From: Antedon mediterranea
Taxonomy: Eukaryota > Animalia > Echinodermata
Assembly: GCF_964355755.1 (NCBI RefSeq)
Contig: NC_092673.1
Span: 8,990,001 to 9,054,000, forward strand
Length of the DNA: 64,000 bases
Direction: 5' to 3'
Positions 1-64,000 of the stretch are shown here, piece after piece. Numbering within the stretch: position 1 is the first letter of the stretch; every line of letters starts with the position of its first letter. A program made the translations under genes and the position numbers. Below the pieces are notes generated by a model. That model was not told the origin of the DNA and did not search any database. It saw nothing but the letters and a program-made list of their open reading frames with translations.

Positions 1-228
1 TTTTTTGGAGGTTTGCGGGGTTTACCAATCATTTTTGACCAAAAAATGATGTTTTACCCCAAAAATAAGTTGTTAACAGTAGAAATTTAATATTTTTTTT
101 TACATTGATATACCCAGTGGGTTGTACACTACATGATTCAATCACTTTTATGTTGGTTCGGTGGGGTTTGCTATGTTTTTTTGGAGGTTTGCGGGGGTTT
201 GCGGGGTTTGCGGTGTTTAGCAATACCC
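1..228. mobile_element. Right end of a TIR DNA transposon/MITE (MULE-like, terminus ...AGCAATACCC)
   Basis: Tandem GGTTTGCGGG subrepeats at 1-25 and 178-215 end in ...tttagcaataccc. The GGG/CCC terminus with tandem subrepeats matches other TIR elements in the window. The left end lies outside the window. Confidence 0.45.
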
Positions 229-1053
229 TAGTTAAATAATAGGAATTATACTGCAAATTAATAAAGATCAAATTAAATATACGCCATAAAGAATCAGAAT
301 ATATTGTGGGGAATAGTATTATAAAATTACATAGGGAGATTTGATGATAAGACATTTTTCGAGTGAAATCCCGATAGCTGAGTTTTATTGAGTAAGCTTG
401 CAGGAATAACTGTAGGCTATCTTTCTGTGTCCCGTTAGAACCGAGATGTCTGCCCATGTTGCAAGCCGTACCATAATGTCTTCTTTCTTGGGCCCACTCT
501 GTCACGGCAGTTAGTTTCAAAAGATGATTAAATTAAATAATGTATTAATTATTATTAGGATGGTATTCATTTGAATAAACGCCTCTCCAATAAAACATCA
601 CTTTGAATAATAACCCCCCCCCCCCCCCCCCCAACCCAACTATCCAATAAACGTCCATCCACATATTTATAACAACACAATTATACGGTACTATTTGTAG
701 TAGAATTCACCGCACTGTTATCTACAATTTACCAAGCATTTGTTATTCTTTTTTAGCACTTTTCATATCTATTAGAGGATTTCATTTTATTATAAATGTT
801 ACCATTTAAAACTACAAAATTTAACATATATACCTCGAATAAGCACCTCCCTCAAATGACCTCCGCCTCCCCAAAGGGCCCTACCAAACAATAAAAACTG
901 TACTTTAAAATGTTATTAATCATCTAAAACACTGTGAAACAAAGTAGTTTAGTTTTACGAATGTCAAGCATTTTCAATAATGGTAACCGACAGAAAACGT
1001 ATAAGGAGAACATGATCATTCCGAAAACCATCGTCTACTCTTCCTAGAGGGCC

Positions 1054-1085
1054 GGGAGAGCGAGCGAAGCGAGCTCACCCTCTAG
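1054..1085 (+). mobile_element. Helitron 3' terminus (hairpin + CTAG|T)
   Basis: GGGAGAGC-GAGCGAAGCGA-GCTCACCC stem-loop (1054-1080), then CTAG (1082-1085), then T: the canonical Helitron 3' end. The 5' end was not located. Confidence 0.7.
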
Positions 1086-1409
1086 TAATAATAATGCACA
1101 ATAATCGGTACCGGTGTCGATCATTATGAGTGTAATTATTAATTAGTTTATCTGAAAAATATTCTTAAATTATATTATTTTGTGTTGTGAAATAATGATT
1201 TTGATATAATATTGATTGTTCAAAATGATACCCTAAAATACAAATCTGCTTTTGGTTATTTTAAGTGTTTGTGTTGGTGTTATTTATTATTCCAAAATAA
1301 AGATATATTTCAATTATAAAATAGGCCTAAAAGTCACTCGTTATCGTGAATGTGTTTGTATTATCAACATTGTTGATCACGAATCCTCGGGTATTTGAGC
1401 TGCTGTGTA

Positions 1410-2100
1410 CCGGAAAAAGTTAAAAAAAAACCCCATTTTTTCAAAAATGATTACACACTTCATGGATAAACCCATTTTGGGCGAGTTCCTAAGAGTTTGA
1501 TGTTTGATGATTTGGTACAGGAAACAACTGCTCTCTTTATTTATTGTTTTAGCATTCTACTGTGTATTTATTGTCAGTCCGAGTCCGTATCACGTATTTC
1601 TAACTCAGCTGAACGCCATTAGACGACATACGCGCCGAGTATATAGCCGAATAGGGGGAAACTGCGGACCTTTAGGGCTGCTGTCTGAGCTTATGTACAG
1701 GATAAAGTTGCTGTCATTGGTGTTTTTGTCATCCCCAATATATACTGCTGCCATTAAAAAAAGATTCAACCTTGTATCGCTTCACATGAATAAACCCATT
1801 TGGGTGTGGCCCTAAAATGTTGCTGTTTGGCGCCCCGTACAGGATAAAGTTGCTGTCATTGGTGATGTAATCATTAGTAGCCCACTACGAATGATATCCA
1901 AAAAAGTTTATCCTTGTATCGCTTCACATAAATAAATGCATTTTTACCCCCCTATGTTATGATCCCCACAGGCCCTATGTACAGGCTGTGACACGGCAGC
2001 AATGTCGAATATTGCATCTCGCCCTAATACGCACCTAACTTCATCATCAAACCTTTTGTATCTTTTCACATGAATAAATCTTCCGGGCGCCCGGTCTATA
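1410..2100. repeat. Intronic repeat element with ~141-bp tandem units and a terminal palindrome (Helentron/HINE-like)
   Basis: GTACAGG recurs at 1515, 1696, 1837 and 1979. CCTTGTATCGCTTCACAT(G/A)AATAAA is repeated. The element ends in the perfect palindrome CCGGGCGCCCGG (2083-2094). Confidence 0.55.
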
Positions 2101-3696
2101 TCCTTATTGTTTATAATTTCAATATGATCTTAAAGCAACGTTGAAGAGTTTAGTTATTCAATCAGAAAGAAGTATCATAACATTTTGACACCCTCATAGT
2201 TTTTAAAATGAAAATAAACTGCAAAGGACCAATCTTTGTTTGCCATTTTTAACATGATGATGTAATCAAAATGAAGCACGAACATAGCAATTGTGAAAGA
2301 GAATTATCCGAGCAACAACATTTTAACGTGTTGAAGAAATTTAACTGAACATATGATGACATCACTACATTCGATACACAAAATGTTTATATGCATTCAT
2401 ATCTACAATTCAACAGCTTCCAGAAAACGTTTTAATAATGAGTATCGCTTTTTATTCTGAGGAGCTATAACATATTGAAATTTACTGCAAAGATGAAAAT
2501 AAGTGACCCACGTTATTCACACTTTTGAACATGATGAATCAAAATTCAAATGGTTTTAACAGCTACAAAAGATAACTGATTGAGCAAACAAATATTAATA
2601 TCTGGGAGAAATTATGTTACGGATAAGCGAGATGTGCTCTATTAAATTTTATAAAGCTATGTCGAAAAGGGCAAAAATTCTATATTTTATATTCGGGATG
2701 ACTTCATAACAATTTTGATGAATTCATATCTACAACTTATCTACTTGCATTATAAATTTTTTTAAATTGGGATTACGGTTGATCCCGACGAGCTATAATA
2801 GATAAAAAATACTATAGGCATGATTTTAATAATGTTTTGTACATTTTTAACTAAATTGCGCACAAATTGTCTAATTCAACGTGCTCGTATTATGTAATTT
2901 TAAATGGAAATGGTCTAATTTTTTTTTTAATTACTAGAAAAAGCTTGATAAATCTTGTTTTTCCACATTTCCAACCCTCTTAAAACTATTCTATACAATG
3001 TCAAAATGTTGGCTACCTGGGGCATTTTAGATCATTACATGATTTTTTATTACTAAAGTAATTGAATGTGTTCTGTTAAAGCTCTAGTCGTGTACAGTGC
3101 CACCTACCGGTGTTCCAGGAACATTGCATCTAGGCCTAATAACTCAGTCCCGGCCAAAATATACTCAAGCTGTACCACATACTGCTGGCATGCAATTGTG
3201 CACCTGCAGTCAATGAGAATTGTGGCCAGAAAATGTGCGCAGTGGGTGGTGTGAAAATGTAGGCATTAGTGTAACTCATGCCTTAGATTAAATTTAAAAT
3301 AAATTATTAGCAATCTTTAAAAAAAAGATGTTAATTTAAGTATGGTATGGTATATGTTCTGTAGTAAACTAGCTCTAACTAAATTGTCGGCAAAGAATCT
3401 AAAATACGATTGAAGACCCTGCAGAAAAAAAAAACACCTTTTTGTTGCATGTCCATTGTATTAAAATCATTGCAATATCACATTGATTACAATAATGGTC
3501 AATAAAACATTTTAATATACTTAGAATATTTGAGAAAGAAACAAAAGTAGAGATAAATATCATCATGCTTTACACCACACACACAAATACATAGTTTTCT
3601 TCATCTACATGTGTACAGTATCTTTCAGAAGGTCTGGTTACTGTATGCATAAAAATTAATCTACACTTTACATTAAGAAACTGTTTGTTTTTGCAG

Positions 3697-3887
3697 AGCT
3701 GCAGCTCGATGTAACAAAGGAATAGAAGTTTTAGTATCGGTTGCATATGAACATTTCATACTGGTTATGGTACGTGTGGTACGAGGTCCACGACATGCCG
3801 ATTCTAGCATTGAGAAAGTTCAGAAAGTTATACATTGCTTACTATGTGGTGAACGATGCTTTGTTCCCGGAACTCGTTGTGTAGAAC
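3697..3887 (+). CDS. TRMT1L: TRMT1-like protein, internal exon
   Basis: ttgcag|...|gtaag boundaries. Translates (R)[55 protein letters not shown], recognisable as TRMT1L ([13 protein letters not shown]...EHF...VRV.RGP...IHC..C). Confidence 0.92.
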
Positions 3888-4395
3888 GTAAGCATAACTG
3901 AGTTTAGTGATTAACATTTTAAATGGATGAAAAGGATACTATCCCTAAATGAAGCTAATTGTGTTTTAAAGATATATTGTCCTAAAATGTCTCATATTAG
4001 TTTTTCATTTTCACCAAAAATTGGATTGGAAAAAAACATTTATTTACCTGAAAAAAAACCTATAATTTTAACAGTTTATTTTGTCTTTTTATAAGTTAAA
4101 TAATTATTTTTGTTTTCCGGAAGTGAATAATGTTATTAAAAATGCAAAATGGCCTATGACTGATTTTAATCATTTTCATTGTTCATGTTTTTGGGGACAA
4201 TACAGTAAATCTTTAATGTAAATACACTTCAATGTAGATCCATTTGGTACTAGTCATGAAGCAGAGTTAAAAAACTGAGGAGCTTTTTTTTATTAGAAAA
4301 TTAATAAAATTAATTCTGTATTTGTATGAATGTTGTTTTTAAATTAAATGAGCTATTACTGAGATTATGTATTATTATTTATTATTTTCTTGTAG

Positions 4396-4474
4396 GTGAT
4401 TATTATACATTGTTGAAATGCAAATGCAAGCAAAATTCACCTGGCAAGACTGCTGTTTTTCTTGGTCCTGTCTG
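4396..4474 (+). CDS. TRMT1L: TRMT1-like protein, internal exon
   Basis: tgtag|...|gtatgt boundaries; 79 nt, phase-compatible with both neighbours. Translates DYYTLLKCKCKQNSPGKTAVFLGPV(W), matching the Trm1-family C.C....PGKTA..LGP.W motif. Confidence 0.92.
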
Positions 4475-4704
4475 GTATGTTTTATCATTGCTAATACATT
4501 GTGAATATGCATGTCTAGAAAACTACTTTAGAAACATTTGCAGTTAGAACTTTATTATCATTATCAACATCTAGTTTAGCATGTGATTTGGTTTTTGAAA
4601 CCGAAAATTCCTCCAATTGTCTAATTAACTATATCCCAAAGAATTTATGCACATTATTACAATAACCACTCCTGGCACTGTTTATAATGAGGGCCAGTAT
4701 TTAA

Positions 4705-5330
4705 AGCCCCATTCCCTACGTTTTTTAGATCTAATTTAAGATCACAAACTATATTTAATGTAAAAATAATACTATATGGTCCTATTGCGATAACTTTTTT
4801 CGTCTTTAAACGGTTAAAAATGTGAAAAATAAGTCGATTCTAATAATTATAGCGGCCCGCTATAAATCCCAAAATGCATTGCGCGCGGATTGATATTTTT
4901 GTTTTTCAACTGTAATTCGCCCACTTTTCGATCGATCGTGAGGCCAAAACAAATGGAAGACTCCTAACTTTTCAGCGAAAATACCGGGTTTTCCCCAATT
5001 TGTATCAACGGAGTCTGGCAAAAATAGAAAGACAATTAATGCAGCAACTATACAACGTCAGGCTAGGTATATAGCTAGCGTACGATGTTCGTACGTTACC
5101 GATGTTTACCAGCTAGGCCTACAAAACTAAGCCTAGCTAGGCTAGGCCTAAGACCGTCCACGAGAGGTCGATCGCCGCGAGCTACTTAGGTAGTGCATTG
5201 TTTTTTACTTTTTATCATAATTTACCATAAAACGTACATTTAAGACAAGGAATGACATGGTTTAATGTTTTTAAAGTGATATATATGTATTATTTTCTAA
5301 AAAACGTCCAAAATTGCAGGGAAGGGGTCT
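4705..5330. mobile_element. Kolobok-like MITE in a TRMT1L intron
   Basis: TTAA on both sides (4701-4704, 5331-5334). AG...CT termini with an imperfect ~15-bp TIR (AGCCCCATTCCCTAC / GCAGGGAAGGGGTCT). A second copy is inverted at 44360-44884. Confidence 0.8.
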
Positions 5331-6495
5331 TTAAGCAAAAGCATTTCTTAGGCCTTTGTTTCACGAATTAACAACCATCTATCAACTGCTGCAAGCCAAG
5401 TGAAATTGTATTGTTGTATTGATGTCACATACAACAATATGTGTCAATAGATTGTTTATTGGAGAAGAATCTACATATTAACAAATTATCATAGGCCTAG
5501 TATAGGTGGCTAGGCTATACCACATTGGAAAGGTGTTTGACATTACCCATTGTTTATTACTGAACATAGGCAGGTGGTAGGTAGGCCTAGTAAATTTTGT
5601 ATTGGATATCACAGATGACGGATGAATGCTCGAGATTTTTTGTATAACTTAATTTTAGCTTATAGCGCCCTCTATATAATTTTTAATTAATATAGCACGC
5701 CCTCTACTATTTACCTAAAATTTTGTTTTTTCAACTTTGGACCTGGATATGTTAGATAGAAATCTACAACAGACATTTAATTTAATAAACGTGTTAGAAG
5801 AACTTATTAAGCTGAGCGAATACTGTACTTGGTCTAAAATACTAGCTCTGTAATCATTATTATCACTAAATATGTTTTTTGTTGGACTTGCTTTGTCTCT
5901 ATTCTAGCCTGTGCATTTCTCTAATAATACGACGTGATACCATAGAACACACAACAAAACAATTCACATGAATTCTTTAGACTTTCTTATTTATTGTTTG
6001 CCTAACAATAGAGAGAAAATAAATTTTGTTACATATGACATTGAGCGGATTCAGATAATATAATTATGATGGTAGGCCTAAACACTACAAACAAAACAAC
6101 TGATACCCACAAGGCAAATACAGGCACGCTGCAATTACGCATTTTTTTACACACGCACGACAACCGCGGGTTTTGATACATGATATGTAGTCAGTACTGC
6201 ATAGTTGCATCATTCGTACATTGACAATCACATATTCTGTAATCATGAGACTGATGATGTGGTTATCAATGACGTATACTGTAGACAGACTAAATTTAAT
6301 ATTTGGAAAAGAGCTTGCTTTGTTTATTTAAATGGACATTTTTAACTGTGCTGCGACATGACTCACTGCTATTTGAGGTGGGGTGGCCTCTTTTTTCATC
6401 CATCCAGTATATACTGTAATTTAATTTTTCCAAGCTATTTTAGCTCAAGTAATTTTGCTCAACGGTAACATTATATTTTGAAACATTTTTTTTAG

Positions 6496-6864
6496 GTCAC
6501 ATAGTATATTCAAAGCTGAATTTGTACATGCTATGCTGCAAAGTTCTATACATTTAAAGTTAAGCTCAACAGTAATTGAACTTTTAAAAACATTACAAAG
6601 TGAAGCAGTTTGTAGCAGGACAGTCAATACTATGATACAACAGCCACACAAAATTGAAAAAACGACCTATACAAAAATGGATGATGCCATTCTAAGTTCA
6701 ACAATAGGAGACGAAAAAGAAAGTACAAAATGTGTAAAAAGACCCAGTGACGAGGCCACATCCATGGCGAAAAGAATTTGCAAAGATCAAGAAACGGTAA
6801 TCTCAGCCCCCTGCTTCTACTACAACATTCATTTACACACAGCAAAAGGAAAAGATGCTTTAAA
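6496..6864 (+). CDS. TRMT1L: TRMT1-like protein, penultimate exon
   Basis: tttag|...|gtaag boundaries; 369 nt in phase. Translates (W)SHSIFKAEFVHAMLQ...LLKTLQSEAVC...PCFYYNIHLHTAKG and overlaps ORF 6533..6868. Confidence 0.92.
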
Positions 6865-7332
6865 GTAAGAGTTTATTTAATTTTGTAAACATAATATGCT
6901 AGCCATACCATATTCTTTTGTAAAGATTGTTGAAAAATATTATATTCACCTAGATACATAATTCAAGATTCACAAATACAAAATTCCTTTGGTTGTAGCG
7001 GACTAAAAAATAGCAATGCAAAAAAACCCCTACATTTCAACTTATCGATAAGTTATATCCATGCAAAAATGTTGAAAAGATTTAAAAAATTTATGCAAAA
7101 CAGGATGGCTAAAATTGTTTTGCATAAAAAGAGGAATAACTCCAGTACACAACCTTTGCAAGTTGCAGACATTGAAATAAAAAAAAAATCAACTAAGAAA
7201 CCAAATTTTATAATGAATCTGTTACCATGTATACAATTCATAACTTGTCGCCATCTTATTTGACTAAAATTATTATTATTGATAATTAATTACTTCATTT
7301 TCTTCTTTCAATTTAAAATACATTTTTTTTAG

Positions 7333-7480
7333 AATGAAGAAAGTTATTGAACTGCTGAAACAAAATGGCTACAGAGCAAGTAGGACTCATTTTGATCCTG
7401 TTGCAGTGCGGACAAATGCTGACATGCATTCATTTCTTGAGATTCTAACAAGTAATAGTCAACCTACAAGTAGGCCATAA
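7333..7480 (+). CDS. TRMT1L: TRMT1-like protein, terminal coding exon
   Basis: ttttag| acceptor. Translates (K)MKKVIELLKQNGYRASRTHFDPVAVRTNADMHSFLEIL...RP*, with the Trm1-family SRTHF.P...RT.A motif. Stop TAA at 7478-7480; a candidate AATAAA lies near 7923. Confidence 0.92.
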
Positions 7481-8639
7481 TACAAGCATTTTTTATTTGT
7501 TTCAGGGCTCACCAACAACAAGCAATATCTCAAATACTTAATAGTCAAATTTCAATAGATGTCCTATGTTGTGCTTGGCATGAATGAATTCACCTTCATT
7601 AATAACACAAGTATAGTCTTGTATTCTCATATTTGAACATATTATTGTTTGTATTATAGTCAAGTCAAGCTCTGAAGGGTTGGGGAGGAAGGAGTTCAGG
7701 TGTTTATTTTTATGTCAAAAATGAAGTTATACTACATTATAATTAGTATTATTTACATTTCTATTTTGATAATCCAATGTTAGCAAAATATTTTTGCAGG
7801 TTTAAGTCATTTCTTTTATTGATCATTCAATTGATTTAGTCAGTGATTTAAATTTGAGTTCTTATGTTATTGAGTAATTTTACTTTGATGTGTCCACACA
7901 ATCAAGCATTCATGAATTTAATAATAAAAAAATCAATCTATATTTTATCAATCTGATGTATTGTAACTATTAATAATCTGTTCAAATAATTTCATTTGGC
8001 TTTGTATGATTATTTTTTGATGAAGTTTCTTTTTTTTTCTAAGCCAAAAAAGTATTGTTACATACCACTACAGTTTCAACCTTTCATCGTCAGGTGATTC
8101 ACTCACACAAAATAATAATAATCTTATAATTCCTTGAAAAGAACAGATATTCATTAGGTATTCCTCTTCTTGGATCTTCCTCTTAACTCTCTGTCAGTCT
8201 TTATGATTGCATGTCAAAACTTAACTGTCTGCTTCTGCTTCTAGTTTGGAAACAATTTAGCAATCATTTAAAAATGTTATATTTATTTTGCTGTAGCTAT
8301 GAGTTTGTCAGATAATAGTCTTTGAATTACTGCACTGAATATGTTACCATGACATCCAGCATTTTGAAACGTTCAATGTATTTGAATTTTTCTCTAAAGT
8401 AAATCATCTTCCAAGAGTTAAATTTCTGGCTTTTAGGACTTATACCAGACAGCATTGTTACAACAGCTAAGTAGAAAACTCCAGCTAATGTAGAAACACC
8501 AACTTCTATGTAGTAAATAAAAATCAATACCAGCTAATGTAGAACGGTCAGCAGGTAGTAACGAAACTTGCCTCACAGCTAATGTAGTTAATATTTCTAG
8601 TTACCGTAATGTAGAAAATATTTTATATTTTACAAACCT

Positions 8640-8930
8640 ATGTATAAATGCATCTGATCCAGTAAGATCATTTACAAAATTATCAAAATCTGAGTGAAAT
8701 GTTGACAAACAGGATGGATTGTGAATAATCTGAACAGACAAAAGACTAGCTGTTTACTGAATAGCTGTTGCTATTGCAGTCTCAAGTCTCAACAAAGCTT
8801 TAGTTTTCTGAATGCCCAAATCTGTTCATGATTTCTGCACTTCTGAAAAGGTGGCTTAATGTCATACCAACAAGAATGTGTTTCCACTTACCGTTGTAAT
8901 CCAGTAAAGATAACTAAAAAATAGGGTGAA
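8640..8930 (-). pseudogene. Degenerate Academ transposase fragment
   Basis: Manual translation with stops and frameshifts gives KHILVGMTLSHLFRSAEIMNRFGHSEN*...LETAIATAIQ*...FHSDFDNF..VNDLTG, the Academ region around the first catalytic DN.D motif. Confidence 0.65.
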
Positions 8931-9648
8931 CCTAGAAGAAATTGTAACAGAATTTTTGTTTTGTTTTGTCTGGTAAATATGGTTCAAATGAACATCATAT
9001 CTAACGTTTACCAACTTCGGACATCGGGAAGTGGGTTAATTAGCATAAATTTAAAATGGCCATTTGCTATTTTGAAGCCCCATATCTCCTTGGATTTAGA
9101 CCAGTAAGTGCATTGTGAGTAGATATAAATTAATGTGATATTAAACATTCTAATTAGCATAATTAAATTCCCATATGACGTACCTATGACGTCATATATT
9201 ATGTTATAACTGCTTAAATGGCATTATACACGGCTGTTTCACTCTATGGTTTAATCTAGAAAAAAGTAAAGCACCCGAATCTCCGCGCGAGTTTTCGTAT
9301 TTGTTTACTTTTCAACGAAATATACACACTTAATATGCCTATTTAAATTAAGTTTATGATGTTGTATGTAATTATTATGAAAAAATGAAATAACAATGTG
9401 AATGAAAATTAATTTTAAGTAAGTAAGTAAAGAGTCATATTAAATACAAAAAAATAAAAAATCCAGAATTAACAAAATAATTTACACTCGGAAGTACAAG
9501 AAAAAACAGCGATTTGCGAAGTTGACAAAAACCTTCATAAATATTCAATGTTTTTGGTTACTATTCTAATTTATCATGATGTATAATAACAAATACATAA
9601 AACATTATTTTATTGTGTTTCAAATAATATGACTTTATAAAGATGTCA

Positions 9649-10549
9649 CTAGGCCTAAGTGTCGTATAACATCCCAAAGCCGAACATAGCCAAAGATCTT
9701 TAAACCATACCTTATATATTTTTTTATTTTTTTTTATTTATTTCATACTCATCCAACAGCGAGTAACCCGCCAATTACAGGATGGATAAACTATTTAAAA
9801 TTTCACAAGACAAACATATACACAAGATGCTCTACATAAACAAAGACTTATTATTAAGTCTTTGGGAGTGGAGTTGTAAATTGTCATGAGAAAAAAACCC
9901 TGACATATGACAGGACTTGAACCCAGGACCCTTAGATTGGTAGCCAAGCATCATAACCACCAAGCCACAATACTCGCAAGCAAGCAATTGATTGAAAAAA
10001 TACAGAAATATCGCCATTTGATACTGAATGTGTCGACACGAACAAACGAACAGATATGGAACGCCAAGAGTGCATCATTAAAACTGCATTCGACATATTA
10101 AAAATAAATTTAAAAGAAATAAATATTATACATTACATGGTTAAACCATGGACGTATAATTACATCTCGTCTTCTTATAACGAACAATATAGGCCTACCA
10201 AGCAGCGTGTTGCGAACATGTGCATGGGGAGGGCCATAAGAAAGCTTTACATTTCACACATGCATTGTATACGGTCAAACCTTACCCGCCGCTGAAAAAG
10301 GGGCCGTTTTGACCTGGTTTGCCATGCTTATGATATTTCGTGTGCTAATCGAGTCGAATGCAGTTTTAAAGATGCACTCTTGGCGTTCATATCTGTTCGT
10401 TTTCGTTTGTTCGTGTCGACACATTCAGTATCAAATCAAATGGCGATATTTCTGTATTTTTTCAATCAATTGCTTGCTTGCGATAAGGTATGGTTTAAAG
10501 ATCTTTGGCTATGTTCGGCTTCGGGATGTTATACCACACTTAGGCCTAG
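9649..10549. mobile_element. Foldback element with ~190-bp inverted arms
   Basis: 9649-9714 plus 9974-10094 is the reverse complement of ~10352-10549. The left arm is split by a SINE. Confidence 0.8.
9715..9973 (-). mobile_element. tRNA-derived SINE
   Basis: Minus-strand A box TGGCTTGGTGG and B box GGTTCAAGTCC, with an A-rich 3' tail at ~9718-9742. Removing it restores the inverted arm CCTTA|TCGCAAGC. Confidence 0.8.
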
Positions 10550-10565
10550 GTTAGGCTAGGCTATA

Positions 10566-10673
10566 GGGGTCGTCGGTTTCGTGTTATGGGTCGTCCCATT
10601 CTAGGTCGTCCAATTCGAGGTCGCCCGGGTCGTTGGGGTTGTCCAATTCGAGGTCGTCGCTTTCTACACACCC
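10566..10673. mobile_element. Terminal fragment of a MULE-like TIR element
   Basis: Tandem GGTCGTC/CAATTCGAGG subrepeats ending ...TTTCTACACACCC. Confidence 0.45.
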
Positions 10674-11045
10674 ACAAAATATATGCTGTATGTGACGGCG
10701 ATAAGCACTATCGATGACTGGGCTCTGGCCCACTGAAAGTTGCTACGCCGTGAGGCCTAGCTCAGTCCTAGGCCCCTGCAAGTTTGAATCCCCTTTTTTT
10801 TTTTTTTTTAATTAATTAAATTGATAATTTAAATTTGTTATAATAATAATACAATGATAATGTTACAAATATACTACAGTATTTAACATTTTTATCCCTT
10901 ACATGTTATTAATCTCCTAGAGGCTTACTTAATACAATACCTCTAGAGAGACTGTTAGAACTATTAGGATATTATTCTTAGATATAAAGATATATATACA
11001 TTCTATTGTTTCGACAGTTACAACTTGTCGTGATTGATACACAAG

Positions 11046-11126
11046 TATATGGTGGTTAGTATGGTGCGCCATTATATGGTGGTTAGTATGGTGCGCCATT
11101 ATATGGTGGTTAGTATGGTGCGCCAT
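11046..11126. repeat. 27-bp minisatellite x3
   Basis: TATATGGTGGTTAGTATGGTGCGCCAT repeated three times exactly. Confidence 0.95.
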
Positions 11127-12736
11127 TAATATTTATATAAAAAGAACAAGAATTTTATCTAAAAATGTAATACATTTTTTTTATTAGATTTTCATGACAG
11201 TAAACTCATTATGTCATATCTGCAAGAAAAAATTAAAAATCAAGTTATTTTTTATCATATTTGTCTGAAATTAATGCACAAAACCCCAATTTTATTTGTT
11301 CATCTTGTCGTTTAATCATGTTTAATGTATGGCCTCCGTAATGAATTGGATCAACTGATGTCCATTATGAAGGCTCACCTCGCATTCACGTCTCCAGCAA
11401 TACAAAATGAGATAATACCACCAAAAATATATAAATCAACAGAAGAGTGAACAAGTTGGTTGGTTATTTGAATTGATATACCAATAAAGAAAAGGTGTCA
11501 AGCAGCTTGCCTGTGTTTCAAATAAAGATTTTAAAAAAGAAACAAAATACAAAATACATACTTGTTTTTCTTTCTGAATTATTTGCAGTACCTCAAATAT
11601 GAAATGGTTTCACACATGTGGCCTAGTTGAAATTGCCTAAAACAGTCGGAAAGCCGCTTTGGTAGTGCATCACTGATTTCATTCATTGTGAGGATGTGCT
11701 TCGTGGAAAATGTTTGAATTTTTGCTATTTTAGTACACCTAAAAAATGGTATAATTTTGATATTAGATGAAATCAATAAACGTATTTCAATAGTTGAACT
11801 ACAAGCGTAAATAATGATAACAACTTTCATCTAAATTCCACATTTTTTGGTTTCGAGAAATGTCATTATTTTATGTATAACATTTTTTATTTATATTTTT
11901 TTTTAAATGATGGTAAAAATCATCCCACTAATCAAACCAAACCTACTACATTTCTGTTCTGCCATTTTCAATCTTTGTTTAAGTTTTTACGAACCTGGTA
12001 CGAATCATCCCGAACCAAGCCGTCTCCCTGTTAAATCGGTTCAATCCGGATGTCAATGAAAACAAAGGCCTAGGCCTATATAAAAAAAGTTGGTTTATTA
12101 TTATATTTAATATATATTTTGTCTCTGACTATTAGTAAGTAGCCAAATGAATCGGATACAATTTTGCAATTCACAACAATAGACACATAAATACTGACAT
12201 GAGCCATCTTCTGATACATTTTTATTGATATTTTGCATTAAATCATTGAAGTTCAAATTCAAACAATTACAACAGTATAATTAGATTAGCACATTCAACC
12301 AATACTATTTATGTCTCTTTTTTTTATAATGCACCTTTATTATGCTTGGCTTACTGCACCTTATAAACCTTTCAGTTTACTAATATCTCTAGAAAATTCC
12401 ATAAATAACTATTAAACAACTACTATAACTACATAGAAATTCCATAAATAACTTAAATAATTATAATTGGTTTTTAATAACACCTTCAAATTAACCAACT
12501 TTATAAAAAAACTAGAGGGTACTCCGAGAGTACAAACCTCGATCCGCCTACTGTAAAATTCCCCTACATAAAATGTCCCCGGAATATATATTATATATAA
12601 ATAAAATTGAAACCTACTTAAGTTCAAGGTAATGCACACCATGTCATGGTCAGAGTAGTATGTGTCTATAATCTGAACAGAAATGCATTCTTCTCGGTTG
12701 ACGTAGATGTGATCTAAAAGTCTGTTGGTGTTTTAA

Positions 12737-15700
12737 GAGCCATTGTCTGTAAAAATCAAAGATTTGGTGGCAGATGTAAAAAAATGGATTTCTTTCAAAT
12801 TTTTACCATGAATAGACATTTCAATAAAAAGCATATCTACAACATTCATTTCAATTTTTAGCCTCCGTTGCCATGACAACGGTCAATTATCCAAATTTTG
12901 ATGTTTTTGCCATTTTTCACAGATTTTCTATAGTGAAAAAGTACAAACTTGTATACTTATTTTAACCAAAAATACTTACAGTATACAGTTTTTGTTTATA
13001 GCAGTGTAAACAACATGTATTGAGTTCCATTTAATGTAGAAAAAAAATAAATTACAAAATGGAGTTTGGTTGATACCATTATTTTAAAAAGGGGTGTTTT
13101 TAAAAAATATTTTTTTTATAAAAGTATACCTCATAAACGTACCTATAACTTCCAAAGTGGTGTTTTTAAATCAATGAGGTTTTTTAATTTGATAGTCAAT
13201 AGGTTTGTCAACATTAATCACGAAAAAAACACTGGGGTAAATTTCGTACATAGGTTTTGTGTTGCCAGGAAAATACGAAAAATACAAAAAATATAACAAT
13301 GATATCAACAAACAAAACACATGAAACACAATTTAAATATGGCTAATCCAATAATAAAATGTATATGTGGCTTCTCATAATGCTACTAGAGTCATACGAA
13401 TATTTTAGATAAAATAGGAGAATGTGTTGCCAGGTTTATTTCAATTAATTGCCAGAAAAACAGTATTTTGCATTGAAATATGTAATTGATGGAAAATAAT
13501 GTTAAACTTGGAAATAATTGCGTCAATGGTTTTTATAAATTTTTAAATCTATTTTGTGTAAAGAGATACAGAAAGACCTCCCAAAAAATCTGACCTTGTA
13601 AATAGGTCATTTGAGGTCAAAAGAGGTCAGAATGCAAAACAGGACAGGTCCCCACTTTACTACAACTATTAATGTTTGATCAAAATTTACAAGATAGTTC
13701 ATAACAATTCTCAACAATTTTCTTATTTTACCTATAGTGTTACCTTAGCAACCATTTCTATGTGTAACTAAGGAAAGTAATTTTTTTTTTAACGTAAAAA
13801 ATGGCGTTTTTATAAATACAAAGAATTATTGATTGCATTTGTAATTTTTCTCAATTTTACTTCTACTGCATTCCATTAATGACAAACTTGACCTTGTAAA
13901 TTCATTCATTTTGAGGTCAACATTTTACCCTAGTAACTGTTTCTATGCGAAAATTTCATAAAAATTAAGGGGTTTTTCATAAATACAAAACATTTTTTCT
14001 ACATAGTTTTACAAATTACATTTCTACTTTTTGCCAAATTTACTTTAAATACTGAATCCTAATAATCTCAGAAAGAAAGTCTTGACGAATCTGAATAAAG
14101 GTAAAAAAAATGACCTTTAGTGTTATCTTAAACCTGTTTACGTAACAAATGATATTTTAAAAAAAAATTAAATATGGAGTTTCATGAAAAAAAAAATTGT
14201 TTACATATTGAGGTCAAATGACATCAACATTTTACCTATAGTGTATTGTAGCAACTGTTTCTATACGTAACTAATACAATATTTTTAATATGGGGTTTCA
14301 TGACTACAAACAATTGATTACATAGCTTTACTACCTTTTCCCAAATTTACTTATCTACTGAATCCCAGAAAATGTCTGACCTTGTGAAAGGGTCATTTGT
14401 TGGGTCAAGTTATGTCAAAATGTATTATTTATGTTATCTTAGAACCTGTTTCTATGCATAACTAAGGATAATTGTTTTTTTAAATACAGTTGAACCTCCC
14501 GTAAGTGGCCACCCTCGGGAGCTGGAAAAGTGGCCGCTTACGGGCGGTGACCCCTTACGGGAGGTTCTGCCGATAAAGGGCCAAAATCACTTATTATGGC
14601 TATATACGATATTCTTAACGAAACGAGCCTCTCAATTTTCCAGCTAATTGTAGGCCTATTATTATTTATAATCAGGTGGTTTAGTATTTTTTAGCATTTT
14701 CAGACAAATTTTAAAAACTTTTATCATATGAAAAATGGTCGGTCAAAATCTGTGTAGTTTTCTCATCTCTTCACAGTAATGTTTTTAAAACCTCTTCAAA
14801 ATAAAGCTAATATATAAAGAAATACAATATACATGCACCTCTAATTCATAGGTCCATGCAATAAGTATTGCATTTTTCGATTGGCCGCTTACAAAAAATC
14901 TCATTTTTAGTATAAAAAGGTGCCCGCAGCTGCTTACGGTAAGCACCAAATGCACTAATTAGATAGGAAGAACAAACAGGCTTTTCAAAGTGCGTCCGTT
15001 AAGGGAGGTGGCCGCTGTAAATAAAATATGGGGTTTTCATGAATAAAAATAATCACAGAAGAAAGTGCTTAAGAATATGACCTTGTGAAACGGTAATTTG
15101 AAAATGCAAATAAGGCATGCCTGCTAATAATCTACAAATTTAAATTTGTATGAGATAAATATGCAAAATCTAAAGAATATCTCATTTTTAGTTACCATAG
15201 TAACTGTTGCTATGCATAACTAAGGGAAATTAAATAATTATCAGATAATTATTAATTAATAATTAATACTGAATCCAACCATCACAGTAAAAAAAATATA
15301 GAATTTAAAACCAATATTTAATAATAAAGTGTGATATTTTACATGCTGACCTTAAATGAAATGAAATTTCAAATCAGGGCTTCAATATTTGTTATGTAGC
15401 ATTAACATACCTGAGTATATCATTGACTTTTGATTGGTTCTATTTTGGGGAGGGAAAGTGGTGGATCCAGGACTTTTAAATAGTTAGGGGGTTGAAGGCG
15501 AGGGTCTAAAAACTTGCAGTTTATCTTTTTGTGGTTATAGTTGGTCGGGGTGGGGGGGGGGGGGGTGGTAGTCGAAAGTGGTGGTGGATGGGCATGTGGG
15601 ATCTGCTTAGGTTAGCAAATAAAAGAAGTAAACAAATGAAAGAGGAGCTTCAAAATAAGAGAGGAGTAATCTGTTGCAAAGATTAAAATTCACAACGATC

Positions 15701-16467
15701 TGATAATTTATTCAAGTTTCCCGAGGATATAACCTATAAAATGACATTAAAACTGGGAATTACAGAATCTATAATTAAAAATAATTTTTTTTTCTCACAA
15801 CACAACTAGAACTATATAAAACATTAAGAATTTTTCTGACCAATGAGTTTCAAATCAAATAATCAAAGAAAATAAAATGTTTTTACTAATATACCATGTT
15901 TTTTTTTTTATAAAAATGCCTATGTTTCTCGCAACACTGCTTGTAGATTTTAAATTTACCCCAGTATTTTATTTTAGAAATCAATTATTAAACATTAGAA
16001 CTACCTATTTGTAATAAATCAGCTAAAAAAATACACCACTTTGGGCGTTATGGTGAAGTAAAGTTTAGTTGCATTGAACAATTTAAAAAAAGTGAAAAAC
16101 ACCCCTTTTTAAATAAATGGTATCTCCCAAGGTATGAAATAAAAAAAAATAAAAAAATTTGAAACAGGTACACAATGCATTGTTATTATGCATACACTAA
16201 TTATTTTTTATAATTAAATGAACAACACAAAAATATCGTTCATCAAAGTAGTACCAATATCCATTTTAAAAAACCTTAAAAAAGGACAAAATTTGTCAAA
16301 AACACAAATTTGGCCGTTGCCATGGAAATATACGTGTGAAATAAAAAATACTTCATATCTGATTTCTCTCAACACATATATAGCCATGTGCAAAATTTGA
16401 AAGAAATCCATTTTTTTGAGTCTGCCACTCTTTTTGATATTTCTTTGATTCTTACAGACAATGGCTC
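12737..16467. mobile_element. 3.7-kb non-autonomous TTAA-targeting (Kolobok-like) element with long TIRs, inserted in the Helentron APE domain
   Basis: TTAA at 12733-12736 and 16468-16471. Both termini read GAGCCATTGTCTGTAA(A/G)AATCAAAGA, and imperfect inverted similarity extends ~500 bp. The interior has degenerate tandem repeats. Excising it rejoins GFYQHVK|TPT..LLDHIY. Confidence 0.85.
14487..15017. mobile_element. pogo/Tigger-like (Tc1/mariner) MITE, right TIR partly deleted
   Basis: Starts TA|CAGTTGAACCTC, carries GGCCGCTTAC subrepeats and ends ...CTG|TA. Confidence 0.65.
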
Positions 16468-19255
16468 TTAACATGCTGGTAAAAACCCAACTGATTCATA
16501 ACTTGTAAAATGGAATGATTTGAATTGTTCACAAGATCAAAATTGAAGTCTCCCAGAATGACAGTTAGGATGTCTTTTTGTGTCCTAATTAGGTCTTGGA
16601 GCTGATTGGTAAATGTTACAGGACTCAGAGATGGCAGCCTGTAAACAGTAATCACGTTGACATATGTAGAAGCTTTGGAAATAGATATAGCTGTATATTC
16701 AAACCGTTTTGCAGATAATTTAAGTTCGACAGGTGCAACATTCCGAACAGCTAATGTCATCACACAACCTCCTCGTCCCTGTGTAGAAGGTCTGTCAGCT
16801 CTGAAGCACATTGCGTCTGGAAGTATATGTTGACTGTCAGTGTCATTAAGGTTATGTCCATTTTTCAGAAATGTCTCTACACAACAGAACACATCAGTTG
16901 GAAAAACCATATGATCGAATTTCAAATCTTCAAAATGTTCTAGGTAGGATCGTATATTAAGAAGTCGGATCTTTAAGATAGATTGAAGAGCAACTTGAGT
17001 AGAATGAAGCTCATTGTGTGTCACCAGATTGCTTCTAAGACGATCCATTTCTTCAAGCAATGCTAAATTGACCCAAATGGCACTTGCATCAAATCCAAGA
17101 AGATGTAAATCTTGTAATGTCTTGACTCTGCTGAGTGCGACATAAGCTTGGCCTGGCATAAAACGGCTCTTGCCTGACATTGAAACGATCTTGTTTAAGG
17201 TTTTTTCTTGAACTTTATTGATAGTGCATCCCCAGACTAGCGAAAGAGAGAATTGAGTACGTTTAGCTTCTACTGATCGTCTGTTCTGCCAGCCAAAAAT
17301 TGTACCTCTTGTCTCTTAATCGGCACAGCATCAGGATACATGTTCTTGTACTGACTGTCAGCAATGACTTGTTTTCCAATACGCTCACTGTCAAATTTCA
17401 CCAGTATCACATTAACAGTTTCCCCTGTTGTTTCAATGCCAACAACAGTGCCACAGACTCCATTCGCCAGACCATCAGATACATTGATGTTAAGGGTCAC
17501 CATCACTTTTGCTCCTACAGCAACACAGATACAACCTCTCGCAAGCCTCCAGTGTCTGATGGCTTGGCTGATATAACAACATCGATTAGACCAGTGTGTA
17601 CATCTTTCTTCTTGTCGATAGCTTTAATATAAAACACCTGAGTTGGGAGTTTTTTTAAATGGTCTTGGTTGTGTTCATCGACTTCTTTGTTTGTTTTAAA
17701 GACATGAAGAGCTGTGACTGGATATGATGCATCTGACTTTGACACTAACCTGGATTTTAACAACTTTATATCTTCTTGTGAGCAGCTGGCTGTCCTGAGT
17801 CGCATCAGTAGCTGTGCGAACACTTGATCTTCACTTTGGCGCATGCTTTCTGTCAGTTCCATTAGGTGAAAGTTTTCCTTCCACAGAGAGCAATGGAGCC
17901 TGGCATAGGTATCTGAAGGAAGACCAAACACATGGCTTTGACCAACTGGTTGAAATTGAAATAAATCTCCAACAGCAAAAATACTTAAGCCTCCAAACCG
18001 CGATTCTGGGTCTGATGTTCCAGTAATGTCTTTTAAACGACGGTGAATGTGATATAGAAGATCTGCACCCACCATAAACACCTCATCAATGATGAGAAGT
18101 TTAACTTTCCTAACCTAAACTGCAATGTGCTGAGCTTCTCACTACTGGCTGGGTGGTATTCTTTTCTGCTATTGAGGCCACAAGAAAAGTTAAAAGCCGA
18201 GTGCAGCGTCAACCCTTCTATCCCAAAGGCAGCTGTTCCAGTGAATGCAGTTAACAAAACTAGAAGTTAATCAGGCTCAAAATGTCCTGATAAGGGTTTT
18301 AATAGCTTCATTGTTTCATAATGAACCAGTTTTATAATGTGGCTTTTTCCTACTCCACCAGGTCCACTTAGGAATATTCTGTATTTTGGAGTAGGCTTGT
18401 CATGTTTCAGTGCAAAAACAACGTCTTTACACCACTTTCGATGAAACGTCATAAATTCCATCTGCTTGGTGTTTAATGATCTCATCATAGCTCTGTATTC
18501 TTGAGGGTTCATGAGAACCTTACCATGTTCAGCTGAAAAGCGTGCATGAAGTTCGGACCTATTTGAAGTGGTGGGTCTTTCATTCAGGTCAATATTTACA
18601 TTTTGGCTGTTTTCTGGCACATGTCTTTCTTGAACTACTCTTTCGTCTTCCTGTTCAGCTTGCTGATACCGAATGTTGGTTGAAACAACATCCCAAATAT
18701 CTTCTGCAGGCCCATTCTGCTGCAGGTCATCAAAGGCTCTGTCTATCGCTTCAGTATTCTGACTAAACATACTCTCATTTTTATGGATGATATCCTTCAC
18801 ATGCATAAAATGTTCTTTGAATGAGGAAAAATCGACCTTCAAATCGACATCTTCATTGCGCCAAGGAAAATACAACATAAGCAGGTTTCTGTACTTTTCT
18901 TCACCTTCTGACTTTTCCTTGTGGAACCTAATGACACCGTGCGCTTACCCATGTGTCCTAGACTGTGTTTTAATGTGATTCTTGAGTCCCAGCTTCGTTG
19001 ATATCACTAACATCAAAAACATCTGTAATATCGTTAGCTGCTTCTTCTGCACCACCTCTGGTAGTGTAGTGTAGTGTATGTAGCTGCAAACCAGGCCATG
19101 GACATATTTTCTAGTTCATTTGGATGGGCGACGTATCTGTCAATCAGGGATGTGCAAAAAATATTCTCATCATCATCATTCATATTTTGCAGGATACTAT
19201 TTGGCTTTAGTAGGCAAATTCGTTTCTCCTTTGGGGCAGTATTGACAAACACTAC

Positions 19256-19533
19256 CTGTAAATTAAGAATAAATAAGTGTAAGATAAATTGTAATTTTTA
19301 ACTTTTATATACTATACTATTGTTTTAGGATTCTATAATTGTAAGATGTTTTTTTTTTGTAATTTTTGTGTACTTTTTATCAGTTTATTGTTATGTGACC
19401 CAAGTGGAAATAAGTTTTTAACTTTTCTTGGCATTCCTCGTAATCAATCAAGGCCTGTTTATCAGTGCAATTGTATTATATGTTATTGTTTTAAACCTTG
19501 GATTACCAAATAAAAAAAATCAAATTCAAATAC
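19256..19533 (-). other. Apparent GT-AG intron in the Helentron ORF, containing an opposite-strand LINE 3' tail
   Basis: Minus strand reads AGA AAG|gtatttg...ttcttaatttacag|GTA GTG TTT GTC AAT; removal gives SRK|VVFVNT. The plus strand shows a CR1/L2-type 3' stem (GACCCAAGTGGAAATAAG...CTTGG), AATAAA and a (CAAAT)n tail. Confidence 0.65.
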
Positions 19534-21400
19534 CTTTCTGCTTGCTTTTTCAAGGGTAGCGACGGCAGCCTATATGCAGCCTCCTGGGCACTAACTTCTC
19601 GATTATTGAGAAAAGCAGATCCAACCATTTTTAGCTTGGCCCTAATATATTCACCTCTGCATTCTTCTGCAACGTTTATAAGCAATTTACTCATTGCCTT
19701 TTCAGTTTTCATCATAACTAGTGATATATTTTATGCAAGAGTACGGATCTGTTATGAACTGTAAGTCCATGTTTGCTTGCCATGTCTGCAAGATCTTTGG
19801 ATTATATTGATTTATACATCTCTCAGCAGGCTGCCTGACACTGCAGTATAACCTGTTGCCCTGACTTCATGAGCTGAAGATAATGTTGATAGCAATGCAA
19901 TTCCACTTCAGGTTTTTGAAGCAGACATTCAAGAGATATATTTTCTGGTATTTCTTTATCTTCCATTACTTTCTGTACCCTATGTATTATCTCGTATTTT
20001 ATATCAAGATCAAGATATATCAATATTCCAATTAAATAGTAACATCTAGATTTTCTGATGACCTGGCTATCAGTGTATTGCTGCTTGGTGGATGTGAGAA
20101 CCTGAACCTGCAGGACCCACCTTTTCTGCAAGTAAAAGAGTGTACATATTTTTGTACAGAGAGGATCAACTCTCTCAGTTCACACTCTTTCTCATCTGGT
20201 ATGGCACACGTCTGGTACTGATCAATAAAAGCGGCAACTTCTTCATCAGTATTTTTATCAAGTTTTGGGGCATCTTTTATCCAAAGCATTGTATGCGCTT
20301 GAGAGGACCCACAAGCTTGAAATTTGATATGGATAATATAGTCTTGTAGTTGACCAATGGGATTAGCTTTTCCCCCTATAAATTCCTTAAAGAATATATC
20401 AAGGCGGTGTTGGAATTAACATGCTGCTGTTACTGGTTTACAACGCAACCACTTGCACTTTCTTCCCATGACATGCTTTTGACATCATTAGGCGTCAGAG
20501 TTTTTCCGTACTGAAAGGCAATGCTCTGAATAACCTCAGGCCACTTCATATCTCCTGCTGAAAGTGTTAGAAACCATGTTGGTATGCCTAATTGTCGAAC
20601 CATTGCTAGCAAGTCTAGCATCACAGAATTCCAGTATGGTGGAGATCCGTGAATGTTCTTTCGAAACTTAAAAGCTGTATCTGTACGAATCATTGCTTGT
20701 ACAGCAGTGTCACTGCATTTTATTAAGCCAGCATTGACTGTTCGGTTTTGAAATGTTTTCCCACGACTTTGTCTTAGAGAAATTTGAAGGTTATCATTGA
20801 CTTGTTTCGCTTCTAATGTATATTGGGCAGCCAAAAGGTAGTTGATGTCTTTAGCATAACGACTATCCTTGTGAAGAAGTCTCTGATTAAAGTACTTCCT
20901 GGTTGTCAATGTTTTTCCTTGTTTTTCTGATAACCCACCACGTCCAAATGGATATTTTGTGGGGTTAGACATCTCTTCAAACAGTTTGTCATTTAGAAAA
21001 GCACATGGATTTTGGTTCTCTCCTGGGGCTACAGAGAAGTTGCTGTCTTCGTCAACAAACTGTTCTTCTTGTACGAGGGTATCACAGGGTATACCTCGTA
21101 ATTTAGTGTTATGTTTTCATCTTTCTTGTCTTGTCTTGAGAGGTTCTGATTGTGTTTGTTCTAAGTGTAAATCTGTTTCAGCAGTTTCCAGTGCTACATA
21201 GTGCAGCTCTCCAATCAGACCGATAGTTATCGTGCTATCACTTCTACATCGCCGAGGATGCACATTATGCATCCAATCAGGTGTGATAGTGTTTATCACA
21301 TTGATGTTGATATTGAGCATGTCAGCAACACCTTGGACTGCTAGGTTATCTGCCCATTTATCATTTCTTAGGTCTTCGATATAATACTCAAGCTGCTGAT

Positions 21401-22890
21401 GGCTCGTGAAAGAGTATCCGCTGTTTGGAGTGATTTTCCAGGTACATAGATTATATTTATGTCGTACCTTTGCAGATGCATTCGCATTCTTTGTAGATGC
21501 AGAGGTCCATCAGCTAGCGGTTTCGAGAAAATTGATACAAGTGGCTTGTGATCAGTCTCGCATATAACTGATTGTCCATAAAGAAATTGGTGGAATCGTT
21601 CACTCGCAAACATTGTGGCTAGGCACTCTTTTTCAATTTGTGCGTACCTTGTTTCTGCTGAGGTCATTGCTCTTGAGGCATATGCCAAGCATTATCTTGG
21701 GATGTTTGCCATACCCAGACTACGTTATCTTTTGTCAACTCTCTTAGCGGAGCAGTTATGTTTGATAAGTCTGGTACGAACTTTGCTAGGTATGTGACCA
21801 TGCCTAAGTATCGTTGCATCTCGAGCTTGGTTGTGGGTTGTGGCATATTTGTTATTGCCTTAATTTGTTATTGCCTTAATTTTCTCTGGATCTGGCTTTA
21901 TGCCTTTATCTGTCAGTAAATCACCAAGGAATACAACTTGCTTGACACAGAACTCACATTTTCGTTTTTTTAGCTTTATGCCGTTCTTCTCTATGATGTC
22001 AAGTATTTGGCTTAGTTTGTCTCTATGTTCTTCAATTGTTTTAGATGATATTATGATGTCGTCTTGCATTGAGTTTACTTGTGGTATGTTTTCCAACAAG
22101 TTCCCAATTGCCACTTGGAACCCTTCGCTTGCGCAGTTAATTCCAAATGGTAAACGTTTGGTAAATGAATGCCGTTAGTGGTGTTTCTTTCCACTGTATT
22201 CAGTGACGCTTCCTCAAAGTTTGGTATTATTAGTTGTAGCTGAAAACATGTATCAGCACTTAATGTTGGTTTATAATCTGTCAATTTGTCATCAACTATG
22301 TATACTGCAAATGTTCCTTTACGATCCTTGCTGTACGCTATGTCCAAGTTGCATTTCCCCAAAATTGGGATAGCAGCATGAGAGTAGCTTTTGACTGGCG
22401 TACTTGAATTGATTTTTGATTTGATTTATTAGCATCTCATTAAAAAGACATACACAGTTTATGAAACACAGATATATACAATTCAAAAATGTTGAAAAGA
22501 CCGATACAGAGATGCAGGATAGCCCATGAAAGTCTCAATGTGAGACTTATTTCCAATGGGGTCCTCAGCTTACGGGAATGATGAGTAATTTGCTGTTCAG
22601 TTTGCTGTATTCCGTGTATAGCAATATGTTAACTTTTGCCCCACTGTCAAGTAGAAATACAACTTTGTTGTTGTTTATGTCAATGGCGTCAATTGTGCTC
22701 AATAGAAAGGCTTCCTCCTCAGATTCAGATTCCGATGCTACAACTACATTCGCTTTTTTAAAGCTTTTGCTGTAATATTTGCGTTTATCATCTTTTGCGT
22801 GTGTCTTTACGTAGCTTGTTTTCGTTGTGCAGCATTTTCCGAAGTGATTGCGCCCGTTGCATTTGTCACATATTTACCAAATGCTTGACA
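21401..22890 (-). mobile_element. Ty3/Gypsy remnant A (gag zinc knuckle, protease, RT, RNase H)
   Basis: CDKCNGRNHFGKCC knuckle; FLLDSGAKVN protease; QDDIII RT; AYASRAMTSAETRYAQIEKE, ETDHKPL and ADTLSR RNase H. Confidence 0.88.
22409..22568 (-). mobile_element. Extremely 5'-truncated CR1/L2-type LINE 3' tail
   Basis: Minus strand has a 3' stem-loop, AATAAA and a (TCAAA)n tail. Near-identical to 49271-49440. Confidence 0.7.
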
Positions 22891-23225
22891 TGATTCATAA
22901 TTGCCAGCGATGTAACTGTAACTAACAATAGCTAGGTATGCGCTTGTCTGGCTTTGTTCAGACGCGTGATAAAATGTTCCATCCAGGAACCAAAATGTGT
23001 ACTGTAGTTACTTTCCAGGCAAAGTTTACCGACTGCTCCTCGTGTAGTGTGTGTCGACGTACGCTACACTACAGCAAAAACGAATTATGTTACTTGTTCG
23101 TATGTTCACCAATTTTTAAATTTACAAGTTAACCCTCTATACCGTGGGGCACCTAAAATAAATATTTCATACATTACTAAACAAAAAAACATGCCATTTT
23201 CGCTTAGCCAACATCTTATTGTAGC

Positions 23226-24150
23226 ATAATAATAATAATAATATTTATTGGTTACTCTCCTTTAAAACGGAGGAACACTCTCATCAAGAGGTTCGACCCA
23301 TACAAAATGTTTACAAAATAGTTATTACAATATTATATTGTAGCACTTGCCAGTTCTTATACTATGACGTTATTCAAGTTCCTTCACTTGAAGGGCTAGT
23401 GTTGCCTAAAAGATCGTTTTGATTTAGCTTTTCGCTTTTTTTTTTGTATCTCCATTGAGATCCAGCCACTGATACCCACAGCATTGTCATTTTTTCAGTA
23501 ATTTGCCTTTGGATTTATATATATATATACAGGTTAATAAAAATGTCCCAATAATATTCATTAATTGTACATAAGTCACTTTTCAATTCATTAAAACAAT
23601 TATTTCTTATGGAGGATAAACTTACACAATTGTTTCTATTGAATTACTTTTACAAATGAGAATCTGACCATAATCGCTTTCTGCCTTTTAAATCTAAGTT
23701 ATTGGTTCTTGCTTTGAATTTTAGGTTCGCTACTTTAAAATGTATTCTATCTAAAAGGTAATATTCCATATATGGTGTATTTTTATATTTAATATAGTCA
23801 TTTAATGTTGTTTTTGTTTTTGCCTTTTTAAACCAATCTTAGTTATTACATTCAGAAATATTTTTCTTAAAAGATTTTAACCAATAACCTTGAGGTTCCA
23901 TATTGAATTTGTCATTTAAGTTCCACTTTTCTAATATTAATTTAACATTTTCAATCCATTTCCATCTTTTTGAAAATCTAACCTCCATAAGTTCCTTACA
24001 TAATAAATGTGGCCACCTATAATCTTCCATCGTCTTAAGTCTATTAAAGTAACTTATTCTAAATTTGTTTTGTAATGTTTCAATGGATTGTCATCCTAAA
24101 TCACCTGATAATGCTTCATTGGTGACATTTCTAGGTGCTTTTAATATGCT
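23226..24150 (-). mobile_element. RTE/RTE-X-like LINE 3' fragment
   Basis: MEDYRWP...YLLDRIHF...LKFKARTN is homologous to ORF 62194..63447. (TAT)n tail at ~23226-23243. Confidence 0.7.
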
Positions 24151-24250
24151 AAGTTATTAAATTTTCAATGTCCTGTCCTGTATGTAATGAATGAATGAGG
24201 TGTGGTGCCATCTCGGATCGGATTTCGTCTTCTTGGAAAGAGTTTTCTCC

Positions 24251-25216
24251 TGTAATATACTTTATGAGACGAGAGATGTTTCTTGTAACACAATGCTTTT
24301 ATTCATATATCATTTGACAACAATGTTGGGTTTCGTTGGGTTTAAATCATCTTCTCTAAGCAATCATTCACGGAATTGATTGTCCAATAGTTCACAAACA
24401 ATACTGTCCCTGATAAGAATTTCCTCAATTTCACCAAACTCACATGTCTTGCTTTTGTTCTTTAGGTCGGTCACATATTGGACTATCTTCTCACCTGGTA
24501 ACTGGTTTCGTGAAAAGAAAGTGTGCCGTTCAAATGTGATGTTTTTCTTTGGGTTGCAATATTCCTCAAATTTGTGCATAACTGTGTTTAATCTCATCTT
24601 TTAAATTTAAATGCGTTATATACATCTAAGCCTTGTTGCCCAATTGTATGGAGTAGTAATGACGTTTGCGTTTCAATTTTTTTGTGAGATTCCACTGGCA
24701 ATGTTGTATAGTTCAAATCTCTGTTTGAATCTCTTCCAATTCTCTGTTGCCTGTCGATATATTTAATTGTTCTGGCTGATTTAAGTTCGCCATGATCAAT
24801 ATTCATTTTTAATATTGTCAGTTGTAACAAAAATGTGTATAGGCTATTTCCCTGCTGCTATCCGAACACAAAACCAATTAAGTTCTCTCCGAACGTGTGT
24901 ATTCAACAACACGTTTTACTATTCCCGTAGCAGCGTGTATGCTAGCCTATTTATTCTAGCCTAGTATGGCTTATCGATTGACTTTATTATATATTTCAAT
25001 CCTACCGTTGCCACCATGTAATATACTTTACGACACGATAGATGTTTCTTGTAACACAATGCTTTTATTCATATATCATTTGACATCAATGTTTTAACAA
25101 TCTTTCGTAGGGTCTTCTAAACTGAAGCCATGTTTAGAGGTGTGTTGCCTTATTGGTAGCCTACATAACTATAGAGGGCGACATCATAATATACTGTATG
25201 ATGCTATCATATAACA
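24251..25216 (-). mobile_element. Internally deleted Ty3/Gypsy element (5' LTR, PBS, partial gag, partial 3' LTR)
   Basis: LTR 25017-25216 has TG...CA ends, and its terminal ~80 bp is repeated at 24251-24330. PBS TGGTGGCAACGGTAGGATT (24998-25016) is complementary to a tRNA-Leu 3' end. Gag reads YCNPKKNITFERHTFFSRNQ...CEFG...LIRD. Confidence 0.85.
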
Positions 25217-27584
25217 CTTCTTGCGAAGAAAGCAAGATTCTTTGTTTCAAATCCAGTACCCGCAGAAGGAATGTCTGTGGGTAGTCTGGGCTCCAGACGG
25301 AGTTTTTTTCTTAATATTAGTAAAAATATAAACATTTTTGCACATATGGCGTTTCATACGTGTATTACTTGAGTTTGGATACTCCGTCTGGGGAAACACG
25401 CAAAAGTCACGTGGTTTGACACCAAGAATTCTTGGTGCATAGATTATCCGGTTGACTAGTTTCAGCTGCATGCAATTGGCTACTCACTCGTACACTGTTT
25501 TAATATTCATATTTCAGAATTTCAAAGACTCAACAACTAAGATGGTACGCATGCGCTATGTTACGTGGGTACATTGATCGGGACATTGATGAAAGTTTCT
25601 GAAGGCTAGAAATGATTTTATATGCCTAGTACTAGTAGTAGTCTGGTAAACATTTGATGGGATTTTCCCCAAGAACATGAAAACTCGTCTTGCTTCTGCG
25701 CAAATCAAACATTGAATGAATCATTTAATATTACGCGGAGATAATTTGATTTAAATCCCACCTAGACCCTGTCCTGTTCTGTGTAGTGGTGTCGTAGCCC
25801 TGTCTGTTGTGTGTGAATCCTGTTGTGTGCCGGTGGTGGTATGTAGGCCTACCTCTTATTGGCGTTTTATTTGGCAGATCATACGTGCGAGGCCTAGGCT
25901 AAGGACTAAACAATTAATAAACAAAACAACTTGGCAACACGATTTCATTATTTCAACAGTCTCGATTGTACATTCAGCACTGTACGTACTCGATCTTTTT
26001 CATTTTGAAACAAAATGATCATTGGTTGATTTGAAATCAATATTTACATACCGCCCGCCCCATATAGCCAAATACGGTATGATAACCTACGTCATTCTTA
26101 TCAGTTGTTTGCTGTCTGCAAATCAATTTCTATACGTGTTTCACAAGTCTGTATTTTCAGACAAAAATCGCGGTCGAAATAAAAACAAATAAATTATTAA
26201 AAAAAACAATACAGACTTGGAGCAAGTCTAGTCTGTGGGGTTTCTTTTGGGTTTTGTATCGCACTTGATAGTCGGTGAAACAATTTTGTTGCATTTTCCT
26301 CTCCAAAGTGAGCCCTAAGGATAGCTCTTAGTTTGGGCAGCGTTAACCCCAGTTTACGTTCTAAGTAGCTCCGGAGTGACGTACCTGGTACTATTGCTTT
26401 AATAACAGCTTCAATAATCTCCTGATCACTGTTGTGATGTTAAATAATGACATTACATTACATGCTCCCTTTAATATTATTACAATACTGCGTAGATGGT
26501 GCTTTTAGCAGTAATACAAATAGTGATTTTTCTTATGATTCTACTGTACATGAATTTCTTACAATAAAGTGTATCTGAAACGTGAATAATGTGTACATAT
26601 AATTATTTCTATTAACCTTAAAACAATAACTCATAATTAACACTAAATAACTCTTTAACACAATTTACTTAATCTTTGATTTATACTTTGTCGACTTTCA
26701 TATTGAGCTTAGTTGCTCCCTTAGATATTCTACCACTATGTTACATTTGGTTTAATTTGAACTGATTCATATGTAGCCTGATGGGTTGGGTTGTGGACAA
26801 TAGGATTATTATGATCATTTTGTGGTATTTCATCGTGATCAGACATATCATGTTCAGACAAATTAACATCAGAATCATGTTGTGTCTGTTGCAGAATATG
26901 GTTTTCCTTGGTATCATACATGTGTCTACGGTTCCTCTTAAATACCTTTCCATAATCATTCTGTACTAATACACTTCGAGGCTGATTTAATTTAGCCTTC
27001 ACAATACCATATTCCCATTCCCCTTTTGCATTCCTGAATCTGACAGGTTTGCCTATGGTTGGCTGTTTTATTAAACATCTTGCCTTTTGGTCATAATATG
27101 ATTTTTGTTTTTGTTGTCTGTCTTGTAGTTTATTTTTCATGGGGGTGCAATGTGTGGTTTTAAAAGTGCCTCTGTTGTTGGCAACTTGGATCTTAAGAGT
27201 CTACTGTTTAGTAATTCACTCGGTGAATATCCATCTGTACCACCAATGGGGGTGTTTCTAAATTCTAGGAGTGAATTGTATGGGTCATTACCCATCTTTA
27301 TCGCTTTCTTTAAGAGCTTTTTAACAGATTTGACTGAATTTTCTACTTGTCCATTAGATTGGGGAAATCCTGGACTTGTTGTTATGTGTTGGAATCCCCA
27401 GTCGGTTGCGAATTTGTGATACACATCGCTGTCATAGCAGGGACCGTTATCGCTGATGACTATTAGTGGGGTTCCAGATCTACTAAATACGGACTTGGTA
27501 GCGTTTACTACTGTCTGTGCGGTTTTATCGCCGATCTCTATTACTTCAGGAAACTTTGAGTAACACAACACATAACACATCATA

Positions 27585-28331
27585 TTTGATGGCAGTGAAT
27601 TTTATAATTTTACTAATTATTATTGTGTATAAATAATTTCATAGTTATGCAATTATATTATATTATATTCAGTATACAGTAGGCCTATGCTGTAGTTAAA
27701 AGGTCAATAACCATACTATCGGCCATTCTTGTACAAAATGTGCCATTAGACTGGATAGAAACACACATGTTTTAAACAATTTAAAAAGAAAAAAAAATTC
27801 ATAAGACCACAATTTTCAAAGTTATATTATTATTATATTATTATATTTGACTAATAGTTCAAAGGTCAATAGTTGTAGAATCGGCCATTTTTTGTAAAAA
27901 CATTTCATTATAATAAATATGAATGTATAGTTTCTGAACAATTTGAGCCCTATTTCGTGTCTCTCCGATTATTGGTTACTGAGATACGATAAATCAAGGT
28001 CAAAGGTCAAAATGTCAGAAATACGACTTGCATCAATTTTTTGAGAAAATGTGTCATTAAAGTGAATATAAAAACATATATTTAAAACATTTTGACACCA
28101 AAATTAATTATCTGTGACTAGTGGTTCTCGAGATATAGGGTAATTATAAAAAATGGCCGCCATTTTTAATTATGCAAATTAAGGGCTTAGATGGCCGAAT
28201 TTCGCTTGGGATCCGCCATATTCGTAATCAGCGAGGTCGAAATATCCTAAACCAAGTGGATCCCAGCTTCTACCCAAAAATGCTTCTTGATTCGTTTTCT
28301 AGGCCGTTTTTTGAGAAATGGAACCTGTCTA
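27585..28331. mobile_element. Terminal fragment of a non-autonomous DNA transposon (Academ-like end), replacing the Gypsy B RNase H region
   Basis: Non-coding block with AAAGGTCAA and AAAATGGCC motifs, ending ...GCTTCTACCCAAAAATGC...CTA, which resembles Academ TAG/CTA termini. Confidence 0.45.
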
Positions 28332-29300
28332 ATATATGAGTTCCTTAAATGTTTCCTCATTTTAGGATTCCCATGACCAATCAACTTCTTTTGCAAGAAA
28401 TGCGCGGAGTGGGGCTGTCACGTTGGATAAATTAGGGACGAACTTGGCAAGGTATACCATAATTCCCAAAAAGGTTTCCAATTCGTTTTTTGTTTTTGGT
28501 CTGGGCATTTCTGTTAGGGCTCTAATCCTGTTAGGGCTCGGTTTTAGGCCTTGGGCTGTAAGTAGGTGTCCCGAATTTTCAACGTGATCTACACTTACTT
28601 CAGATTTAGGGCGATTTAGTTTCAGACCAGATGCACGAACTTTTTCAAAAAATATTTGCAGTATCTTTCATCATGTTGCGCATCGTTATCTCCGACTATT
28701 AGCATGTCGTCAACGATTATGCCAATGCCTGGTATATTACCGAACTCCTCTTCCATGGCACGTTGCTAAATTTCTCCTGCGGATTTTATACCAAACGGCA
28801 TGCGTTTAAACCTATATCTACCCCAAGGGGTGTTAAATGTGGTTAGCTTAGAGCTTTTCTCACTTAGCATTAACTGCCAGTAACCAGATGTCGCTTCAAA
28901 TTTTGAAAAAACTTTAGCATTTGGCATTTTTGCGATTACCAATTCTAGCGTATTCATTGGGTAGTGCTGACGGCATATAGCTTTATTTAGTTCGCAAGGG
29001 TCTAAGCAAATTCATACTTTCCCATTTTTCTTTAGGACTGTGGTAATTTGACTTACCCATTCAGTCGCGTCCTTTACTGGCTGAATTACACCTATGCTGG
29101 TCATACGGTCTAATTCATCTTTAACACTGTCCCGAATTTTGTGGGGGATTTGGGCGAGTGGTAACTGTACTGGACATACATTTGGGTCAATTTCTATGTC
29201 GTATTCCCTGTTTTTTAAACATCCTAATCCTATGAACAGGTCTTTGTTTTCTTTCTCTAATTCTATGGACCTTTTACTAGATTTGTGTTTATTATTCATG

Positions 29301-29611
29301 TTAATAATAATAATACCAGATTTATATAGCGCCCTTTTCATGAGTAATCATGCTCAAAGGCGCTTTACAAGCATTATTACCCTAGTATTTTTTGGGATCT
29401 AACACGTATGGAAACATACTCCCATAATGCAGCCGGTAACCAGCGCAGTTGTGTCTAGATCTAACTGGGTACCCATTTATACACCTGGGTGGAAAGAGGC
29501 AACGTAAGTAAAGTATCTTGCCTACGGATACAAGCAATGCGGCGAGAGTTGGATTCGAACCTAGGTCTGACGATCGGTAGTCCAACGTCCAACACACTGC
29601 GCCACACGCCC
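29301..29611 (-). mobile_element. tRNA-derived SINE with CORE-like domain and L2-type tail
   Basis: A box TGGCGCAGTG; B box GGTTCGAATCC; central GGCAAGATACTTTAC...CCACCCAGGTGTATAAATGGGTACC; tail TGTAAAGCGCC...GGCGCTATATAAAT plus (TAT)n. Confidence 0.85.
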
Positions 29612-30091
29612 TCAACTCATTAATCTCATTGACTCTTCTCAATAAACCCATTATTTCACATGTTTCTCTCCCAAGTATAGGCAAAACTTTCTCATTCAGT
29701 ATTTGAAATGTCACCTGATTACTAACTATTTTACCAGCTTGGGTTGTTTTACATTCTAGTTTTACGTGTCCCACTGGTTTCATAAAATGATTACTATAAG
29801 ATTTTAATTTAATCTTAGTTGGCTTAATTAGTTTACGAATATTCTCATGCATCAAGTCAACTACATAATTTGGAAGGATATTTGTTTGAGCACCACTGTC
29901 CAGTTTAAATGTGACTGGAAAGTCATTAATTAAGCATTCTTGAGTTGAATCTGTGTCACTAATTTTCTTGATCTCGTGTACCATCTCTACCGATTCCAAT
30001 TCAAAGAATTCAAACGCTTCTCCTCCATCATCAGGGTGTGTAATTTCTTTGATTGAGCGTGCTGCTCCTCTGCCTTTTCTGCCTATGTATC

Positions 30092-30272
30092 GTTTATTTA
30101 TTTATTTATTTTTATTTTATGTCTTTAGGCAATGTGGCCAAGGATTACCAATAGTGAATTAATCACTGTCCTATCAGATAGGTGGTAATCCCCCTGATAC
30201 AGGGGCTATTGTGTGAACCAGTTCACCGGGGTAACTCCCTACTCTTTTTCGAATAATGAACTGGGTTCTTTA
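30092..30272 (-). mobile_element. 5'-truncated SINE with Deu/Nin-like domain
   Basis: Minus strand GTAAAGAACCCAGTTCATTATTCGAAAAAGAGTAGGG resembles the Nin/Deu core, followed by a (TAAA)n tail. It interrupts Gypsy B gag. Confidence 0.65.
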
Positions 30273-32250
30273 CCTGTTTGTGTTCTCATAGTGGGTTGAC
30301 TGCTTCTGCACTTCACAGCAAAGTGATTTGGTTTGTTGCATTTTATACAAGTTTTTCCGAATGCTGGGCAGTTTCTTGGTGTGTGTGTTTCTCCCACACT
30401 GACGGCAATCAATCCCTGTTTTCTGCTGTTGCTTTAAAATTTCAATTGTTTTCTCTGTGGACTGGTTTGTAGCTTGTGTGTGTTTCACTCAGTTCAGCAG
30501 CTTGGCAATACGTGGTTGCCTTTTCAAGTGTTAGTTTAGTAATTTTCAGAAGTTCGTTTCTGACTGTGTTATCTCTAATTCCAATGACTAATTTGGTCTT
30601 TGATGAGGCTGTCGTTAAGCTCACCAAATTCACATTGTCGTGCTTTTGTCTTTAGATCTGTCAGGAAGTCATTGAATTGTTCTTTCTCGCCTTGTTTTCT
30701 AGTGAAGAACTTATATCTGTCATATGTTACGTTTTTTAATGGCTGACAGCGCTCCCTAAATTTGTTTAACACTGGTTCTAACCTGTTTTTATCTGCTTCA
30801 TCTGTGAACGTGAATGAATTATATGTGGCTAGACTATCTTCTCCCACACAGTTCATGAGTATTGCGACTGTCAGATAAATGTTAAAGCTTTGTTCGAACT
30901 TTTTCCAATTTTCCGCTATTTCCGAATTTAACTTTAGTTGTCCTGGAGGTCTAATGCTTCCATACATTCGATCCATTTTTGCGGATGTCTATTTTTGGGT
31001 TCAATTTTATCCAATTATTTCTGACACCATGTGATGTTAAATAATGACAGGAGCCTTGTTTGTGTACGACTGTTTTTATTATCCCTATAGAGGGCGACAA
31101 CATCATATGTTGGAGTATGTAGTTAGTGTTAACATACATTACAACTATATCCTCTGCTCTTGTCAGATTCGATTTGGTGAATCAAACTTCCAAATGCTAA
31201 TCGGTCTTTCTGGCCTGGCTCACCAATTTGGCCACTCATCCTGAAGTCCTTTCTAGAAACTACTGTCGTCGGCTTTGCATTTGCAGCTTCTTTAAAGCTC
31301 TGTTGTAGTTTCTTTAGTTGTTCTTCATGGGTGGCTATCATGTCCCGTAGCTTTTTTTCATATTCCGCCTGTAAACCATGAAGTTGGCTATGCTTGGCGC
31401 TGAACAAGCTTGCCTTGGATAGTGTTAATTTCCTTTTTATTGTTCACTTCTTTTTTTTTTATTGCCTTCTTGATTTATTGATCTAACATCTTGTCGAGCA
31501 TTCTTATGATTTAACACTTTTTTCAATTTTCACCTCTTTTAGCCTGTAGTTGGATGTTGAGGTTCTTCCCATGCATATGTTTCATAACCGGCAACCCAAT
31601 GTGAATAGTGTCTTTGTCAGGACTAAAAATGATTACATTAGCACAAGAAGTTTGGTGACAATGGAACCAAACACAGGAATCTCCTTGCTCATGATTTGAT
31701 CTGTAATTTGGAGCCTCTTCTGTGGAACCTAAACGCGATATAACTGCTTTGTCGGTAGCATCATCATCAAACCCACCTGCTGTGATAAGTAATTGTCCAA
31801 TCTTCAAATCATCCTGTGTGTTAACTAACTTACGTTTATTGGTCCTATCACCTAAAAATAATGCCCAATGCTTTGAAACCTTGGAATTCACATCAACTGA
31901 AAATGAAATTGAAAATGATTTGTTTTTTATCCCTTCTTGATATTTCTAGATCTTTTGGGCTTAGCCCATGGCTTCCTGTATGATTAAAGATGATATAAAC
32001 TTCAGCAGCTCTATAATCTCTAAATGGTTTAAGTACCCATTGTCTGTAAAGATGGTTGTGGAAATCAATAAATTTATCATGATTTGGCAATGGTTGGTGT
32101 TCATGGATGATAATCATTCCTTCTGCAATGTATGCAGTTTGGTCATCTTTCTGAGGATAAACATCAGTAAAGGAGTCCAGATATTTAGTCTGATATACTG
32201 ATTATGCACATTGACTTCATTATTTGATGCACAAAGATTGGCAAACCTTA

Positions 32251-33152
32251 CGCCCGTATTCTTAAACCGGACTTTAGTTGTAGTTCGAAGTTCGACTTGA
32301 AAAAGTCGTAGTTCGAGCTATTACTTCAAATTCGATTAAAAAACGAAGTAGTCGAAGTTTGCAGTTCGAATTAATGAAGTTGAGCTTTTAGTCGAGTTGC
32401 ACACGTCTGGGTAACAAAGGCTAATACATTGGCCAATGACAAGAGAGTATTTAAGGAGCAGACGAAATTTTGCGCATTGATATCACTTTCCATTTTCTTA
32501 CAAAACTTTTTACGCATCAGGACTATATACATGAAAAATAATTTTAATCGTTAATTATTAGAACAAGATCAGTATTAATTTAACAGTGAAGTACTTTTGA
32601 TTAACAACAAACAAAATCTTCAAAATATATTTAGGAACCATGGCGGTACGGTAACTTTTATATTTTCTAGGCCCCCAACAAAGTATGATCGCGACGAACC
32701 ACGCACTTCATAGCGTGTCAAGAAAGCACTAGGCCCCCTAAACATTCCATCGCATGGTGAATTTCCGCATCTGCAATTGTCGCTATGGCGTGACGTAGTT
32801 CAAGTCGGACTTGCGCGAAGAAAATTATGTAATTTGTTTACGGTTGTAAATAAAGATGATTTTCATTATTATAACTTATACCAATGTATATTTAATTAAG
32901 CTAATATAAAAATAGATATTTCATTCTTCAATATCTGGCCAATATAACAACTCAATGACTGTTACGTTTTTCATAAACATCGTTTAAAAACCATTTAGTC
33001 GACCATTTAGCCTACCCCCTCCAGGACTAAAAAAATCCATCAAAATCCGTATCGATTTAGTCGAGGTTGGCATTTAGTTATGAATTTAAATGACGTCATT
33101 TTTAAAGTTTTAGCTCGAACTACGACTATAGTCCGGTTTAAGAATACGGGCG
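32251..33152. mobile_element. PIF/Harbinger-like MITE
   Basis: TTA TSD at 32248-32250 and 33153-33155. TIR CGCCCGTATTCTTAAACCGGACT. Confidence 0.88.
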
Positions 33153-34019
33153 TTAGTTTCATTATTTTCAGTTGAAGTTTTGTGTATTTTAGCTTTGTTT
33201 TTTGCCTCGACACTGTTTGTTTTGGAGGAGTAAAAGTACAGATGTTGTGTCTTCTCCTGACAGGTCGTTTTGAAGATGCCAGTGACAGAACAACAAATTT
33301 AACAAAAGAAATAAAACTTTCTTTTTCTACCTCATAAAAGGAAATTAAATCTGTGTTTGCCTTCAAGGGTGCTGACTCGTTTGTAAATAAATGTTTGTTT
33401 TTTTACCTGAAACTAGAGAAGATGTTTTGTTAATTTCAGATAGCATTAGTTGAACATTCTTTTTTTTGGTATTTTATCACTGATGTTGATAAAAATGGTT
33501 CATTAGAAGAAGTTGACTTTCTGTTTGTAATAAAATTGAGATTAGAAATAGATTTTGCTCTATGTGGCAAATAGTGTAAAAGCTTTGATAAATAATCCTC
33601 GTCAGAGTTTGTCATAACCATCTTGATATTTTTTTTTTTTCTGTTTCGTGGGGCCAACCCACTTTTATTTCATTCTTCCTATTACACATTGTAGTTATAT
33701 ATAGAAATTGTATAAAATATCATTAAAAAAATGTTTTAACTATATATATATAAATAAAAATTAAAATAATAATGAAACAATTAAAAATTAATACATGTAA
33801 TTTTAAGAAATACAAGTTAATAATTTTCTTTTTACGTTACCCCATTTCTTTTTTGCCTTGTTTATGTTACAAGCATATTGATTCTGTATAAGATTTTTTA
33901 GCTCAAATCGGAACAAGTTCCAGACGACTTTTGATCTAATTTTTGAATGCTTTTCTAATGATTTAATAAAATTTGTTTTATAAATACAAAAAGTTAACAA
34001 TGATATTAATTCATTGACA

Positions 34020-34868
34020 TGTACGGTTTCTTCAAAATACGGTATTTTTTATACCGTATTCTTTAGTACCCCGTTTCTGCTAACAATACTTCTTGGGTGG
34101 TCGTGTTAAATTTCATCCTTTTTACCCAAATTGCCATTCATTTATTTGGTCGATAATTAAAAGTCGCAATAAAGGAAGTTTTACGTCTCACTTTCAACAG
34201 CCTAGCCCTAGTGATAGAGATGTTGTGAGAGCACAGGAAACATCGTAATGGGGACAAGTAATTCGTTCCCTCCTCGAGTTATTGTCTTTTACAATCTTTT
34301 ACTGATTTCGCAGGCTCTTCAGCTTTAAATTTACTTGCTTTGGAGTCTATTCCGTACCCCTGCTTTATTTTTTTAGAAATTATAAATGTGGTTTTACCTT
34401 TTATTACCTTTTAGTTGGCCGGACATTTTAGCTTCCCCACCTTCCCCATCCCCTCCTTCCCCACCCCCTCCCCCTCCTTCCCCCTCCTTCCCCACACAGA
34501 TTTATATAGTAAATACTGTGACGTCTTCGCTCCACATTTTCGCCAAATATCTATAACACGTGTGTAAAATAGCTGACAGCGACAGAAAATAAAAACACGA
34601 TGTTGACCTCATGTCACAGGTAAAAAAAAATATGGTATTTTTTTATTGGCCGCAGAAAAGGGTACAAAAAATACGGTATAAATTTGTAAATACCATATTT
34701 TATCCACAAATTTTGTGGGGAAAATACGGTATACAAAATACGGTATTTTTTTTATGAGCGCAGTTTCAGCTGCCAAAAAAATACGGTATATATACGGTAT
34801 TAAAAAAATACCGTATTAAAAAAATACCGTATAAAATACGGTATTTTCTTGGCAGCAGAAACAGGGCC
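34020..34868. mobile_element. Harbinger-like MITE inside the L1, left end degraded
   Basis: Right terminus GCAGAAACAGGGCC|TTA; many AAATACGGTAT/ATACCGTAT inverted subrepeats. It interrupts the L1 ORF2 C-terminus. Confidence 0.6.
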
Positions 34869-36164
34869 TTAGAATCATGTTGTTGAATTTTGTCCATACT
34901 TTTTGGATACTTTTACATTTCAAAAGCATGTGCTTGTCTGTCTCAATTTCGTTTTGGCAGTGTTCGCACATTTCTTCAGAAGATATTTTCCATATCTTCA
35001 TTCGTTGTTTACATGCCAGAATCCGATGTAGCAGTTTAAAATTAAATTGTGCTACTTTTGTTACATGTTTCATGCTATAGACTTTTTTTAACCATATTTC
35101 ATTCCACTTAAAGTTCACATTTCTAAATTCTGTTTCCCATTTCGATTGACAAAATGGAGTAATAGATATATTGTTGATAATGTGTTTATAATAAAATGAA
35201 TTTTTATACTTTTTATAATATATTGTTTGTACTTCTTGTTTGTCTCTCTCTTTTTCATTGTTTATAAATATTTACATTTACAATCGTAAAATATTCAATT
35301 ATTCCATTTTGTTGCTCTGAAAGGGTGGGTATCAATTCTGTCGGAGTCATTAATCTGTGATTAACTATTATATCTTTTATTGTTTTATACCCTGCTTGTA
35401 TCCAACTTTTAAAATATAATGTTTTTCAACTTCGTTTACATTTTACGTTTACATGTAATACTTATATTGTTAAAATACACTAACACTTTTAACATTTCTT
35501 TATAAAATTCAGGCATACATTTCAGTTCTACATGACTTTCAAAATTGGGCTCACTAGTATTGACAGTATAATTAAATGGATACATATAATGTTTTGGTAA
35601 ATATTTTCATTTACCTGGGTCAGGGCTTAACTATTTCATAACCCAACTAAGTTTTAACGAACTAACCATTGTGCTAAGATGTACCATATTTAGACCACCT
35701 TCTAATATTGAATTTATAAGGGTTTTTCTTTTTATTTTTTATTATCCCACAAAAATGTATATAATACCTTTTCTACTTTTGGGAATACATATTTAGGCAC
35801 ATTTATGACGCTATAGCATTATATACAAGTTTGGAAATTGCAAATGTTTTTATAATAATTATTTTTCCAAAAAAAGAGAGGTTTCTTTTTTGCCATAATT
35901 GTAATATCTGATCAAGTTTAGTGATTTTTTCATTCCAGTTCTTTTCTTCGCACACTCTTTTATTGTAGCCGACAAATATCCCTAAGAATTTAACTGGATT
36001 CTTCGTCCATGTTAGATTAAAAGGTGCTGTTTCATTATTTTTGATGGAACCAATCCACATTCCTTTAGTCTTTTCTTTCTCTTTCTTTCTCTCTATTTCT
36101 TTTTTAAACTAGTCTCGTCATGTGTAAATAAGACGGTGTCATCTGCTAATTGACATTTACATTA

Positions 36165-37892
36165 GGCGTCATCTACAAATTATTTCAGACCACAAATCAG
36201 CGTCCAGACGCGTTTTCTATTGTTTACCCAAAAACGTGTTTCAAAACCCGTCTGCTTTGGCTGCGTCTAGACGCCAATATGCATGTTCGACTATGGCCCC
36301 GCCCCTATATACGGCTGACTGCACATTGTTATACTGTGTACTGGTGTTAAACGCGCTACATACAAGTGAATTCATTGAGAGCGTGTGATATTAAATTATT
36401 ATTTACAACCGGCAGTAAGACAAACAAATCAGTACAGGTATACCCTTTTACCGCCGACAGAGTATGTAAAGCGCAAATGTTCGTTTCTATTTATTCGCGA
36501 CCTTTTATTTTTGCGATTTTATTTTTCTTGTGGTAAAGAGTGAATTTACCACATGCAAAAACGTTAAAGTTAACTTTTGGAACATGGAATCACTCAAACT
36601 ATTGACCTACAGACAGTACAGAAAGAAAATACTGCAACTTTACCTACGAAGTAGCTTGATCGTAGGCTACGTTGTTGGCTTCGTAGGTTCCATTGTTTGG
36701 CTTCGTAACCTCAATAAACAACTTTCAATGAACTACATTCTGAACTTCGTAGGGAGTTCGTAACCTAAATAAACAACCCTACGATGTTCTTAGTGAAGTA
36801 AGGTGTGAAATTAATGTGTTAAATTTAACTGGCGGAGGACCAAGTTGTAAATATAATATAATATTTTTTAATCGTAATCGTTTCCTTCGTGCGTGTTTAC
36901 CTACTCAACGGCGAATAGAAATATAAATTTCCCACGATGTAAACGTAGAGACACGCGATCCAACACAGGTGAACCTCAACGAACAGGCCAACTAATAAAC
37001 ATATTATAGCGAACGTCCAGTCCATCCAGAACGATGCCGAGAAAAAAAGATCGTAAACAATTCATTCTATATATATAGTATCAGAACGTTTTCAGTCGGT
37101 CGCTCAACATTTCGCTCGAAAAGACTGCCGACAGAAGACCGTAATAAATACAGACCTAGTTTTTTTGGGCACATGGCATGAAACGCGATACTCTGGTGGC
37201 TGCCGTCTGACGACGATAAAACAGTAATTAAGATAGTGTACCTGGATTTTGTTGAACATGACATGAAACATAATACTCTCTCTCTAGCTCTAAACTGCTC
37301 ACATGTTTTTTCCCCTCCAAATTCTGGTCGAGCCTTTTTCTTTACACATGTCGTAATCATTTAAGGCCTATGTTAAATCTTAATATGGAATATATATTTA
37401 TTTTCATATCCTAGCCTAGGCGTCATTGTTTTTATAATTCGCTAACTCAAGGTAGGAGCGTTAAATAATTTATAGGCCTAGGCTAGGAGGCCTGGTGTAG
37501 GCCGCCGAAACTAGGCTAGCCTAGACTTTCTTTCTCTCTGCATGAGCTGAGGTCCACAGGCCCGATGTCGTCTCATCGGCAAATTTCCGTCCAAATTAGG
37601 ATAACCTAGGCCTAGTCTCAGATTTTTTGGTTCTGTGAAATGATACCAATGTTGTTTCACCATACAAGCAATACAGACGGGTTTTTTAATCACTCAGACG
37701 CGTTTTCTATTGTTTTACCTACTAACAGCGAAGACGGGTTTTAATCACACAGACGCGTCTTCGCCGCGATTGGGTAGCTCATGAATATTCATAATAGATC
37801 GTTAATGAGGTTCAGCATTGGACAGACGCGTCTGATGGGTTGCAAGTTTTCAGACGCGTCTCTGTGGTCTGAAATAATTTGTAGATGACGCC
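36165..37892. mobile_element. PIF/Harbinger-like non-autonomous element inside the L1 RT
   Basis: Perfect 30-bp TIR GGCGTCATCTACAAATTATTTCAGACCACA. TTA TSD at 36162-36164 and 37893-37895. Confidence 0.9.
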
Positions 37893-40201
37893 TTATCTAT
37901 ATTACATGGTAACCTAATGCCTTTACATATCTCTTATATTATTAGCCATTATTTCAACAGCAAGTGTGAATAAAAGAGCAGACAGAGGACATCCTTGTCT
38001 CACTCCACTTTCCATATGAAAACTTTCAGATAGCCATCCATTATTTTCTATAATACATTCTGTTTCTGTATAACAATGTAATCCATTTTGTAAATGACAT
38101 TCCAAAGCCAAACTTTTGGAGGCATTTAAAAATAAAGTTTCTATCTAATGAATCAAAGGCCTTTGCAAAGTCTAGAAAAACTATTGCTCCTGGTAAGTTA
38201 CATGTATTGGTCTGGAAAAGAACGTCTTCGACTAAACGTATGTTTTCTCCTCCAAATCTTCCGTTGATATAACCTTTTTGGTCGGAATCAATAATTGGGG
38301 CAATTACTTTTTGTATTCTACCCGATAGGGCATGGGCCATAATTTTATAATCAACATTTAACAATGTAATTGGTCTCCAGTTTGTTAGTAATTTTCTTTT
38401 TCCATTTTTAAATAATAATTTTATTATTCCCATTTTTTGTGTTTTAGGTAATTTACTTTTATTGTAGCTATAACATAACATTTCTTTTATATGATTCCAA
38501 AAAAACCTGTTAAATTCTACACTTAGTCCATCACACCCCGGACTTTTATTTAAGTGCATTTTATGAAGAGCACTCGTTAATTCATCTATAGCTAGTAAAC
38601 CTTCACATTGCATACTGTCATTTAATGAAAGTGTTTTGGATTTTGATTTTTCAAGATAGCTATTTATATTATTAACAGAAATATTTTTTTGGGAATATAA
38701 GTTTTTGTAAAAATTGACCTGTTCTCTTAAAATGTCATTAGTGACGGTAGTGTACTTTCCATTAGTTTTTAATAGGGTAGTAATTTGTTTTCTTTTTCCA
38801 TTATTTTTTTTCAAGGCCGAGAAAAAACTTTTTTTTCTCCCTTTTCAAACCATTCTATTCTCGAACGGATTTGGGCTCCTTGTGCCTCAGATGTGTATAT
38901 TTCATCAAGTTGTTCTATTTTATTTTTTAATTGACAGTCAGTTTCTTGGCTGTAGGTTGAATCAAGTTTTTTTGTAAGTTCGCTAACTTCTTTTATCAAC
39001 TTTTCTTTAGTATAATTTTTTTTTATTTTCTTTCTTGAACAATATTTACATGAGAACTATTTTATTTTAACTTTTAAGTATTCCCATAAGCTGTCAGATT
39101 TCAAGTTATATTCATTTTTTTTTGTCTTTTCAATTATGTGTATAACATTTAACGCATATATTTCATCATTCAAGACCTTATTGTTTAGTTTCCAGAATCC
39201 TGGACCTCTCTTTTTTTCATCATTTATTATTTTCAAAGATATAGCTTGATGATCAGAGAAGATACAAGGTCAAATATCTGTAGAAATGATGTCACCATTT
39301 TTATAAAGGGCGTTTGATATGCACCAAAAGTCTAACCTTCTGTATGTATCCTTTCTTCTCCATGTAAATTGGGATTTATCTTTATGACTTTGTCTCCATA
39401 TATCAATTAAATGTAACTTATTCATGCATTTTTTTAATGCTATTGGTGATTTATCGTAGCTATTCACGCTGTTTTTCTGATCTACCTTTTTTATCTAATA
39501 TGCAATTCATGTCACCTCCTATTATTATGTATTCATTAGGTACATCACAAGTTTCTTAAAAAATATTGCTCTTTTCTTGTAATTGTTTGGAGCATAAACA
39601 TTTACGAGATTAAAGGTGGTCTTATTATGAATAATACATGTATGAGAATTCTACCTTCCTTGTCAATATATTTACATGTTATGTTTTTTAAATCAAACCT
39701 TGTTTTAAACAGTATTGAAACGCCTCTACTGTTTGTTGTGCCGAAACTATGGTAGCTTTCGCCTTTCCACAACAAATCTATAGATTTTTTCTTTTTTATC
39801 GAAATGCGTTTCCTGTAGGAATAGTATGTCTGCATTTTGCTCTTCGTAATAGTTAAACACTTTTCTTTTTTCATAATTTCCTTGTATACCTCATGCATTT
39901 AATGAGATTAAATGTAGGGCATTATTTTTTGGTTTTCTATTAATTTAAAAAAAATTTTTTTTTTTTATATTAAATTTTATTTTATTACAAAACAGTTTTA
40001 CGAATGTTTAATCTGATAATTATTCGTTTTTTTGCCGCACTTGAAGATGAATTTGATTTCTGTTCACTTTGTTGGGCGGGAACCGTTGAATCTTCTTTTT
40101 CTTTTTCTTGCTCTTGTTCTTGTATATTGTCCTTTTGCTCGGGGTGACTTTGTGGCACGATGAACGAGGTAATTTTGCTTTGAACGTTGTTGCTGCTACT
40201 A

Positions 40202-40752
40202 CCGTACTGACGCGGGTATAAGCCCACCCCCCTTGAACATGAAATCACGTCAAGTTTGGGGTGTGGGCTTATACCCGAGGATCCAAAAATGCAGATCGTC
40301 AAAAACAGCACATGTACACTGTGTATTCCACCGATTCCACCATGCGAGCGAGCGCCCTCACGTGTACGACGTTGCCTCTAAATACACGAGGTGTAGAGTG
40401 TCGGAAAATTAAGCTTATAGTTCGTGTAATTTATCGTAGATTATCTTATTTTAAATATCAATTGAACAAGAATTTATCAAGCAGAAAAGCAAATATACAA
40501 TGTTCGTTAAATAGAAATGTACCAAAGAAATTTAATAAGCTTGTTTATGGCAGCCGATACCAAATAGTGGTTTTCCGTTTTGGCGACTTGTTGTAGCGTC
40601 GTGTGTGAAGAGCGATCTTCGACCGCGATGGAGTGTAGATCTTCGAATTAATGGGTGGGCTTATACCCGAGTGCCTCATTTTTCATGAAAGTTAGTCAAA
40701 AGTCGGGGGTGGGCTTATACCAGAGTATGGGCTTATACCCGCGTCAGTACGG
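40202..40752. mobile_element. pogo-like (Tc1/mariner) MITE inside L1 ORF1
   Basis: TA TSD; perfect TIR CCGTACTGACGCGGGTATAAGCCCA; GGGCTTATACC subrepeats. Confidence 0.9.
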
Positions 40753-43700
40753 TAATAAGTCTGAGACCGGGCATTTCATCTCTCTCGGTTGATTCTTTGT
40801 CTTCTTCACTTTCTTCTACGATTTATTCGTTGGTGATATCATCACTCATTTTTGTGTTGTTGTTCGAATCATCTTTTTCTTTTACTATTTTATCAAACAT
40901 TTCCTGAATGAAACGTTCACCTGCGGATGGCAAGAAAAGAGGGTCGTCATGCTTAGGTGTAGATACTGATGAATCGGACATTGGTGTGGTATAATTTGCT
41001 TTTGTCGGTTGAACGTTATCGTTGTTTTCGTTTGGTCGTATTTCATGTGTAAGATCGATGGTGGGTTTATTCCCTGTAGTTTCGACCGCACAGAGTTTTT
41101 CGACGTGGCCATTTTTCCCGCATTTTCGGCATGTAATGTGGAAATTTTTGGGACATTGGTTGGCTTTATGACCTTCTTCATTGCAATAGAAACATTTGTT
41201 ATGTGCATCAATTTGGTCCTTATGAAACAGTCTAGCATTAAATCCATTGATTTTTATGAAACGTGGTAGGCTGCCTCTGAAGGGTGCAACTATGACTGCT
41301 CTGTCACCGTTCACAAATCTGGATAACTTTCCGTTGATTCGAAATTTGACATACTGAATTTCTCCAATCAATTTACAACCAAGTTTGTTTAAACATATCT
41401 TGAATTCGTCGTTGTGCACAGAGATCGGAATATCTTTGATTAGTACCCTAACTCCGTTATTCACTGGAGGTACGGATTTATATCATAGATTGTTACATGT
41501 TTGTTGTTAATGCTAATCCCTGCAGAGATTAGTTGAACTCTGTCTTCATGACTATTTAGGTAAATTCTCCAAAGGTTTCTTATTCTTTGTATTCCAATTA
41601 AGTTGTCACTGTTCATTTGTTTGCACAGTGCAAAATAGATCTTTCCTTCTGTTATAAAGCTTTCTTTATCCTTGCATACGTCGTCGTTTTTGAAAAAGAT
41701 CGGCTTCACGCTTGGTAGGTTTGGTTTTCTTTCATTCTCTTTGTTTGTTCCAACAAGACCTTTTGTTACTTCATCCATTGTATTCGTAGGCCTACTTGAT
41801 TGATTTAGTGTAATGTTACTGGCCATTACTTTACCTGTTACCTTGTTCAATGTTTGCAAGAACAATCAGGGCTAGGTCTTGTCGCTTCAAGACGGTGTTT
41901 CAACAGCCAAGATTCGATATAGTGATGCAATTCTGGACACAGATTAGTTCACTATTTGGTTGATATTTCGTCACTGTTTTATTTAGTAGCAATTTAATTT
42001 CAAGTATTTCTTGAAAATTAAGTGATTTAGACCGAGTTAAACTGCACCTTAGTTTAGTTGTGTACACTCGTTTTCGTTAATGATCATCTTGTGTGCTTCG
42101 TCAACTCCAACACTTGACCAAATGGTACCTGTTATACTGGCAACAAAAGCACCTTTACCAAAAAAATCTACTACCTCTGCTGAAAATCTCTTTAAATCTG
42201 CAATGTGAAAAGGATTATTCGCAAATAATTCTACCGGTCTAGTGCATGGAACATTTGGATCCATTTGCAGAACTGAAGCATTTTTAAGGCAAAATCACGA
42301 CCACGTAGTGACAGAGATATAAAGAAATGTAATGAAACATGTCCCTGTGGATAAAATTGTGCCAAAATCTATAGGTAGCATTATTGGCTCAATGTCTGTC
42401 TGAAATTCTGCTATAGCTGTATTGGAATTAAGTAAATGAATATCATGGTTAGATATACAATCAGTAGCATTGTCCTGCAAATTATCAAAAGTAACACTAG
42501 TTACAAAACTTTCGATTATATGCCTGGTGGTGGTTTCAGAACAAGTAAACAGATATTGAGCGATTTCAGACCTATAAAAACATTCCCACACTTTTGCAAC
42601 AGAAATTGGTGGGTTGCATCAAAACCAGTATTACCATTAGCCACCGATGCAAACTTTGCTCCCTGATAACCACATCTTTTTTTTTTAGTCCAGCATCTAA
42701 GTAAACTTTCATCAGACAGTTTTAAGGAGATGCCAATCACCAATGTATGGGAGAACCCAAGCCAGTTCATCATCATATATTGACTTTAGGTTCCATACAA
42801 TTTCCCAAGTCTTGAAATCACCAGCAACAAGGACTTACACGAGTCACCAACACCAAACCTATCATACAATTGCCACAGAATATTAAAAAATGGTATCCTT
42901 ATTGTCTGCAGGTAAAGCATTGACAGAGACAAAGTGAAACTTTGAAAGTTCTGTTAATTTAGATGAACTTGATGCATTTGATGTTCCTTCCCTTAATACA
43001 TCAGGCTGTGATTTAATTGTTGATAACCTTTGATAAAACATACCTAAACAGGAAATCCCCTGCCCTTTCAAGTGCACAAGCTTCTGTAAAATATAGTTTA
43101 AAATAATCTAAGTTAAGAGGCGATGTATTAGAAAGCTGTGGGAGAACCTGGCTGGTAATTTGAACTATGATAGTCTGCTACTTGTTCAAGCTTCCTATGC
43201 CTACTGTAGGTTTTGACGCTTTAGCTGTACTGGTTGTGGGTATTTCATTTTCAGATTCTAAAATCAAAACTGTTTCGTTGGTTAACTTTGCTGAGAAAGG
43301 AAGAGGCTTAACAGCCTGTACAGATCTTCCATTAAAACCCCTGGCTTTATCATTAGCACGTACAGCAGCATACTTGGCTTGCTTATTTACATTTACATCT
43401 ATAGAAATAATTGGAAATGATTCTGTAACAATTTTCTCCTTAGACCTTATCTCTGCTTCAGCAATAGCAACTTGATACCTAAGTGTAGTAGACTTTGTAC
43501 ATATCCCAAATTGGGACAATTCGTTTAAACATTCTGTGGAAGAATGAGAGAACCTGTCAATGATATCAGAAATCAGAAGATGATATGGCTTGTAAGCCTC
43601 ATCATACATAAAGCAACACAATGTATTCATCATTTTCAACAGTCTATTGTGGTTCATCTGAGCATTTTCATGTGTTTTTACAATGTGTTGCCCAGTTGAA

Positions 43701-44359
43701 GTTAATACCTGCTTTACAAACCTGACCACTGTCTTTTTAACATCAGTTAGGGTCATTCTAGTAAGGAAATTCCAAATAAATAAATCAAACATCTCAATTA
43801 ATGCTAATGGCTTAAAGTTGTCAATGGATTGAACAACCAGTAAAACCCCCATCAACCATAATTTGTCACGCAAGCTATCAACAGTAGAATCATTTCAAGT
43901 TACTAATTGCATCTAAGGACTTCTTTCTGAGCTTTTATTCTAAAGCTGCACATTTTTATTGCTTTTTTCTAAGTGTTCCTCTAGAGACTTAATACTTTTC
44001 CTACATTCAAAGAAAGAAACCAAAAGACAAAGTTCAATGTTTGAGTTCTTTCGTCTAAAAATCATTTCTAGACGCTCTCTACCAGTATCACTTCCAGTAA
44101 AAGTGATGACATTGGCCAATTAATGCATTTATCTGCCTTTTGAGTAAGGCCTTGATATTTTTTTATGAAATCAAATGATCATTATTATGGTTAACACAAT
44201 TAGTTACATCAAATTGACTGTAAACCTGTAAATAATAACAATAAACAGTGTCAAATAGAATAGCTTTATCGGAAAGAAGTTCATCCCCTACGACAGTTGT
44301 TAATATTAACAACCTCTACTGTCTGCCTCCTCTATAACACCAGATAGTAACCTCTTTAA

Positions 44360-44884
44360 GGACACCTTTCCCTACAATTTGTGACGTTTTTAAAAAATAA
44401 TACATAAACATTAAACCAGGTCTTAAATGTACGTTTATGGTAAATTATCATAAAAAGTGAGAATGCACTACCTAAGTAGCTCGCGGCGAATGACCTCTCG
44501 TAGACGGTCTTTATAGGCCTAGCCTAGCTAGGCTTAGTTTTGTAGGCTTAGCTGTACGAACATCGTACGCTATTTTTGCCTCCGTTGATACAAATTGGGG
44601 AAAACACGGTATTTTTGCTGAAAAGTTAGGAGTCTTCTATTTGTTTTGGCCTCACGATCGATAGAAAAGTGGGTGAATTACATAAGAAAAACAAAAATAT
44701 CAATCCGCACGCAATGCATTTTGGGATTATAGCGAACCGCTATACTTGGAATCGACTTATTTTTCACATTTTTAACCATTTAAAGACGAAAAAAGTTATC
44801 GCAATAGGACCATATATTATTATTTGTACATTAAATATAGTTTGTGATCTTAAATTAGATCTAAAAAACATAGGAAAGGTGTCT
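44360..44884. mobile_element. Kolobok-like MITE, inverted copy of 4705-5330
   Basis: Extensive reverse-complement identity to 4705-5330. TTAA on the left, GTAA (mutated TTAA) on the right. Confidence 0.85.
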
Positions 44885-46329
44885 GTAACTTCTTTTTTTT
44901 CCACACTGTTTGTTGGAAAATGTATCTGCTTTACAGAACTTTTCAAATTCAAGATAGCATTTCAAACAGAGAATTGTTTTCTGAAAGTCAAATGCTGCTG
45001 TTAAAAGAGATTTGTACTAAAAAATTCTGCTAGGGCAGAGGTATCCTTAATATTACTACGATATCTTTGGTCACAAATTCGATTGCATGCATCACATCTA
45101 ACAAATGGATTTAAAAATCTATAATATTCATTGTTAAAAATTTAAATTACCATCAGACATTGTAACTATTGTTCCCTCTTCAAAATCTATTCCAAAACAA
45201 TTCCTAACAGAAGTTTCGTCCCCTTTTTGTGTACTATGTATACTTATATCTTTGGAATTACAATTAATAGGTAAAGTACACTGTTTCAAACAAGCATTAA
45301 GCTTAGGCTTTTTTAATGGAGGTGGCTCACTAATATCTTTACAATACATTGTTATGTGTTTAACTGCAACCTTATGTTGTGGTTGCTTTACCTTAATATG
45401 CCAATATTTTTCCTTACTGTAAAATTTACCACACAACTTACATGTTCCACTTTCTATGGATCTATAATTTGACATTGGTTAGGTAGAGCCATGCTATTCT
45501 GATTCCCAATTACTGCATACCTACCTAAAACTGAGGAACAAATAACCACTTGCAGTAACAGTACAGTAGTAGTAAATGAAAGCTATGAATGTATGCCTGT
45601 AATTAACAACAGAAACTATGTCAATTTGTATCATTAAATTGCCCAAAAAATATTCTAAACTAGGTAAAATAAACTACATTTTATGACTAAAAAGACATCT
45701 TTGATTCTGTTTTATTTATATAGAACAGTTGAGAGAGAATTCCAGAGCAGAATGTTTAGTCCTACCAGGCTATACATTAGCCTACATTAAATATAAGACA
45801 TCTGAAGGGTGTCACGAAACCTAAGATCACAAAAGCTAAACCCCCTAAGATCTAAAATAACGAAAACTAAGACCCAAGACCTAAGATTACCAATAGTTTT
45901 CTTTCGCACCTGTGTTGTATTTTAACTCTAACCAACTTTATCCTGAATACCACACCTTAGAATTAGATGAAGGAGAATTAATAAATAACAATACATTTTT
46001 TTAAATAAATTGATGATTTTACAGACATTTTTCTCATACGAATTTCGCATACTCTATGTTCAATATTTTGTTTCTATGGAATGCCAAAAGAGCAACCTTA
46101 AAGTTGTATTGTCCCCCAAAACATGAAAAATAAAGATGAACAAAATTTTGTAATTAACATAAAGTTATTCACTTCCACCGAAAAAAAATCCGAAAAAAAT
46201 ATTGATTTCGCTTATAAAAAATCAAAATAAGTTTGCCATTTTTTCGAACTCATCGGCTCAGAAATTAGGCCGGTAGAGCTAACTCATACATATGCATAAT
46301 ATGTTAATGAGCATCCACACAGCAGAGAT

Positions 46330-47040
46330 CTGATCTAACAATGGACGATGCACGTTGTACAACACCACCAGAGGTCGACGCGACTCGACTTTGGGTTTCC
46401 CCTGATCGTATGTAAAGCTGAGCTGTTAATTTGTCGGTAAGGCTTACGGTACAGTGAATGCATGTATAATTGCATTCTCTGTGGGAAATTATGTACTGTA
46501 GACTGTAGTTTAGACAGCATTACAACAGAGAAATGGAATAACATGAAGCGCAAGTCTTTAAAATGAAAGATCTTGACAGATTCCAGCATTCCTATGAACA
46601 AGTTGAATGGGATAAAGGTCCAAAAGGTTTCCATATGCATTCTACCTGTTACACCCAATTGTCAAGTCAACGTCATCTTTTACAAGCTCGAAAACGCTAA
46701 GAAAAATCTGAAGAACAGCTTGTTGAGGCTCAGCAATCAGAAGAGCCATGTTCATCCAGTAGGCAAGAAAGCGAACCTAAAAGGCTCCGATCTAGTGTGG
46801 GTACCATTCATGACAAGACGTTATGTGTGTGGTGCATGAAGAGATGTAAATGGGGAACAAACCGGCGTGATAACGGAAAATTACTATTACTGTCTACCAA
46901 AAATGCTTGGAACCAATTTCGACTGCACACAGTCTGTGTTGAAGATCAAAACCTAAGAGAAAGGCTTAATACATGAATTGCATCGATTCCAGTCATACAG
47001 CCTTTGGTCTCGAAATCAGATATCACTGTAATTGCTGCCG
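46330..47040 (+). pseudogene. Academ-like transposase N-terminal fragment
   Basis: LCVWCMK...KLLLLSTKNAWNQFRLHTVCVED.NLRERL...AFGLEIRYH.NC resembles the Academ C2-H-C zinc-binding N-terminal region. Confidence 0.5.
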
Positions 47041-47259
47041 TACGAGCTAGATTGTTTTTGTAGTTGAGCCTCTCAAGACCTGGGATTTGTATGTCTTCCT
47101 ACGCTAAGATTATATAGTTCCACATGCCAGCAATCCACCCCAGGTAATGACACTGATTTTGTCGGCAAACTGGCAATTCCCGGATACGCCACTGATTAAA
47201 CATGCATTTCACCAATAAATGCATTAAATGTAGACGCATTCCATCAAGTTTTTAACCCT

Positions 47260-47497
47260 CTATTATTGTTTCTCTTTTGGCGCTCCATAAAAACGAAAAT
47301 ATTGTATAGTGTGCGACAAGAAACACGTCTGTAAAATCACCAATTTTTATTTATAAATAATACCAAGTATCTATTATTGTTGCTCTTTTGGCGCTCCATA
47401 GAAACGAAAATATTGAAAGTTGAGTATGCGAAAGTGTGCGACGAGAAACACATCTGTAAAATCACTAATTTTTATTTATAAATAATACCAAGTATTT
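47260..47497. repeat. ~110-130-bp direct tandem duplication
   Basis: CTATTATTGTT.CTCTTTTGGCGCTCCATA...AAATAATACCAAGTAT occurs twice in tandem. The related unit is single-copy at ~61655-61775. Confidence 0.85.
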
Positions 47498-47668
47498 ATT
47501 TGTTACTTTTTATGTGAATCTCTTTCATAAAAGTACTTGTGAGGCCTAATTCTAAGGAGTGGTATTCAGGATAAAGTTAGTTGGATTAATTTGGAGTCAA
47601 AATACAATGCAGGTGCGAAAGGGAAACATCCCCTGAAACCATGAACGCAACAAATAAACCGTCTATAA

Positions 47669-50600
47669 TGTTGGTAAATACACTTTTAGATATGCAAAGT
47701 TAGGCCGAATACTCAATAAAACTCAATGGACACACTGACTGTTTAGATTCCGTCTCCATATCTATATATCCTTTTCTCTCTAGAGGGCAGTATCACATTA
47801 CTGCGATATTACATCCCTCTTCACCTTGTTTAGTCTCTATAAATTATTTGAATAAAAGGGTATTTGTTTTGCAAGTACAAAAATGTTGAGAAATTGTTTG
47901 TTATTGTCCATTGATTTGTCTCTTTTTAGTAATACAGAGTCACCAGCATGGACATGTTTTGAACGATTCCTTCTTTTGGGCATTACGTTTCATTTGGTCT
48001 TTTGCCGCTTTGTCTCGATGACGAGTTTGACTATCACCAGTGGCTTTGTGTGGTAATTCGGGTAAACGTGTGCGAACATCTCGATTAAAAATTCATGTAG
48101 CTGGAGCAATGCCAGCTATGAGGGGTTGCTCTGTAGTTTCTTAAGTATTTGTTAAGTGCTTGTCTCCAATTTTGTTTTTCTGTGGTAGCTGTACGGTACA
48201 GCTTTTTCAGGTTTTGCATCATTCGTTCTACTTCACCATAAGCACAGGGCCACAGTAGTGTTACTTTCCGGTGGCGAAAACCAGAGTAGTTAGCGAACTG
48301 TGTAAATTCTCCCCCATTGAACGGCAGGCCATTATCAGTGCGAACGATTAAGGGAATGCCGTAGATTGCAAATATGGAGTCAAGTTTTGGTATTCACTCC
48401 TAGCTGAGGTTGATTTGGTGACTTTGATTACTGGAAATCTACTGTAGTCGTCGATCACTACCATTAGGTAGTCAACAGTAGGCAGTTCTTTGAAATCAAC
48501 ACTTACTTCTTGCCACACACCTTGCGGAAGGTTAGACATCCTTAGCGGTTCTCTTGCACTACTCTCTGGCATTGATACCTGACATGGCAGACAAGAGGCT
48601 ACTGTTTCTTCTGCCATGGGATTGATTCCTAGAAGCCTAACTTTGAGTCTCATGAGTTGTTTCGTTTTAATTACCCCTTGATGATCTTCACGTGCTATAT
48701 CGGTTACTTTTTGTCGTAATGTCACGTAGCAGTATGTTCTTATCTGTGCTAATGCTGAGTTGGTGCCTGAGTTTCTAGAGGCTGTTTATCTCTTTCTTTG
48801 ATGTCGCTGAAGATTCATTTTTAACTTTGTGCCATCGGTTATTTTGTATGGCCCAGATGCATTGTTGAAGAGTGTTATCGTTTTTTGTCTCGTGTCTCTA
48901 TTTCTTCTACAGTAAGTGTTCTTGGAACTGCATTTGATGTGATCAGGTTAACGTATTCTTCTGCTGTCTTTTCTTCACTACTGGATGTTTGGGTTGTTGG
49001 TAGTGGATGTTGTGACATGTAATCTGCTGGGTTTGTTTTTCCAGGCTGATATGTCACACTGTATTCATAATCTTGTAGTTTCATAAGCCATTGTTCTATG
49101 CGTAGGGGCGGTTTTGAGGATGCTTTGTTAAACATGGGAAGTAGTGGTTGATGGTCTGTGACGAAGGTGAATCTGCCACCATATAGATATATGTTGAAGT
49201 GTTGTATGCCCCAAGTGATTGCCAGGGCTTCCCGTTCAGTTTGTGAGTATCGCTGTTCAACTGTGGTCAATTGATTTTGATTTGATTTTGATTTATTAGC
49301 ATCTCATTAAAAAGACATACCGGTACACAGTTTATGAAACAGAGATATATACAATTCAAAAATGTTAAAAATACAAAAACAGAGATGCAGGATAGCCCAT
49401 GAAAGTCTCAATGTGAGACTTATTTCCAATGGGGTCCTCAATAACTGTAATGTTACTTGTTTTAATAATAACACAGGTAGTAGTCGTGACTTGATTAGGG
49501 TTTTTACCATCTTGGTTCTCCTACATCAAGTGATGCCATGAGGCATTGCTCACTCAACTGTACACTAACTATAGAGGGCTCACTCTATACTTACAATATC
49601 ATAGCCTTAACTATAAGCTATCATTACAATAACAAATTTAAAAGGCAATAAAAAAAATATATATATATGTCGTGTATCGTCGTACCAGTTTGTTCGAGAC
49701 AAATTAATAACATACGTTGAGATGAGTGTAATAACAATGAATGTGTTTAATGAAACCAACTAGTATTACGCATGAACAAGTATAGAACGTTCGAAGGCTA
49801 ACCTATCGCCAGAGCATATCCGCAGTACGCGCATCAAGCGGGATACCCAATGTGCGCGTGCATATACTACAATATATACAATACACAAAACATACTTATA
49901 ATTGGCATATATATAAAATTTTACTTTACCGTTAATGATCTGCTGGCCAATGCTACTATGGCGGAAGTATTTTCGTTGTGCTGAATGATAATGGCACCGA
50001 GGCCTATGAAGCTGGCATCTACAACCAGTTCTGTACGGAGTGCCGGATTAAAGTATGTCAATTTGCAGTGTTCTGTGATTGTGTCCTTGATTTCTTGGAG
50101 TGCCTTAATGTGTGGTTCTTCCCATCCAAGTCCAAGTCCATTGTGAGCAAGTGGAGCGGTTCGGATATAATGGCCAGTTTTGGTATAAATCGTGAGCAGT
50201 ATGTGGCAAGGCCTAGGAAGCTTCGGAATTCTTCTTTAGTGGTTGGTACGGCAGCATTCTAAATTGCTCTCACTTTGTCTGGGCTTGGTGATATTGCGCT
50301 TGAACTAAATATGTGACCAAAAAATTCGATCTTCGCTTTCCCGAATTTACACTTTGCTTTGTTGAGTGTTAAGTTTTTGTCTCTCAACCACTGAAGGCAG
50401 TTTTTCAGTCGTGTTCTGTGTTCTGCTAGATTTCTACCATACACTAAGATTTCATCTGAAATGTTTAGGACACCAGGGAGGTTAGGTAACGATTACTGAA
50501 TTAGATTTTGTAATTGTTCCGCTGCACTACTAATGCCGAAGTTAAGATGTTTAAATTAAAATAGGCCTGCGTGTGTTGAGAAGACAGTTAGGAATCTGGA

Positions 50601-51975
50601 GGTCTCGTCTAGTTCGATTTGATGGTATCCGTTCTTTAGATCGAGTTTGGAAAATATCGTAGCGCCGTTTAGACTGGCAAGGATATCATCTATCGTCGGA
50701 GTGATGTGACGCTCTCGCAGGATTGCCTTGTTTGGTGCTTGCATGTTTACATAAAGCCTGATTTCGTTTGGGCTTTTGTGTTTCTTTCTGACTGTAATGG
50801 GTGAAATCCATGGTGTAGGTTTATCAACTACTCTCTCTATGACATCCAAGCTTTGAAGTCGTTGAGCTCCGCCTCAACTTTCTTCCGAACTTGAAAGGGT
50901 ATTCTTCTGTGTGGTTGGGTTATTGGCTGAATTTCATTGTTGACATGTAGCTTGCATTTCACATTGGCGATTTGTCGAATCGGTCGCTATAGCTTCCTAT
51001 GAGTTGTTCGATTGTTTCGTCTGTTGTGTTTGTTTCACGCTACGTGTATGTCAATCAGGTTTAGTTTTCTTGCACTTGTGAAACACTAATGATTCGTTTA
51101 CTACTACGTAGAAAGTGATTGGCGATTGTTGTAGTTTATTTCAACATGTATTATCCCCAACACGGGGAGCTCTTTTTTGGCACCATAGGCAAATATTTTT
51201 GTGTTTGTGCATTCTAGCTGGGGTTTATTGTTAGGTGATTGTATTTGTTTTCGCTTAAGACGTTTACAGACGCACCAGTGTCTATTAGTATGGTTATCAA
51301 GTCATTGTTGATCTGTAGTTTTACATGTGGTTTGCAAAATGGTTTTTTTTTCTACAATAATTGCAAGTGGCTCTGAATGCTGGGTGGGGATATTCCCCTC
51401 CGCAATTCTAGCATTTCGTTTTTATGTCGGAATATCGTGATTTGGATGTTGGAGTTTGGTGGCGTGTGTTTGTGGAGGAGTCGCCTGGTTTTCTGCGGAT
51501 AGCTTTTGTGTATTGTTCCTCCTCTACTTCTACTTCAATATCAGCGATTTTGTCAAGCTGTGCCATTGCTACGTTGTCGGCCCGTACAATGGTTAGCGCC
51601 TTGTCTAGTGTAAGGCCATCAGTGAGTTTTTTGTTGTTTATGCCGATCGCGTATTAAGCTTTGCTTGAGATCACCAAATTCACAAGTGTCCGCCAGGTTG
51701 TGTAGTGCGGTAACAAATTAATCGATAGTTTCTCCCTGCTTCTGGGATCTGCTATTAAACAAATATCATTCATATGTGATGTTTTTCCGGCCCTCCCAAT
51801 AATTGAAAGTAGGGTAGCAACTCGCTGTGGGTTGCTTTTTTTAGATACCCCAGTGGCCAGCTCAAAATTATCGAATCGTTTTCAGAAATTTCAAAATTTT
51901 TTCCAGGCTTCGCTTAGGTTGCCTGTCAACATGTTCAGCGGTGGTGGCGCTGGGATCATGAATGGCGTCGCCATC
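47669..51975 (-). mobile_element. Ty3/Gypsy element D (gag-PR-RT-RH-IN-3' LTR), 5' LTR lost
   Basis: Gag starts MATPFMIPAPPPL; protease LIDTGAS; RT FSKLDLKNGYHQ; RNase H RYSQTEREALA and TDHQPL; integrase VDF...IDDYSRFP and TDNG. PPT GAAGAGGGA precedes LTR 47669-47813 (TG...CA). Confidence 0.9.
49271..49930 (-). mobile_element. Insertion in Gypsy D RNase H: CR1/L2-type LINE 3' tail plus unidentified sequence
   Basis: 49271-49440 is near-identical to 22409-22568. The flanks rejoin as ASRSL|TTVEQRY. Confidence 0.7.
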
Positions 51976-52639
51976 TTGTTTTGGATTGATGTTAAAAACT
52001 TCTTAGCTTTCGTGATATTAGGTCCTAGGGGGTCTTAGTTTTTGTGATCTTAGGTTTTGTGACACCCGCTCTTGATGTTGTGAATCAGGTGGGTAATATA
52101 TTGCTCCCTAATAACGTATGGCAATCTCCTGGTTAATTTTGGATGAGTATAATTAGGACCCACGTAACCTTCAGTTCACATGCACTTCCTGTTTAAATGA
52201 TTTTAAATTATGACATACAAATATCTTAATTCCATTCCACCACCATGTTTGTTGTCACGATAGATGCTAAACAAATTAAATGTATCAATGTTGTATTGCT
52301 CTATACAGTACTGCAGTATTTTTGGTAACCCACAGCGATATCAGCTTCTTCTAGCTATATTTCAAAAGAATTTACCGTCTTTCTCTACCTTATCATTCAT
52401 TCCCTTGAGAATCGTGTATTAGTTTGACCCACCTTCGTTTTAATGGCATGCCACAAAAAAGTAAAGTTGTTTTTCTTCTCCATCTTTTAGAGGACCAGCA
52501 TTGACCAGCTTGTGTCTATCACCATATTTCTCGTCCACACTTGCTCATAGTTGTCTTCAGTTGCTTTAATGAATGAATTTTTTAGATTATATTTGTTTAA
52601 AGGAATGCTTTCCATTCTATATTCAAATTTTCTAAATTA

Positions 52640-52810
52640 TTGCCGATATGTGATATGTTATATAGTTTTCGGCTGTTTTACTTTATCATTTTGACTTAGC
52701 TTTTTACTTATTTTATTTTGTATCTCCATTGAGATCCATTCACCTACAGCATTTTCATTTTTGTTTAGTAATTTACCTTTGGATTTATAATATATTTGAA
52801 AAAATACAAA
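52640..52810 (-). mobile_element. RTE/RTE-X-like LINE 3' fragment
   Basis: TGTATCTCCATTGAGATCCA...AGTAATTT.CCTTTGGATTTATA is shared with 23445-23520. Confidence 0.55.
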
Positions 52811-53834
52811 TGAATAATAATGGAATAGTGATTCACCCTCAAGCACATTATGTACATATTTATTGTAAATGCTTACATTTATTTATTTATTATTCTATCT
52901 TAAAATGTACTTTATGTTATCTGAAGTGGTTCAGCAAATAATAGATTGATTATAATTATTTTTTACATGTAATTACAGTTATTGTTTTTAATATCTATGT
53001 AAAACACATATGCAGTATGAACCATTGTAAATTAAATTACAATATACAGTATAGTATTAATTGATATGAATACCACTGCCTTAAAACCTCAATTAATATT
53101 TCACTAATAATAATATATTGAAATTTTGTAATAATACATTCCCTAACAAACGCATATTGATCTGGGCCTCTGTGGTTAAATAAAGTTTAATTGAATTAAA
53201 AAAGTACTTATTAGCTTGTTTTGTCATAAATAATATGTTAATGTCTTACTGTAAACTTCTCTATAAATAATTTTCTATTTTTTGTTTACATACAAAAAGC
53301 AAAAACAGTATTATTGTTATGTTACAACTGAGGGTACTTTTATTAACTATGTATAACATGGAGGAAAAAATAAATAAAATTGTAAAATGATTAGTAGATG
53401 GTAGATATTTACCATTTTGAAGGAACAATTTTTTTTTTCTTAAATGAGAAACATTATACATTGTCCTACTTACGATGAGAGCAAGACACCTTCAGATGAA
53501 ATAATATTACTTATTTTATGTAAATTTAATTTGTTTAAATGTAATTCATAAAATCAAAACTGTAAATACAATTACATACAAGGTTGGTAATAATAGAGAT
53601 ATTGGTCTTGTTTTGAAAAGAGGAATAAATTTAGGAATAGTGGTTTTAATCATTGAGTTTTATTATAAAATGATTGTGGATACGTTTTGAGGATGGACAA
53701 ATTTGTATTCATGAAGCAGGTGAAATCAATATATATTCTGTCTATACACGACAGGTTTAAATTAAACATAATACTCATCAGAATAAAATTCGTTATTTTA
53801 TCATTTTGCCTATTAAAAGTTAGCAGTTTACAGT

Positions 53835-54477
53835 AGGGACTTTACAATACAGGACGGGAAGCCACAGGATGTTACTCATGAATAATTTATGCCTGTGAGC
53901 TTTAACAAAGAGCGTAGCGTGAAATTCCGTAATTTAAATATCTGAGGACGATAAAGTTGGCATTTTTCCGATTACGACTAGAAATAAGGTACATAAACCT
54001 TAAATATACAGTTCAAATTAAACTTAAAAGTGGCATTTTTCAAAACTCTAAATAACATTTGATCTTCTAATTTAATTGTTTAACAAAATAATATTTTTAT
54101 TGGGCTAAAATGGCTGTGTTAAAAGCAATACATTTTGCGCAGCGTTTGAATGCAGGGCCCAAGCTATGAAGGCTAGGCATATGCTCTGTACCACCAAGAG
54201 ATTCATAAGGACCCCTGCGAGACAGGGGAGGGAGAACTGCTGTTCTAGCAAGGCCATACACCCAAATCACACCCACATGTAGTAACTACTGCCACAAGTA
54301 TCTTTGTAGGCCTCCTAGGCTAGCTCAGGCTAGTAATTGGTATGGTTGTCTCTCTGGTCAGTCGTCGTCTTCGCGCAAGGGTGCGTAACTAATAAAAATG
54401 TTTATGATTTTGGGCACGTCCTAGCGAACACATAACCTCCATGGTCCTCCCTAACCATCCTGATTCGTAAAGTCCGT
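53835..54477. mobile_element. MITE with imperfect TIRs (Harbinger/ISL2EU-like)
   Basis: AGGGACTTTACAATACAGGACGG versus the reverse complement of CCATCCTGATTCGTAAAGTCCGT. Confidence 0.5.
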
Positions 54478-54699
54478 ATACTAAACGTAAGATTGAAATC
54501 AAAATACGGTATTTCTAACATCTAATCACTCATTTTAAGGAGATCTATTAGCTTGTAATTTTACATTTGGATATTCTTTAATGTTATTTGAGAAGTAAAT
54601 TTTTACAGGCCCGAACACAACTACGTTTTGATTGTACTGCCACTACTACAGCGAAGAAAACAAGAGTAAGGCTATTATTTATCTTGACAACCACTATAA

Positions 54700-57600
54700 C
54701 AACAAGGCCTAGCTATCCTTTGTACGCACGCTTCATGCTCTATTAAGCACCCATTGTTCAAGAAAAACGTCTGTTGCTATGGAGACATCAACTCAGCCTA
54801 ACATACAACGGGTTAAACCAGTATTTGACATTCGGAAAAAGGAAGATGAATATCTGAAAGAAGAAGATATCTACTTTGCCTTGGAGCACAAAAAGTGAAA
54901 AACCTATGGAGAATATATATAACAATCATAATGAAAGAGGTAAAGTAATAACTGCAGGCCATAACATTAAAGGAAAGCAAGTACCCTGTCTACAGCTTGA
55001 ACCCATACATAAAATTTAATATAGATGAAAATTCTGTACCGACTCGTTAAAAAAAATAGGATGCAACATCATTGGAGAGATACAACTAGTAAAATTCCGA
55101 ATAAAAGGAAAATTATCCCGTTTTTTGAATTGGGGCCGGACAGTAATTGTAGAACATTTTAAAGGAAGCTTGCTGAGATTTCTTAAGATCAACAGCTTCA
55201 ATTCTAGGCTTTTCCACAGCAACCAAAAGATTTAAGTAACATGCTTTCAGTGTGGTCTTGTAGGGCACAAAATATTTGAGTGCCTTAAAAAGATGGAAAA
55301 TACATACATCTGCCACATATGCCGTAAACCTGGTCACATGTTAAAGCATCTATATAAAGTTACGTATTAAGGGAAAAATTCGTTAAACCGTGCGTTACTT
55401 CTAAAATGTTTACTGCAATACTAAATACTAAATGTTTACTTAATACTAAATCACTTATCTATGATTTCCAATGTGGGTTCCGAGCAAATTTTTCGACAGA
55501 TCTTTGTTTAATTCACCTAACTGACCATATTAAAAAGAATTGGGATAAAGGTAACTTAACAGGTATGATTGTCTTAGACCTACAAAAGGCTTTCGATACT
55601 GTAGACCATTAGATTTTACTAGGCAAAATGAGAGCATTAGGATTGTCCCAAACAGCAATAGTTTGGTTTCAATCATATTTAACAGATGTGGTACTCTTTC
55701 AATGTGGACAAAAATAACATGTGGGGTCCCTCAGGGTCAATGTTGGGCCCACTTTTGTTCTTAATGTATGTGAATGATATGGAATCTGCATTGAGTAGTA
55801 AACTGCTCCTTTATGCCGATGATTCTGCAATAGTTGTATCTGATAAAAAGTGTTGCCAATATACAAAATGTATTGTCAAAAAATTAAAATCTATTAATTT
55901 TTGGTTATTAGATAATAGATTGTCATTGCATCTAGGCAAAACGTATTCAATTCTATTTGGATCTAAACGTAAAGTCAGAAATCAACAAGAATTGAAAGTT
56001 ACATGTAATGATCATATAATCACAAACAAACCGACAGTAAGTTTTTAATAGGACTGGAACTCGATAACAATCTAACTGGAGATTATATAGGTAAACTCAA
56101 GGGTAACTTTTTTATACAGAAATAGAAAGTACTTAACTTTCAGAGATCTTTAAGTTACTAGCAAATAGTTTGGTGTTGTGCCTTTATGATTGTGGTATTC
56201 TGGATTAGAAAAAACATTAAAAGTTAAATTGCAAACTGCACAAAATAAGACGGTCAGATGTATTCTTGGTTTTGAACCAAGGGATCACGTTGGGGCTAAT
56301 GAATTAAACAAACTGAATTGGCTCCCAGTAGATTTAAGAGTTAAACAGATAAAACTTTGTCACATGTATTGTATTATTAATGGATTAAGCCCTACGTTTA
56401 TGAATGATGGTATTAGTAGAGCAAATGTAATTTACCAGTACAATACTAGATTTGCAACTCAATCAATTTATAGACCATATATAGGTAACCACTCCCAAAC
56501 AACCTTTGTTAACACGGCAATAACGTCATGGAATCACCTGCCAAAATTGATACAGTGTTCAGAAACCATCAATCAATTCAAAAGAAATATCAGGAAACAT
56601 CTCAAAGAGGTTATGCTTGAAAGATTATAATTTATATTTATATTGTTACTACATGTGTTATTGTTTATTGTAAATGTTTATTCTTTGTTTTTTTCATCCT
56701 TAAGTTTGACCTTTGGTTACTTTTTTTGTGTTACCCTGAATTCATTCTTTGTATTTTATATGTTGTGTTATTTTGTGAATTCGAATAAAGAGAAGAAGTA
56801 CTCGATGTAAGGGCAAAATTCGGTAAATCGCGCGTTACTTCTAGAATGTTTACTCGATGGTATATAAAGTTGGTTCGTACTTTAAGTACTGGTTTTAACC
56901 ACCTTATGTAACCCTGTTTACTAATTAAATTGAGTTAGATAATTAGTTATTGACAATTAAAACAAATTTAGGTTCAAAGATTTGCCCCAATCGATCGCGG
57001 TATACACTGTCTAATGGATGTCTATCTTGAAAAATACCCGCACACAATAATATATGGATGCTTTGCATTTTCCTATATGATGACCTGTTAGAAGTGAGAC
57101 GGCCGGCCGGGGCGGACCCCTCTGGGATTCAACCAGAGGTATTCAAGTAATAACTCAGAGAGGGCGCATGTCACAACAACATCACGTGACTATGCCATGA
57201 TCAGTGTCGGCAAATCAAGCTGACACCACTACCTTGAAAAAGTGCGATGCTAACGCACGAAACGTTGGTAAGTTCAACGTTTATCTTCACAAATATTTTG
57301 GGAAGGAGATGAATTTTTTCAATTTTTTCTATGAAATGTCGTTTTATAAACAAAACCTAATTTACAAACTTATATTTTCTCTAAAACCTTTTACTTATAA
57401 AATATCTGTATAATATCTAATTATAATTATCATATTTTATATTTGAATTTTTACGTTAATACAATTTGTTTTTATGTTGAGGACCCCTTCTGAAACAAGC
57501 TCTTGAGCTTAAAGTGTTATCCTCTGCTATTCCATATATTGTAACTTATTTTTCTTGTATTATTGTTAATGTACAAATTGTTTGATCTGTCTACTTTTTT

Positions 57601-57833
57601 ATATGGATGGCAATAAATATTAAAATATGACTAATACAATGATAAAATGTTTTACTTCTTTAACATATATGCATCCAACAATACAAAGAAAGGTCTCTTT
57701 TGAAAGAAAGATTTATTACCAATGACGAATTCATAATTATTGGAGGAGATATGAATTGTATCTTAGATAGAAAGTTGGATAAAAAAAATAGTGTGAATCT
57801 ATATGACAGTTCACCGTCTGCTTTAAAAAAAAT
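54700..57833 (+). mobile_element. Fragments of a second L1/Tx1 element (ORF1 54780-55345; APE 57620-57833)
   Basis: KIGCNIIGEIQLVKFRIKGKLSRFLN...CFQCGLVGH...CHICRKPGH is homologous to ORF 40823..41464. IIIGGDMNCILDRKLDKKNSVNLYDSSPSALKK is homologous to ~39440-39530. Confidence 0.8.
55420..56795 (+). mobile_element. CR1/L2-type LINE RT and 3' end fragment
   Basis: FQCGFR..FST...LDLQKAFDTVDH, GSMLGPLLFLMYVND and LYADDS, followed by an AT-rich 3' UTR with AATAAA. Confidence 0.85.
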
Positions 57834-60800
57834 GTAAGTAAGTAATATTTATTGCTTTCCAAGAACAGTACAAATTTATAAAACAGTATAATGTAAATGA
57901 AATAAAATGAGAAAACATTAAATATAATAATACAAGACTAAACTAGAAAATAAGCATGGAAAGCAGGGGATGGCCCTTTAAGCCCAGAGGCTTGTTTCCA
58001 AAGGAGTCCCCAACATGAAAAACAATATTACAATAATTATACAAAAATATAAATCTATTATTATTATATACAGTATTACAAATTAATTTTAATTACATGT
58101 TTGATTTATGCCGAATTCTGATAATCATTGTTATTATAAAAATATCTAATATAATATAATATATAATATATAATTTGCATATTTGTTAATAAAAAAAGAG
58201 TCCTTATTATTTAATATTTGTTATTTCTATTGGTAATTTGTTCCACAGTGTGATTGCATTAAAAAAAAGGTCTTACTAACAGTATATTTATTCATTGGAA
58301 CAATAAAATTACAATCTTTACCTCTAGTACCATGGTTATGATTTATCCTATTGAAATTATTTAACATAAAGTCTGGACAACTTTTTGTATATATTGTCTG
58401 TACGTGTTGTAGTGTCATTTGTTCGGCCCTGGTTTTAACATCTAATAAACCAAGAAAAGTATTATCGTCTTTGGTGATATGGTATCTATTATGTTTCCCT
58501 AAGATGAATCTAATTACTTTATTTTGTGTTCTTTGAAGTTTAGTACGGGAATCCGCGGTTGTACCCTAGTACCAGGATGATATAGCATAATTTATATGGC
58601 TTAGAGCCAGGGCTTCCATTACGAGTTTACGAATACAGCGATCAAAGTTATGACAATTCCTATACAAAATGTAATACGACCATTAACTTTCTTAATAATT
58701 GTTGCGACAATTAATTCACTATTAAGCCTATTGCTTAGTTCGACACCAAGGTATTTTATAGAGCTATTCAAAGAAATTGTATGGCCATTGTAAAGAATGC
58801 TAAAATTTGTGTATTTCTTGAGAGACATCCTGCAAACAACATTAATTCAGTTTTTCCCATGTGAAGTGATAAATTGTTGTCAATTATTCCATTTATTACT
58901 ATTTAAACTGATCCCTTGCAAGATTTTCGCTGATAATATCAGGATCATGATGAGAATTGACAATTTCACTATCGTCAGCATTGCATTAACAATGATGAGA
59001 CGGACATAGGCATATCATTGATGTAGATGACGAACAGGAGTGGTCCTAGGATGCTCCCTTGTGGCACTCCACATACAATTTCTGAAGGCTGTGAAACAGC
59101 CCCACCAATATTAACTGTTTGATGTCTACATTCCAGATATGATTTAAACCAGCTGACAGATTCGATTCCAATTTTTCTGAGTTTCTTACAAAGTAAGTCA
59201 TGACTAACGCAGTCAAAAGCTTTTTGGATGTCAATAAGTAAGATACCAGTAAATTTCCCTTTCGCTGTTTGACTTTTAATGAAGTCTGTCAAGTGAATTA
59301 AACAATGATCTGTAGAAAAGGACTGTCTGAAACCAGACTGAAAACGATATAAAAGTTTGTTCCCTTCCAAAAACTCATTTAATTGTGAGTGAACAATCTT
59401 TTCTACAATTTTTGACACCACCGACAGTATACTGACAGGCCTATATTTAGCAGTTTCAAGATTACTTTTTTTCTTGTAAATTGGTCGAACACGAGCCAAT
59501 TTCATCTCATTTAGAAAAGATTTCGTTTCAAATGAGAAATTGATAATCCGTGTTATGGGAGTTGCAATAATTTCAGACGCATCCCTTAAAAAACGTGCGG
59601 GTATGCCATCTAGACCTGTACTTTTATTTATACCGAGACCCAAGATCTGATCCTTTTTAACTATATCGTTGTTTACAGGTTGCAAGGAAAATACCGTCAG
59701 TACCGTCATAGTATTTTTTTACATTCTCAGAATTTACATTAAATTCGTATGACCTTTGCGGGAGCTTTCTTACCAGATCTGATGCTACGTTTATAAAAAA
59801 ACGAGTTAAAGTGACTGGCAATAATGTTTGGCTCACTACATAGTTTATCATTTATTTTAAGAGTAATCGAAGCAGTTTAATTTTGTTTATTTTGATACCC
59901 AAGATCTTTTATAACCTTCCATAACTTTTAGGGTTATGTTGATTTGTATTGATCTTGTCAATAAAATGAGTCTGCTTTGCTTCTTTTATATTTCTTTGTA
60001 CCTGATTTCTAAGTTTACAATATTCAGTACGATATAATAAATTACGAGTTCTTTTGAATTTTTAAAGATAAATATCCCTGGCCTTAATCATTTTGAGTAT
60101 GTCAGGTGTCATCCACGGCTGAGAAGAGTGTTTAATTCGGACTTCTTTTACAGGAGCAACTTTATCCAAAACATTTGTGAAATTTGCACAAAAGCCTTGC
60201 CACAAACAATCAACGGTTTCTGCCTTGTGAACATTGTCCCAATCAGTCTCTTGAAGAAGACGTATAAATTTTTCTCTATTATAGTTTTTAGTTGATCTAA
60301 TCTTCACCTTTTTATGCGTGTGGTGTTTTTGTCGCTGTGTGTGATGAGTGGCATATATAGGAAAGTGATCACTTAGGCCTATAGATAGCACTCCGAATTT
60401 GTTTAGTTTGTCCGAAAAGTTGGTGATAATATGATCAAGACAAGATTCGCAGGAATCACAGATACGTGTGGGTTCGCTCATAATTTGAGACATTCCGCTC
60501 ATGTGCAGAGTCTGTTGGAATTTGATATAGTTGCTATCCTTTTTCAAGCTACACATGTTTGTATCTCCGAAAATGTAGATCTCTGAGTTTCTCGGTAGTT
60601 GTTCCATAATGTCATCCATTCCATCAATAAATTCACCATGACGTTGTTTTGGTGGCCGATAACAGACTCCAACGATAATAGGCCTTGTTCTTGGGAGATG
60701 TACTTCAGACCATAGTGCCTCAATGTTGTTATTGTCACAGTCAGATCGCATAGTAATGGCCAGGGTATAGACTTGAAGTACAGACATACTCCACCACCTG

Positions 60801-61134
60801 CTCTGGCACGGTCTCGACGATATAGTTAGAAGTCTGGGATGTGTATTTCATTAGTGGTAATGGAACTGTCAAGGTGCGTTTCAGTGACAGGAATGACTGC
60901 GACTTTGGTTCCACCAACAAGTGTTCTAAGTTCAGATATTTTGGGTAGTAGAGACCGCGCATTAACATGAAGAAAATGCATGCCTTTTCCTTTCAGTACC
61001 TCAGCAGGATCAATGGAAATTTCTAGAACAATCAAAGCATTTAAGCTGTTGTCTGTTTTTTGCAATCTTTCTTTCACAAACATGACAAAGAATCGGAGAT
61101 GTATTCCAATTTGAATTGTTGTTATGATTCATGT
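57834..61134 (-). mobile_element. CR1/L2-type LINE (partial PHD - APE - RT), frameshifted; continues at 63996-64000
   Basis: APE HVNARSL, TETHL, CYRPP, GDTN, LDHI, SDH. RT YRPVSIL, DIQKAFD, GVPQGSILGPLLF. 3' stem-loop at ~57965-58012 and (TTAC)n tail. Confidence 0.9.
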
Positions 61135-61144
61135 CTGATTCTGG

Positions 61145-63985
61145 GGGTGTCACGAAAGCTCAGACCACGAAAGCTCAGACCCCTAAGACCTAAGATCACG
61201 AAAGCTAAGACCCAACACCTAAGATTACAAATATTTATCTTTCGCACCTGCCTTGTATTTTAACTCCCAACATTTATTCTGAATACCACACCTTAGAATT
61301 GGCACTTTCATGAAAAAGAATCACATAAAAAGTAACAAATACATTTTTAAATTGATGATTTTACAGACGTTTTTCTCCCACACAAAATGACTAGCCTACT
61401 ACAGTACAGTTGTAGGCCTACCCCATGTTCAATGTTTTTGTTTCTATGGAACGTCAAAAGAGCAAAAAATATATAGAGGGCTGAAAACTCTGTGGAGTCC
61501 ATCTACAGTGTGGATGGAACAATGTAAAATTAAAATTGTAATGATAACAGTATAATCATGCAAGTACGAAGAAATAAATACTGGCAAATAAATTTTAATT
61601 TAAAAATCATGATAAGTTTTTTTGTTTCGTTTTCTTTCTGTTTTTATACTTGTACTATTATTGTTGCTTTTTTGGCGCTCCATAGAAACAAAAACATTGA
61701 GCATGGGGGAGCTCGAGGAGTTACATTGTCATTACAGTATACAAAAAAACACATCTGTAAAATCATCAATTTAAAGGATTTATTTATTTGTTATTATGTG
61801 TTTCTCCTTCTGAAAGTACTTTATTTATTTATTTATTTATTTGGAATTACACCTTTAGATCGGTGGCACACCTAGCACAAAGGTGCATCCTTCACAATAT
61901 AAAATATAACAATTAACAGAAAAGTAATAAAAGGCAAAAGCAACTATCATATCCTACCCCCCCCCCCCCCCCCAATTTACATCGATATATACAGTAGATC
62001 ATTACTTTACACAATGAATACAAAACAAGATATAGTAAAAGTGTATAAAATAAAATAAAATCAGCTGATAAACACAGCTTATTACGAAAAACCCCCAACC
62101 CACTTTTATTTCAATTTACTTAATGTAGCAATGTAGATAACATAGTTATTGAGTCATGGAATTCAGTGAATCATTTCGAAATTGCCATGCTTGTTACTCA
62201 ATATCTGAGTATCCCAAAATATATTTAAGTTTGTCATTTTCAGGAGAAGTATAAAAAGTATCAAACATATCTTTGCTGCCATTTCTATACATATCCACAT
62301 ATAAATGAAATAATTCCTGATTACGTATATTATTTAAAGCTGGACAATTAAGGATGAAATGATGGATGTCTTCGTCCGAATTTGTACCGCACAATTTACA
62401 TTTTTTATTATTATCAATATTCCAATTTGCAGTTCTATCATTCAAAGGTAGAGTATTTGAACGAGCTTTAAATTTTAATGCAGCACCTTCAAAATTAATT
62501 TTATCAATTAAGTAATTTTCAAGTCCAGGTTTTGATTTTAATGTTTCATAGATGTGGAGACTTGATTTATTTTGTAATTCAATTCTCCATTCATCTATCA
62601 TTATATAGTTAAGTTTTCTTAAGATTTCAGAAATTGGAAAGTAGACTTCTTTATAATTTGAGAGAGTGGTGAAAATATTTTTGGATTCACAATTACACTT
62701 CAAGAGAATATCGTTTATACAAGATAGAAACTTATACCTTAAGTCTTTAAATTCACAATTAAGTTGTAGCATTCCAATAAACATAATTTTTGGCCATCGA
62801 TAGTTTTCCATCTTTATAATTCTATGGAAGTATTTCATACGAAGAGCGTTATGAATCTCGTTAATTGGAGACCAACCAAGCTCTCCATATAAGGCGGCAC
62901 AAGGTGTATTTTGAGGTGCTTTTAAGATATAACGTGCCATTTGGAGCTGGAGACGCTCTAGTTTATCTATATCTATTCTACTTAAAGAGCACCATACTGA
63001 ACAACCATAGTTGATAGATGGGAGAACTATCGATCTCCACAGAGTATCTCCATAATATACTCTGTTAAAGTTATCAAAGCTACTGATAATTGATTTAACG
63101 TACGCTATTAATCTTTGACCTTTTTTTATAACATTCTCAATTTGTATATGGTCATTTAATTTACGAGAAATATGTACACCGAGATATTTATATGATTCAG
63201 TTTCAGATATAAAGCCATTACCTAATTTCCATTGTCTTACTTTATCAACACGTTTACCAGTTATCAGTATATTTGACTTTTCAAAATTAAAGCATAATTT
63301 CCATTCCTTAGCAAAATTTCCTGCAAGGTCTAACATTCTTTTCATTTCCAGTTCATTGTTAGCTAATAATACAATATCATCAGCCCAAAAAAGGCTACCC
63401 ATCCATGTATCATTTATTCTAATACCTATATCCTTGGATCTTAACATTTTGGTAAACTCATTTATGTAGATGCTAAATAAAACAGGTGATAAAACGCACC
63501 CTTGCTTTACTCCTTGATCAATGTCAAAAATATCTGTATCAATTATACCAGAGGAGACTTTACCTTTAACATTACTTATAAGTCCTAATTTTAAAGTGTG
63601 GTGTTCAGGATAAAGTTAGTCAACAAATTTGGAATCAAAATACAAGAAAGGCAGGTGCGTAAGAAAAACATCTTCTGAACCAACACAATGGAGTAAATAT
63701 ATACCAACAAACAACCCGTCAAGTTTGTTTGTTGTAAAGAAAAAATATACATTTACTCAACGGGCGAAAATAATGTGAGTTTATCTATGTTTTGCGGTAG
63801 TATTAAATTATATTTATGGTAATAAATGAAACCTACTGTGTTTAAAATTATGTATGGATAAACAAGTATTGTTTTTAAGCTGTAGTATATCTTAGTATTT
63901 GTAATCTTAGGTGTTGGGTCTTAGCTTTCGTGATCTTAGGTCTTAGGGGGTCTGAGCTTTCGTGGTCTGAGCTTTCGTGACACCC
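61145..63985. mobile_element. MULE-like foldback element, copy 2, with 10-bp TSD
   Basis: Near-perfect ~85-bp TIR GGGTGTCACGAAAGCTCAGACCACGAAAGCTCAGACCCCTAAGACC.... TSD CTGATTCTGG at 61135-61144 and 63986-63995. Confidence 0.9.
61820..63575 (-). mobile_element. 5'-truncated RTE/RTE-X-like LINE (RT C-terminal half + CCHC finger) inside MULE-like copy 2
   Basis: GVKQGCVLSP, then ORF 62194..63447 with SLFWADDIVLLA, YKYLG and CKLCG...EDIHHFILNCP. (TAAA)n tail at 61820-61842. Confidence 0.85.
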
Positions 63986-64000
63986 CTGATTCTGGTCCAG

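What the first reader, a model, noticed from the sequence alone, without database searches (positions are those of the whole stretch)
8600..64000. Strand-polarised transposon graveyard right after TRMT1L: candidate flamenco-like uni-strand piRNA cluster
Seen: by my count about 18 independent orientable insertions are on the minus strand versus about 6 on the plus strand. They come from unrelated classes (Helentron, five Gypsy, L1, CR1/L2, RTE-like, three SINEs, Academ). Between 8.6 and 52.8 kb only two small pieces are plus, and both sit inside other elements. Even elements nested within elements keep the same polarity, and almost all are mutationally dead. Established: uni-strand piRNA clusters such as Drosophila flamenco are dense, nested collections of TE fragments oriented antisense to one long transcript. 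Inference: a + strand transcript (TRMT1L read-through or a promoter at ~8-12 kb) would be antisense to nearly every TE here and could act as a TE-immunity memory locus in a lineage where I am not aware of one being described.
Basis: partly seen in the sequence, partly recalled or inferred. Interest (0 to 1): 0.82.

Follow-up and report, generated by a model that had tools for sequence, protein, structure and literature searches.

The report
One-way transposon pile behind feather-star TRMT1L
Just behind an ordinary gene of a feather star, about 40 kb of broken jumping genes nearly all point the same way, a layout that would let a likely read-through RNA act as a source of transposon-silencing small RNAs, but chance and nesting habits explain it almost as well and no small RNA could be checked.

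Summary
The window matches Antedon mediterranea TRMT1L at 100%. The polarity is real: 17 of 21 orientable insertions are minus; in 8.6-53 kb 15 of 16, including 5 of 5 Gypsy. It is weaker than it looks. Seven of 8 LINE/SINE guests copy their host's direction, also in a plus block at 54.8-57.9 kb. Without such guests the count is 11 of 13 (scan-corrected p about 0.03), which picking among windows can supply. No genome was held, so there is no background. The only RNA-like run has a contig that starts at the TRMT1L splice acceptor. It covers the field only in step with DNA copy number, shows no strand and bridges no locus-specific junction. Best reading (0.38): a uni-strand piRNA source made by read-through from TRMT1L, like mammalian piC-DoG or flamenco-type loci. 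Rivals: neutral pile with nesting bias (0.35); intron or lncRNA without piRNAs (0.27). My searches found no crinoid cluster in print. The scan has noted the same kind of locus before in other genomes (two in octopus, behind a gene), all untested. A candidate, not a finding.

The parts
3695..7480 (+). Last four coding exons of TRMT1L (about 3695-3886, 4398-4475, 6497-6865, 7333-7480)
   Evidence: Pfam TRM; 100% to P0001, named Antedon mediterranea TRMT1-like
7481..8590 (+). TRMT1L 3' UTR region; AATAAA at 7923 and 8516
   Evidence: X1 contigs 7333-7806 and 8110-8590; motif positions
9800..9967 (-). tRNA-headed SINE
   Evidence: A/B-box match on minus; high copy in DNA runs
12540..21370 (-). Helitron with endonuclease domain (label Helentron recalled), broken; split by the element at 12733-16471; cut off at its 5' side by Gypsy A
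   Evidence: Pfam PIF1, Helitron_like_N, Exo_endo_phos_2; endonuclease frame resumes left of 12733
12733..16471 (.). High-copy element with inverted ends and TTAA on both sides, no coding found (Kolobok-like, label recalled); no direction
   Evidence: depth in DNA runs
21371..23050 (-). Gypsy A fragment (RT, RNase H); holds a CR1/L2 3' end at 22404-22566 (minus)
   Evidence: Pfam; tail motif; right end by eye
23225..24200 (-). 3' fragment of a LINE related to the one at 61.9-63.6 kb
   Evidence: self-tblastx
24251..25093 (-). Gypsy D: gag remnant between 77-nt LTR-like repeats, 95% alike
   Evidence: no Pfam hit
26160..31450 (-). Gypsy E gag fragment (PNMA-type, label recalled), interrupted by Gypsy B; about 97% alike to part of a 5,720-nt contig of run X1 that lacks the insertion
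   Evidence: joint 26431-31148 in X1 and X3; reading frame; no informative Pfam hit
26432..31147 (-). Gypsy B (protease, RT, integrase), broken; holds a directionless high-copy insert (about 27.6-28.3 kb) and two SINEs (29290-29604 tRNA head minus; 30095-30270 minus by tail only)
   Evidence: Pfam
31500..45500 (-). Large DNA transposon (Academ-like, label recalled), one element split by L1 and by directionless inserts at 32244-33159 and 44356-44888
   Evidence: colinear tblastn to P0014, residues 385-988 and 981-1423 either side of L1; atlas clusters incl. DUF6589; 5' part by eye
33628..41900 (-). L1/Tx1-type LINE, broken, with directionless inserts
   Evidence: Pfam zf-RVT, RVT_1, zf-CCHC; poly(A) end
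45807..52067 (+). Element with inverted ends whose coding remnant (46453-47083) is plus: the one plus piece of the core; host of Gypsy C
   Evidence: tblastn to P0010-P0013, one with DUF6589; ends
47760..51980 (-). Gypsy C (RT, RNase H, integrase), broken; holds a CR1/L2 3' end at 49269-49440 (minus)
   Evidence: Pfam; ends by eye, no LTR pair found
52400..52800 (-). LINE 3' remnant, same family and direction as 23413-23526
   Evidence: self-blastn
54770..57850 (+). Plus block: L1 remnant holding a plus CR1/L2 (55368-56830) and a plus CR1/L2 3' end (57422-57640)
   Evidence: Pfam
57900..61140 (-). CR1/L2 LINE
   Evidence: Pfam
61900..63615 (-). RTE/Jockey-like LINE (label by eye) inside a second copy of the inverted-end family (61144-63986)
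   Evidence: Pfam RVT_1, zf-RVT

Best explanation
A 40-kb nest of broken transposons of many classes lies on the minus strand just behind the plus-strand TRMT1L gene, and it likely serves as a one-strand piRNA source: transcription would run on past TRMT1L's 3' end, read the fragments antisense and feed Piwi proteins with guides against related active elements. Shown: the anatomy, the direction, the nesting order and a fragment about 97% alike to a longer relative in an RNA-like run. Inferred: that antisense insertions were kept by selection in successive waves. Untested: the read-through RNA, its strand, and any piRNA. The transcript would end before about 54 kb, where a plus block begins.
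For: 15 of 16 insertions in 8.6-53 kb are minus; 10 of 11 after dropping LINE/SINE guests; 7 of 8 elements that do not use target-primed insertion; 5 of 5 Gypsy, covering about 31% of 16.4-53 kb. Gypsy C lies against its plus host but with the field. Hosts and guests of different layers agree. The direction is the one a TRMT1L read-through needs, and the field starts about 4 kb behind AATAAA 8516. In mouse, 269 of the top 1,000 clusters lie downstream of genes and the productive ones are rich in antisense transposons (PMC11615739, section 10). In Drosophila, strand-biased LTR fields picked from sequence alone were confirmed by small RNA where data existed (PMC10643416, sections 8 and 24). The Gypsy E piece matches a 5,720-nt contig of run X1 (13 differences in about 380 nt), so a target-like relative exists. 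A 10-of-11 split in a stated direction has likelihood 0.32-0.38 at 85-95% antisense against 0.005 at 50%.
Against: The conservative counts are modest: scan-corrected p 0.029-0.034, about 2-3 expected among 77 windows of equal element number; even the full count (p 0.0033) gives about 3 per 1,000 windows. 7 of 8 LINE/SINE guests follow their host, 2 of 3 in the plus block, as known for Alu/L1 (about 2-fold, PMC2836564). The field is short, about 40 kb, ends in a plus block, and is not Gypsy-dominated. The plus strand is not short of AATAAA (41 seen vs 26 expected in 16.4-53 kb; 22 vs 19 in 8.6-16.4 kb), although TRMT1L's own introns are not short of it either, so this test is weak. In mouse there is no general link between downstream transposon content and read-through.
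Confidence: 0.38

Rival explanations
1. A neutral, gene-free transposon pile. A few hosts happened to share a direction, LINEs and SINEs then inserted in their hosts' direction through target-primed insertion at A-rich strands, and the window was picked from many.
For: Protein-only count 11 of 14 (p 0.057); non-LINE/SINE 7 of 8 (p 0.07); guests follow hosts 7 of 8, in both polarities; scan-corrected p about 0.03. Co-oriented nesting is documented in human intergenic DNA (PMC2836564). The scan lists at least eight such loci in other genomes, so picking is real.
Against: Nesting bias does not cover Helitron, the Academ-like element or the five Gypsy; Gypsy C goes against its host; the direction is antisense to the neighbour gene. 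The human bias is about 2-fold and is reversed for L2 hosts; it has not been measured in crinoids.
Confidence: 0.35
2. The field is a long intron or 3' extension of a plus-strand gene or lncRNA that starts behind or around TRMT1L. Sense insertions were purged because they disturb splicing or polyadenylation, and no piRNAs are made.
For: Intronic LTR and LINE insertions are biased to antisense in other animals (cichlids, PMC4353498, passage). 10 of 11 has likelihood 0.07-0.15 at 67-75% antisense. Low-copy unexplained DNA at 11.1-12.5 kb could hold a non-coding first exon.
Against: No host coding exon was found in 8.6-64 kb: of 383 frames of 50 aa or more, the only strong Pfam hits outside TRMT1L were to mobile-element domains, plus a few weak hits at E 0.003-0.008 taken as noise. 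One frame of 11151-11900 found 0 proteins in 1.84 billion. Short or non-coding exons would be missed.
Confidence: 0.27

Closest known systems
piC-DoG read-through piRNA clusters of mouse, human and hamster (PMC11615739; abstract, sections 9 and 10 read)
   Same: Dense transposon fragments directly downstream of a coding gene, antisense to it
   Different: There read-through and piRNAs were measured; here neither. Mammalian cases are L1/ERV-rich; here five Gypsy, Helitron, DNA transposons and LINEs in an echinoderm
flamenco and flam-like unistrand clusters of Drosophila (PMC10643416, abstract, sections 8 and 24; PMC11400887, passages)
   Same: Nested fragments, all Gypsy on one strand
   Different: About 40 kb and 31% Gypsy, mixed classes, plus block at the end; no ovarian somatic expression or piRNA data
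Uni-strand clusters of slug and planarian (PMC11615739, section 9)
   Same: Invertebrate locus with densely packed fragments on one strand
   Different: Defined by small RNA; no link to an upstream gene stated in the section read
Co-oriented nesting of non-LTR elements (PMC2836564, passages) and antisense bias in introns (PMC4353498, passages)
   Same: Guests follow hosts; LTR/LINE antisense to a transcript
   Different: Those biases are about 2-fold or unquantified in what I read; here 10 of 11 remain minus after guests are dropped

Membership tests
flam-like unistrand piRNA cluster | LTR/Gypsy elements concentrated on one strand | tested here: met
   5 of 5 Gypsy minus, about 31% of 16.4-53 kb; p 0.06 by itself
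flam-like unistrand piRNA cluster | Strand bias standing out in a genome-wide window scan, outside centromere/telomere | not testable with these tools
   No genome held; only a 50:50 simulation
flam-like unistrand piRNA cluster | Long single-strand precursor antisense to the fragments | tested here: inconclusive
   Contigs of X1 cover the field but show no strand, track DNA copy number and bridge no locus-specific junction among the pieces listed
flam-like unistrand piRNA cluster | Abundant uniquely mapping piRNAs from one strand | not testable with these tools
   No small-RNA run offered
piC-DoG read-through cluster | Transposon-dense region directly downstream of a gene, antisense to it | tested here: met
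   Field starts about 4 kb behind AATAAA 8516; 15 of 16 antisense
piC-DoG read-through cluster | Read-through transcript past the poly(A) site, keeping host splicing | tested here: inconclusive
   X1 contigs reach 7806 and 8590; none listed continues into the field
piC-DoG read-through cluster | piRNAs from the last exon and the extension | not testable with these tools
   No small-RNA data
Intron of a plus-strand gene | Flanking exons spliced across the region | tested here: inconclusive
   No coding exon found; no such joint among the 15 + 15 joints shown, 85 + 36 not shown; exons outside the laid stretches cannot appear

The most novel reading that the evidence does not exclude
This is a read-through (piC-DoG-type) uni-strand piRNA cluster in a crinoid: a housekeeping tRNA-methyltransferase gene lends its promoter to a transposon memory locus that has trapped antisense pieces of Gypsy, Helitron, DNA transposons and LINEs, one of them about 97% alike to a probably still transcribed element. 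It would carry read-through piRNA cluster formation, so far described in mammals, to echinoderms.
Probability: 0.3. Interest if true: 0.65.

Novelty: new member of a known kind. Interest (0 to 1): 0.34.

Why it matters
If true, it would be a defined piRNA source locus in a crinoid. [quoted passage not shown] It would suggest that making clusters by read-through from an ordinary gene is older than mammals. One small-RNA library would settle it. If false, it is an ordinary transposon nest that shows how nesting bias and window picking mimic flamenco.

Tried and rejected
Genome-wide background: no genome held. RNA: no RNA holder listed on record, which is no evidence either way. X1 (RNA by guess) behaves as RNA at TRMT1L: a contig begins exactly at the last-exon acceptor 7333, and the depth of the upstream exon bin fits its other 331 letters. 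Its depth over the field follows the DNA run X3 (Spearman 0.95 over bins beyond 8.4 kb). X1/X3 median is 0.12 in 21 low-copy field bins against 0.10 in 30 high-copy bins (p 0.27). Two exon-free low-copy TRMT1L intron bins are lower (0.003, 0.04), too few to use. One field bin (19764-20427) has no X1 cover. Contig depth is a poor measure of expression, so none of this counts for or against transcription. Some X1 contigs come from other copies or alleles, since they lack inserts present here (joints 26431-31148 and 40201-40759). The high X1/X3 bin at 11796-12459 (0.57) is unexplained; it lies beside the Helitron's 3' end. A guess of a plus hAT fragment at 11.2-11.9 kb found no support and was not counted. 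A possible plus tRNA-like SINE near 10.75 kb did not match the A/B-box pattern and was not counted. Two weak plus A/B-box matches (11987, 25366) and one minus match inside the plus CR1 (56268) were dropped as chance. Poly(A)-signal and splice-donor strand counts gave no discrimination. No tRNA genes; 3 weak Rfam matches, all below gathering score. No earlier notes near this place, on piRNA in this genome, or on look-alike stretches.
Full report
Identity and setting. No genome is held for the window. A TRMT1L exon matches P0001, named Antedon mediterranea TRMT1-like, at 100%, and all four exons in the window agree with it. The gene is on plus and stops at 7480. AATAAA lies at 7923 and 8516, and contigs of run X1 reach 7806 and 8590.

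Inventory. All 383 stop-free frames of 50 aa or more were scanned against Pfam. Unassigned parts were read in six frames (part's output was cut and reprinted), searched and compared by tblastn and self-tblastx. Minus, by protein: a Helitron with endonuclease (12.5-21.4 kb), Gypsy A-E, a LINE 3' fragment (23.2 kb), a large DNA transposon colinear with a sea-cucumber protein across its L1 insert, that L1, a CR1/L2 (57.9-61.1 kb) and a LINE (61.9-63.6 kb). Plus, by protein: a DNA-transposon remnant (46453-47083), an L1 (54.8-57.9 kb) and a CR1/L2 inside it. By motif or tail: six minus, one plus. The labels Helentron, Academ, Kolobok, PNMA and RTE/Jockey are recalled and come from no call. Several element ends are by eye. 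Much of the rest is high-copy DNA without direction. Nesting is shown directly: the element at 12733-16471 has TTAA on both sides and splits the Helitron endonuclease; runs X1 and X3 hold the Gypsy E piece without Gypsy B. All 10 coding elements checked are broken.

How much more than chance; 17 of 21 minus (p 0.007); core 8.6-53 kb 15 of 16 (p 0.0005; scan-corrected 0.0033); protein-only 11 of 14 (p 0.057); Gypsy 5 of 5 (p 0.06). The insertions are not independent: 7 of 8 LINE/SINE guests in a coding host share its direction, including 2 of 3 in the plus block. In human intergenic DNA, Alu and L1 nest about twice as often in their host's direction, explained by target-primed insertion, though the bias is reversed for L2 hosts (PMC2836564, passages). 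Without the 8 guests, 11 of 13 are minus (scan-corrected p 0.029), about 2 expected among 77 windows with as many elements. The polarity is thus real in this window but only modestly beyond what picking can give. What nesting does not explain: Helitron, the large DNA transposon and all five Gypsy are minus, and Gypsy C lies against its plus host.

RNA. The run search listed five holders, none on record as RNA and no small-RNA library. X1 has a contig that starts at the TRMT1L acceptor, so it behaves as RNA. I laid 2.5-22.4 kb (3 of 5 runs) and 25.9-45.8 kb (2 of 5 runs). X1 covers dead low-copy parts with near-identical contigs (729 nt with 1 difference; 422 nt with 0). Its depth follows DNA copy number at the same ratio as high-copy repeats, contigs show no strand, and none of the listed pieces bridges two unrelated elements by 31 letters. 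This is inconclusive. One lead: the Gypsy E piece is about 97% alike to part of a 5,720-nt X1 contig (depth 40.7; the joined form has 56.4 in X3), so a longer and probably transcribed relative exists elsewhere, and a plus RNA here would be antisense to it.

Mechanism. I commit, narrowly, to a read-through piRNA source (0.38). Shown: position behind the gene, antisense direction, layered nesting, a target-like relative. Inferred: retention of antisense insertions by selection. Untested: precursor and piRNAs. The piRNA pathway exists in echinoderms (Seawi; about 13,000 piRNA-like RNAs in M. nudus testis; review PMC13666137, passages). Rivals: a neutral pile amplified by nesting bias and picked from many windows (0.35), and an intron or lncRNA without piRNAs (0.27; intronic LTR/LINE antisense bias in cichlids, PMC4353498, passage). 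No host exon was found, but short or non-coding exons would be missed. These odds are my judgement from the likelihoods and rough priors, not a computed result.

Comparison. It resembles mammalian piC-DoG clusters in position and direction (PMC11615739, sections 9-10) and flam-like loci in Gypsy polarity (PMC10643416, sections 8 and 24; PMC11400887, passages). It is smaller and more mixed than flam-like loci and meets only their sequence-level features. Membership needs small RNA. PMC11067994 (mollusc clusters of 2.7-17 kb) was seen as passages. No supplements were read.

Novelty. Searches for piRNA cluster + echinoderm, piRNA clusters/sea urchin/small RNA/unistrand and crinoid + piRNA showed no crinoid cluster, judged from listings; the library lacks most subscription papers. 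Uni-strand clusters are known across animals, so at best this is a new member of a known kind. The scan has flagged the same pattern in several other genomes, all untested; those notes gave me two papers but are not support. Interest 0.34.

Noticed in passing
window 26231-26431 and 31148-31329: About 97% alike to part of a 5,720-nt contig of run X1 whose X1/X3 depth ratio (about 0.7) is far above the usual 0.1: a longer, probably transcribed relative of this gag fragment elsewhere in the genome.
   Followed up: partly
window 45807-52067 and 61144-63986: Two copies of one family with long, internally repeated inverted ends. The first holds a remnant related to 1,000-1,500-aa proteins, one with DUF6589, which also align weakly with the Academ-like protein (25% over 283 aa). 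Superfamily not determined.
   Followed up: partly
window 12733-16471: 3.7-kb high-copy element with TTAA on both sides and no coding found, itself holding further inserts; DNA run X2 has a form lacking 12928-16211.
   Followed up: partly
window 11796-12459: Highest X1/X3 depth ratio of all low-copy bins laid left of the field (0.57), next to the Helitron's 3' end; could be an expressed Helitron end elsewhere or a local exon or start.
   Followed up: partly
window 22404-22567 and 49269-49440: The same short CR1/L2 3' end (90-95% alike) sits in two different Gypsy remnants, in Gypsy A between RT and protease and in Gypsy C within RNase H.
   Followed up: no
window 21756-22400: DNA run X2 has about half of single-copy depth here (154 vs about 290) while X3 does not; possibly a polymorphic insertion, or filtering.
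   Followed up: no
window 9649-10549: Nested inverted repeats (9649-9715/10483-10549 and 9974-10094/10353-10483) around a tRNA-headed SINE: a compound foldback structure.
   Followed up: no
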